IMG/VR virus record: IMGVR_UViG_3300029179_000011
Span: 1 to 40,163 of that record
Length of the DNA stretch: 40,163 nt
Direction: 5' to 3' (one strand)
Source: a virus
Lineage: Duplodnaviria; Caudoviricetes
Shown: positions 1 to 40,163 of the stretch, piece after piece
How positions within the stretch are numbered: the first letter of the stretch is position 1
How the letters are laid out: the number at the start of each line of letters is the position of its first letter
The notes under the pieces: model-generated
The model's database searches: none
The model's input: only the letters and a program-made list of their open reading frames with translations
Told to the model about the DNA's origin: nothing
Position numbers and translations under genes: made by a program

Positions 1-119
1 TTGGTTAGACCGAAATCCCAAGGATCTGTCCATACAGACCATGATGGATAAATACTACCAATATTAGACCAAGTCCTATTGGTGGAACGTCTTAGAGTTC
101 CATAGGTAGTGAAGCTCTC
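1..119. repeat. Terminal direct repeat, left copy (circular assembly overlap)
   Basis: Bases 1-119 are identical to 40025-40143; the reading frame of the split tail gene is continuous across the join. Confidence 0.97.
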
Positions 120-1901
120 TTCAAAGGTGGCCCAGTTATTCTCTCTGTAATTATAGAGAAGAGTGCGAGAATTGAATTTTACGTTTGTGCGATTTGAAGG
201 GCAGAAGGTGAAGTAGACAAATTCTTTTTGGTAGTCTCGAACTGCCGTAATTCTAAAGGATTTATTTTGGGCTTGAGCGATATCAAAGACTTCATCGGGG
301 ATCTGGAGGTCAATCCTTTGAACGCTGGTAGAGGTAGTCATCGTGATTCCATAAGTACCAATCGAGAGCATTCCGGTATCTAATTTGATACCCGCAAAGG
401 TGCTGATCGATCCCAGTTCGGCGCTAACTGTCTGGAAGACAAAGGGTAGTGTGTCATTAGAAGTAAAAATGAGCTTGAGAGGTTGAGTCTCAAATAGGGA
501 GATCACAATATCCTCATTTTCACCCCACGTAACGATCTGATCGTCAATAGGAGCACCAATGAACCCCCCTCTTCCAGCTACGTTTTGGTACCAGGCTTCT
601 ACTTGAGGCTGCTGACCAGCCAAATCCACAGGAAGCGGATTGGTATAGAAGGGAGTCCCAACTTGGGAATAGACCACTCGGTTAGGGTATTGCTGCGCTC
701 CTGGAGAGACTTGAGAAGTTCTTAAATAGACGTTTCCAAAGAGGAGTCTATTTTTAAAGGGAAGGATTAGCTTCGCTCCCACTAAGTACATGGGATTAGG
801 ATTAGTGACGGGATCATAAGCACTGAGTGGAGGAGCGAAATTCACCCATCCTGGATTATTAGGCGGTGGCACAGAGGTCGGATCTCCATCATACCAGCGG
901 ATTCCATCCTCAGTAGGTGTAATGCCCGATGAGGTAAGGGATTGGAAAATCCCCGTATTATTGATGGCCATGGCACTCGAATCTAAAGGAATGCTGAAGG
1001 TGGTAGGGGTTAATACGGTGATTTGGAAAGAGCGTCCATTTAGATTAGCTATCCCATCAGCACTCGAATTCTCATTGAACCATACCCAGTCGTTAGTGAC
1101 TAGATTATGGGGAACGGCAGTCGTTATGACTGTCGGATTGGCATTCGTGACAGTTAAAATATTTTGAAAATGAAAACCAGGATTTCCATTGGTAGCCCAC
1201 ATGCATCCCGTGGCTGTATTTGTATTGAGGATGGTAGTCAGACCTAAGTAGTTGACAGTCCAGAACTGCTGATAATCTTGGCCATTCCAGACAAAAGGCG
1301 TGCCTGTATTTTTATAGAAGGTCACATCATAGAATTGATTGAGTCCCTGATCGAATCCATAGCTATATTTTTGATCGAAGGCAATCAGGATTGGCTGCGG
1401 GCTGTTGCCCACATTGAAGTCTTCCAAACCAAGAACGGGCAATGCGGGATAGTAGCTGAATGTAATTGTAACGGCTACTCCAGCACCTGCGGTATGTATA
1501 AGTGTCACGCTGCCAGTGGTATAATTTATCGTTCCACTGTTCCCTGGTGTAACTGAAGTGAGCGTCCCATCCCCTTGATCGGTAAAAACAATAGGCCCAG
1601 CGATAGTGATTACCACTGTTCCAGGCACGATTTGTGCATCAGGCTCTCCTGTAATGGGAGGGACGAGTGTAGAATAGATATTAAACGTCCAAGGAGAAGC
1701 ACCAGTTAATCCTAGAGAGCGGTTTGTCAGATCTCTGCGTAACCGAGCTAAAAACTGATCGCCTCTCTTGCGATAGGCTTTTCCTCTGAAAAGATAGAAA
1801 TTACTGAGTACAGGGAAAGCGTCATTATTGATATTGAACGCAGTAAGATCTTTTTCAAGACCTGTCTTAAAATTAGATATTACTAGCCTTTGTAATGACA
1901 T
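1..1901 (-). CDS. Tail nozzle / packaged-DNA stabilisation protein (P22 gp10 / T7 gp12-like), N-terminal part; continues across the origin into 40024-39301, about 874 aa in total
   Basis: ATG at 1901 (MSLQRLVISNFKTGLEKDLTAFNINNDAFPVLSNFYLFRG...). Absent from the ORF track, consistent with the frame running off base 1 without a stop. In frame with 39301..39981 after circularisation; lies between the adaptor and ejection genes. Confidence 0.75.
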   Translation of the reverse strand, partial: MSLQRLVISNFKTGLEKDLTAFNINNDAFPVLSNFYLFRGKAYRKRGDQFLARLRRDLTNRSLGLTGASPWTFNIYSTLVPPITGEPDAQIVPGTVVITIAGPIVFTDQGDGTLTSVTPGNSGTINYTTGSVTLIHTAGAGVAVTITFSYYPALPVLGLEDFNVGNSPQPILIAFDQKYSYGFDQGLNQFYDVTFYKNTGTPFVWNGQDYQQFWTVNYLGLTTILNTNTATGCMWATNGNPGFHFQNILTVTNANPTVITTAVPHNLVTNDWVWFNENSSADGIANLNGRSFQITVLTPTTFSIPLDSSAMAINNTGIFQSLTSSGITPTEDGIRWYDGDPTSVPPPNNPGWVNFAPPLSAYDPVTNPNPMYLVGAKLILPFKNRLLFGNVYLRTSQVSPGAQQYPNRVVYSQVGTPFYTNPLPVDLAGQQPQVEAWYQNVAGRGGFIGAPIDDQIVTWGENEDIVISLFETQPLKLIFTSNDTLPFVFQTVSAELGSISTFAGIKLDTGMLSIGTYGITMTTSTSVQRIDLQIPDEVFDIAQAQNKSFRITAVRDYQKEFVYFTFCPSNRTNVKFNSRTLLYNYRENNWATFEESFTTYGTLRRSTNRTWSNIGSIYPSWSVWTDPWDFGLT

Positions 1902-1904
1902 CTA

Positions 1905-2537
1905 TCACCCATAGTTCAATAACACTGCAAATCCGATCCACGTAGTGCTTCCATCTGTAAATCCTGCTCCGTCTTGCCGAATCATCTGGATCACCACGTT
2001 GTTGACCGCTTTAGATTGAACTGAAACGATCGGCTGCGCTCCAAATCCAGAGAAGGTATAGAGAGCCACATAGTCGGTATTTGGAAGAGATTGGTTAAAG
2101 TTAAACCGATATTGCCCTAATCCTAATCGTGTGACTGGAGTCACAGGGTCTAGATTGAGCGATCCAGGAGCTATAACTGGCACGACACCTACAGATGACT
2201 GACCAAAAGCCCAAATGGGAACCATAGGAAAGTTTAGAGTCGTATTATCCCTTCTCCAGAAAGGTCGAGTAACTGAAGCGGTGGTAAGACCAAACTGAAC
2301 ACCTTCATTCAGCCCAGGCGTGGGGATTATATCTCCAGGAGGGTTAGCGGTAGGTAAACCAGGGAGAGTCACCTTTGCGTGCTTCCTTCCCTCTACTGGA
2401 GTGGTATTCGTCCAAGGATAGTGATCACCAGTCGTTCCATATCCCGTATTGAGAGTCTGGAAGTTCTGAAGGATCTGATCCTGAGAATCCGAAGGGTCAT
2501 CTCCAGGTTGGGGAATATTAGGGGTATAGCTCGTCAT
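1905..2537 (-). CDS. Putative tail-associated structural protein (short fibre-like)
   Basis: 210 aa; N-terminal YTPNIPQPGDDPSDSQDQILQNF anchor-like segment and beta-rich C-terminus; within the structural operon. Confidence 0.55.
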   Translation of the reverse strand: MTSYTPNIPQPGDDPSDSQDQILQNFQTLNTGYGTTGDHYPWTNTTPVEGRKHAKVTLPGLPTANPPGDIIPTPGLNEGVQFGLTTASVTRPFWRRDNTTLNFPMVPIWAFGQSSVGVVPVIAPGSLNLDPVTPVTRLGLGQYRFNFNQSLPNTDYVALYTFSGFGAQPIVSVQSKAVNNVVIQMIRQDGAGFTDGSTTWIGFAVLLNYG

Positions 2538-2836
2538 TTTTTACCTTCTCTTTCTTCATGTCTTTTTCGAAGCCTGGGATACTTTCTATAGACAGCACTT
2601 TTGATCCCTGCCGGATCTGGAGCGTTCCGAGCGTATGAAAGAGCTGCTTTGGCTCTTTTTTCAGTGTTAATCGGATAGGATCCTTTGGGTGCTCCTCCTG
2701 ATGGGCCGGCGAAGTCTTTTTTAGATACGGTTTTATACTTACCAACATTGGAGCCTCCTGCTCGTTCTTTCATCTCTTTTTCTTTGCCTTTTGAGACCGA
2801 CATTCCTGAGCCGATCTTTACATCCTTTTTCTTCAT
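2534..2836 (-). CDS. Small basic hypothetical phage protein
   Basis: 100 aa, Lys/Arg-rich, FAGP...SYPINT.KRAKAALSYA motif; GGAGAGG upstream; 4-nt overlap with the next gene. Confidence 0.7.
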   Translation of the reverse strand: MKKKDVKIGSGMSVSKGKEKEMKERAGGSNVGKYKTVSKKDFAGPSGGAPKGSYPINTEKRAKAALSYARNAPDPAGIKSAVYRKYPRLRKRHEEREGKK

Positions 2837-2845
2837 CTTCCTCTC

Positions 2846-3994
2846 CTAATATTGAGTATAAAGGTAACTATTAGCAGAGGTTTGACCGCTAAAGATGGTG
2901 GGCGTTCTTACGACTGCGTTTTGTCTACTTGTCTTTCTAAGTACTAAGTTCTCTTGCTCTCTAAATCTTCCTTCATAGCGATCGTATTGATCCCAATCCC
3001 CGTTATCAGAGAGGATCTTACGTGCGGCTCCGAGTGAGATGTATTCAGCCATGTAGGCAAATGGGAATGCCGCCGTGGAGCTGAAGAAAACCTGAGGTGT
3101 CACGTAGGCATCTACCTGGATCTTGTAGGCGCGATCGGGGACTGGATAGACCTTAAAGATCTGATTGAAGTAAAGAGCGATCCTAGGCCTTCCTGATGAG
3201 AATGGAGAGGTTTGTAGTTCGATAGGCACTTGATCAGGGACAGGCTGAGCAAACCAACTGAAGATCACTTCCCCTGTGTCATAGTTAACCGTTCCGGCTC
3301 CTCCTCCATTAGGGGGAGTTCCTGTGAGCTGATTACCTATGATATTTTGGAATGTCTCATCGGTCTCAATAAGGATGCCGAGTCCATTAGGATCAATGAA
3401 GCTACTATCAACTATGTAGTGTTGCACTCCTCCTAGATCTACATAAGTAATGTAAACATAAGGTTTTAAATTTCCTAAGTCGTCAATGAAAGCGCGAAGA
3501 ATAGGGCTTCTTCCACTATTCATCGTATAAGGGCCAAGAGTTCCATCTCCTAGAAGAGGGATTTCATTGAGTACCAACTCAGGGAAAACGTTATAGAATT
3601 GTTCGGTCGATTGAAACCATCCCATCTCTACGCCATCGCAATAGATAGGGGGCCGGAATTCATGGTAAAGAGGTACTGGAGTCTGCTGAACCGTGGCAGG
3701 AGGAACAGGGTTATCATTGAAAGGGGGAGGGTTAGGATTGGGAGGGAAAACCCATGACTGACGAGGAGAGAAAGGCGCCCGATATTCAAAGATATTTGCT
3801 TGAGTCTCAAAGGTATATTGCCTTTTCATCTCAATCAATTGGACTCTTTCGGCGACGTCATAGACCCAGAAACGATTGATATAATCTCCGATGGTCTCAT
3901 TACTGATCACCTGGGGAGAGGGGCTTTTAATAAGCCTCCTCACCCAGGTAATCATATCCGCAAAGATCCCACCTGCTACGGGATTTAGGCTCAT
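2846..3994 (-). CDS. Head-tail adaptor (tail tubular protein A-like)
   Basis: 382 aa; helical N-terminus and C-terminal GRP.IALYFNQ.FKVYPVPDRAY...EYISLGAARKI pattern typical of podoviral adaptors; position after the capsid genes. Confidence 0.6.
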   Translation of the reverse strand: MSLNPVAGGIFADMITWVRRLIKSPSPQVISNETIGDYINRFWVYDVAERVQLIEMKRQYTFETQANIFEYRAPFSPRQSWVFPPNPNPPPFNDNPVPPATVQQTPVPLYHEFRPPIYCDGVEMGWFQSTEQFYNVFPELVLNEIPLLGDGTLGPYTMNSGRSPILRAFIDDLGNLKPYVYITYVDLGGVQHYIVDSSFIDPNGLGILIETDETFQNIIGNQLTGTPPNGGGAGTVNYDTGEVIFSWFAQPVPDQVPIELQTSPFSSGRPRIALYFNQIFKVYPVPDRAYKIQVDAYVTPQVFFSSTAAFPFAYMAEYISLGAARKILSDNGDWDQYDRYEGRFREQENLVLRKTSRQNAVVRTPTIFSGQTSANSYLYTQY

Positions 3995-4527
3995 GCGAAA
4001 GCTCCTAATGGTCTAAATTTACCTCGATATTTGATACCGGTAGCTCTGAACTGATGAGTGAAATCATCTGAGCGCCAGTGATCCTGTGGTGTCTCCAGAT
4101 AGCTAAATGTGTGGTATTTCTGCACTTCTTCAAGGTGCTTAGCTACCATGCGGGGTACATAGACAGGTACATTAGGTGGGATTTCCCAAAGGTAATCTGC
4201 ATCTCCTGGGTAAAGACAGAGAGAAAATGTAATAGCCTCGCCATTGACGACGTAGTTTTCATAGACTCCCTTAACATATTCCCATGCTCTGGAATGCTCT
4301 TTTTTGAGCTTCTCAGGTAATGTACCTAGAGGAGGAGAGAGCCTTCTCTTAGGTTTGATGTACTGACAGCCTTCGCGTTTTGCTACGCTCTCTAGAGATT
4401 CCTCTTGAATCTCTGGCTCGTCAGTCACAGCAGTGCGATTGATTTCGTCAACTGTAAGCTTATTCAAATCTTCTTGAAGAGCCACAGCACTGTGTGCTAG
4501 TTTTTCTGTTTCCTTCTTCATATTCAT
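3991..4527 (-). CDS. Hypothetical phage protein (structural operon)
   Basis: 178-aa ORF with 4-nt overlaps on both sides. Confidence 0.7.
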   Translation of the reverse strand: MNMKKETEKLAHSAVALQEDLNKLTVDEINRTAVTDEPEIQEESLESVAKREGCQYIKPKRRLSPPLGTLPEKLKKEHSRAWEYVKGVYENYVVNGEAITFSLCLYPGDADYLWEIPPNVPVYVPRMVAKHLEEVQKYHTFSYLETPQDHWRSDDFTHQFRATGIKYRGKFRPLGAFA

Positions 4528-4940
4528 CCTGGTGGTTGGTTTAAAAAAGCTCCTGGTACGGTCAAAGGCAAAACGGGTATCCCTCCTGGTGAGAGATTTC
4601 CAAAGTTCACATCGCCTGTGCCCGCTACTTGCGCTGGATCGATCACGACGAATGGGGGAGGAGTTGGCGTTGTAAAGGGATCAAAGTTAGAAGTATCGAT
4701 ATCCACTTCGATTTGGTCGTCTGAGGGGATAGCGAGTACGGTTCCTTTGAGGCCATTCAACTGTCTCATGCCCCATTCAGGGGGAACGAAAAAGCGGACA
4801 GTATTACCGACTTCAAATCCATGAGGTTCGGTAGTAGTGACCACCACTATCTCTGCTTGAGTGACTGCTTCTAAGTCACAGATAAAGGGATAGTAAGTTC
4901 CACTGTTAAAGAGACCTAAGTTGTAACGATTCAGCGCCAT
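4524..4940 (-). CDS. Virion protein with one E1-FCCH-like beta domain
   Basis: VTTTEPHGFEVGNTVRF...GMRQLNG...IEVDIDTSNFDPF module, shared with neighbouring structural proteins. Confidence 0.65.
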   Translation of the reverse strand: MALNRYNLGLFNSGTYYPFICDLEAVTQAEIVVVTTTEPHGFEVGNTVRFFVPPEWGMRQLNGLKGTVLAIPSDDQIEVDIDTSNFDPFTTPTPPPFVVIDPAQVAGTGDVNFGNLSPGGIPVLPLTVPGAFLNQPPG

Positions 4941-4952
4941 AGGTTAAATTAA

Positions 4953-4977
4953 GGGTGGGGATATTGAGTCCCCACCC
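4953..4977 (-). terminator. Hairpin, probable intrinsic terminator after the capsid and decoration genes
   Basis: GGGTGGGGA-7nt-TCCCCACCC perfect 9-bp stem, followed by TTAATTT on the minus strand. Confidence 0.6.
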
Positions 4978-4984
4978 ATTGGGT

Positions 4985-6016
4985 TTAAATAATTAGATCC
5001 GGATAAACCGCTCTCCAACGAATGACATCATTCGTTTGCTGGAGTAGCTGAGTTCCGTTTCCAAGTCCTACGAGAACGCCCTGACGGGTATTAGCGTAGA
5101 ACGCCCCAGCAATCGTAATTGGAGGTGTAATCGGAGGTACGCCAGGATTGACGAGTCCGTAGTTGTAATCTCCAATCGCATAGACAGCAGGGAAGGTCAT
5201 TCCGAGTGCAGCCTGTGCACTTGTTGGGTATGCAAAGGCAGTAAAGCCTGTGCTGTTCACATTCACTGTGATCGAGCTTGCTGTCACGGCTGTGACATAA
5301 GCCTGTTGAGGCACGACATTTGCGGTGTTATAGACCTCAGTATCCAATTGGCGAGTACCCCAAGCAGTCGAAGTGACGAATGGGATTTGGATATAAACCT
5401 CTTGACCGACCACAAATCTGTGGTTAAGGCCGAGGTTAATGAGAGTAGTAGCACCGGTTGTGATGCCTGTGATGACACAGCGATAGGGGACATACAGATC
5501 GGGATAGAGCAGTTGTTTGCAGAAACCTGCGGTTGCTGCGGCTGCAAATCCAGAAGAGTTGACGTTGATCGAGAACGTAGTCGTACTCAGTACTGTGACT
5601 GTGTAGACTTCGCCGGCAATCTGGAGCATTCCAGTAGTGCCATAGATCAAGACGGCATCCCCTGTAGACAGACCGTGGGGAGCAGATGTGGTTACAACGG
5701 CTGCGGCTGCCTGTGTGATACCAGTGATGGTAAAAGTAGGCCCATATTGGTATGTACCAGCCGAAATGAAGGAGAGACCTCCACTTGCTAGGTTGGTAGT
5801 AGTCAGTACCGGTGTGGCATTGAAGTACTCAACGCTCGCGGTTCCTGCAGTCGAACTTCTCCAACTGATCGCGTGAGTGATCTCGTTCTGAGTAGGTGTG
5901 CCCATCGCTGTGATGTTCCACATCTCAAAACTGTTTGGGAGAAACGGTAGTTCTACGAATTTGGGTACACCTGTGGAGGTGAACACCCCTTCTGCGATTT
6001 TACTGTATTCAGTCAT
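4985..6016 (-). CDS. Putative capsid decoration protein with two E1-FCCH-like domains
   Basis: 343 aa directly after the MCP, strong AAGGAGG RBS, two ITGIT...H.(L/F)..G..V.I...(G)M.Q(I/L)...INVNS.GF.A repeats. Confidence 0.6.
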   Translation of the reverse strand: MTEYSKIAEGVFTSTGVPKFVELPFLPNSFEMWNITAMGTPTQNEITHAISWRSSTAGTASVEYFNATPVLTTTNLASGGLSFISAGTYQYGPTFTITGITQAAAAVVTTSAPHGLSTGDAVLIYGTTGMLQIAGEVYTVTVLSTTTFSINVNSSGFAAAATAGFCKQLLYPDLYVPYRCVITGITTGATTLINLGLNHRFVVGQEVYIQIPFVTSTAWGTRQLDTEVYNTANVVPQQAYVTAVTASSITVNVNSTGFTAFAYPTSAQAALGMTFPAVYAIGDYNYGLVNPGVPPITPPITIAGAFYANTRQGVLVGLGNGTQLLQQTNDVIRWRAVYPDLII

Positions 6017-6026
6017 AGCTTCCTCC

Positions 6027-6977
6027 TTATGCCGCTAAAGTACATCTAACGTTTCGGAGCCATGTCTCTTGCAAGATCGCCTGAGTCTGAGCGAATTTAA
6101 CGCCCAGAGTACCGTTCAGGGCGAGAGGCCCAGAAAAGATCGGCGGTCTGTAAAGCAGTTGGCTTGAATACCCGTCCTGGTCTATGTGTGCGTAGGATTC
6201 CCTAGCGATCATCATGTTGTTAAACACGTCGTTTCCATTCATGGAAGCTGCGCGTTGAACTGCTGATTCTGAGCTAGTTAAGATCCTAGCATTCAGTAAG
6301 GCTCCATATTCGCTGTAAATCACGTCATTTTGGTTCGGGTAGTTCCAAGAGGCAGTGAATTGCTGAATAGCGTCGAAAGTCGGCTGTAACTCTGTTGAAC
6401 AGAGTAAAAAGTAAGCCGCTCTTACTGGTGCTGTACCAAAACGGTCTTCCCCTTGCTTACCGGTTAGGAATTTGAATGCGTTTGCTGTATCCAAAGATGC
6501 AGCTACTGCACTTATATCCCTTACAGTTAGCTCAGTAGGATTGTCTCCGTTAGTGCCCCCACGGCAGTTATAGACCGAAGCAGCAGAGAGCAAGAAGTCT
6601 CTAAGGATGATATCCTCAGCTTGTCTCATTGCGACGCCCAAGCGCTCAGTTACCCATGAGAGGACTGGATCCTGGTCTTGGATAACGACCTGCTCGTTAA
6701 GGATGACAGATGTGCCATAGAAGGCCATCGCGGCATCGATAATCTCGCGGGTTGCCACTTGGGAAGGGGGTTCGATACCTGTGTTCCCTAATTGAACAAC
6801 AGGAGGTTGCAGGGGGACTGGGCGCAAGAAGCGCATAGTAGTACCACCCTGTCTTGGCATGCTGTATTTTTCCGCCGGAATTATATAGTTAAAATTCGGG
6901 GTCGGAACAGACAGCATCCCTGGTGCTAGCGACTGTAAAATAGGCGCTGGCAAGTTGCTTGTGGTTGTGATACTCAT
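6027..6977 (-). CDS. Major capsid protein, N4-gp56 family
   Basis: 316 aa; MP..GGTT.RF.R..PL, YG..V.L.EQV, D.ILRD.L and P..SGPLA..GT.G.KF motifs recognised as N4-gp56-like; follows the scaffold gene. Confidence 0.85.
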   Translation of the reverse strand: MSITTTSNLPAPILQSLAPGMLSVPTPNFNYIIPAEKYSMPRQGGTTMRFLRPVPLQPPVVQLGNTGIEPPSQVATREIIDAAMAFYGTSVILNEQVVIQDQDPVLSWVTERLGVAMRQAEDIILRDFLLSAASVYNCRGGTNGDNPTELTVRDISAVAASLDTANAFKFLTGKQGEDRFGTAPVRAAYFLLCSTELQPTFDAIQQFTASWNYPNQNDVIYSEYGALLNARILTSSESAVQRAASMNGNDVFNNMMIARESYAHIDQDGYSSQLLYRPPIFSGPLALNGTLGVKFAQTQAILQETWLRNVRCTLAA

Positions 6978-7036
6978 TTTTCCTCTGTTCGTTTAGTAAG
7001 CGAACTAACCGAACGGTCGGAGGAAGCATGCGAGTT

Positions 7037-7816
7037 TTAGCCGCGCATTTGACCGTTACCAATGGGCTTGCGCTGTGCCTCTTTCAATCTAGCGTAAGCA
7101 GCTGCCTTAGATGCGGGGGTCTTTACGTCGAATTCCACTGCTGGAGGAGGTGATCCTTGACCAGAAGGGGTGTAATAAGGATTCATCAGGTTTTCCTGAA
7201 TGTGCTCCTTCACCGACGTACTTTCCACAGGTTTAGCTTGCGGAGGTTGTATGTACTTCTTCACTGATTTGAAAAAGTGATACGCATTCTCGCACCGCAC
7301 ATAAGGGTCTTCGATAGCTGAAATTCGAGCTACAGCCTCAGGTTCCCTTTCCTGGATGGCTGTGATAATTTCTGGGTTCATGACCTGGTCATAATCCGCA
7401 TACTCTTTTCGCAGTTCATCACGGAAGTTAGTTCTACGTTTATTGCGCTCAATTTCATCCAGCTTCTGAGTTAGCGTTTTTTCAAATCTTTTCTCGATTT
7501 GAGCTTCACGCTTGGCCAAGATATTCCGTAATTTGTCTCGGTCTAGGTCGCTAAAGTCTTCGATCTCTTCCAAAGGATCTTTTTCCTGAGGTTGAAGCAT
7601 CGTCTTGATGCCTTCGATCTCTTTCATTAGTAGCTCGTTCTGCATTTCTGCTTTGATACGAGCATCCCTTTCCTTGTCACGGGCTTCTCTTTCTCTATCC
7701 CTGGCGGCTTCCAGACGCCTAAAGTTTAGTTCCTTATCACTCAGTTGCTCTTGAATTTGAGCACCCTTCTCTTCAGGCTTGGCGACAACTGCCTGTTCTT
7801 TAACGCCTTCGTTCAT
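7037..7816 (-). CDS. Capsid scaffolding protein (putative)
   Basis: 259 aa, charged coiled coil, immediately upstream of the MCP. Confidence 0.65.
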   Translation of the reverse strand: MNEGVKEQAVVAKPEEKGAQIQEQLSDKELNFRRLEAARDREREARDKERDARIKAEMQNELLMKEIEGIKTMLQPQEKDPLEEIEDFSDLDRDKLRNILAKREAQIEKRFEKTLTQKLDEIERNKRRTNFRDELRKEYADYDQVMNPEIITAIQEREPEAVARISAIEDPYVRCENAYHFFKSVKKYIQPPQAKPVESTSVKEHIQENLMNPYYTPSGQGSPPPAVEFDVKTPASKAAAYARLKEAQRKPIGNGQMRG

Positions 7817-7940
7817 GGATTTCTCCTGTTGCTGTGGGGAACTTCAGCTACCCCTTTTAAAAAAATTACTTGTCATTCAGTAGACGATCATCCCTACAAA
7901 ATGTTAAGTTAAAATTATAATTAACACATTTTGGTTTATC

Positions 7941-8435
7941 ATGCAAAATTTTTACTTGTCAAAGAACGAAGCACTCGATACGACGTACCACTGGAAAGAG
8001 AATTCCGAGGCCGATTGGGTCAATAACCTTCACGATCTGATTCAAAAAAAACCCTTCGGTGACCACAAGTTTTACGTCTTTATGTTTGTCAAAAGGATAG
8101 ATGACATCTCTGGTGTCAAAAAAATGTATATGCAGCCACGACTGACCAAGCCCGAACCTCTCCCAGGAACGACTCTTTTACAGGTAGATCCTAGAAATCC
8201 AGGGGAATGCAAGATGATCTGGACACTTCCTAATGAGAATAATTTTCAAATGTACGGACAGGGTAAGATGTTCTCTGACCCCTTCGTCCACGAATGCATA
8301 GAAAAATATATGCATAACCCTCGAGCACTCATGCAGAGAGAAGAGGGAGAGCTATCCGAGAACGAAATCAGGGAAATTTATAAAGCCAAAGCGAAAGGAC
8401 GTAAAAAAGATGTTGCCCATTCTCAAGGCAGATAA
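7941..8435 (+). CDS. Hypothetical phage protein
   Basis: 164-aa ORF, first gene of a plus-strand three-gene islet inside the head module. Confidence 0.7.
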   Translation: MQNFYLSKNEALDTTYHWKENSEADWVNNLHDLIQKKPFGDHKFYVFMFVKRIDDISGVKKMYMQPRLTKPEPLPGTTLLQVDPRNPGECKMIWTLPNENNFQMYGQGKMFSDPFVHECIEKYMHNPRALMQREEGELSENEIREIYKAKAKGRKKDVAHSQGR

Positions 8436-8763
8436 AAAAGACTTTGCCTATGTCGATGGGAAGACGACGCCTCCTCGATGTAATCGATGCAAATATTTCG
8501 TAAAAGGAGGGATGTGTCTCCTAGTTAAAGGCCAGATTGATGGTGTGAATGGCACTTGTATTCTCTGGGTTAAAGGTCAACCGCGCCAATACCCTTTTAA
8601 ATCCCCTCCATTAACAAAACAAGAGACAGCCTATACTGAGTACCCTCGAGGTACCAGATGTGGCGTATGCATGTTCTATGAAGATCCTAGGGCATGCCAA
8701 TTAGTGCATGGGGATATCGATCCCGATACTGGATGTTGTAACGCATGGAAAAAAGGTAAATAA
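8410..8763 (+). CDS. Tandem double high-potential iron-sulfur protein (HiPIP)-like protein
   Basis: Two repeats of K...AY-x8/9-CxxCxx(F/Y)-x5-CxLVxGxI-x4-GxCxxW, matching small Iro-type HiPIP cysteine spacing; no signal peptide. Confidence 0.75.
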   Translation: MLPILKADKKDFAYVDGKTTPPRCNRCKYFVKGGMCLLVKGQIDGVNGTCILWVKGQPRQYPFKSPPLTKQETAYTEYPRGTRCGVCMFYEDPRACQLVHGDIDPDTGCCNAWKKGK

Positions 8764-8764
8764 G

Positions 8765-8989
8765 ATGCAATGGATTCAAGTTTTTACGATTATCGTGTCT
8801 ACTTTTGGGATTACATCGGGATTCTTCTTATGGGCACGCCGAGAGACGAACACCGATATTAAGGAAATTCGGGGAATGATAATGGGATTGGGATCGAAAT
8901 TAGATAAAGCTAATGACGAAATGAAACGGGAGTCTAGGGAATATCATGGGAGACTCTGTTTGATAGAGGAAAGAATGAAAAAATGCTGA
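8765..8989 (+). CDS. Small protein with N-terminal TM helix and coiled coil (paralogue of 35361..35576)
   Basis: ATG at 8765; MQWIQVFTIIV...FFLW.R.E...E.REYHGRLCLIEER. Confidence 0.7.
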   Translation: MQWIQVFTIIVSTFGITSGFFLWARRETNTDIKEIRGMIMGLGSKLDKANDEMKRESREYHGRLCLIEERMKKC

Positions 8990-9015
8990 ATTAAAGTGAG
9001 GGACTCTAATTCAGC
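8977..9015 (-). terminator. Hairpin between convergent genes; terminator for the portal operon
   Basis: GCTGAATTA (8985-8993) pairs with TAATTCAGC (9007-9015); T-run follows on the minus strand. Confidence 0.55.
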
Positions 9016-9032
9016 GGGGGAAAGAAATGCAA

Positions 9033-9206
9033 TCAGGTTAAGGTAAGAGGTGGGATGCCCTTAGGCAAATGCAAGTTCGTCTTCTTAGGGGGAAGTACCT
9101 GCTTAGTCCCATATTTTGTTGGCATTCCGGTACCATGATAAGGGCCAGCCACCTTATGAGGACTGGTAGGTCTTTTGTAAATCCCTGAATTACCCTTTGT
9201 GGTCAC
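9033..9206 (-). CDS. Small basic hypothetical protein (57 aa, not in ORF track)
   Basis: GTG start after GGGAG; MTTKGNSGIYKRPTSPHKVAGPYHGTGMPTKYG...; shares AG.Y.G.G.P.K.G with the upstream gene. Confidence 0.6.
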   Translation of the reverse strand: MTTKGNSGIYKRPTSPHKVAGPYHGTGMPTKYGTKQVLPPKKTNLHLPKGIPPLTLT

Positions 9207-9390
9207 GCGGAACTCCCATGGTATGTGCTTTAGGCGGCATCGGCTGAATAGATTCAGTCGACATCTTGCCGATTTTACCTGGCTCGCCTACTCCTCGATA
9301 TTGCCCTGCGTACTCGATATTTCGATAATCGTAGGGTTCACGAAAAAAAGTAGGTTTGTCCAACTCAGGTTTTTTAATTTCCTGATCCAT
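9190..9390 (-). CDS. Small hypothetical protein
   Basis: 66 aa, AAGGAG RBS, YAGQYRGVGEPGKIG motif. Confidence 0.7.
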   Translation of the reverse strand: MDQEIKKPELDKPTFFREPYDYRNIEYAGQYRGVGEPGKIGKMSTESIQPMPPKAHTMGVPRDHKG

Positions 9391-9399
9391 TGGATCTCC

Positions 9400-9615
9400 T
9401 TAGTGTCTATAGCCTTCTTTCTGTCTAGCGGCATTCGAGGCGCTTACGCCTTGATTTTGTTCAGAATGGATTTGTTGATCCGTATCTGGATAGTTAATTC
9501 CGCGAATCTCGCCAGCCTTTGGCAATTCTCTACGATGAGCAGACTCAGGAAAATAATTATCTGAATCTGGTTCGCCTCGTCTCATATCCATTTTTCTTTC
9601 TGTCATTGGCTTCAT
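9400..9615 (-). CDS. Small hypothetical protein
   Basis: 71 aa, ATGA overlap with the portal stop codon. Confidence 0.65.
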   Translation of the reverse strand: MKPMTERKMDMRRGEPDSDNYFPESAHRRELPKAGEIRGINYPDTDQQIHSEQNQGVSASNAARQKEGYRH

Positions 9616-11735
9616 TGTGGTGCACTCCCAATAGGTTGCTCATTCCCCATTCTAGTAGATGGGGAATTATTGTTCAAAAAGTTTGTCAAGAATTTATTTG
9701 AATCAGCAGTTAATTTTGCGTCCATCTTTTCTCTGTCCTCTTGAACTTCCTGTTCCTGCTGCATTTTATCCAGTTTCATCTGATTGGCAGCGACTTCTAT
9801 TTGACCGAATTGACTTACCGATCCTAAGAGTTTTTCTAAAGCCTCCATTCGGGCTTTAAGAGCATTAGCTCTATTTTGTGTGATCTCAGAGAGTCTCTCT
9901 TCGAATAGGCCGACGTTAGACTCAGCTCTTCCGTGACGCTCTCTTGCCATGGCAATATCAGAGACCGAACGGGCTTGTAGATTCTGCATCTGAGCTTCCA
10001 GAAGATTCTGTTCCATCATCTGCTGCTGTTTCTGTACTTCAGCCATTTCAGCCTGTTGCTGCTCAACTGCCTCAATGATCTCATTCTTGCCCTGGATGGT
10101 CGCGTATTGAAGGATGAATTTGGGAGGGATAATACCACCAAGCATCTCGTTAAGCTGCATCATTTGAACAAACTGCTGCTGTTGCTGAATGGTAGTATTG
10201 AGACCCTCCGCGACTAAACAGTCAAATTTAGAGAAGATTTTAAATTCAAATTGAGGAGAGACCCTCTTGCCCAGAATCCTCTGCATCTTGGCAGGAGACC
10301 AGCGCCTAATGATTTTCTCTTCCAGACGTCCAAAGAGTTTGAAAGCGTAGTCCCATTGATCGAAATATTTCTGAAGGGTGACAAGTCCTGCTCCTTGGCG
10401 GAGCATCTCTGTGATTCCCGCTTTGGAATCGTCAGCCATTCCCATAAGTTCTTGGTTTACACCAGATGTACGGAAGATAAAGTCCACCAGCTGATTGGCA
10501 AGTTCCATATCGGAAGGAGGGACAGCATTGGGAATGATCTTCTCAATGTCAGTCATCTCATAGCCGTCTTTAATAATAATGTCTTTACCTTGACCCGCGT
10601 ATCTTAAGTCATCTTCATTAACGATTGCGTTCTCTTTACGTTTCCATCCAGAATTGATGGAACTCTCTGATATATCGTGATTTAAAATAATTCTACGATT
10701 TAAAAGAAATTGAACATCGCGCATTGCCCTACAGAGTGATCGGTCACGAAGATCGTACTGGGCCACCTGAGGGTCTCGGTTCCAGAACACAGGGACAAAA
10801 GGACACTCGTCGAAGCCCAAGGGGTTAAATCCTTGATACATCATGGTCTCATTAAGGATAACTACCTCTTTCCAGGTGGGGACTTCCACTTCGATCATCT
10901 CAAAATCTTGCTCGGTTTCCGTGACCATATCGAATAGAAATTCAGCCTTATCAATATAGTCATATGCGATGCCAGATCGACGGTTGTAGAGCATCTTTTT
11001 CTTACGGCTGCTCTGATACCACACAGTACTAAGGACTAACAGGTCATTCCTGCTCAAATTGTAGTTTTCAGGTAGGAAATAGAACTTCCCATTACGGTTT
11101 CCAAATCCACTCATAGTGTCGATCAAATCGGCTCGGTGCCGGAATTTTTTCTTAGCCTCTCCCTTAGAGATATACTGTTGCGTCCAGACGACATTACAGT
11201 CAGACATTCCTGGATCTCTCCAGTAGGGATCGGTCATAAATTCATTATAGGCCCAAATGCGGACGTCCAGAGTTCCATTTATAGGATCATCCGTAAAATC
11301 TAAATAGGGTTGCATGAGGCAAAGACCGCTGACTGCTGAGTACTCATAAGCCTTAGAAACTTTTTCTAAGATTCCCCGATAGCTATTGGCATAGGTGATG
11401 AGTTTAGTGAGGTCATCCGCATCTTCCTGATCCGATCCTTCAATAGGGAGGAAGTTAACCGATTTCCTATGCTGCCTTTGATATCCAGTGACCATGTTGA
11501 TCGGCTGCTGGATAAAATTGAAATGGAACTGCTGATAGTTAAACTGGGGATAAAAGTTAAAATAAGAGTTTATGAAGCGCTGCTCTCCTGCGTAGAAGAG
11601 AGTATCGATGTTCGCTTGCTGCCATCTTGCCTGTTCTACTGGCTCGAATCGTCCATAAAGATTATCCAACCACATTTTGATATTTGACTCGTTGGGTTCT
11701 TCATCGACGTCCCAAGGTGGGAAATACATGGGCAT
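9612..11735 (-). CDS. Portal protein (P22-like)
   Basis: 707 aa; FYAGEQ, FN.IQQPINMVTGYQRQ, CPFVP, MRDVQ..LNRR, SGVNQELMG motifs and a Gln-rich C-terminal barrel helix. Confidence 0.85.
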   Translation of the reverse strand: MPMYFPPWDVDEEPNESNIKMWLDNLYGRFEPVEQARWQQANIDTLFYAGEQRFINSYFNFYPQFNYQQFHFNFIQQPINMVTGYQRQHRKSVNFLPIEGSDQEDADDLTKLITYANSYRGILEKVSKAYEYSAVSGLCLMQPYLDFTDDPINGTLDVRIWAYNEFMTDPYWRDPGMSDCNVVWTQQYISKGEAKKKFRHRADLIDTMSGFGNRNGKFYFLPENYNLSRNDLLVLSTVWYQSSRKKKMLYNRRSGIAYDYIDKAEFLFDMVTETEQDFEMIEVEVPTWKEVVILNETMMYQGFNPLGFDECPFVPVFWNRDPQVAQYDLRDRSLCRAMRDVQFLLNRRIILNHDISESSINSGWKRKENAIVNEDDLRYAGQGKDIIIKDGYEMTDIEKIIPNAVPPSDMELANQLVDFIFRTSGVNQELMGMADDSKAGITEMLRQGAGLVTLQKYFDQWDYAFKLFGRLEEKIIRRWSPAKMQRILGKRVSPQFEFKIFSKFDCLVAEGLNTTIQQQQQFVQMMQLNEMLGGIIPPKFILQYATIQGKNEIIEAVEQQQAEMAEVQKQQQMMEQNLLEAQMQNLQARSVSDIAMARERHGRAESNVGLFEERLSEITQNRANALKARMEALEKLLGSVSQFGQIEVAANQMKLDKMQQEQEVQEDREKMDAKLTADSNKFLTNFLNNNSPSTRMGNEQPIGSAPQ

Positions 11736-11871
11736 AGCAGACCTTTTGAAAATGAGTATCTTTCTCTCATATTAGTCAAAATATTTTTTGATTGCAAAAG
11801 ATCATAGGAATTTTTTGAACTTTAATGCGTAAAATGATAATTTTAATTTCAGAGCAGGAGGAGAACTCACC

Positions 11872-13851
11872 ATGGCAGTATCAGTATATCAACAAGGCGG
11901 ATATGGAACGGCCCCGTTATTTCCAAATCCCATTATAGCACGTAGAGACCCAACCACTACGGATAAGGTTTCACCAACGGGATTACCCTATCAAATCTTT
12001 CAAGGGTGGAATAACGAACTTACCGACGCCAACTTTATCTATTTAGGTGGTGGAAACTGGGTCACGATTGCCTCGGTGGTAGGATCTCTTAATCAGCTTA
12101 CAGGAAACGCAGGCATAGCCCTTCCGGCGGCTGGAAATATTAATATCGTTGGGGTAGGCACTCTGTCCTTTGCAGGAGCCGGCTCGACGATCACAGGTAC
12201 GATTACCCCAGGCACGGGACTAATTGCCACACTTACCGGAAACTCCGGCGGGGCACTCTCTCCTACGGCGGGTAACTTCAATATTCTAGGAAACAACGCC
12301 CTAGGAATCAATATCTCAGGTGCAGGGTCTACTTTAACAGTAGCAGGCATCCAAGGCTCTACAACTCAAGTCGGGGTTTGGGAAGGGGCAACAGCAGTTG
12401 AAACTCAGACTGGCACAGACGCTACTCGAGTGGTCACGCCAGCTAGCTTAATTCCTTCCCTATTAACCCCTTATGTTGTTGGCGCAGGAGGAGCTTATAC
12501 TACCGTGCAGTCTGCTGTAACAGCGGCTCAGACAGCAGGTGGAGGAGTGGTATATGTAAAACCTGGTACTTATATTGAAAACGTTACAATGACACAAGGA
12601 GTTATCCTTGTAGGATTAGCCGGATCAAATGGAAATATTCCTCTTTTCACGTCGGGCGATCTGGATCTTCCAGTAATTATTCAAGGTAACTTTACCTTAA
12701 ATCTGACGACAGCGGTTGCAACACCTACGGTTTGGATTGAAAATATTCAATTTACCGCTAACGCTGGGATTGTATTTACCTACACCGGAAATATTGGCTT
12801 ACTTGAAAGCGGATATATTAATTTTAACAATTGTAAATTCATAGCTGGCACAGCTCCTACCTTCATTTTCTCTAATGATGGATTCTTTAATGTTAATTTT
12901 CAGTCCTGTGTAGTTGACGAAACCACACCTGGGACAACTAATTTTATCACATGGGGAGCGACTCCCTTCCTTAATTTGAACGTTCGAGATAGCTGGATAA
13001 ATATCAATCCAACGACTGCATTAGTGATTCCGACTGGATCCTTTAACGTCTTTACCTTCCAAAATACATATTGGGGAGCGCGATTAGATGCCAGCGCTGG
13101 AACACAGACACTTCAGATTACGGCCCATGAATGCGTATTTAATCAGTCACCAGCGGGTGCCGGTGATCCTCTATTTACATTTGGCGCAAATAGTGGCTCT
13201 GTGGTTGCTTCTAATTGTGTCATTTTGTCTACAAGCGGATCCTTAGCTAACTCAACAGCTGTTACAGCAGCCGACATCTTCCGATATAATAATTGCATAT
13301 GGAATAACGCACTTACTATCGGAGCAACAGGACGAGGAGAATTCTCATTCTGTGAATTTTATGGTGATACAAGTGCTGCTATAACCTTTAGTTCTTCTCA
13401 AGCATGCAGTGTTCTAAATAGTGTAATAAATTCTACAAATAACCCAGCAATAGCCGGAGCTGGTGCAGGGATATTAACCCTGGGTGAAAATTTATTTACA
13501 GGGAATGCCTTACTGGCTGGAACTCTAACGGTTGCATATGGATCAATCGGTGGCGTGCTAGCCACTAAAAACGTAGCGGGTGCTTCTCCTCAAATCGTAA
13601 ACGCTCGTACAGGTCAAGTGGCCTTCACTGATGTGGTTGCCAACGGAGCCTATGGAACGCTTACCTTGACAAACAGCACAATTGCGGCCGCCTCAGTAAT
13701 AGTAGCCTCTGTCTCTTGTACGACAGTCAACTCTGCCTGTCAGATTGTAGAGACCACTCCAGGTGCAGGATCTGTGGCTTTCCGAATTTTCAACGCTGGA
13801 TCTGCCTCAACGGCAGCAGATATTTTAGTAAACTTCTGGGTAATAGGATAA
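11872..13851 (+). CDS. Tailspike/fibre protein with pectin-lyase-like beta-helix
   Basis: 659 aa; two LTGN.G...P.AGN.NI.G repeats and a YTTVQSAVTAA...VYVKPGTYIENV beta-helix cap; strong AGGAGG RBS. Confidence 0.7.
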   Translation: MAVSVYQQGGYGTAPLFPNPIIARRDPTTTDKVSPTGLPYQIFQGWNNELTDANFIYLGGGNWVTIASVVGSLNQLTGNAGIALPAAGNINIVGVGTLSFAGAGSTITGTITPGTGLIATLTGNSGGALSPTAGNFNILGNNALGINISGAGSTLTVAGIQGSTTQVGVWEGATAVETQTGTDATRVVTPASLIPSLLTPYVVGAGGAYTTVQSAVTAAQTAGGGVVYVKPGTYIENVTMTQGVILVGLAGSNGNIPLFTSGDLDLPVIIQGNFTLNLTTAVATPTVWIENIQFTANAGIVFTYTGNIGLLESGYINFNNCKFIAGTAPTFIFSNDGFFNVNFQSCVVDETTPGTTNFITWGATPFLNLNVRDSWININPTTALVIPTGSFNVFTFQNTYWGARLDASAGTQTLQITAHECVFNQSPAGAGDPLFTFGANSGSVVASNCVILSTSGSLANSTAVTAADIFRYNNCIWNNALTIGATGRGEFSFCEFYGDTSAAITFSSSQACSVLNSVINSTNNPAIAGAGAGILTLGENLFTGNALLAGTLTVAYGSIGGVLATKNVAGASPQIVNARTGQVAFTDVVANGAYGTLTLTNSTIAAASVIVASVSCTTVNSACQIVETTPGAGSVAFRIFNAGSASTAADILVNFWVIG

Positions 13852-13855
13852 CACA

Positions 13856-14008
13856 ATGAAGAAGCAGACGAAGAAAGACAAAATGGATGAGAGCCTCGGA
13901 ATGAAAAGAGGTAAGGAATCCACAAAAGAGCAGGCTTATCCTGCACGTAGACATGAGTCTATGGGTATGAAAAAAGCTATTATGAAGAAATCCTCACGTA
14001 AGAGGTAA
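13856..14008 (+). CDS. Small Lys/Met-rich protein (50 aa, not in ORF track)
   Basis: MKKQTKKDKMDESLGMKRGKESTKEQAYPARRHESMGMKKAIMKKSSRKR; AGGA RBS; fills the gap exactly. Confidence 0.65.
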   Translation: MKKQTKKDKMDESLGMKRGKESTKEQAYPARRHESMGMKKAIMKKSSRKR

Positions 14009-14011
14009 ACT

Positions 14012-14350
14012 ATGGGTCTTCCAAATAATTCGAAAGCTGATTGGGGTCAAGAACTCACTATTGATGCTGCCACCTTCACTGGGATGGCTCAGTCCATGGG
14101 GACATTTACCTCGGCTCCTTCAGTGATTATCGTCCAAAACGATACGAATCAGACAGTTTCTATTCGTCGTTTTTCAGATCCTTCGCAAGTCGGGATTTCT
14201 TTTGTAAGTGGAGTCCGGCTTGTTCTGGATTTGGAAAGCAACCGAGCTATGGCTGACTTCTTTTCATTTATGGCTAATAGACCTGTTCTTGTAAGCGGAG
14301 CTGCGGGAGCTGGACTATTTAAAATAGCGTATGTCTATGGAGTGGCATGA
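14012..14350 (+). CDS. Small beta-rich virion protein (putative)
   Basis: 112 aa in the fibre cluster, GAGG RBS. Confidence 0.6.
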   Translation: MGLPNNSKADWGQELTIDAATFTGMAQSMGTFTSAPSVIIVQNDTNQTVSIRRFSDPSQVGISFVSGVRLVLDLESNRAMADFFSFMANRPVLVSGAAGAGLFKIAYVYGVA

Positions 14351-14898
14351 GTCAGATATTTAGAGATTCTACCTCTGGGCCAGTACCACCAACTGTGCCC
14401 GAGCAATTTACGGCTGATGACGGTACCATCGGTGTACCAGTCGCCAATAATTTTAATCTCTTATCTCGAGCCACTACCGAAAATAACTATAATGGAATTC
14501 AGACGACTACCGATCCCAATGGATCGGCCAATCACTATACTGAGTTGACTAACCGATTATTCGGAGGAGTTTCCACAAACGATTCCACTCCCACCGCCAT
14601 CATTACCTTTCCCTTAGGAGCAACTCCAGGGACTTTCACATTTGATGGATTCATAAGCGCTCACAATACCTCGGTTCCCTCAGGAGCTGGCTACTTCTTC
14701 ACAGCAGCTATGAGAACCACAGGGGCAGCAGCTATCGAAATCGGGGTGGAATTCACCTCAGAGTTTGAAGAAGCTGCATTAGCCGCGTCTGATGTCACGA
14801 TCAGCGCAGTAGGAAATAATTTCGTAATCACTGTAACGGGCATCGCGGCAACCGCTATCGATTGGCTCGCACAGGCTACTTACTCGAGGACACCATAA
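14347..14898 (+). CDS. Tail fibre-associated protein
   Basis: 183 aa; carries a diverged copy of the F.(A/G)D.G...P.A.N.N module. Confidence 0.6.
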   Translation: MSQIFRDSTSGPVPPTVPEQFTADDGTIGVPVANNFNLLSRATTENNYNGIQTTTDPNGSANHYTELTNRLFGGVSTNDSTPTAIITFPLGATPGTFTFDGFISAHNTSVPSGAGYFFTAAMRTTGAAAIEIGVEFTSEFEEAALAASDVTISAVGNNFVITVTGIAATAIDWLAQATYSRTP

Positions 14899-16766
14899 TG
14901 GGCGGATTTTCCTCAATTACAGGTCAAGAAACCGTAATGTTTGCGGACAACGCCTCCTTCGACGGAACAAAAAGGGGAGGAGTACTAGATGCTAATGGTC
15001 TTTTTTGGATTGGTAACGCTGCTTCTCCTCGTGTGCGTAAGGGAACGTTAACATCCCCCTTAGGAACGATTAACATTGGCTATGCGGCCCCAAACATCAC
15101 AATTGATGTAGCGGGTGGGCCTTTTGCTGAAACGATCACTGGAGACACAGGAGGGCCTCTAGCGCCCACAGCTGGAAACTGGAACATATTTGGCCAGCCA
15201 GCCAATACTACCCAGGTGATGGAGACTCACAATATCACTGGGGATTTCTGGGTTGAAAACCGATCCTGGCAAACTCAATATGTGGTAGACACGTCTGTCA
15301 CAGTCGGACTTCAAGGAACCTATTCGACGATTGCGGCAGCTCTGGCAGCAGCCGTTGCCGATGGAATGGCCTTCAATAACTTCAAAAAGATCTATATCCG
15401 GACTGGAACCTATACAGAAAACTTAGTAATTCCTCCTGGCGCTATCCTTGTCGGAGAGACTATTTCTCTTCCTACAGGGGGTGCCATAACACCTATAAAT
15501 AATACGGTAATTACTGGAAACCATACATTTACAGGAAATGCCATAGTAGCCTTTAACAATATTGTCTTTACAGCTGCTGCGGGAAATATGTTTTCAGCAG
15601 GGGCAGCCGCAATCTGTCTGCTTTATTTTGATAATTGCCTTCTTGCTAATGGAGGAGCGAGTGCTATCATCAATGCTCTGCCTGCCAATTCTTATGTGAG
15701 TATGAATGGATGCTCTTTAGCAGGTACAGGAGATACTCTGCTCTTTGATTCCCCAGATACCGAACTAAATCTTTCTAATTGTGTATTTGCACAGCCACTA
15801 AATATATCAATGAGCGGTTCTAATTTTAATGCCAATAACACTACTGGTATAGGATTAGTGACACTAGGAACAGGAGCGACAATAAAAGCTCTCGGATGTA
15901 CCTTCCTATTAGGAGCTGCTCATGATTACAATATTGATTCTACAGCCTCTTCTAATCAAAATATTTTAACTTCCTGTTTCTTTGAAGGAACACCTACTAT
16001 AGCAGCCTTATCGCCAACATTAACCGATACGGCTTGGTTGTTGGCCAAATGCGCTACTTCAATCCCAGCGGCTGGAGATAATAAATTATATGCTAATACG
16101 GCAGTAACTACCTCCTATAGCGTAGCAGAGCAAGGTAATCTGATTAAATCCACTAGGACAGCTATAAACCTTCAGATGGACATAAATAATTACTATGTAG
16201 GAGTCACCAGCACAGCCGCTCCTCGTACAATTCTTTTGCCTGATGGAACGGGAGGTTCTGTACTGCCTCAAAAAGATCAGGTCTTCATCATCAATGATGA
16301 GAGCGGAGGAGCTGGAACCAATAACATCACTGTCACCACGAATGGGGGAGTCGTCTTAATCGACGGACAAACCTCCCAGACAATCCGCAGTGATTATGGA
16401 AATATCACAGTGATTTTCGATGGTACGAACTACTTCATGCTCAATGAGTCCAGTTCTTCCCCATCCTCTTTCAATTATACGAACGTCACCAACGCTATGT
16501 CTCCATATACGGTTCTCCTCACAGACTTCTATCTGTCAGTAGATACTTCAGGAGGAGCCGTTCAGCTGAACTTTCCTAATGCTCCGGCTTTCAAACGGCA
16601 ATTTATTATCAAAGACCGCACTGGAACCGCTGCTACCAGCAATATTACCCTCACTACTCCTGGAGGAACCGTAACATTTGATGGATTGACTACGTACACA
16701 ATGAATTCCAATTACCAGGCAATCCAATTGTTAGCCAATGCTACACCAACTTACGAGGTCTATTAA
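14898..16766 (+). CDS. Tailspike/fibre protein with beta-helix and two tandem C-terminal beta domains
   Basis: Likely ATG at 14898 (TAATG coupling, GAGGA RBS); YSTIAAALAAA...IYIRTGTYTENL cap; duplicated I.D..G.A.T.NIT.TT.GG...DG.T domain. Confidence 0.7.
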   Translation: MGGFSSITGQETVMFADNASFDGTKRGGVLDANGLFWIGNAASPRVRKGTLTSPLGTINIGYAAPNITIDVAGGPFAETITGDTGGPLAPTAGNWNIFGQPANTTQVMETHNITGDFWVENRSWQTQYVVDTSVTVGLQGTYSTIAAALAAAVADGMAFNNFKKIYIRTGTYTENLVIPPGAILVGETISLPTGGAITPINNTVITGNHTFTGNAIVAFNNIVFTAAAGNMFSAGAAAICLLYFDNCLLANGGASAIINALPANSYVSMNGCSLAGTGDTLLFDSPDTELNLSNCVFAQPLNISMSGSNFNANNTTGIGLVTLGTGATIKALGCTFLLGAAHDYNIDSTASSNQNILTSCFFEGTPTIAALSPTLTDTAWLLAKCATSIPAAGDNKLYANTAVTTSYSVAEQGNLIKSTRTAINLQMDINNYYVGVTSTAAPRTILLPDGTGGSVLPQKDQVFIINDESGGAGTNNITVTTNGGVVLIDGQTSQTIRSDYGNITVIFDGTNYFMLNESSSSPSSFNYTNVTNAMSPYTVLLTDFYLSVDTSGGAVQLNFPNAPAFKRQFIIKDRTGTAATSNITLTTPGGTVTFDGLTTYTMNSNYQAIQLLANATPTYEVY

Positions 16767-18241
16767 TGGGATATAGAGATTACTCTACAGCAAAAGGGCG
16801 AATAGTAGATGCCACAGGTCATGGGGATTTTACAACAATCCAGGCTGCGATTACTGCATCTTCTAGTGGTCAAACGGTTTTTATTCGTCCTGGCATCTAT
16901 ACTGAAAACCTCACTCTTAAAGTCGGAGTCACACTATGTGCCTATCCGGCCTTTGGAGCTTTCGGCTCGGCCTTCTCAGGGAATGTAATCATTAACGGTA
17001 CCTGTACTCTTACGACAGCAGGAACAGCTACGATTTATGGATGTACTCTCCAAACCAACGGAGCTGCCGCTGTCGTTGTTTCTGGAAGCGCAGCCTCCGT
17101 TCTGATTATAGAAAACTGTTACCTAAACTGTACAGACGCTACGGGAGTTACACTCTCATCAAGCTCTTCGAGTAGCTCAATTATTTTCAGCTATTGCACA
17201 GGAAATATTACTACAACCGGAATTGCCCTCTTTGCTCATAGTGGAGCAGGTCAATTGAGATTCCTTCATTCAGCATTCAATAATGGAGGAGGATCTACTA
17301 CCGCAAATACTGTATCTGGGGGTGGGTTTTTTGGGCCAAATTATAGTGGATGGGCTAATGGATTATCTCTTTCAGGCGCCTCTTCTTCTGTAGGAGATTT
17401 CCTTGATATGACGATGGCTGGAAACCAGACAGCCATTACGACTGCAGATACTTCTGGCTTTAACTTCCAACATTCAACTATCGCCTCTAATACCTCTAGT
17501 TGCATTTCTCTTGGAGCGGGAACTTCTGGCCAATTGCATCATTGCCTTCTCTCAAGTTCGAATGGTAATACAATTGCAGGCAGTGGAACGTTAGCCTTTA
17601 CAAATATTACCTTTAACTCTGTCGCCAATCTTCAAAATACTCTTACTCTCAGTAATGGAGCCATGAACGGCTTTTTCACTGGAGCTGGAGTAGGAACAGC
17701 TGGACAAGTTTTAACTTCTAATGGTTCAAGTAGCCCTCCTACGTGGCAAGCGGCAGGCGGAGGCGCGTTAGTCAAACAGGTAAGAGCCAGCACAAATACA
17801 GCAGGTTCGACGGCTACGGCAATGCCTTTTGATGATACCATTCCTCAAATAGGAGAAGGTGCTGAGATTTTGAATGTTGCCATCACTCCCGCCAACGCAA
17901 GTAATATACTATTAATTGAATATAACTATTACGCCTCCATGTCAGCACCTGATGGCGCAGCTATCAATATGACTAGCGCATTATTTCAAGATGCTACAGC
18001 GAACGCCATTTATGCCCAGTGCGATATAAATAGATTTTCTGGAGATACAAGTGGAGCGAAAAACTGGGCACGTTCTATCTCAGGACGATTCTATATGGTA
18101 GCAGGAACTACCAGCTCCACCACATTCCGTTTAAGAGCAGGTACATCTTCTGGTACGTATTACTGGCTTTCAAACGTAGGATCAGGATTATATAGCACAG
18201 CTGATCTAGCCACATTAACTGTGACTGAATTCACTCCCTAA
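16766..18241 (+). CDS. Tailspike/fibre protein with pectinesterase-like N-terminus
   Basis: 491 aa; VDATGHGDFTTIQAAI...VFIRPGIYTENL, then GTAGQVLTSNG...PTW linker and a receptor-binding-like C-terminal domain. Confidence 0.7.
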   Translation: MGYRDYSTAKGRIVDATGHGDFTTIQAAITASSSGQTVFIRPGIYTENLTLKVGVTLCAYPAFGAFGSAFSGNVIINGTCTLTTAGTATIYGCTLQTNGAAAVVVSGSAASVLIIENCYLNCTDATGVTLSSSSSSSSIIFSYCTGNITTTGIALFAHSGAGQLRFLHSAFNNGGGSTTANTVSGGGFFGPNYSGWANGLSLSGASSSVGDFLDMTMAGNQTAITTADTSGFNFQHSTIASNTSSCISLGAGTSGQLHHCLLSSSNGNTIAGSGTLAFTNITFNSVANLQNTLTLSNGAMNGFFTGAGVGTAGQVLTSNGSSSPPTWQAAGGGALVKQVRASTNTAGSTATAMPFDDTIPQIGEGAEILNVAITPANASNILLIEYNYYASMSAPDGAAINMTSALFQDATANAIYAQCDINRFSGDTSGAKNWARSISGRFYMVAGTTSSTTFRLRAGTSSGTYYWLSNVGSGLYSTADLATLTVTEFTP

Positions 18242-18298
18242 TATTTTTCTTGCAAAGTTATAGCGTGACCGATTAGAAAAAATCTTTTTTGGAAAGAT

Positions 18299-18418
18299 AT
18301 GAAATTCTGGTTTTGGTTCGCTATAATTTACATTTTCTTAATGCTCATCGTACTTTCCTTATGTAAAGCAGCAAAAAAAGGAGAAGAACATGACGATGAA
18401 GGGAATATTAAACAATGA
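18299..18418 (+). CDS. Small single-TM protein (39 aa, not in ORF track)
   Basis: MKFWFWFAIIYIFLMLIVLSLCKAAKKGEEHDDEGNIKQ. Confidence 0.45.
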   Translation: MKFWFWFAIIYIFLMLIVLSLCKAAKKGEEHDDEGNIKQ

Positions 18419-18842
18419 AAGGGTGTTTTTAAGCAACTATGATGTAATTCAAAGACTTAAAAAAAGAAACTTGATAGACGAAACCTCAAATGATTATGCC
18501 GTTCTACCTCGTGATCCGGATAAAAGAATTATTTTAGTTCACGTAGATCCTCGTTATCTGGTAGGATCTGACCGAGCTAAGTATTTTTCTTTAAATTCAA
18601 AGGAGGTTCGTATGAACTATTCAGATATGGCAAAAGCAGTAATGGAGGGCAAGAAGGCCCGACGCTCTAATTGGCCAGAAAGCATGCACTTGTGGTTCGC
18701 TTGTGAAATGATGCTCCATACGCATCCCTATTGGCCTGATCAAGGCAAAGTACTCTTTAGGGATAATCAGCTGGAAGGCTTCCCTTACATTTGCGAAAAA
18801 GATGATGCTATTACCAATGACTGGGAATTAGTTAGTGCATAA
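18390..18842 (+). CDS. Protein with C-terminal DUF2829 / Tad2-like domain (internal in-frame start at 18612)
   Basis: MNYSDMAKAVMEGKKARRSNW...D.I.NDWELV matches the DUF2829 pattern (GKKV.R..W ... D.LA.DW); AAGGAGG precedes ATG 18612. Confidence 0.6.
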   Translation: MTMKGILNNERVFLSNYDVIQRLKKRNLIDETSNDYAVLPRDPDKRIILVHVDPRYLVGSDRAKYFSLNSKEVRMNYSDMAKAVMEGKKARRSNWPESMHLWFACEMMLHTHPYWPDQGKVLFRDNQLEGFPYICEKDDAITNDWELVSA

Positions 18843-19551
18843 TTTTTATACACTTCTCTTTCAAATCGGTATTTGCTGTGGGATCAGTCTTATAGCCCTC
18901 CGCGTGGGAGAGAAGTGTTTAAACTCCTGGCTCTGTCTTTTGGCTGTTGCCATGAATTTATTTGTCACTAAGCAGATTACTCTGCTGGGTCTTGATGTAA
19001 CGGCTTCGGAAGCGTTAGCGGTTGCCTATCTCCTGGGACTCAGCCTGATCCAAGAGTATTATGGAAAGGAAGCTGCACGCAAACATGTTTTTACAGCATT
19101 CCTCTGTTGCGTCGGCTTCCTTTTTCTTACTCAGACTCATTTATTTTTTGTTCCCAATCAGTATGACGTCATGCATGGGCATTTCAGTGCCATTCTTCAA
19201 CCCATCCCTCGTTTAATCCTAGCCTCTATGGCGAGCTTTTTCATGATTCAGCTAGTAGATATAGCCTTTTTCTCGTTCTTGCAATACAAGACAAATGGAA
19301 GGCATCTAACAATTAGGACGGGAACCTGTCTGATTGTATCCCAGATTTTAGATACCACTATCTTTTCTTACCTGGGTCTTTATGGATTAGTAGAGAATCT
19401 CACCCATGTGATGTTGGTGAGCTTTGTGATTAAGACAGCTACGATTTTTCTTGCATTGCCTTATGTTTCTTTCTCAAAAAGAATCATCTCCTTTAGGCAG
19501 CAAAAACCCCAGGCAGTCGCCTGGGGTCTTAATATAATGCACAATCCGTAG
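18835..19551 (+). CDS. yhhQ: Queuosine precursor transporter (VUT/YhhQ family)
   Basis: Multi-TM protein; NLFVTKQI.L.G..VT, IQEYYGKE.ARK, PR.I.AS...F...Q.VD and SQ.LDT.IFS.LGLYG motifs. Confidence 0.9.
   Translation: MHNFYTLLFQIGICCGISLIALRVGEKCLNSWLCLLAVAMNLFVTKQITLLGLDVTASEALAVAYLLGLSLIQEYYGKEAARKHVFTAFLCCVGFLFLTQTHLFFVPNQYDVMHGHFSAILQPIPRLILASMASFFMIQLVDIAFFSFLQYKTNGRHLTIRTGTCLIVSQILDTTIFSYLGLYGLVENLTHVMLVSFVIKTATIFLALPYVSFSKRIISFRQQKPQAVAWGLNIMHNP
19502..19527 (-). terminator. Intrinsic terminator for the leftward recombination operon
   Basis: ACCCCAGGC-AGTC-GCCTGGGGT perfect stem followed by a T-run on the minus strand; lies inside the 3' end of yhhQ. Confidence 0.7.
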
Positions 19552-19629
19552 TATTTCCTAATTAACGACTTATATTTGCAAGCTCCGTTGTTAATATTGT
19601 TTATACTGCGGGTGTCATTCTATCAAATT

Positions 19630-20484
19630 TTATCTATTTCCCATAATTTTCCAGCACTCGACTGGTTTTTTTCTAAACTTCTCTAGATCGACTCCTGTGA
19701 GCTGGGGAATTTTCCCGTAGTCGACGGATCCTTTCCTTAAGAAGCGGGTCACTTTTACGCCTCCACCTGTCGAACTCTGATTCCCGCACAAAGAAATTAA
19801 ACTCTCTCTTAGCTTTTTCTCCTCGCTCTCTAAGGCACTCAATTGGGAGTTGAGCTGTTTCCACTTCGAAGCTAACATGAACCACTCGGGATTGTCGATC
19901 TGGACGAAGTCCCTGTCGGTTAATTCGGGAGGATTGAGGTCTTGCATGCATATGTAAAACTCCTTCTCGATGGTAATTAATTTTTTAATATACTTATCAT
20001 CGCGGAAGAATTCAATAAGAACCCCCGCTTTGCCATCATATGAAAAATAATATCCCTTCTCCAACTGACATACCTCTAGCTGATGCTGAAGCTGAGGATA
20101 GTATTTATCAGGTATCTGCCCAGATAAAGCCTGCTGATGATCCTTTTCTCCAGGACATTTTATCTCAATTAATGTCTTCCCATCGGGGGATAAACCATCT
20201 AATGTGGCCATCATCCATGGCAATGAGTCATGAAATTTCACTTGAGGGGGAAGAGATTTTCCGAGTGAAAGTTCGATTTGTTCCCTTGCGAGTGGCTCTA
20301 GATTGTGCCCCCTCTCCATCGGGAATGTCATCTGCGTCTGAGGTAACAGATCGAGCTTCTTTTGCCATAGCGAGTAAGGAGTGTCATATGGAGACACCCC
20401 CATAATGACAGGGGCATCGCTGGCCCCTATCTTTTCTTTCCTCATGGCTTCCCATTCGGGAGTATTAGGAATTAAGTTACTCAT
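19630..20484 (-). CDS. YqaJ / lambda-exonuclease family recombination nuclease
   Basis: EW...R...IGASDA..IMGVSPY, M.RG..LE, A(T)LDG, IEIKC and YY.QLQHQL motifs; ATG 20484 after GGAGG. Confidence 0.92.
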   Translation of the reverse strand: MSNLIPNTPEWEAMRKEKIGASDAPVIMGVSPYDTPYSLWQKKLDLLPQTQMTFPMERGHNLEPLAREQIELSLGKSLPPQVKFHDSLPWMMATLDGLSPDGKTLIEIKCPGEKDHQQALSGQIPDKYYPQLQHQLEVCQLEKGYYFSYDGKAGVLIEFFRDDKYIKKLITIEKEFYICMQDLNPPELTDRDFVQIDNPEWFMLASKWKQLNSQLSALESEEKKLRESLISLCGNQSSTGGGVKVTRFLRKGSVDYGKIPQLTGVDLEKFRKKPVECWKIMGNR

Positions 20485-21121
20485 GTTCAGCCTCCATCTC
20501 ATCTAATTTAGAGACGATCCTCTTACGAATGGCATCGTAATTTTCTTTAGGTAGATTCTCAAAAGAGGTTAACCCTAACTTCTTGAGGTAATCTTTTACA
20601 TTAGACCTAAAGCCGTCTTCGCACTGATCAAGTAGAAGCTCAAGTTCAGTAGCTTGACCCGTGGTAATTATCCCTTTAGCGGGAGCAGCTGCTGGTTTCT
20701 TAAATGTCGCAGCAGGAGGAACTGGCTGCGTATAGGTAGCCGCATTGCCATCATCGTCCTCATCTGTAGTAACACCTACCAAGGCAGCTAAACTGTACCG
20801 TCTCATGTAGGTAATAGCTGATCCAATACTTTGGGCATCTTGCTTGGCTGATAAGACAGGAAGGCAAGAGCGAACCCACTGACCGCTTGCATGAGCAAGA
20901 GTAGTGAGCAGCACGAGCTGGCCATCTTTATAGTCCATCATCTGAAGAACGGAGAGACCGTTCTTAGTGAGAGGGTCTTTACAGGCGCTCCACACGCTGG
21001 CTAAGTCGGCATATTTACTCTTAAAGAAGGGATTCACGCTGTCTTTAAGAGCCGGCTGGATCTCTGCCTGTGCCTTAGAAAGGGCTGTTGCTAATTCGTT
21101 GATTTGCTCTGATTGGTTCAT
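20477..21121 (-). CDS. ERF-family single-strand annealing protein
   Basis: KDS.NPFFKSKYADL, H.SGQW and Q..GSAITY.RRYSL.A.VG...DEDDDGN motifs. Confidence 0.93.
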   Translation of the reverse strand: MNQSEQINELATALSKAQAEIQPALKDSVNPFFKSKYADLASVWSACKDPLTKNGLSVLQMMDYKDGQLVLLTTLAHASGQWVRSCLPVLSAKQDAQSIGSAITYMRRYSLAALVGVTTDEDDDGNAATYTQPVPPAATFKKPAAAPAKGIITTGQATELELLLDQCEDGFRSNVKDYLKKLGLTSFENLPKENYDAIRKRIVSKLDEMEAEHE

Positions 21122-21122
21122 G

Positions 21123-21503
21123 TTAAACTCCTACATTCTTGTATGTTAATGATTTTAAATATTGATTGTTAGCCTCTACCCAACCATTAAGCACGGCTGA
21201 AAAGTTGGAGTCAGTTGTCCGATTTTTCCGGACAACTGGTACATTATCTCGGACAACTGGAACTATCTGGGAATTCCGGATAGTTGAAACGGCAAGCTCT
21301 AGCTTAGGGATCTTCATATCTACCACATGAGTCAGCTCTTCTAGATATCGCTCTAGGCTTTCGGCATCAAACTCTTCTAATCCATAGAGCTGATCTAAAA
21401 CGGCTCTCAACCAGTACATCACATCTGTGATTTTGTTTTCCTTTTCGGAACACTCAAAGCACTCAGGCTCTGCGTAAGGTTCATCGTATTGATAACTAAA
21501 CAT
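21123..21503 (-). CDS. Hypothetical protein
   Basis: 126 aa, AGGAG RBS, first gene of the leftward operon. Confidence 0.7.
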   Translation of the reverse strand: MFSYQYDEPYAEPECFECSEKENKITDVMYWLRAVLDQLYGLEEFDAESLERYLEELTHVVDMKIPKLELAVSTIRNSQIVPVVRDNVPVVRKNRTTDSNFSAVLNGWVEANNQYLKSLTYKNVGV

Positions 21504-21597
21504 GGCTAAACTCCTAAAATGTCAATTTTATTCTATACTCTTTATTCCACTTCTTGCTAACGCTTGTCTACCAGAACAGAGAAGAACTAGCATATGT

Positions 21598-21642
21598 CGT
21601 TAACATGTTAACAACATACCAGACCCGTTAACATATTAACAA
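21598..21642. promoter_or_regulatory. Two operator-like palindromes CGTTAACATRTTAACAA in the divergent control region
   Basis: GTTAACATGTTAAC (21599-21612, perfect palindrome) and GTTAACATATTAAC (21627-21640). Confidence 0.65.
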
Positions 21643-21656
21643 GCAAAAAATCAGGG

Positions 21657-21685
21657 TTGCAAATTAAAATGAGTGTTAATAGGAT
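21657..21685 (+). promoter_or_regulatory. Putative rightward sigma70-type promoter
   Basis: TTGCAA-17nt-TAGGAT upstream of the Cro-like gene. Confidence 0.45.
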
Positions 21686-21717
21686 AACGGGCGATTTACC
21701 TAGGAGTGAACGGATAT

Positions 21718-21969
21718 ATGAAACTGCGTGAGTATTTAGATAAGAATAAAATTTCCATCAGTGACTTTGCTCGGCAATCCGAATTTACACGAACTTATTT
21801 ATCTCTTTTGCTCTCTGGCAAGACGCGCATCAGTCCGCGCACGGCAAAACTCTTAGCTATGTCTACCAAAGGAGAGGTTAGTGAAGAAGAACTATTAAGC
21901 ATGCATAAAGATGGTATTTTAAGAGAAAGAAATACAAAGAAAAATGTAGATAAAAATAGGGATAAATAA
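21718..21969 (+). CDS. Cro-like XRE-family HTH regulator
   Basis: MKLREYL......SDFA.....TRTYLS.LLSG...IS...AK...T.GEVS.EEL; first gene of the rightward operon. Confidence 0.8.
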   Translation: MKLREYLDKNKISISDFARQSEFTRTYLSLLLSGKTRISPRTAKLLAMSTKGEVSEEELLSMHKDGILRERNTKKNVDKNRDK

Positions 21970-21988
21970 TTATTTTCTGGAGAATAAG

Positions 21989-22019
21989 AAAGGCCAGGAA
22001 GAAAATCTTCCCAGCCTTT
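21989..22019. terminator. Hairpin downstream of the Cro-like gene
   Basis: AAAGGC.GGAAGA-AAA-TCTTCC..GCCTTT imperfect stem; T-rich tail on the minus strand. Confidence 0.45.
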
Positions 22020-22225
22020 AAGTTGACATTTTAGGATCTAGTTACTTTAGCCGGTCTCTAGATACCTGGATTGCGACCCATGAGAATCAAAACCACACAA
22101 GGTAAAAACTCTAATGTTGCCTATCATCTTAAAGTCGTTCGCTTTTTTCTCCAATACAAAAATATATTTTTTTTCTGAAGTACTTAACCGAAGTGCACGT
22201 TTTGCTTACACGGGGTGGCAAAATG

Positions 22226-22254
22226 AAAAAAGCCAGTCGTGTGTGACTGGCTTT
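22226..22254 (-). terminator. Intrinsic terminator upstream of the initiator, strongest on the antisense strand
   Basis: AAAGCCAGTC-6nt-GACTGGCTTT; the minus strand reads ...GACTGGCTTTTTT. Confidence 0.65.
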
Positions 22255-22298
22255 AACTATTTAGCAATGATATTTACCAACAAGGATTTCTCCTTATA
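22226..22298 (-). ncRNA. Candidate ~70-nt antisense RNA covering the initiator translation-initiation region
   Basis: Minus-strand TTGCTG (22333-22328)-17nt-TACATT (22310-22305) with extended TGn, ending at the U-tailed hairpin. Confidence 0.45.
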
Positions 22299-23443
22299 TG
22301 ACTGAATGTACCACAATCGACAGCAACCAGCAACAAAAATCGAAGACCACTATTCGAGTGGCTCATAACAGAGAAAATCCCTTTGTTATGATTAATCGGT
22401 CAGCTTTGAGGCATCCCAAGTTGACTCTCAAAGCTCGTGGCCTGTGGGCTTATCTTCTTTCCTTCCCTGATGATTGGGAATTTAACATGGCTCATTTGGT
22501 CAACACCCTTCCTGAAGGGCGCACTGCCATTTACAATGCATTTGATGAACTTATCGAACATGGATATGTCATTAGATTACAATACCATGGATCTAAAGCC
22601 CATAATACTGTGGGATTCCAAAAGCTCCAATATATCATTTTTGAGTTTCCTTCCACTCCCGAAGAACGGGAACTTAAGTACTCGGAGTTTGAAAAACATT
22701 GCATTCATTCAGGGCAGATTAAAATAAATTCTGTGCATTCAGGTTTTGTGAATACAGGTTCTGTGAATGCAGGTAATCAACCACTACGTAATAGTGATAG
22801 TGAATATGAAAATGAAGATAAGAATATTAATGCGCCACCTGAAGGTGACGCCAAACCAAAACCCTCTTCTTTATCAGACGCGAAAAAGAAGACACCTAAA
22901 GTTCCATTCCGATCAGCCTGTCTCAAAGAGAGACTTCCTGACCATCCAGCCACTGAAAAATTCAAAAATTATTTTGACACACCACTCATTGGCATAGACG
23001 ATCGTGACCATGAGGAGCTTGTCGCTCAGTATGGGGCTAAACTTGTAAGTGACGCTTACGAGTTCCTGGCTGATTGGAAGCTATCTAAAGCTGAAGTATC
23101 TCCTAAGACAGTCAAAGAGCACACAGATCTACGCAGATTAAAGAAATGGGTCTTTGCTGAGCTGCTCAAGAATCCCCAGAAGATGACGGGGGTAGGATCT
23201 CATCGTAAGTGGGCTATCGAGATTGATAAGAAGCCATTAGATCCAGTGGAAAAGAGAAGATATGCATGGGGGACTAAGACCGAAAAGAGAGAGGAAGAAC
23301 TATTAGACTACTTGAAAAAGGTGCACAAAAAGGAGGGTCGTCTCCTCGGTAAAATGTCTAATGCGCAAGTGGATGAATTAGAGGCTGAGATGTTGCAATA
23401 TCTTGAGAAGCAAGGAGATGGCAATGAGCTGGGATCGCTTTAA
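22298..23443 (+). CDS. Replication initiator protein (N-terminal winged HTH)
   Basis: NPFVMI.R..L....LT.KARGL.AYLLS.PDDW.F...EGRTAI..A..EL.E.GY; internal iterons; followed by a DnaC-like ATPase. Confidence 0.8.
   Translation: MTECTTIDSNQQQKSKTTIRVAHNRENPFVMINRSALRHPKLTLKARGLWAYLLSFPDDWEFNMAHLVNTLPEGRTAIYNAFDELIEHGYVIRLQYHGSKAHNTVGFQKLQYIIFEFPSTPEERELKYSEFEKHCIHSGQIKINSVHSGFVNTGSVNAGNQPLRNSDSEYENEDKNINAPPEGDAKPKPSSLSDAKKKTPKVPFRSACLKERLPDHPATEKFKNYFDTPLIGIDDRDHEELVAQYGAKLVSDAYEFLADWKLSKAEVSPKTVKEHTDLRRLKKWVFAELLKNPQKMTGVGSHRKWAIEIDKKPLDPVEKRRYAWGTKTEKREEELLDYLKKVHKKEGRLLGKMSNAQVDELEAEMLQYLEKQGDGNELGSL
22730..22774 (+). repeat. Three 15-bp tandem iterons; putative replication origin inside the initiator gene
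   Basis: TCTGTGCATTCAGGT / TTTGTGAATACAGGT / TCTGTGAATGCAGGT, a partial copy at 22700-22714, and an AT-rich tract just downstream. Confidence 0.65.
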
Positions 23444-23966
23444 GGAGATAAATAGTATTTTAAAAGTCTATAGCGACTGCTCCTTAAAAACTCTCGATCA
23501 GAAGCAGAATGATGCTAAAGGCTTTCTTGATCATCCAGGCCCTCTCTTGCTTCAAGGTGAATGCGGAACCGGCAAGACCTACTTTATGTTCACCCTTATC
23601 AGGGAGATCTTTGAGACTAAGAAGAGGCATATCTCTGAAGTGCTCTTTATGAGAGCGAAGAATCTGAGTGATAAGATGGAAGAGGAGTTTAAGAAATATG
23701 GCTCAACTCATGGTGTTATTGAAAGGGTTGTGGAAGCCCCTTACCTTTTCATTGATGACTTTGGTGTTCAGGGTAAAGGGGACAGGATGGAGAGAGACTT
23801 TTATGAGATTGTCGATGTACGGATGGGAAATATGCAGCCTACTGTTTTTTCTACTAATCTGACAGACGAGGAGATAAGGGACACATTCGGTGCTCGTATC
23901 CACTCTAGGCTTAAAGTGTGTGAAAAACTGTTATTTAACGGAGAAGATCGAAGGAGTTACTTTTGA
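23424..23966 (+). CDS. DnaC/IstB-like AAA+ helicase loader
   Basis: Walker A GECGTGKT, Walker B LFIDDFG, PTVFSTNL and GARI.SRL motifs. Confidence 0.9.
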   Translation: MSWDRFKEINSILKVYSDCSLKTLDQKQNDAKGFLDHPGPLLLQGECGTGKTYFMFTLIREIFETKKRHISEVLFMRAKNLSDKMEEEFKKYGSTHGVIERVVEAPYLFIDDFGVQGKGDRMERDFYEIVDVRMGNMQPTVFSTNLTDEEIRDTFGARIHSRLKVCEKLLFNGEDRRSYF

Positions 23967-24301
23967 TAAACAAGATAAAACTTACTGCTACTAAAATTGA
24001 TTTCTTAATCCATACCTGTGAAGAACTGAATTTCCCTCAGTTTCTTCAAGCCTGTAGATCCGCTCATGGTCTAACGAGAAGAGAAGTGTGTAACGACTTG
24101 AAGTTCTCAGAGATGAGGATGTTCTGGCTGGAGAATGGGTTTTTTAAAAAGGAGATTCCCAAACAGGACATCTGCCGTCTGGCTGAGTATTACACTATTC
24201 CACTGAATTTAATGATCGCTAAGTACCAGGTCTTTAGAGACCTTTGCTTAACTAAACCTCAAACGTATTACGTACCTAAAAAGGCAAGGAAGAAGAAATG
24301 A
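23963..24301 (+). CDS. XRE-like HTH protein
   Basis: F..FL...R...GLTRREV........R...LENG......D...LAEYY. Confidence 0.65.
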   Translation: MINKIKLTATKIDFLIHTCEELNFPQFLQACRSAHGLTRREVCNDLKFSEMRMFWLENGFFKKEIPKQDICRLAEYYTIPLNLMIAKYQVFRDLCLTKPQTYYVPKKARKKK

Positions 24302-24636
24302 GTGATCCATGCTGGGAGATAGCCGAATGCGCCAAGATCCTATCGGCTGAGTTTAGAGATGACTTCATTCACTTTATGATGGATCTGTCCAAGGACATCA
24401 GCAATAAAGCGGGTGCCAGAGATAACGACACACTAAGCCATATCCTGATGCTCATCAACTGCGGACTTTGTGTGATGTGGATGGCAACCGAGTTGTCCCA
24501 TTACGAACCGACTACCGCTGATAAGCTAATGGAGATGTTCATCGACGAGATACGAAAGACAACCCCTGAGCTACATAAGCAATATGTGCAACTCATGGAA
24601 AGGAATGGAGAAGGGAATGGCCAAGGCGCGCATTGA
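24298..24636 (+). CDS. Hypothetical protein
   Basis: 112 aa, ATGA-coupled. Confidence 0.65.
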   Translation: MSDPCWEIAECAKILSAEFRDDFIHFMMDLSKDISNKAGARDNDTLSHILMLINCGLCVMWMATELSHYEPTTADKLMEMFIDEIRKTTPELHKQYVQLMERNGEGNGQGAH

Positions 24637-25336
24637 GATCCCAGGCGATCCGATTGGATGGAAGAGGCCAGCTAATAAGACTTATGGTAATAAGCACTGG
24701 CGGTTCGATAGCCAAAAGAAAGAGAAGGAGGTCGTTCGATCCCATTTGCATATAGCATACGGAAAGAATCGCGCTCAATGGTCTTTATTTGGCGACAGGG
24801 AAGCGATCGCTATTAACCTGACCTTCTACCTGCCTATTAACCGATCGGATAGCCAAGGGGCTGCAAATGCGAAATTATGGGGTTTTCAACCAGCCAATGA
24901 GAAGCCTGATGCCGATAACCTAGCTAAATTCTATTTGGACTGCATCAATGGTATCTTCTGGAGTGATGATAAACGAGTAAACGAATTACATGTTAAGAAG
25001 AAATATAGCGAAAAACCTAGAACAATAATAGAAATTATGACAAAAAATAATTTGAATCTCCCTCCGAATATTGAGGGAATACTGAGCGTTTTTGGGCCGA
25101 ATGAGCTGAAGGAGTTCGCCAAACATGTTAAACGGCTGTCTTACCTTACTGAAGCAAACGTGCTTGAGGGGATGGAAGAAGGTGAAAGATCTACTCACGA
25201 ACGGTGGCTGGCCTGGACCGCCGTGCTGCTGAGTAAATTTGCAGAAGAACACGCTGATAATTTAAAGAAAATACTGAAATATAAAGATTTAGATAAAGAA
25301 ATAAAAGAAATGCAATTAGAGGTTATCAATGAGTAA
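24617..25336 (+). CDS. rusA: RusA-family Holliday junction resolvase with C-terminal extension
   Basis: IPGDP..WKRP and KPDADNL.K..LD..NGI.W.DD..V motifs. Confidence 0.88.
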   Translation: MAKARIEIPGDPIGWKRPANKTYGNKHWRFDSQKKEKEVVRSHLHIAYGKNRAQWSLFGDREAIAINLTFYLPINRSDSQGAANAKLWGFQPANEKPDADNLAKFYLDCINGIFWSDDKRVNELHVKKKYSEKPRTIIEIMTKNNLNLPPNIEGILSVFGPNELKEFAKHVKRLSYLTEANVLEGMEEGERSTHERWLAWTAVLLSKFAEEHADNLKKILKYKDLDKEIKEMQLEVINE

Positions 25337-25814
25337 ATTACAGAAACTATATGAGGAATACAAATCACTGCTTGATATGGATGAACCGCCTAAGGGATCA
25401 GTCCGCACTCTGTTTAAGAAGTTTATCGTGCCTGCGATGTTCTCTTTGGAATCCCGTATCAACGGACTTTGTAATAAAGCTAAAGACCAACCCGAACTTC
25501 CTCTCAGGAACAAAGTAACGCATGAGATTCCTGAAGGATGGGTATTATCCAAAGAGTTCAGTGATACAACTAAAATTATTTCTAAGGGTTTTTTATTGAA
25601 CATGATCCTTCACGACATTAATCTTAAGCCATTTGGGAAAAAAATAGGGCATTGGATGTATGTCGATAAGCAGGGATTAATAGATTTTTTCAACTCACCT
25701 TTTGGACGAGAGAACTATAGGCGTAATGCCCAAAAAGTAGATCTCTATTTCAAGAGACTAGAACAGGAGAAATTAAAGAATGAGCAGCAACGGCAAGGAG
25801 AAGCTGATAGCTAA
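25329..25814 (+). CDS. Hypothetical protein (possible C-terminal excisionase-like HTH)
   Basis: 161 aa; KKIGHWMYVD segment. Confidence 0.6.
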   Translation: MSKLQKLYEEYKSLLDMDEPPKGSVRTLFKKFIVPAMFSLESRINGLCNKAKDQPELPLRNKVTHEIPEGWVLSKEFSDTTKIISKGFLLNMILHDINLKPFGKKIGHWMYVDKQGLIDFFNSPFGRENYRRNAQKVDLYFKRLEQEKLKNEQQRQGEADS

Positions 25815-26001
25815 AATTCAGCACTATTATGATGCCATGGTTATGGCAAAACAGACTAATGAAGACCTGGCTATGTCAGCTCACGATCACCTGGACAAGG
25901 AACATCGGAAGCTCATGAGCCAATGTTTTCATACTGTAGTGATTCAATTTGAAGAGATATTCAAGGAATTCCTTTACAATGCAGATGGTAATGAATCTTA
26001 A
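25780..26001 (+). CDS. Hypothetical protein
   Basis: 73 aa in a tightly packed operon, AGGAG upstream. Confidence 0.6.
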   Translation: MSSNGKEKLIAKIQHYYDAMVMAKQTNEDLAMSAHDHLDKEHRKLMSQCFHTVVIQFEEIFKEFLYNADGNES

Positions 26002-26236
26002 TATGGAACCTCACTTTTTGTGCTCTTTCAGAGCTGGCGAGGCTGCCATGGACGTGCTCGACTTTCTCCCCGATGGGGACATGGTCGAGACCCTTAAGAA
26101 TCTCATTTACATTCAGCATGATCTCTTCATCCATATGATCGAAGGGAAGCACTATGGATCAAACAGCTTAAGGGATTTCATGGATTACGTGCAAGAAACA
26201 AAAGAGGAAATGAGGAGGCTTAGAGATGCCTTCTAA
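25949..26236 (+). CDS. Hypothetical protein (true start possibly 26003)
   Basis: ORF fills the operon gap. Confidence 0.55.
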   Translation: MKRYSRNSFTMQMVMNLNMEPHFLCSFRAGEAAMDVLDFLPDGDMVETLKNLIYIQHDLFIHMIEGKHYGSNSLRDFMDYVQETKEEMRRLRDAF

Positions 26237-26558
26237 GGAAGAAAGCCCTAAGCCTCGTGCGTTTCCATGCAAAATTGGGATTGATTTTTGGATGAAAACC
26301 CATCCCAAGCCGGAGGATCCTACCAAGAAGCAGAGACGCCCGAGCCAGGTTTTTTACAAGTACACCGACGCTCATTCGGACATTGATGGGTGGGCTGATC
26401 CTCATCTCTGGATTCCCTATCCCTTCGATCTTTGCTATCTGAAGACAGACAGGAAGACAAGGACAGGCTGGTGGACAGGAAAGGACTGGGATGGAGTGCG
26501 TCTGCGTAGTGAAGAGAAAGTATTATATTGGAAGAAATGTAATGAGGATATGAGTTAA
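26226..26558 (+). CDS. Trp-rich hypothetical protein (DUF551-like C-terminus)
   Basis: GAGGAGG RBS; GW.D....P...L...GWW.G..W......V.YW. Confidence 0.6.
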   Translation: MPSKEESPKPRAFPCKIGIDFWMKTHPKPEDPTKKQRRPSQVFYKYTDAHSDIDGWADPHLWIPYPFDLCYLKTDRKTRTGWWTGKDWDGVRLRSEEKVLYWKKCNEDMS

Positions 26559-26806
26559 TGATTACGAATATAAAGAAAGTAAATTACACAGTTGTTGAAT
26601 TAGATAGAAACGATTTAATCAACTTATTATTAGGGCACACGATAGAAGATGAGACAACACGAGCACTTGATGACAAGGTGGAACCACATATTTTTCGGCT
26701 TTATTGTTCTTCACCTGCTGATCCTCACCAACTTATTAATCAACTTACCCACATTGAGAGGCAAAATGAAAAAAAAGTATCCCAAAGGGCCGAAAGCGAA
26801 AGCTAA
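26558..26806 (+). CDS. Hypothetical protein
   Basis: 82 aa, TAATG coupling. Confidence 0.6.
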   Translation: MITNIKKVNYTVVELDRNDLINLLLGHTIEDETTRALDDKVEPHIFRLYCSSPADPHQLINQLTHIERQNEKKVSQRAESES

Positions 26807-26939
26807 GGTTAAGAAGGTTATGGAAGAGTTTAAGGCCGGAGACCTTCATAGCGGAAGTAAATCAGGCCCTGTTGTTACAAATCCGAAGCAGGCCGTGGCT
26901 ATCTCCTTGAGCGAAGCACGGAAAGGAAAGAAGAAATGA
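26766..26939 (+). CDS. DUF6496-like small basic protein
   Basis: KVKKVMEEFKAGDLHSGSKSGPVVTNPKQAVAISLSEARK; ATG 26766 after GAGG. Confidence 0.8.
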   Translation: MKKKYPKGPKAKAKVKKVMEEFKAGDLHSGSKSGPVVTNPKQAVAISLSEARKGKKK

Positions 26940-27124
26940 GAGTGGATGCTGAGATTCACATAGAAATAAAGACATCTCATAACGATCTACAGCAATTAGA
27001 TATTTTAGAGTTGATTACTCAGGCGTTATGGGATGTAGAGGCTTTTAGAAACATCCAGATTTACGATTATAAAATAGATTTAGGGGGAGGAGATGTCCTT
27101 AAAAAATCAGAGTTCGATAAGTAA
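26936..27124 (+). CDS. Hypothetical protein
   Basis: 62 aa, ATGA-coupled. Confidence 0.55.
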   Translation: MRVDAEIHIEIKTSHNDLQQLDILELITQALWDVEAFRNIQIYDYKIDLGGGDVLKKSEFDK

Positions 27125-27398
27125 TCGAATTAAAGATCAGCTGGTACTCACTCATAATGCTCTCAAGCCCACAGCTGAAGTATGGGATGGGCACAAGGAG
27201 ATGTATAAGCTCATAAAGTTAATGTTCAACTACATGGAGAAGAACGTGGATAAACAGATCAAGAAGGTCGAAAAGGACGTAGTCAAGGGTAATAAGCCTA
27301 AGGCTAAGAAGGAGATCAAGAAGCTTCTTAAGATGGATAAGAAGTTCGATAAGAAGCTGGATGAGTGCAAAGACATGAAACACAAGGAGAAAAAATAA
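27093..27398 (+). CDS. Lys-rich hypothetical protein
   Basis: GGAGG RBS; very basic C-terminal half. Confidence 0.6.
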   Translation: MSLKNQSSISNRIKDQLVLTHNALKPTAEVWDGHKEMYKLIKLMFNYMEKNVDKQIKKVEKDVVKGNKPKAKKEIKKLLKMDKKFDKKLDECKDMKHKEKK

Positions 27399-27604
27399 TG
27401 ATGATGGAAGAGTACAAAGCGTGGCTTAACGATCCAGAAAATAATAGCTCGCTTGGGCAGGAAGACTCTCCAGATAATTTCTCTATCTTTTTCCAAAACC
27501 ACTGTGTGGGGAAGGGATTTATGATAATGCTATCGGATCTAGCATATCAGATTTACGAATTACAGGTAATTGTCGAAGGATTAATAGAAGATCAAGATCA
27601 ATAA
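27398..27604 (+). CDS. Hypothetical protein
   Basis: TAATG coupling with AAGGAG RBS. Confidence 0.6.
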   Translation: MMMEEYKAWLNDPENNSSLGQEDSPDNFSIFFQNHCVGKGFMIMLSDLAYQIYELQVIVEGLIEDQDQ

Positions 27605-27625
27605 ATTATAATTATAGGCAATAAA

Positions 27626-27940
27626 ATGAGAATAGAAAACTTTCAAAAGATCGACAAAGACGGCAGTGCATTAAAGGCAAGTTTTATGGTTGTAATCCCT
27701 GAGTGGGACTTCAACATCGCGATGACTTACTTTCGTAAAAGTGATGGGAGCACTTGGTTTGGGTATCCTAGTAGAGAATATCAAAACCAGGCTGGAGAGA
27801 AGAAATATAAATGGCTCGCCTTCTTCGGAGAGAAAGGGCGTCCCAGGTTCGAAAAGACATTAAAAGAAGAATTAAAGAAACATTTGGAAATTTCTGAGCC
27901 GAAGGATGTGGACTGGAGCGCTCAAGACATTCCATTTTAA
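27626..27940 (+). CDS. SpoVG-like / ssDNA-binding protein
   Basis: LKA.F.V......I......DG..W...PSR.Y....GEKKY pattern and an SSB-like acidic DIPF C-terminus. Confidence 0.65.
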   Translation: MRIENFQKIDKDGSALKASFMVVIPEWDFNIAMTYFRKSDGSTWFGYPSREYQNQAGEKKYKWLAFFGEKGRPRFEKTLKEELKKHLEISEPKDVDWSAQDIPF

Positions 27941-27948
27941 GGAGCTAT

Positions 27949-28140
27949 ATGACCCATTCAGTATTAACAGTGATATGTAAAGGAGAGGATTGGACTTTTC
28001 GAAAGAAGTTCAACCTCTACGATGAGTATAAAAATGACGAGAACGATCCCGTAGTAGCCGAGTGCATTAAGGCAGCTACGGACTGTGTTAAAGACACACC
28101 AGATGATGTGGAGTTTAAGACATCGAAGGTAGTGCAATAA
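27949..28140 (+). CDS. Hypothetical protein
   Basis: 63 aa, AAGGAG RBS. Confidence 0.65.
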   Translation: MTHSVLTVICKGEDWTFRKKFNLYDEYKNDENDPVVAECIKAATDCVKDTPDDVEFKTSKVVQ

Positions 28141-28145
28141 CTTTG

Positions 28146-28365
28146 CCCTGGCTCTTCCGAATCCTTACGCCAAGTGTAAGGGATCTAGATGTAGGAGAGC
28201 TGGGGAGTGAAAATCCTGGGGTGGTGAAACAGGGACTGGAGTTCCGGTCGACTCAGGCGGTGCACGCGCCATCGCAGCCTTCCACAGCAAGCGCGTCCTT
28301 TTTTACCAGGAGTAGGAAAGCTAAAAAGGCTGCGCGGAGCCAGCCTGGCAAATCCGCGATTTTTT
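28146..28365 (+). ncRNA. Candidate structured non-coding RNA (multi-stem, GC-rich)
   Basis: Several nested stems, many using G-U pairs on the plus strand; ends in a hairpin plus T-run; the overlapping ORFs lack an RBS. Confidence 0.45.
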
Positions 28366-28639
28366 GATGAATGATATTGAACATTACAGAGATTGGTATG
28401 ACATGTGGTTGCTCGAGGATGAGATTAGCTATCACATGAGTCTATTGGCAGAGAGAGAAAGGGCTTTAATTTATGAGAGATTCTGGCTGAAGAAGACCCT
28501 TGAGGATGCTGGATTGCCATGGAATATAGGGAAGGAACGAGTACGCCAGATTTTGGCTAAGGGAATGCGGCAAATGAGACGAACAATAGAAGCAGAGCGA
28601 GAGAAACATGACAGAAAACTATCCCGCGTGGACGTGTAA
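28364..28639 (+). CDS. Sigma70 region 4-like HTH protein
   Basis: L.ERER.LI..RF...KTLED.G..W.I.KERVRQI.AK.MR.MR. Confidence 0.8.
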   Translation: MMNDIEHYRDWYDMWLLEDEISYHMSLLAERERALIYERFWLKKTLEDAGLPWNIGKERVRQILAKGMRQMRRTIEAEREKHDRKLSRVDV

Positions 28640-28814
28640 GGAGTGCGCATTAACTTATGGTGGACGTTATCCCCAAAATCATATTAGTAGTTGGCATATG
28701 GGCACTTGTGATGTCTGTAAACTTGAGAAGGCTGTTACTCAACCGAGGGATTTCTGCTACCCGAAATATCCAATGGAGAGACGTGATGCAGATAAGCAAA
28801 AAGGATCACAGTAA
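28608..28814 (+). CDS. Small Cys-rich (zinc-finger-like) protein
   Basis: CKEC...H.G.CDVC......T.PRDF. Confidence 0.65.
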   Translation: MTENYPAWTCKECALTYGGRYPQNHISSWHMGTCDVCKLEKAVTQPRDFCYPKYPMERRDADKQKGSQ

Positions 28815-28971
28815 GAAGAAGCCCACTAAAGATGAAGGTCACTGGGAAGGAAAATATTGGTGCAATTGCAGAATTCGAAATTTCAGGAGATACCTTGGGA
28901 AGAAAAAATATGGGACGGCCCTTGAGGAAATTAAAGAGTTCAAAGCCAATGACGATAGACGAGATCAATGA
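28786..28971 (+). CDS. Hypothetical protein
   Basis: Likely ATG 28786 after GGAG. Confidence 0.5.
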   Translation: MQISKKDHSKKKPTKDEGHWEGKYWCNCRIRNFRRYLGKKKYGTALEEIKEFKANDDRRDQ

Positions 28972-29104
28972 AGCCTGTGAGATTGAAGAGATCCAATCGG
29001 CTCTCTTCAAGCCTATCAGTAAGTATATTAAAAAATATGGAATCCAAAGAGTTTTAAGTGCTTTGGATTGGTTTGATGAACGATTAAAGCAGGAAACGCA
29101 ATGA
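28949..29104 (+). CDS. Hypothetical protein
   Basis: MTIDEINEACEIEEIQSALFKPISKYIKKYG...; ATGA coupling with the next ORF. Confidence 0.5.
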   Translation: MTIDEINEACEIEEIQSALFKPISKYIKKYGIQRVLSALDWFDERLKQETQ

Positions 29105-29217
29105 ACGAGCAGTTCTGGGAAAAGGTATACGAGAAGGCCGAAATGAATCGTCTTTTTATTCAATTACTTAAAGAAGTTATCCCGTCTTACCTAGAATTAC
29201 TGAGTGTGTTAAAATAA
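29101..29217 (+). CDS. Small hypothetical protein (38 aa, not in ORF track)
   Basis: MNEQFWEKVYEKAEMNRLFIQLLKEVIPSYLELLSVLK; AGGA RBS; fills the gap before terS. Confidence 0.5.
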   Translation: MNEQFWEKVYEKAEMNRLFIQLLKEVIPSYLELLSVLK

Positions 29218-29224
29218 AATTTAT

Positions 29225-29716
29225 ATGGAAAACGTAGAAGAAGTCCCAGTTTCTGATGAGAATAGAGAAGCCAATGGCTACTTTAAGAAAGGCCATTCGC
29301 TGGGAGGCCGTCCCCGCCTCTATACTCCAGAGAAACTATCTGAGCTTGCTAAAAGCCTAATCGAGTGGATCGAAGCCGCTCGTAAGAGAAATAAATTCGT
29401 CCTCCTATCTGATTGGTGCTTCAAGGAGCGCTTCCCTCCCTTCCATTTTGCTGAGAATATCGCTCGTAGTGAGGAGTTCAAAGAGGCATATCTATGGGCT
29501 AAGGCGTGGCAAGAGCATGCCGTTGCAAGTGGCGCTCTTAGTAAAGATCTAGACGCCCGATTCTCTCAGTTCTTCCTATCGGTCAATCACGGCTGGAGCC
29601 TTGATAAAGATCGTGAGAATAAGGAAGAAAAGCAAAAGTCTAATCTTGAGAGGATGTCTGACTCTATTATCGATGAAGTCCACTCCAATGATGAGGATTC
29701 TGAGGGTCATGAATGA
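29225..29716 (+). CDS. terS: Terminase small subunit
   Basis: G.FKKG...GGRPR.YT, EF.EAY..AK..QE and F.L...HGW motifs (P22 gp3-like); coupled to terL. Confidence 0.75.
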   Translation: MENVEEVPVSDENREANGYFKKGHSLGGRPRLYTPEKLSELAKSLIEWIEAARKRNKFVLLSDWCFKERFPPFHFAENIARSEEFKEAYLWAKAWQEHAVASGALSKDLDARFSQFFLSVNHGWSLDKDRENKEEKQKSNLERMSDSIIDEVHSNDEDSEGHE

Positions 29717-31038
29717 TAGGCTTCTCATCTAAGCAAAAGCTCTGCTTTGCAAAGTCTTACTCCCGAATCAATATAGCTGAAGGCGCCGTCTCTTCAGGTA
29801 AATCCCACGTCATGATGTACCGGTTTTTGGATGAATTACGCAAAGGCCCAATGGGTGACGGTGTAACCGGATATGATTTTATGATAGGAGGGAAGTCGGA
29901 AACCTCTGTAATTAGGAACGTTCTGCGTCCCTTAGACAAGGAATTAGGAAATATTTTAAGGTATAATCATTCACAGAGGTATTTCGATTTATGGGGTAAC
30001 CGCGTCTATATAGTAGGTGCAAATGACGAAAGAGCCGAAGGTAAAATCCGAGGATGGACATTAGGGGGAGCGCTCATTGATGAAGCCACACTCTCTCCGC
30101 AGAGTTTTTTCAAGATGGCTCTTTCACGTTTACGTATTAATGGCGCTAAGATGCTCGCTACTACAAACCCTGATTCTAAATTTCATTGGTTAAAAACAGA
30201 TTTTTTAGATAAGTTCGCAGATGATCCACAAGAATTGGCAAGTTTTAAGTTTAAACTCGATGATAACCCCTATCTCTCAGATTCATACAAACAATCCCTC
30301 AAAAAGGAATATGCCGGACTCTGGTATAGGCGTTTTATTGAGGGTGAATGGGTGCAGGCAGAGGGCGCTATCTACGACTTCTTTGACCACGACAGGCACA
30401 CTGTCAAGGAAGCCCCTACCTACGCTAAGTACTTCTGTCTCGGTGTCGATTATGGCCAAAAAAATCCTTTCGCCGCAGTGCTCGTCGGATTCAATGACGA
30501 TCACCATCCCGCTATTTGGGTGGAGAAAGAGTACTATTGGGACTCAGTTGCCATGGGATACTCTAAAACAGATGCCGAATATGCGGAAGACCTGCGCAGA
30601 GAGTTCTCCGGATACCCAATCAAGCTTATCTACCTTGACCCTTCAGCTCAGTCTTTCGAGACCGAGCTTAAGCGAGCCAGAATGCCTGTCAAGCAGGCAA
30701 AGAATGACGTCATCGACGGAATCCGATTTGTTGGGACACTTCTGTCTCAAGGGGATCTCGTTATCAAAAGGCAATGCCTCAATCTTCTAAAGGAATTTGA
30801 AAGTTATGTGTGGGACGAAAAATCTATTAGATTGGGAGAGGATAAGCCAATCAAATTACGAGATCACGCTCTGGATGCTCTGCGGTATGTACTTTTCACT
30901 CATTGGGGAAATAAGCATTCTCTAAAAGAGACTACTGCCGAAGATTCCCGTCAGGCTCGTTACAACCAAAACCCGATGGGACAGCAGGGATTCGGGCCGA
31001 ATTCTTGGGGTTGGCAGGTGCAGGGAAGGGGCTTCTAA
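29713..31038 (+). CDS. terL: Terminase large subunit (PBSX family)
   Basis: Walker A GAVSSGKS, LIDEA, TTNPDS..HWLK, DNPYL, GVDYG..NP, DPSA and DHALDALRY. Confidence 0.95.
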   Translation: MIGFSSKQKLCFAKSYSRINIAEGAVSSGKSHVMMYRFLDELRKGPMGDGVTGYDFMIGGKSETSVIRNVLRPLDKELGNILRYNHSQRYFDLWGNRVYIVGANDERAEGKIRGWTLGGALIDEATLSPQSFFKMALSRLRINGAKMLATTNPDSKFHWLKTDFLDKFADDPQELASFKFKLDDNPYLSDSYKQSLKKEYAGLWYRRFIEGEWVQAEGAIYDFFDHDRHTVKEAPTYAKYFCLGVDYGQKNPFAAVLVGFNDDHHPAIWVEKEYYWDSVAMGYSKTDAEYAEDLRREFSGYPIKLIYLDPSAQSFETELKRARMPVKQAKNDVIDGIRFVGTLLSQGDLVIKRQCLNLLKEFESYVWDEKSIRLGEDKPIKLRDHALDALRYVLFTHWGNKHSLKETTAEDSRQARYNQNPMGQQGFGPNSWGWQVQGRGF

Positions 31039-31240
31039 CCCCCCTGGCTAATTCATGCGCATTTCTTATATCGAGTCTTAATCGGCAGATCTCACTATTT
31101 CTTTCATCAAGACGCTCTCTTAAAACTTTATTTTCTCGTCTGGCGTCTTTTGAAACAGCGAAGAACCAACCGGCACAAAGGGCGATCCCTGCGTGCACGA
31201 TCAATGAAAAAGTCCAGATCATCCATGATGTGGAACTCAT
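30932..31240 (-). CDS. Hypothetical protein with N-terminal TM helix and coiled coil
   Basis: Hydrophobic N-terminus then heptad pattern; 3' end overlaps the convergent terL. Confidence 0.45.
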   Translation of the reverse strand: MSSTSWMIWTFSLIVHAGIALCAGWFFAVSKDARRENKVLRERLDERNSEICRLRLDIRNAHELARGVRSPFPAPANPKNSARIPAVPSGFGCNEPDGNLRQ

Positions 31241-31415
31241 TAGAAATTCCAGTCCAGAGTAGTGCTGATCTTAGGCTTGTGTTTGGGTTTGCATCCCTCT
31301 TGGATTTCCCATTCGCATGACGGAGTAATTCCCATATGATTAGGGCAAAGCGCCTGTCTGATTTGAGGAGAACATGAAGTTGCACAGAGTGCTAAAAATA
31401 AAATAGTTAGATATT

Positions 31416-31727
31416 TCATAAGTCCTTTTTTGGGTTAAACGGTCTAGAGCAAATATAGACAGCATGCGGATGAGAGGCACCTTCACCTAGCAGATGCTTC
31501 TGAATGTAGGCCTGAAACTTCAGTGCATCTTCCATTTCGCTAAAAACAGCCAGGATCACGTTCATCACGTTATCTGCTGCCATTCCTACGACATGGACTT
31601 TTACCTCTTCAGTCTCTTTCTCTAGGCCCGTATTGGTTACAGTTTTGATTGGTACATTTTCCATTCTTATCGAGTGCCCATCCACATCTTCCGCATTGTC
31701 CATAATATTCGGCGGCATAATAGCCAT
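31416..31727 (-). CDS. Hypothetical protein (true start probably downstream)
   Basis: C-terminal half looks globular; the 5' part overlaps the upstream gene. Confidence 0.4.
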   Translation of the reverse strand: MAIMPPNIMDNAEDVDGHSIRMENVPIKTVTNTGLEKETEEVKVHVVGMAADNVMNVILAVFSEMEDALKFQAYIQKHLLGEGASHPHAVYICSRPFNPKKDL

Positions 31728-31890
31728 TCCCTAAATAGGAAAGGGATTGTGCAGGCATAAATCCGTCGGGCATATTAAGGAAAATTCCCTCTTCTGTCAC
31801 GTAGACTTTCTCATTAGGCAACGATACGCTAACAGCGTACATTTGGGAGCCAAATAATAGGGTCAGAAAAAGTGATAGGATTTTTTTCAT
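31609..31890 (-). CDS. Small secreted protein with C-terminal Cys4 cluster
   Basis: Signal peptide MKKILSLFLTLLFGSQMYA; CGRCG...C....C; AAGGA RBS. Confidence 0.75.
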   Translation of the reverse strand: MKKILSLFLTLLFGSQMYAVSVSLPNEKVYVTEEGIFLNMPDGFMPAQSLSYLGNGYYAAEYYGQCGRCGWALDKNGKCTNQNCNQYGPRERD

Positions 31891-32015
31891 GTTTCCACTT
31901 CCTTTTTAAGAAAATATTTTTCAGCAAATTCTGGGGAAACGTTAATTAGAATACAAGAAATTTAATCGCACCCAGGGCATAAAGCCCTGGATACTTCTCA
32001 GGGAGGACGATGAAA

Positions 32016-32417
32016 TTATTTAACTTGAGCTGCTTGGGAAGCCTGAACAGCAAGTTCAGCTTTGAGATTGGCTGCACTGGCCTCCTCAATTTCCTTTTGC
32101 TTGCTAGCGAGCGCTTCATTATCCACAGTTGGATTATTAATGTAAGCCCAAGCTTGAACAGGGTAAGACTTAGTAGGATGAGGAAGATCATAATTCCCAT
32201 TAGCATCTCTATAAGTAAGAATGAGGTTAGGCGCAATTTGGCCCATATTACACCATAATACGATCCAGCGATCGGGATTTGGGTGTTCAACGTGGAAGTT
32301 TTTCCATTCTAGTTGAGCTGTTTGGAATGTCATGCGTTTCATGACTTCCTTAGGATCGATATAGGGAGGGTGTTGAGGCTTTTCAAGCTTTTCAACTTTT
32401 TTATCTTGTTTAGTCAT
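32016..32417 (-). CDS. Hypothetical protein (DUF551-like core)
   Basis: W......P......VLW ... VQAWAY; coupled to the upstream gene. Confidence 0.6.
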   Translation of the reverse strand: MTKQDKKVEKLEKPQHPPYIDPKEVMKRMTFQTAQLEWKNFHVEHPNPDRWIVLWCNMGQIAPNLILTYRDANGNYDLPHPTKSYPVQAWAYINNPTVDNEALASKQKEIEEASAANLKAELAVQASQAAQVK

Positions 32418-32670
32418 CTGTTTTGCTCTCTGCTTTTAGTTTTTGTTGGATTGCTTCTAATATCCAAGCGGTGCGCGTCAGAGCAGCCCTTTCCTTCACT
32501 TTCTGATCTACAGCTTCGAAAATGTGATTGGGTATCCTTAAACAGATAGTTTTCCAATCAGGCTTTTCAATTTTAATTTCCATATCGGATTTGACGTGCG
32601 CCCCACCGGCTATATATCTCAGAGTATCCTCAACGTCCTCAAATTTGTCTATTTTTTTGTTTACACCCAT
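32410..32670 (-). CDS. Ribbon-helix-helix centromere-binding partner of ParA (ParG-like)
   Basis: Likely ATG 32670; YIAGGA segment, then WKTICLRIP..IFE.VD.......LTRTAWILEAIQQKL RHH pattern; directly downstream of parA. Confidence 0.75.
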   Translation of the reverse strand: MGVNKKIDKFEDVEDTLRYIAGGAHVKSDMEIKIEKPDWKTICLRIPNHIFEAVDQKVKERAALTRTAWILEAIQQKLKAESKTDD

Positions 32671-32752
32671 ATATGTCTCACATATCTCATTTATATCTTT
32701 ATCATATATTACAACATTCTCGCAAATATATGGCATCATATATGGCATATAT
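32669..32752. repeat. ATAT array with ~11-bp phasing (candidate centromere site 2)
   Basis: ATAT at 32671, 32682, 32693, 32704, 32726, 32738, 32749. Confidence 0.6.
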
Positions 32753-33391
32753 CTCATCAGCAGCCTTCTGATCGCGTTCTTTGCGCTCTAATTCATAAAC
32801 CCCCAATCCTTGAGAAGCCGCATTTCCAAAGGCTTTACGATGGCCGATAAAGGCCTTGATTAGCTTGAAATGAGGACATTCTTCTAGGATTTTGAAGGCC
32901 TCATCATTATCTACTCCGCGGGCATCAGCCTGATTAATACAGACAAGAACCTTCATATTCCGATTGAGGGTAAGAACTCCATCAATTAGCTCTTTGACTT
33001 GGCCAACCGTCCAGACATCGAAGGAACGAGGCTTGAAAGGAATCACAAAGTAGTCGCATATGCATAGAGCTGATCGTTGAGAAGTTGTATCTCGCCCTCC
33101 AGTATCTACGATAATCTCATCATAATCGTTCTTTAGGCGTTTGAGTTGCTCATATAAGAGTTTTCCCCCTAATTTAATGGTAGGAAAACTTAAGGCTTGC
33201 CATTCCCCAAGTTCTTCTACTTTCTGCTTCCAGTGATGATCTCTTTGCTCAGCCCAATCTGAAGCAGATCCCTGTTCGTCAGCATCGACAAGTAAGACTT
33301 TACGGCCTAGATGGGCTAAGACGACAGCCAGGTTAGTGGCCAGGGTAGTCTTGCCTGTTCCACCTTTAATTCCCCCTATGACAACTATCAT
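32702..33391 (-). CDS. parA: ParA/ParF-type partition ATPase (type Ib)
   Basis: Deviant Walker [28 protein letters not shown] and R.AF..A...GLGV.E motifs; no N-terminal HTH. Confidence 0.95.
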
Positions 33392-33393
33392 AC

Positions 33394-33480
33394 ATATCTC
33401 CTGTATATATCCGGTATATATCGGATAATATGATAGAGATATGGGAGATATTTAAGATATGTTAAAGAAAATATTGTCAA
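33394..33480. repeat. ATAT array overlapping the parA promoter (candidate centromere/operator site 1)
   Basis: ATAT at 33394, 33405, 33416, 33428, 33439, 33448, 33457, 33471; TTGACA on the minus strand at 33480-33475. Confidence 0.6.
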
Positions 33481-33529
33481 CAAGATGGTGGTGGAAATTA
33501 GACGACAGATCTTTTTAAAAGATGCATTT

Positions 33530-33648
33530 TTCGTTGCGCCACGGGATTTATGCTAACCCAGCAACCCTCCATATAACCCAGTGTGTGCCTCCCCACGGGG
33601 GCCGAATTAAGGAGCAACGGCCACGCCTCATCCTTTGCCTAGGATGGA
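33530..33648. other. GC-rich structured intergenic element (ncRNA or DNA signal)
   Basis: Stems CGTTGC/GCAACG, GGCCG/CGGCC, CCCC-ACG-GGGG, TGCT/AGCA and CATCCT/AGGATG within about 120 nt. Confidence 0.35.
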
Positions 33649-33917
33649 TGAATCTTTTTGTAAATATTCTCTATTATAGGACATATTTTCATTATTCCTA
33701 TACAGGCTAATACCCCGTATCCTATAACAAAGATAAATTCTCCTGGATTTTGCATCATATTAGGCAATAAAAATTGACCTGAATAGCCGACAGCAATTAT
33801 AGAGCCTATAATGGCCATCACACTACTAATAAATGTAATGGCATCAAGTCTTAAGGAAGGACTCTTTTTCAAGTCCTCCCAAAAAATTCCACACCCTTTT
33901 TGGATATCTGAGATCAT
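33639..33917 (-). CDS. Small two-TM membrane protein
   Basis: Likely ATG 33917 (ATGA coupling); two hydrophobic segments. Confidence 0.6.
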   Translation of the reverse strand: MISDIQKGCGIFWEDLKKSPSLRLDAITFISSVMAIIGSIIAVGYSGQFLLPNMMQNPGEFIFVIGYGVLACIGIMKICPIIENIYKKIHPS

Positions 33918-34204
33918 AAAATGGTGCAAAATCCTATAACTGCGCCACCAGCAGCCAAAACTCCTGCGCCTGCACCGCCCATCGGAGCTCCAATTAGAGC
34001 ACCAGTTCCTGTCCACAGAGCTACACGAGCTACTTTTTGTGCACATGTTTTTGTAGGGCCAAAATAACATGAACCTAAGCAGGCCACGTCATTATGGTCT
34101 AAACGTAGGTTTTCTTCTTCGCTAGAGTCATAATCTTTTATTTTTGTCTCAGTATAAGTCCTTCCACCCCCTCGATAAGTGGTAGACTCCAATCTAAATG
34201 CCAT
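33914..34204 (-). CDS. Glycine-zipper membrane protein
   Basis: AAGGAG RBS; C-terminal TGTGALIGAPMGGAGAGVLAAGGAVIG. Confidence 0.7.
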   Translation of the reverse strand: MAFRLESTTYRGGGRTYTETKIKDYDSSEEENLRLDHNDVACLGSCYFGPTKTCAQKVARVALWTGTGALIGAPMGGAGAGVLAAGGAVIGFCTIL

Positions 34205-34826
34205 CTCTAACTCCTTTTATTTCTCTTTCCAAATACCATACGGCCTTCTTAAGGTCTTCATTGATAAGTCCTTTTTTGCCTGCACGGAGGATATACTTGA
34301 TAGCATTGCCCAGATTAAAACCCAAGTCGAAGTCTTCGATTATATCGATAACTTCGAATTTATGTCCTTGGTAGTGCTTTGGATGGTCAACCTTTTCCTC
34401 TTTATTTTCGGGATTTTGATAATTTGGAATGGTGATTATGCCCTGAGATACTAACAATTTTAAATTGGAATATACTGTGCTCCATTGCTTATATCCGCGC
34501 TCTCCACAAGAATACAGAAGCCATCCTACGTACATAGGAGGTAAATCTTTCAGTTTTACCCCACTATGTTTTCCGAAAGGCATAATAAAGTCTTTTGAGG
34601 CCTCTATGTCACTCGGATTTTCAGCAGGTGGATAAGCAATATTATATTTATTTTTTAATCTTGTAATTGTACTTTCTACATCCGCTGGTGGAAATTCTCC
34701 TACGGCAGTTATAGCACCACTTGTTTTTTTCTTTTTAGTGATTGCAGTTCTAATTTTTTGTTTTTCCATAGTTTTGCACCTACATTCTAAAGCGTGTTCT
34801 CCGCACTTATCACATTGACCACACAT
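34194..34826 (-). CDS. Fusion protein: MPFGKH-motif domain plus DUF3310 domain
   Basis: MPFGKH.G..L.DLP..YV.WL, then VDHPKHY...EVIDIIE.....FNLGNAIKYILRAGKK....EDLKKA.WYL. Confidence 0.8.
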   Translation of the reverse strand: MCGQCDKCGEHALECRCKTMEKQKIRTAITKKKKTSGAITAVGEFPPADVESTITRLKNKYNIAYPPAENPSDIEASKDFIMPFGKHSGVKLKDLPPMYVGWLLYSCGERGYKQWSTVYSNLKLLVSQGIITIPNYQNPENKEEKVDHPKHYQGHKFEVIDIIEDFDLGFNLGNAIKYILRAGKKGLINEDLKKAVWYLEREIKGVRDGI

Positions 34827-34828
34827 AA

Positions 34829-35107
34829 TTATTCGTAGATAGTATCTTCGGTTAGTCTTAAATGCTTAAACACCATCCAACGATCTTCAGGATTGGCTTG
34901 ATGAGTACTCCCATGTTCGGTTACCCAATCTAAATTTTTGTATGGGGACTTTTCTTCTTCATAAGGGGACTGATTAATTTCTAAACGGGCAATTGTGTAT
35001 TTCCTATTTCTCTTCCTCCAAACCAAAACTAAAGATCCATAAATCGGTTCTTCGGATTGTAATAGATTCCATTCATCCATGTAGCTATGTTCTTTTATGG
35101 TGACCAA
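34829..35107 (-). CDS. Hypothetical protein (DUF551-like)
   Basis: EW......P.....VLVW........A ... RWM.F. Confidence 0.6.
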   Translation of the reverse strand: MVTIKEHSYMDEWNLLQSEEPIYGSLVLVWRKRNRKYTIARLEINQSPYEEEKSPYKNLDWVTEHGSTHQANPEDRWMVFKHLRLTEDTIYE

Positions 35108-35121
35108 CGCCTATAGTCCTT

Positions 35122-35149
35122 ACGTCTGATAATATATTTTATGTTACAG
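35122..35149 (+). other. dif-like XerCD recombination site
   Basis: ACGTCTGATAA-TATATT-TTATGTTACAG; 11-6-11 layout, right arm 9/11 identical to the E. coli XerD arm TTATGTTAAAT, left arm ending in ATAA. Confidence 0.75.
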
Positions 35150-35360
35150 ATCTGTCATTCGAACAATAATGCAAATACCTAAGTATAAGAATAATAGAAA
35201 ATACATTAGCCATTCCATCATTTTTAAAATTCCAAATGCCCTCACAACTATGTATGAAGGGGGTGAATTTTTATATAGTTTGCTAAAATAATCATTAATA
35301 ATTGTTAACAATTTAACGCCCACATATACTAAAGCCAGAAAAAAAGGTAAAGGAGATTTT

Positions 35361-35576
35361 ATGGATTATGGAATTATCATTGCCGTGACTGGAGTTGGCA
35401 TAGCCATGGTAGGAGTAATGATCTCAATGATGTTTTGGATGAGAGGTGAATCAAACTCTTTGAGAGCAGAAGCTAAAGAAGACCGACGAGATATTTTGGG
35501 GATGGTTAGAGCTATCGAACTTGAAATGAAAGACTTCCATCATAAATTAATAGAAATAGAGAGGGCTAGAAAATGA
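35361..35576 (+). CDS. Small protein with N-terminal TM helix and coiled coil (paralogue of 8765..8989)
   Basis: AAGGAG RBS; ...MFWMRGESNSLR...EMKDFHHKLIEIER. Confidence 0.8.
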   Translation: MDYGIIIAVTGVGIAMVGVMISMMFWMRGESNSLRAEAKEDRRDILGMVRAIELEMKDFHHKLIEIERARK

Positions 35577-35686
35577 TAGGGTTTATCTTATTTATAGCTG
35601 GGATCTTTGGCATGCTAATTGCTTTTACTCCCTCAGATACAATAGAAGATATGGAAATGCGAGGGAAGGAAGACGGCAGTATTTAA
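35573..35686 (+). CDS. Small single-TM protein (37 aa, not in ORF track)
   Basis: ATGA-coupled; MIGFILFIAGIFGMLIAFTPSDTIEDMEMRGKEDGSI. Confidence 0.45.
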   Translation: MIGFILFIAGIFGMLIAFTPSDTIEDMEMRGKEDGSI

Positions 35687-37077
35687 GGAGCGAGGCTCTC
35701 CTCTAACTCTTCCTGGTGCTCTTTTAGAGCTTTTTCTAGAGCTTTGAGGCTCTTTTCCGTCTTAGCCACGTTGTTAGAGGCTGCGTTTTTCAGTACTTCT
35801 TGATAATGACGACGAAGCTCAGGACTCTTAACCACTCTATATCCCAACTTAAAGGCCTGATAGAGTCCTAATGCACTTCCTCCTGCTGCTCCAGCTAACC
35901 CAGTGATAGCAGGGGAGAAAATAGCTCCAGCACCAGCAGCAGCCGAAGTACCGAGTCCTAAAAGAGTCTTCATTATAGGATTGGTGATTTTATTTCCGAA
36001 ATGTTTCCGGAAGAAGTTGGAGAGTTTATTGCTCTGCTCATAGACCGCAAAAGCTCTATTGGCTTGTTTGTGGAGATCCAGAAATTCAGGATTTTGAATC
36101 TCTCCATATTTGGTTTGAGCTTCCACAATCTTATCTTTTACTTGATTGAGGTTACGAACGGCTTTTTGTTTGACTTCTCTAGGCGCCTGGATTTCGAATC
36201 CACCCGCTTCCTTGATGGCCTCATTAATTTTAGTTTGAAATTTAGGAAGTTCTTCCACAGAAATCACGCCCTCATCAGAGATGGCTGAGATTACTTCATC
36301 GATCTTATTGAGAGCAGGCTTATCGGAAGTGGCTATACCACCTTTTTTTAATTCCTTTTGCAGATCTTGCATGGAAGTTTTGAGAGCATGAGCGTCTGTT
36401 TTTGCACCTTCTGGAATAGTGCTATTACGCTGTTTAAACAAATCCCCAGCGAATTTCTTAGCCCCTCCTTGAGAGATCCTTCCACCTAAAAGGTCGAGAA
36501 ATACCATGACTCCTAAGCCCCCATAAGTGCCCTCTTTCTCGCCAAATTTACTCTTGAGGCCTTCCTTGGTAAGAGTAGATGCAATTGGAATGCCAAGATT
36601 ACGAGCGAATCCATATCCCCATGATCCTGGGAGAGCCATAGAGGCAAATGTCTCAGAGGCTTCATCTACAGCCTTTTCAAACTCATTCTTAGGCTTAGTG
36701 TAGCCAGCTGTTAGCTTTTCACTGCCTTTCTTAAGAACGTCTGAACTCAGATAGCCAATAGGAGCTTTAGGAAGGCCGAGGAGAGAAGTGATGAAATTAG
36801 AGATATCACCAGGAGCACCAAGGACAGTCTCTGCAATACGGGAGGTTGTACGGGCTTGTGCGCGCTCAATTTCTCGTTCCAGATCATTCTCACCCTCAAA
36901 GGGAAATTCTTGAGGTTTTTGTTGTTCAACTGGAACAGGTTCGGGTTCTTTTTCTTCTTCTAAATCAGCGAATACGATATTCTCAGCCGCAGCCGGAGTT
37001 TGCGGCTTAACTTTTTCCTCTTCGATCTCAATTTCTGGTTCCTCTTCATCTAAGAAGTCGAAAACAGTCTTAGGCAT
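35683..37077 (-). CDS. Putative DNA ejection / internal virion protein
   Basis: About 464 aa; acidic N-terminus, helical body, Gly/Ala-rich hydrophobic C-terminal segment; last gene of the structural operon. Confidence 0.55.
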   Translation of the reverse strand: MPKTVFDFLDEEEPEIEIEEEKVKPQTPAAAENIVFADLEEEKEPEPVPVEQQKPQEFPFEGENDLEREIERAQARTTSRIAETVLGAPGDISNFITSLLGLPKAPIGYLSSDVLKKGSEKLTAGYTKPKNEFEKAVDEASETFASMALPGSWGYGFARNLGIPIASTLTKEGLKSKFGEKEGTYGGLGVMVFLDLLGGRISQGGAKKFAGDLFKQRNSTIPEGAKTDAHALKTSMQDLQKELKKGGIATSDKPALNKIDEVISAISDEGVISVEELPKFQTKINEAIKEAGGFEIQAPREVKQKAVRNLNQVKDKIVEAQTKYGEIQNPEFLDLHKQANRAFAVYEQSNKLSNFFRKHFGNKITNPIMKTLLGLGTSAAAGAGAIFSPAITGLAGAAGGSALGLYQAFKLGYRVVKSPELRRHYQEVLKNAASNNVAKTEKSLKALEKALKEHQEELEESLAP

Positions 37078-38278
37078 TAGAAACCCTCGCAAATATTTCT
37101 ACATCATATCCAGCCTTACGGGCTGCACTTTCGGCATCTTTACCGTATCTCTGCTTGAAGACTTTAGCCTTTTCACGAGTTAAAGGCGTTCCTTTAGGTA
37201 CTTGCCTAATCACTGCGAGTTCATCAGGATTTTGCTCTTCTTTAGTCCTTTGAATCTGGTACATAAGCTGATCGCGGCGTTTATCTTCCCATTTCTGCAT
37301 ACGCTCGCCAGCTCTCTTCCCAATATTTCCACGCACAAATCCATATTCGGCCATGTCTTCATCTTCTAATTGATCGGTGAGTTTGATTTTTTCTTCTTCA
37401 CGATCAACCCAGTAATTCATGAGGTCAGCTACGATCATATTCGCTTCTTGATCTCGTCCAATTCTGACCATCGCATCGCTAATCTGCTGCTCAATCCACT
37501 GGTTGGGACGGCTTCCAGCTTTAGCTAAGTTATTGATAAAAAAGTCTTTAGTGGCAGATTTAAGAAGGGCGGAGTTTGCATTTCTAAGAGGCTCTACACC
37601 TAATACATCAGCAAACCAGGCCCCCCACCCAGAAGTATCTCCAGCAGACGCGGACTGTTTAATTAGATTTGCTGCTGTTTTCTTCTCTTGGATAGAATCT
37701 CGGATTTCGTCGGTCTTCTTGAGGATGTCTCCGGCTCTCTTCCATTCAAATTCCCTATCCGCGATAAATTTGTCTCTGAGGTCTTTTTCTTGTTTGTGGG
37801 TTTCTTTTCGGGTGGCTTCTTGCTGTTTTTGCAAGATGTTACCCAATTGCGGATTGAGGATAGAAGCGATTGTAACTTGCTCATCTGATAAATCTCCTGG
37901 TTTAAATCCACCTGATTGCCCTAATCCAGGCATTCCTTCAGATGGAGAGGTTTCTGTATCTAAGAATGGACTAGCCCCGCCTGCTCCTCCTCCCATACCT
38001 AATGCTTCTAATAGTTGAGCATTACGCTGATCTTTAGCTTTTTCTTTTAATAGAGCTGCTTGAACTGAGGGTTCCATTGCTACGTCTGGTAATCCCAAAG
38101 CCTTAGCAGTTGCCTTTTGATTGGCGATTTTTCTCTCTTCTGCTTCTACGTCTGATTTGCGTTTCCTCTCTTCTTTTTGTCTCTCTAGGAATCTGTCAAT
38201 CGTGCTATCCACTCCTGGAGAAGCATGTTGAAGAAATCTGGAGAGTTTTGAAGGGGATTGATCAATTATCTGAACCAT
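37070..38278 (-). CDS. Putative DNA ejection / internal virion protein
   Basis: 402 aa, helical and charged, at the podoviral ejection-gene position. Confidence 0.55.
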   Translation of the reverse strand: MVQIIDQSPSKLSRFLQHASPGVDSTIDRFLERQKEERKRKSDVEAEERKIANQKATAKALGLPDVAMEPSVQAALLKEKAKDQRNAQLLEALGMGGGAGGASPFLDTETSPSEGMPGLGQSGGFKPGDLSDEQVTIASILNPQLGNILQKQQEATRKETHKQEKDLRDKFIADREFEWKRAGDILKKTDEIRDSIQEKKTAANLIKQSASAGDTSGWGAWFADVLGVEPLRNANSALLKSATKDFFINNLAKAGSRPNQWIEQQISDAMVRIGRDQEANMIVADLMNYWVDREEEKIKLTDQLEDEDMAEYGFVRGNIGKRAGERMQKWEDKRRDQLMYQIQRTKEEQNPDELAVIRQVPKGTPLTREKAKVFKQRYGKDAESAARKAGYDVEIFARVSNA

Positions 38279-38285
38279 TTCGTCC

Positions 38286-38801
38286 TCACAAGAACAAAGG
38301 AATTATTTTCATTAACATCGAGGTGATATCACCGGCTGTATCCCACCCACTGCTTTTCTTCTCTAGGAACGAATCATAGGGCTTCTGACTCAAGAGATTC
38401 TGAGAGAGTCCCAATAGCCTTTCGATTGCTCCTTGCTGAAGACCTAGCCTCTGGGATTGCAGATTCTGGGCAAGATCTCCAGCTGCTCCCGATGTGGCCT
38501 GTTGGAAGGCAGAGGAGTCTAAAGCTCCAGAGCCAAAGCCTGCGAACCGGCTACCTAGCTGTCCAATAGCTTTATTAAATGAGCTGTAAGCTGGAGCTTC
38601 GAGTTGCTCAAACATCGACTCATCACCTCCTGAGAGTCTAGAGAGAAAATCTAATCCTCCTTCTAGCCCTCCTCCTCCACTTAGACCACCTAAGAGCTTT
38701 TGGAAAAGTTGCATCTGCCCAGGGGTGAAATTAGGCACATTGCGTAGTTTATACCCTGAGATATTCGCTTTTGGTGCAGAAACACCGGCTGGAGCTGACA
38801 T
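38286..38801 (-). CDS. Putative small DNA-transfer (pilot) protein
   Basis: 171 aa, Gly/Ser/Gln-rich (FTP.QMQL, GSRFAG.GSGA..SS.FQQA). Confidence 0.55.
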   Translation of the reverse strand: MSAPAGVSAPKANISGYKLRNVPNFTPGQMQLFQKLLGGLSGGGGLEGGLDFLSRLSGGDESMFEQLEAPAYSSFNKAIGQLGSRFAGFGSGALDSSAFQQATSGAAGDLAQNLQSQRLGLQQGAIERLLGLSQNLLSQKPYDSFLEKKSSGWDTAGDITSMLMKIIPLFL

Positions 38802-38809
38802 ATTGCCCT

Positions 38810-39304
38810 CTAATTTAAAATATATTCTAACACTATCATAGCACTAAATCCTGTCCAATTACCAGAATTTGTAACAATTTCTATATTCCTCGTGGTTTTA
38901 TTAACCCGAAGGTAAGGCGCATCATCTGTGCGCGTCATATTCCATGGAGTGAGAGGAACGGCAATCGTGGTCGATTCTGCTGTGCCATAGATATTTACGA
39001 ATTGAGTGGTGGCAGTAATCGCTATATTTGTAGGAATCGTGGCCGTTCCAGCATTTGGGAGAGCTGCTAGCGTATAGACTTGGCGGTAGCTCTGCCTTTT
39101 TCTCTCATTCTGGACATCATTATAGTATTTATTTCTCGTATCGATCTGAACTTTATCGTAGATTCCACATGTACTGATATTTACGTTGAATGCCGTATCA
39201 TTATAGGACTTAGAGAGAACTGTCTCTAGCTCTACAGGGTTTTGTGGAAATTTCCGAGAGGTGAGAAGGTAAGGGGATTGAAACTGATTAGAATTAGAAC
39301 TCAT
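38810..39304 (-). CDS. Putative tail-associated structural protein
   Basis: 164 aa, ATGA-coupled to the nozzle gene, beta-rich C-terminus ending IVLEY. Confidence 0.55.
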   Translation of the reverse strand: MSSNSNQFQSPYLLTSRKFPQNPVELETVLSKSYNDTAFNVNISTCGIYDKVQIDTRNKYYNDVQNERKRQSYRQVYTLAALPNAGTATIPTNIAITATTQFVNIYGTAESTTIAVPLTPWNMTRTDDAPYLRVNKTTRNIEIVTNSGNWTGFSAMIVLEYILN

Positions 39305-40024
39305 ACGAGGATCGGCCCCTTATAGAGATCGATTGCCAAGGCGTGCAGGATGATCTCCTCTTGGTTAACATTTAGATCTCTCATCTGCAATTCACTGAGA
39401 GTGATCCCTAATTGGACGGTATCCCCATTGATACTGGGACTTAATCGATGCCAAATCTGGGCTTGTCCTGCGCCAAAAGCCGTATCAATTTCTGGACAGG
39501 TGAGCATCACGTTCGTATAGGCCAAATAGGGCTGAATATTAGGATCGTTAGAGGCAGTAGCGGAGTTTTGGCTTGCATAGAGGTTAACTGTGACCTGAGG
39601 TGGCATATTACCCTCATCAGGGAAAGGAGTGGCCTCTAAGAGCAAGCGCGATGTTCCTATTCGGACTTGTCTGCCTTCTTGCCAGTAGATAGGGAATTGC
39701 TTGGTTTGTAGGAATGGCCGACTTAATTTAGCGAAGACCCCGCCACCGATATACACTCCAGTAAACACATCATTTATAGAGAAGACGTCAGCTGTTTGGA
39801 CTGTGACTTGCTGAACGGTTCCATTGAGATTCGTAGATCCCATCATTTGGGAAATATAGATAAAGTCGCCTGTTAGAAGGCCGTGATCTGGTGAAGTGAT
39901 CGTATTGGGGATCACGCCTGTATTAATGGCTTGAATAAATCGGGTTTGCTGCTCTGAAGTTCCGAGTCCTCTCATCACCACAAAGCCCTGCTGATTCCCT
40001 CCGATAATAACTGGCTGGAAGGAG
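39301..40024 (-). CDS. Tail nozzle / DNA stabilisation protein, C-terminal part (joined to 1..1901)
   Basis: Frame stays open upstream of 39981 through the terminal repeat (...WSVWTDPWDFGLTNSFQPVIIGGNQQGFVVMRG...). Confidence 0.75.
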
Positions 40025-40143
40025 TTGGTTAGACCGAAATCCCAAGGATCTGTCCATACAGACCATGATGGATAAATACTACCAATATTAGACCAAGTCC
40101 TATTGGTGGAACGTCTTAGAGTTCCATAGGTAGTGAAGCTCTC
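40025..40143. repeat. Terminal direct repeat, right copy
   Basis: Identical to bases 1-119. Confidence 0.97.
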
Positions 40144-40146
40144 CCA

Positions 40147-40163
40147 GATCGTGACTGGGAAAC
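40147..40163 (-). other. Library artefact: random-amplification (round A/B, SISPA-type) primer tag
   Basis: GATCGTGACTGGGAAAC is the reverse complement of GTTTCCCAGTCACGATC, the M13-derived tag primer. Confidence 0.9.

Follow-up and report, generated by a model that had tools for sequence, protein, structure and literature searches.

A chlamydial-type dif site in an integrase-less podovirus-type phage and its possible bearing on prophage state

Described systems closest to the phage

Legionella phage LME-1 is a short-tailed phage that integrates at dif without an integrase of its own (PMC9765430; PMC12407071), and its integrated state displays the host core with one intact and one modified site (PMC9765430). 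The phage analysed here is contained in a stretch of 40,163 nucleotides, called the window throughout. As far as LME-1 is described in these two sources, the window resembles it as a short-tailed phage of a presumed intracellular bacterium, with a dif mimic, probable use of host Xer and a lambda-O-like initiator. In addition, a relative integrated in Chlamydiota genome G309 repeats the one-intact, one-modified pattern and has rep next to the junction. LME-1 differs in occurring mainly in the integrated state, in relying on one recombinase, XerL, and in having a dif of unrelated sequence, whereas the window adds ParA with a predicted ribbon-helix-helix (RHH) partner and keeps both dif arms intact. 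As to kinship with LME-1, the capsid profile gave no PDB match and the portal matches were weak, none of them being labelled LME-1.

The phage-plasmids P1, SSU5 and F116, as treated in PMC7969092, have in common with the window full virion genes, the lack of an integrase, partition and a dimer-resolution function, although in the window resolution is proposed to be carried out by host XerCD and not by a phage recombinase. Few phage-plasmids are Podoviridae (Pfeifer et al., PMC7969092), and the strings 'chlamyd' and 'Xer' are absent from the main text of that study. Of the properties that define phage-plasmids, the window shows a complete virion and packaging set, a closed circle and a plasmid-type partition gene. 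An earlier reading of the sequence alone (the sequence-only reading) had placed it outside the described phage-plasmid groups, and this holds: its virion genes are unshared with P1, SSU5, N15, F116 and AB, the portal matching none of 72,556 plasmids in PLSDB. Among phage records, the portal matched eight at 21–24% and the capsid one at 21%.

From chlamydiae, the plasmids of P. massiliensis and C. sequanensis (PMC7846284) and Chlamydiamicrovirus (PMC5010888) are comparable as extrachromosomal elements or phages with ParA or terminase genes. As described there, the plasmids differ in carrying tail tip protein L-type genes and Pgp7/8 integrases (PMC7846284), and the isolated chlamydial phages that are named are microviruses (PMC5010888), whereas the window represents an unrelated N4-gp56/P22-portal family without a recombinase. 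In this literature, tailed-phage genes are described only as cargo of plasmids or as islands. The Vibrio IMEXs VGJ and TLC and the Neisseria GGI likewise carry a dif-like site for host XerCD, but in the account of PMC5357621 they are non-tailed elements or islands whose sites diverge in the XerD-side core or arm, whereas the window is one base off the common host cores and keeps both arms. As in an IMEX, the window combines a dif-like site with the absence of an integrase of its own; integration between two dif-derived sites is seen for the distant provirus in G309 and not for the window or its close relatives. Precedent exists for each mechanism alone (P1-type plasmid prophages; LME-1), and what would be new is the proposed host together with the family-level switch discussed below.

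The circular genome and its genes

The window holds a closed podovirus-type circle of 40,024 bp, with an exact direct repeat of 119 bp at both ends (1–119 = 40025–40143).

1..119, no strand: terminal direct repeat, copy 1, the assembly overlap closing the 40,024-bp circle
40025..40143, no strand: terminal direct repeat, copy 2, exact match to copy 1
39301..40024 (3' part) and 1..1901 (5' part), minus strand: 874-aa conserved structural-module gene across the join
40144..40163, no strand: tail foreign to the phage, which also ends unrelated contigs

The join is crossed without a stop by the 874-aa ORF, which corresponds to a single ORF of 841–928 aa in relatives and, given its position, likely encodes the podoviral tail nozzle. 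Contigs from two sequencing runs of one study continue past 40143 into position 120 onward. The repeat, the ORF and these contigs confirm the circle that had been claimed. The last 20 bases are non-phage and terminate unrelated contigs in all three runs compared; we take them to be a random-amplification primer. These two runs, the only data sets listed as containing the genome, resemble amplified viromes from one study and may be its source, and a closed circle is equally expected of any circularly permuted virion DNA.

6027..6977, minus strand: N4-gp56 family major capsid protein (TIGR04387)
9612..11735, minus strand: P22-like portal (profile matches)
18835..19551, plus strand: queuosine-precursor transporter; identity with chromosomal genes of chlamydiae reaches 53%
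19630..21121, minus strand: YqaJ exonuclease and ERF annealase (profile matches)
21599..21640, no strand: two 14-bp palindromes (21599–21612 and 21627–21640), candidate operators in a divergent control region
21706..21969, plus strand: 87-aa Cro/CI-type HTH regulator (profile matches)
22229..22254, minus strand: terminator hairpin, possible oop-like antisense RNA, no promoter found
22298..23443, plus strand: lambda-O-like initiator (rep) with HTH_36 domain (profile matches)
22729..22773, plus strand: three 15-bp repeats within rep, candidate origin iterons
23403..23966, plus strand: DnaC-like helicase loader (profile matches)
29225..31038, plus strand: small and large terminase, PBSX type (profile matches)

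The capsid assignment (TIGR04387, 84.8 bits against a cut-off of 60), the PBSX-type TerL and the P22-like portal bear out the earlier claim of full virion and packaging genes; tape-measure, sheath and lysis families had no match among the 70 ORFs. The profile search for integrases that had been proposed as a check returned none of PF00589, PF00239 and PF07508, so that the claimed lack of a recombinase stands for these three families, and tyrosine integrases were found in 0/19 and 0/43 records of the family. In the control region, a promoter-like site (21608–21637) overlaps the candidate-operator palindromes.

The initiator is lambdoid in type and not a plasmid Rep. The sequence-only reading had presented it as iteron-bearing, with a candidate antisense RNA over its RBS, and had seen plasmid copy control in both. 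The three repeats are real, but their copy-control meaning is lost, as they are an ordinary lambdoid feature: the lambda origin sits inside O (PMC6022878), and in the tO-oop-pO layout a leftward terminator lies upstream of O (PMC5869508), as these sources describe it. The iterons within rep and the upstream leftward terminator match this layout and therefore provide no evidence for plasmid copy control. Of the antisense RNA only the terminator (22254–22229) was found, no minus-strand promoter being called, and antisense control of the plasmid type was rejected as evidence. No RNA data set was among those listed as containing the genome.

The dif copy, the partition cassette and the probable host

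35122..35149, plus strand: chlamydial-type dif copy, ACGTCTGATAA-TATATT-TTATGTTACAG, both arms intact

The dif-like site already noticed in the sequence-only reading is beyond chance, as no match with at most one mismatch occurred in 60 simulations, and it equals the chlamydial chromosomal dif type. Its left arm agrees in 11/11 positions with the dif that supplement 2 of Kono et al. lists for P. amoebophila and for C. abortus. Of 201 Chlamydiota genomes, 159 contain the chlamydial dif motif (6 with the backward control), as against one of 151 Pseudomonadota, where the pattern was two bases longer; a PLSDB search with the dif region gave chance-level matches only. A first, looser dif pattern had scored near chance in the window and in genomes and was replaced by this stricter one. 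The core TATATT agrees in five of six bases with the common host cores TATATG and TATATA, the last base being different, and occurs in 0/150 of the chlamydial matches listed (hand count; 28 further matches exist). Within the family, 26 distinct cores were found among 31; cores ending in ATG make up 3/31 family sites versus 56/150 host rows among the matches listed (hand count). The dif copy is 12.4 kb away from the candidate origin rather than opposite to it, and its position within the genome is highly variable across 35 mapped sites. An argument from a dif opposite the origin and from KOPS polarity was dropped for this reason and because five sites of the E. coli KOPS motif are too few.

32702..33391, minus strand: 229-aa ParA ATPase of the short, type Ib-like form, lacking an N-terminal HTH
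32410..32670, minus strand: 86-aa partner, likely a ribbon-helix-helix centromere-binding protein (predicted)
33391..33480, no strand: phased ATAT array upstream of parA, candidate parC/operator
32661..32760, no strand: phased ATAT array spanning the 3' end of parA and the start of the partner gene, candidate parC

Examples of type Ib partition are ParF/ParG and delta/omega. The cassette resembles these systems in its short Walker ATPase, its small downstream partner and the repeat arrays flanking parA, and differs in that the partner comes from an unnamed family, its fold, binding and function being predictions. The earlier assignment of ParA is confirmed (phrog_164, E 5e-45; NF041546, 150.7 bits, under the cut-off of 180; N-terminal Walker motif). 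The RHH fold assigned to the partner is only likely: its family matches are weak and below cut-off, an Atlas RHH cluster scores 0.93 at rank 21, and the structure model has low confidence (pTM 0.28) and no Foldseek or PDB match. The true start of the partner gene is 32670, giving 86 aa; the family carries no Pfam name, and the RHH is predicted to be C-terminal. Both phased arrays that had been reported hold up, with ATAT densities of 12 and 10 per 100 nt (none of 100 simulated genomes exceeded 7), a spacing of mainly 11–12 nt (range 9–22) and conservation at the same two positions in relative G002. The maintenance kit had further been called complete, which it is not, nor is it family-wide: ParA is an accessory found in 2/19 capsid-found relatives, in 0/11 of those at least 90% complete and in 0/24 further dif-bearing family records. 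A par kit common to the whole family was consequently rejected, since most relatives lack ParA (17/19; 24/24). The same ParA-partner pair adjoins tyrosine recombinases in a bin of the Parachlamydiaceae, where one such locus also has a toxin-antitoxin-like pair and genes for phage packaging.

The host is probably an environmental chlamydia, as judged from the match of the dif copy to chlamydial chromosomal dif and from the transporter and ParA, for both of which the best-scoring genes among those compared are chlamydial. The transporter, for which Chlamydiota genomes and plasmids were compared, is matched in 160/201 Chlamydiota genomes, at best with 47–53% identity, versus at most 36% for 10 plasmid matches. 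ParA is 55–56% identical to Chlamydiota genes (6/250 genomes matched) and at most 44% among the 25 PLSDB matches listed. The sequence-only reading had overlooked this probable host, which is the most novel point. Searches for homologues of the partner and of a 71-aa membrane protein pointed to no named host, and TerL matches were limited to unrelated PBSX-type plasmid phages. Capsid frequency (7/399 Chlamydiota genomes, the centre genome left out, versus 1/120 Nitrospirota) showed no clear excess and was dropped as host evidence.

Relatives and prophage state

The window is a member of a large uncultured phage family without tyrosine integrase. Scoring dif as present when above the shuffle maximum, a dif-like site was detected in 7/11 near-complete relatives, which had been found without reference to dif, and in none of the other 4/11; such sites occur across the whole portal tree, a quick tree. 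The complete relative G007, whose capsid is 89% identical, has no dif and instead a small serine resolvase, with the same ejection-gene block on one side and TerL on the other. The resolution function therefore appears exchangeable across the family (dif or small serine resolvase), with par as an add-on.

At about an even chance, the phage is an integrase-free phage of an environmental chlamydia that persists as a low-copy plasmid prophage, its dimers being resolved by host XerC/XerD. This is favoured on account of the intact arms and of a core unlike those listed for hosts. Host recombination or the YqaJ/ERF pair would make phage dimers, which XerC/XerD would resolve at the dif copy, while ParA and its predicted RHH partner would segregate the circle, the partner binding both ATAT arrays. 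With both arms intact and a 6-bp core unlike that of the host, the site would permit self-by-self resolution and hinder crossover with the chromosome. Lytic growth would start at the lambda-type origin within rep and draw on the DnaC-like loader. The circular episome proposed in the sequence-only reading thus survives as the best single reading; what it missed is integrase-free integration at dif, as seen in G309.

The main alternative, less likely for the window, is that the dif copy is an attachment site, for LME-1-like integration at chlamydial dif via host XerC/XerD with par only stabilising the excised circle or both states alternating; it has a concrete case. Provirus G458, identical to a stretch of G309, lies between two dif copies 35.7 kb apart (41,986; 77,697). 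These copies share one core; the left arm is altered in one of them, and the other is intact. Housekeeping genes flank the provirus at either end, and PF00589 is absent. Consistent with integration are also the host-type core and divergent right arm of G012, like a TLC or GGI attP, the altered arms of G001, G008 and G009, the near-host core of the window, as VGJ-type elements tolerate mismatches on that side according to PMC5357621, the lack of par in most relatives and the frequent proximity of the chlamydial transporter gene to chromosomal dif. However, G458 is distant from the window (capsid 21%, portal 24%; long branch in the portal tree) and its terminase is fragmented; the 19 capsid-found relatives include no record classed as a provirus; among the best 80 metagenome capsid loci, the only one on a contig above 43 kb has its dif copy internal; the window arms are intact, unlike those of LME-1 and G309; and no contig in the runs compared with the window beyond its first 20 kb leaves it at dif, which weighs little if the runs are viromes. 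A P22-portal search matched 18/401 Chlamydiota genomes, and among 11 portal-matching genomes examined only G309 has two flanking dif copies, most others having few or no matches to the window phage; a capsid-like remnant in G195 has no dif nearby.

The same mechanism in a non-chlamydial host, for instance among Nitrospirota, Desulfobacterota or Acidobacteriota with the same dif arm, is improbable. Non-chlamydial rows make up 8 of the 22 with this arm in Kono supplement 2, capsid contigs occur in 12 bins of many phyla, only two of them chlamydial, which makes binning unreliable, and, of the 80 flanked viral loci that contain the dif motif, about 35 have no protein in common with the window phage; against this stand the transporter and ParA identities, the integrated relative in G309, the eukaryote-type F-box and U-box domains encoded in relatives and the lack of a lysis family match. 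Quite improbable, too, is an essentially lytic or carrier-state phage in which par and dif are recent passengers without a role in lysogeny. Such a phage would agree with the single small HTH regulator, no peptidase-type CI being matched, with the rarity of par and with the complete relative G005, in which a lone partner homologue is present and dif, ParA, resolvase and integrase had no match, but not with a dif-like site kept in most near-complete relatives across the portal tree, with arms that are conserved while cores drift or with the retention of both arrays in G002.

Integrated cases (LME-1, G309) are opposite in pattern to the window, having a host core and one damaged arm. Tentatively, and with a less than even chance of holding, one 28-bp copy of host dif may set the prophage state of this integrase-less chlamydial short-tailed family: intact arms with a private core would give an XerCD-resolved plasmid, to which par may be added or in which a serine resolvase may take over, and a host core with a damaged arm stable integration. 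The family would then hold both uses of a borrowed dif, giving a concrete sequence rule. A widespread chlamydial podovirus family, if true, would revise ideas on what reaches bacteria inside amoebae and other eukaryotic cells, and would offer a gene-flow route into these bacteria; F-box and U-box genes are carried by relatives. Indirect evidence for a plasmid state comes from two Chlamydiota bins in which a family phage lies on its own contig and the single host dif is phage-free, with the core TATATC versus TTGATC in the host (G276) and TATCCA versus TATATA (G173); the phage contig of the latter has a 99-bp end repeat.

Genome form and gene content

The window is one single virus record in which 1-119 is identical to 40025-40143, giving a 40,024-bp circle. 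A stop-free ORF of 874 aa spans the join, and its counterparts are intact in relatives (841, 867 and 928 aa). Over the part compared (20164-40163), contigs from two sequencing runs, both of a single study that may be the source of the window, run past 40143 into 120 onward; none in those runs departs from the window at dif. The final 20 bases are a library artefact, as the same bases terminate unrelated contigs.

Seventy ORFs were scanned for protein families, 20 of them additionally in a further profile search. An N4-gp56 capsid protein scored above the family cut-off. The 70 ORFs also matched a P22-like portal, PBSX terminase, YqaJ/ERF, RusA, a lambda-O-like initiator (rep) with a DnaC-like loader, one small HTH regulator, ParA and a queuosine-precursor transporter, with no matches to tape-measure, sheath, lysis or recombinase families. 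Six-frame searches of the window with PF00589, PF00239 and PF07508 were empty, and positive controls were detected. The sequence-only reading, a closed circle of this size with full virion and packaging genes and no recognisable tyrosine or serine recombinase, is upheld. Capsid and portal searches of phage records found no close cultured phage, and no plasmid in the plasmid database shares the portal. An Rfam DUF3800-VIII RNA match (28142-28209, +) lies barely above its gathering score (41.4 vs 40.2).

Features discussed below:
22298..23443, +, rep, lambda-O-like initiator
32410..32670, -, 86-aa partner of ParA
32702..33391, -, ParA
35122-35149, dif-like site, core TATATT

Three 15-bp repeats are located within rep, whose start is preceded, at a distance of 44 nt, by a minus-strand terminator. 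This resembles the layout of lambda, for which an origin within O (PMC6022878) and a leftward oop RNA terminating at tO (PMC5869508) are described. Read by this analogy, the repeats and terminator do not argue for a plasmid state: the proposed iteron-bearing initiator keeps its repeats and loses its meaning as plasmid copy control. The antisense RNA proposed over the rep RBS no longer counts as a sign of plasmid copy control, as only the terminator was found and no minus-strand promoter is predicted.

The dif copy and the partition cassette

The dif-like site proposed earlier is confirmed. Its left arm is identical to that of the dif sites predicted for C. abortus and P. amoebophila (PMC3025954); this arm stands in 22 rows of supplement 2 of that paper, 14 of them chlamydial. 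Of 201 Chlamydiota genomes, 159 contain the motif, almost always singly (reversed-motif control, 6), against 1 of 151 Pseudomonadota genomes with a pattern two bases longer. At least 119 IMG/VR loci carry the exact motif (35 of 64 parts scanned). Among the 80 loci with flanks, 45 have a protein in common with the window phage, and in 26 a core structural protein is shared; a PF00589 search of 43 records gave no match. Of the 11 near-complete relatives retrieved by capsid alone, 7 have a dif-like score above the shuffle maximum, four of them clearly, and the other 4 do not. Arms are conserved and cores variable (26 distinct cores in 31 sites, a set mostly chosen for exact arms), and the copy occupies differing genome positions across relatives. 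One relative, G007, has no dif; where the window holds dif and the cassette, it encodes a serine resolvase of small size; three further records have a homolog of it.

Two dif-like sites occur in relative G012 (267 and 2838, the first with a host-type core and divergent right arm) and in virus record G447 (1641 and 2023). A promoter-like site (10/12; 35129-35158, -), possibly due to chance, overlaps the window copy and is directed into the gene run 34829-35107. Two unrelated phage-like elements, G453 and G444, carry the same chlamydial-type dif with a different ParA; G453 also encodes tail-fibre-assembly genes and a primase-helicase. A 35.3-kb circular contig of a Chlamydiota bin (G163:C101) encodes a P22-like portal and has a weak dif-like site, yet gave no tblastn match to the window phage. 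A 172-aa ORF (L364:678-1196, -; also in G460 and G429), which resembles an integrase N-terminal part without catalytic domain, had no match in Pfam or PHROG.

The ParA is 229 aa long, and alignment with 14 homologs places the partner start at 32670, giving 86 aa. Weak but concordant hints make an RHH fold likely for the partner; structure prediction gave no confirmation, so that of the proposed pair ParA stands and the fold is probable. The two phased ATAT arrays are borne out: at 12 and 10 per 100 nt they stand above every other stretch of the genome (4 at most) and above the maximum of 100 simulations (7 per 100 nt), with a spacing of mostly 11-12 nt. Both arrays recur at equivalent positions in relative G002 and are absent there in G006. 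The cassette is accessory within the phage family: it occurs in 2 of 19 relatives found by capsid, in none of 11 relatives at least 90% complete, and, by tblastn, in none of 24 dif-found family records or three bin contigs. Of the plasmid-maintenance kit proposed earlier, ParA, arrays and dif hold for the window; the kit is neither complete nor shared across the family. The closest homologs of the cassette seen outside the family are in Chlamydiota genomes (55-56%; 6 of 250 matched), two of them adjoining tyrosine recombinases.

RHH-like partner homologs without detectable ParA occur in relative G005 (20699-20941), record G438 (31524-31679) and loci L149 and L197. In a Parachlamydiaceae bin, a phage fragment (L115, G021:C187) encodes the same ParA-RHH pair alongside terminase genes and a tyrosine recombinase; with a toxin-antitoxin-like pair as well, the gene set resembles a P1-like kit.

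Host

The host quite probably belongs to the Chlamydiota, because the dif arm, the transporter, ParA, a prophage in Chlamydiota genome G309, and F-box and U-box genes encoded by relatives point there. The transporter was matched in 160 of 201 Chlamydiota genomes (best 47-53%) and in 10 plasmid hits at 36% at most, these being the two comparators; the sole named homolog of the prophage flank protein is from a Parachlamydiaceae bacterium. A host outside the Chlamydiota may nevertheless apply: the dif arm is not exclusive to chlamydiae, capsid contigs occur in bins of many phyla, and capsid frequency in the Nitrospirota control is not clearly lower.

The F-box, U-box and weak Pgp3 N-terminal matches in relatives (L047:1082-1666, L048:691-1599 and L051:7629-8288) look like small eukaryote-association cargo. 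A gene with a Tad2-like domain adjoins the transporter (both genes together 18390-19551, +), as in record G462, and the transporter gene lies 1-70 kb from dif in many chlamydial genomes. The capsid gene of many relatives (L036, L039, L040, L041, L035, L113) is interrupted by 0.3-2 kb insertions, probably introns.

Plasmid and integrated states

The wider family appears to show both states. In two Chlamydiota bins (G276, G173) the phage is on a separate contig and its core differs from that of the bin's single, phage-free dif, though these bins may be wrongly assembled. The G309 prophage (record G458; 35.7 kb), surrounded by housekeeping genes, is bounded by two dif copies with a shared core and one altered arm. 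By its sequence G458 is a distant relative: its capsid is 21% identical to that of the window within the same PHROG family, its terminase is in pieces, and it sits on a long branch of a quick portal tree (47 rows). The arrangement mirrors LME-1, a short-tailed Legionella phage integrated at dif, in which a modified second site is reported to underlie stability (PMC9765430, PMC12407071).

For the window phage we favour a plasmid whose dimers would be resolved by host XerCD at the dif copy, because both the arms of that copy (unlike those of the G309 prophage) and the par cassette are intact and the core of the copy is absent from 150 listed host rows (hand count). That a serine resolvase takes the place of dif in G007 also favours this reading. 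The window phage may still integrate at host dif, as G458 has done, because its core is one base off common host cores and VGJ-type elements are described as integrating in spite of such mismatches (PMC5357621).

The element is real and the mechanisms involved have precedent; new are the likely chlamydial host and a family apparently putting one borrowed dif site to two uses. A literature search, with most subscription journals outside it, found no description of a tailed-phage family of Chlamydiota. Two chlamydial plasmids are reported to carry phage genes (PMC7846284); isolated chlamydial phages are described as microviruses, with a terminase located in an island (PMC5010888), and the accessible part of PMC8242063 holds nothing further on hosts. 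Podoviruses are few among phage-plasmids, and chlamydiae and Xer are never mentioned in the main text of that survey (PMC7969092).

The G309 prophage contains a Panacea-domain gene pair (G309:C1, near 77,697), of which a second copy lies just beyond the junction (85% over 816 nt).

Follow-up and report, generated by a model that had tools for sequence, protein, structure and literature searches.

Chlamydiamicroviruses are small single-stranded DNA viruses with a genome of a few kilobases, a Microviridae capsid and no tail. Phage-plasmids such as P1 combine a partition ATPase and a circular prophage with a Cre/lox pair, and IMEX elements such as CTXphi, which are filamentous ssDNA phages, have a host-type dif site and no integrase. 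In the excerpts available from two accounts, Chlamydiamicrovirus (Microviridae) is the only chlamydial phage reported (PMC8936141, PMC5010888); the first excerpt adds that gene-transfer attempts with chlamydial phages failed (PMC8936141), and the second that Protochlamydia CRISPR spacers have no known match (PMC5010888). A third, likewise excerpted, describes a "phage group" of plasmid-borne genes in Protochlamydia massiliensis and Criblamydia sequanensis that comprises a terminase, tail tip protein L and the Pgp7/8 recombinase (Kostlbacher 2021, PMC7846284). Our literature search found no described tailed-phage genome of Chlamydiota.

Here we analyze a viral DNA record of 40,163 nucleotides (the window). 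Its best overall explanation, which we hold with good confidence, is a tailed phage of environmental Chlamydiota that would persist as a circular plasmid-prophage.

Genome form and virion genes

The genome is a complete circle of 40,024 bp, in which positions 40025-40143 copy 1-119 exactly. The record closes with a 20-base tag (40144-40163), which is found at the end of unrelated contigs as well. An open frame of 874 codons crosses the junction on the minus strand (1901 to 39304), and contigs from sequencing runs span it. Terminase, ParA, dif, nozzle, capsid and portal all lie on one run contig of 23,807 bases. These run contigs are not independent confirmation because the runs may have yielded the window itself. 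No tRNA or tmRNA was found in the window, a promoter scan gave matches at chance level, and the window lacks a 17-bp palindrome that 28 of 366 compared loci, some of them overlapping, contain.

Table 1. Features of the window (positions in nucleotides).
Feature	Position	Strand	Evidence or remark
Complete circular genome	1..40024	none	1-119 recurs at 40025-40143; tag at 40144-40163
Tail nozzle, N-terminal 633 aa	1..1901	-	Frame runs over the junction to 39304
Probable head-tail adaptor	2846..3994	-	Weak: E 0.083 to podovirus adaptor, E 0.012 to tail family
N4-gp56-type major capsid protein	6027..6977	-	TIGR04387, 84.8 bits vs cut-off 60; phrog_1357
TM/coiled-coil paralogue 1, possibly holin-like	8765..8989	+	
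P22-like portal	9612..11735	-	PF16510, E 3e-54
Three large probable tail-spike/fibre genes (659, 622-634, 491 aa)	block 11872..18241	+	Inference; beta-helix and pectinesterase matches under cut-off
Tad2-like protein	18390..18842	+	Pfam above cut-off
YhhQ queuosine-precursor transporter	18835..19551	+	TIGR00697, 152 bits, cut-off 51
YqaJ exonuclease and ERF annealing protein	19630..21121	-	
HTH regulator, replication initiator, DnaC-like loader, RusA resolvase	21706..25336	+	
Small terminase and PBSX-like large terminase	29225..31038	+	Small terminase: weak matches
Cys-rich protein, signal-like start	31609..31890	-	
RHH-like ParA partner (predicted)	32410..32757	-	Weak matches only
ParA partition ATPase	32702..33391	-	phrog_164, E 5e-45
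dif site, chlamydial type, ACGTCTGATAA-TATATT-TTATGTTACAG	35122..35149	+	
TM/coiled-coil paralogue 2, possibly holin-like	35361..35576	+	Adjoins dif
Three probable DNA-ejection proteins (469, 402, 171 aa)	35683..38801	-	Inferred: placed after nozzle, conserved in relatives
Tail nozzle, C-terminal part	39301..40024	-	

Capsid, portal and large terminase genes assign the virus to Caudoviricetes. The preliminary description had spoken of a complete dsDNA tailed phage, and the circle together with these three genes confirms this. The gene content is that of a podovirus, with a predicted nozzle protein and with sheath, tube and tape measure not found, and a short tail is predicted. The nozzle model (pLDDT 80.7) has podovirus tails as its best Foldseek matches (E 7e-15 to 6e-9, TM by query 0.28-0.39). 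Searches of the genome returned no match to tape-measure or sheath families, one major-tail match at E 0.089, and no match to integrase or lysin families; the candidate DNA-ejection proteins matched no family. The capsid profile matched no solved structure. A conserved 164-aa protein (7941-8435, model pLDDT 87) had no Foldseek match, a best Z of 3.7 and no Atlas match, which is not evidence for a new fold. The closest cultured matches share 21% identity in the capsid and 21-24% in the portal; judged by its proteins, the phage is without a cultured relative.

Clues to the host

The dif site is among the best evidence for the host. In 139 of 151 Chlamydiota genomes its 18 arm bases occur with at most two mismatches, for the most part in one copy each, and the match is exact in at least 72 of the 151 (counted by hand among 150 listed rows, with 22 rows beyond them). 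Exact arms were found in none of 101 Babelota genomes, six of which come within one mismatch, and in none of 121 Pseudomonadota; the Fisher p values of 1e-20 and 2e-23, respectively, are overstated because genomes are related. Kono et al. give the same arms as dif for 14 of 14 Chlamydiae. Over the full 28-mer, chlamydial dif copies, one of them on a 2.4-Mb contig, differ at two to three positions. The comparison with chlamydial chromosomal dif that the preliminary description had called for confirms a host-type site, with a few other taxa at one mismatch. These are Thermodesulfovibrio, Syntrophobacter and Desulfococcus, so the site is not exclusive. A dif-like match arose in 2 of 100 shuffles, and the window has no match to the enteric-type dif consensus.

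The same site recurs among viruses. Its exact pattern lies on 110 IMG/VR contigs, and 42 of the 80 fetched with flanks match virion genes of this phage at E 1e-10 or better. The contigs with family genes have a GC content of 33-44%; 13 of the 38 without them exceed 46%. Among ten capsid-selected relatives searched whole, dif is present in three and absent in seven, and two of the three have arm variants also found in chlamydial genomes.

Searching 5.8 billion proteins yielded 113 homologues of the YhhQ transporter; the taxon names listed among them were Chlamydiales (a cluster at 53%), TM6, Dependentiae and one Limnocylindria label among Babelota rows. Best identity is 50-53% to Chlamydiota versus 41-42% to Babelota. 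Trees of 90 and 42 rows sampled these two phyla only. In the latter, IQ-TREE puts the window's gene in a clade of 19 rows (100/98), of which 12 are from Chlamydiota and none from Babelota, and grouping with Babelota is rejected (p-AU 0.012). YhhQ had been named among the chlamydia-like proteins, and within this two-phylum tree it is one; the phage likely acquired it from a chlamydial host.

The ParA gene (32702-33391) is followed by the RHH-like gene (32410-32757), and a Chlamydiota genome carries a ParA-RHH pair in the same order on a 230-kb contig. ParA scores 151 bits on NF041546, below the cut-off of 180. Its tree, with four outgroups and zero Babelota rows, places it in a 23-row clade (100/99) that holds six of seven chlamydial rows and leaves out four of the best-scoring plasmid matches; one genome was unscored in the Chlamydiota search. 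Against plasmids, best identities are 44% for ParA and 38% for YqaJ, the RHH protein has no match, and no chlamydial plasmid is among the best 25 of at least 5,000 ParA matches. Ten homologues of ParA carried no taxon name. The resemblance of the pair to chlamydial genes stands, subject to the limited outgroups.

Two further proposed resemblances were not supported. The TM/coiled-coil paralogues share a terminal motif, E..(D/E)(F/Y)H.(R/K)L..IE, and 29% mutual identity; their profile found one weak match (E 3e-6) in 150 Chlamydiota genomes, one genome being unscored, and their Atlas neighbors are viral. The family looks viral in kind, and its best holin match reaches just E 0.058. The Cys-rich protein matched one of five genomes over 32 residues at E 0.004 and recurs in one of 366 compared loci, a phage relative.

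The phage has relatives at 87-93% capsid identity. Capsid relatives at E < 1e-30 occur in 6 of 400 Chlamydiota genomes (one unscored), two of them on phage contigs with dif, and in 3 of 151 Babelota genomes. A genome-collection search gave 12 matches: two in Chlamydiota, one in Babelota and nine in scattered taxa including two archaea. Patescibacteria gave 0 of 200 besides the center, and the enrichment of bins over this phylum falls short of significance (p 0.11-0.13). The 16 rows that form the window's own clade in the portal tree include no binned genome; the binned portals closest to it belong to scattered taxa and a single Babelota bin, and the six portals from chlamydial bins are found in the tree's other half. 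Except for one chromosomal relic, each binned relative is a contig of its own and none exceeds 41 kb. A spacer scan of positions 18001-38000 against 300 genomes (one Chlamydiota genome unscored), with two candidates scored in each, turned up no stretch of at least 30 bases that matched perfectly.

Because of dif, the YhhQ tree and the ParA/RHH pair, we infer that the host is likely an environmental member of Chlamydiota. Of the four clues first offered for such a host, YhhQ and the ParA/RHH pair held up; the two TM/coiled-coil paralogues and the Cys-rich gene were not supported.

Alternative readings and lifestyle

Babelota (Dependentiae) also live inside protists, and that phylum has YhhQ (93 of 101 genomes) and related dif arms. 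One of its three bins with capsid relatives holds two phage contigs, and one Babelota-binned portal is closer in the tree to the window's than any chlamydial-binned portal. Yet the binned capsids are just 45-50% identical to the window's, and with exact dif absent from the 101 genomes searched and the YhhQ grouping rejected we find a Babelota host highly improbable. A free-living host with a similar dif (Desulfobacterota, Nitrospirota) or an unsampled lineage, its phage carrying chlamydia-like genes from earlier exchange, is quite improbable too. The three genomes one mismatch from dif and a capsid relative binned in a Nitrospiraceae MAG would fit it, and the phylum-wide searches with YhhQ, ParA and the capsid profile were confined to other phyla; against it stand the lack of a dif match in that MAG, the taxon names of the YhhQ homologues, where the Limnocylindria label groups with Babelota, and the GC range of the dif-bearing family contigs. 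The tag at the record end means that the assembly contained artefacts, and a chimera of phage and chlamydial DNA could be among them. However, contigs of two runs tile the circle without a single differing letter, and in a relative at 92% capsid identity the same region holds dif, ParA, RHH and the TM/coiled-coil gene; this reading has next to no chance and is already largely refuted.

Granting a Chlamydiota host, a plasmid-prophage is reasonably likely, integration at the chromosomal dif doubtful and a purely lytic life unlikely. Capsid, portal, terminase, replication and recombination genes, ParA, YhhQ and dif share one circle, which has the genes expected of a phage-plasmid: a partition ATPase, a DNA-binding partner (the RHH match is weak) and an initiator, with no integrase found. 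The reading in which a phage of Chlamydiota integrates at chromosomal dif through host XerCD, as CTXphi does, instead of persisting as a plasmid is on the whole rather unlikely. That no integrase matched, that the 6-bp spacer is one base off common chlamydial spacers, and that a Chlamydiota genome has, on a 223-kb contig, a truncated capsid gene (31% identical) surrounded by ordinary genes all suit integration. ParA and RHH, in contrast, form a plasmid-maintenance module; in the binned contigs fetched, neither an intact relative with flanking host DNA nor a dif junction with a chromosome appeared; a scan of small ORFs next to dif gave no FtsK-gamma match; and no run contig was seen to leave the genome at dif, although contigs cannot prove absence.

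As a plasmid-prophage, the phage might proceed as follows. Virions would meet the bacterium as its extracellular infectious form, or both would be engulfed by a protist, and DNA would be injected via the short tail. For replication the circle would use its own initiator and loader; ParA and the RHH protein would segregate it, and host XerCD would resolve dimers at dif. Induction would lead to recombination and then headful DNA packaging, and exit, without a recognizable endolysin, may employ the two TM/coiled-coil proteins. YhhQ could boost queuine salvage during infection.

Significance and comparison with known systems

We lean slightly towards a broader reading, in which the genome belongs to a podovirus family, large and so far undescribed, that has specialised on obligately intracellular bacteria living in protists, namely Chlamydiota and, in some branches, Babelota. 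Many members would be plasmid-prophages with a captured queuine transporter and a copy of the host dif through which they borrow XerCD; they would exit without a classical endolysin, nesting virus, bacterium and protist across water and soil. The complete genome of a tailed phage, together with its dozens of relatives, supplies candidate spacer targets and PCR or FISH probes for such viruses in amoeba cultures; in viral collections, dif can serve as a simple marker of the host. Genes could move between intracellular lineages by way of a tailed phage, and the question arises of how such a phage gets to, and out of, a bacterium within a vacuole.

The window phage likely shares its host phylum with Chlamydiamicrovirus. 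As a tailed phage with a 40-kb dsDNA genome it falls outside that group, for which an ssDNA genome of a few kilobases and a Microviridae capsid are required. Schitoviridae (N4-like phages) have a virion RNA polymerase of about 3,500 aa and genomes of about 70 kb; the window phage shares the N4-type capsid, but a match to the N4 RNA polymerase is absent, and with 40 kb and a longest frame of 874 codons it does not belong there. A P22-like portal, the nozzle fold, ERF and YqaJ link it to P22-like and other podoviruses (SU10, A4, Pa223, VP1 and T7 tail structures), from which its low capsid and portal identities to cultured phages set it apart. Like the chlamydial plasmid phage group, as far as the available part of that account describes it, it would combine tailed-phage genes on extrachromosomal chlamydial DNA with ParA without ParB (PMC7846284). 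Compared with what that part describes, it has a full podovirus-type module, lacks the recombinase and tail-tip family matches, and has a portal unmatched in 72,556 plasmids, which places it outside the group. It shares a host-type dif without integrase with IMEX elements such as CTXphi, which, unlike it, are filamentous ssDNA phages. With P1-type phage-plasmids it shares a partition ATPase and, as proposed here, a circular prophage, and it has a chlamydial-type dif in place of Cre/lox.

A circular genome with tailed-phage genes and a dif site

The window closes into a circle of 40,024 bp (GC 43.4%), in which positions 40025-40143 repeat 1-119 and the junction is spanned by an 874-codon frame. 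Contigs of two runs, possibly the window's own source, read through this junction. The terminal 20 bases also occur at the ends of unrelated contigs and resemble a random-amplification tag. Family scans of 66 ORFs, and of 42 in another scan, matched an N4-gp56-type capsid (above cut-off), a P22-like portal and large terminase; YqaJ, ERF, an initiator, a DnaC-like loader and RusA; and ParA, YhhQ and a Tad2-like protein. Integrase, endolysin, sheath and tape-measure families had no match in these ORFs. The tailed-phage genome, YhhQ, ParA and dif-like site noticed in the preliminary description are all present.

Features of the window
Feature	Position	Strand	Remarks
E1-FCCH-like domains	4524-6016, 3-1901, 39301-39981		recur in four coding stretches among the virion genes
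Very basic small ORFs	2534-2836, 9030-9615, 13856-14008, 26760-27398		kept in relatives; one a DUF6496 member
164-aa gene	7941-8435	+	conserved in most relatives, inside head genes, strand opposite to theirs
Tandem pair of Cys motifs, HiPIP-like	8410-8763	+	Pfam E 0.003, NCBIfam iron oxidase E 5e-9, both below cut-off
TM/coiled-coil pair	8765-8989, 35361-35576		
Tad2-like anti-defence domain	18390-18842	+	directly 5' of YhhQ
YhhQ	18835-19551	+	
Cys-rich gene	31609-31890		
RHH-like gene	32410-32757	-	
ParA	32702-33391	-	
dif site	35122-35149	+	
Predicted tail nozzle	1901 to 39304	-	spans the junction

Among the loci compared, the Tad2-like protein has a single homologue, carried by a phage contig from a Chlamydiota bin, and the HiPIP-like gene has none. 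The 164-aa protein gave a confident structure model, for which no fold match was found. The first 633 residues of the nozzle were modeled at pLDDT 80.7, and because the top six Foldseek matches of this model are podovirus virion or tail structures, the phage is predicted to be short-tailed.

Relatives and their bins

The window's capsid matched 28 IMG/VR loci at 58-93% identity, and the family has a common gene order. The capsid genes of many relatives (L015, L018, L019, L033-L041) are interrupted by insertions, probably introns; the window's is intact. A perfect 17-bp palindrome recurs in the family (L014, L023, L126, L127, L153, L167, L177, L186) and is not present in the window.

Searching a genome collection with the capsid yielded 12 loci: two in Chlamydiota MAGs, one in Babelota (a phylum label taken from three of its genomes, whose EF-Tu is named Ca. 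Babeliales) and nine in scattered taxa, two archaea included. The nine are likely mis-binned phage contigs; dif at 0-1 mismatches is absent from their genomes and from the Babelota genome. A capsid profile matched 8/400 Chlamydiota genomes (six with E < 1e-30), 3/151 Babelota and 1/201 Patescibacteria, the last being the chosen centre of its genome set. With centres excluded, enrichment in Chlamydiota bins was not significant (p 0.11-0.13), so the host cannot be named from binning alone. In a 74-row FastTree of portals, which omits the two chlamydial genome-collection loci, both without a portal, none of the 16 rows in the window's clade comes from a bin. Scattered taxa and one Babelota bin supply the closest binned rows; the six chlamydial-bin rows fall in the opposite half. 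Related phage contigs are also binned with Babelota (L313-L319, in G528, G588 and G654); no Babelota phage genome is evident in the accessible parts of the literature searched.

Evidence for a proposed chlamydial host

When window positions 18001-38000 were searched blind, as DNA, against 300 genomes of Chlamydiota, seven of these returned the dif site. Its arm pattern occurs at ≤2 mismatches in 139/151 Chlamydiota genomes, 25/101 Babelota (none exact, six at one mismatch) and 15/121 Pseudomonadota (every one at two mismatches). Comparison with chlamydial dif supports the proposed host: the arms are exact in at least 72 of the 151 Chlamydiota genomes, by hand count among the matches listed, and in 0/101 Babelota, with a few other taxa one base off. 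In the portion available, Kono et al. 2011 (PMC3025954) give the same arm for all 14 Chlamydiae and also for five genomes from elsewhere, of which three are one base off the pattern; judged by sequence, the site is thus a strong but not an exclusive pointer to Chlamydiota.

The exact pattern lies on 110 IMG/VR contigs. Of the 80 with flanks, 42 have matches to the window's virion genes and GC contents of 33-44%; the other 38 lack such matches. High-GC viral contigs (L113, L123, L124, L169 and others) carry the same arms without genes of the family and are likely phages of other hosts. Three of ten capsid-selected relatives searched whole have dif. In a relative with a 92% identical capsid it adjoins the TM/coiled-coil gene near ParA and RHH, as in the window, and this relative's arm variant also occurs in chlamydial genomes.

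Chlamydial YhhQ salvages queuine. Homologues of the window's YhhQ were found in 89/101 Chlamydiota genomes (best 50-53%) and 93/101 Babelota genomes (best 41-42%). A 90-row FastTree grouped it with 16 chlamydial rows in a clade of 55 that holds no Babelota. In a 42-row IQ-TREE analysis without a mixture model, covering 22/30 chlamydial and 13/15 Babelota loci, it fell in a clade of seven rows (99/98); of the six others there, five are on 38-40-kb contigs. This clade is nested in a larger one of 19 rows (100/98), 12 of them chlamydial, and under the same model a forced grouping with Babelota was rejected (p-AU 0.012), upholding the chlamydial affinity suggested for this gene. In the FastTree, a genome row among its closest has zero distance to a protein labelled Chlamydiales bacterium at NCBI.

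ParA, also named as a chlamydial clue together with RHH, found matches at E ≤ 1e-20 in 5/120 Chlamydiota genomes, the best at 55%; its best plasmid match was 44%. In a 28-row tree, six of seven chlamydial rows group with phage rows, so labelled from contig size or gene content, apart from four plasmid rows (100/99); the seventh falls with the outgroup. Matches to the RHH-like gene came from three loci of the family, a dif-bearing viral locus and a Chlamydiota contig on which its homologue comes after ParA. The pair's proposed affinity is supported. The TM/coiled-coil pair and Cys-rich gene did not prove chlamydial, although the former is seen on two phage contigs binned with Chlamydiota. The proposal of a Chlamydiota tailed phage is supported, on partly different grounds, and we consider Chlamydiota, at phylum level, the likely host.

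The phage would be kept as a plasmid-prophage through ParA/RHH, since the relatives found in bins are free contigs of ≤41 kb and no contig runs out of the phage genome at dif. Host XerCD would resolve dimers of the circle at dif; its routes of entry and lysis, like any role for YhhQ, are likewise conjecture. The phage may instead integrate at chromosomal dif: its dif spacer is a single base away from those common in chlamydiae, and a 223-kb Chlamydiota contig carries, amid ordinary genes, a truncated capsid gene of 31% identity (L058 18626-19478, G173 contig 4).

Comparison with known phages

Older microscopy has seen phage-like particles in environmental chlamydiae. In the literature searched, which covers few subscription papers, no genome of a Chlamydiota tailed phage is described. 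Across 50,697 records of cultured phages, the capsid matched one at 21% identity and the portal eight at 21-24%. In the accessible parts of the sources, phages named for chlamydiae are only Chlamydiamicrovirus (PMC8936141, PMC5010888), and phage genomes receive nothing further in those of PMC8242063, PMC11338181 and 10.1101/2023.03.17.533158. Two chlamydial plasmids carry terminase and tail-tip genes, according to the available text of PMC7846284. The available part of PMC12644861 lists unclassified viruses with Chlamydiales as iPHoP-predicted host, and these may include members of the window's phage family.
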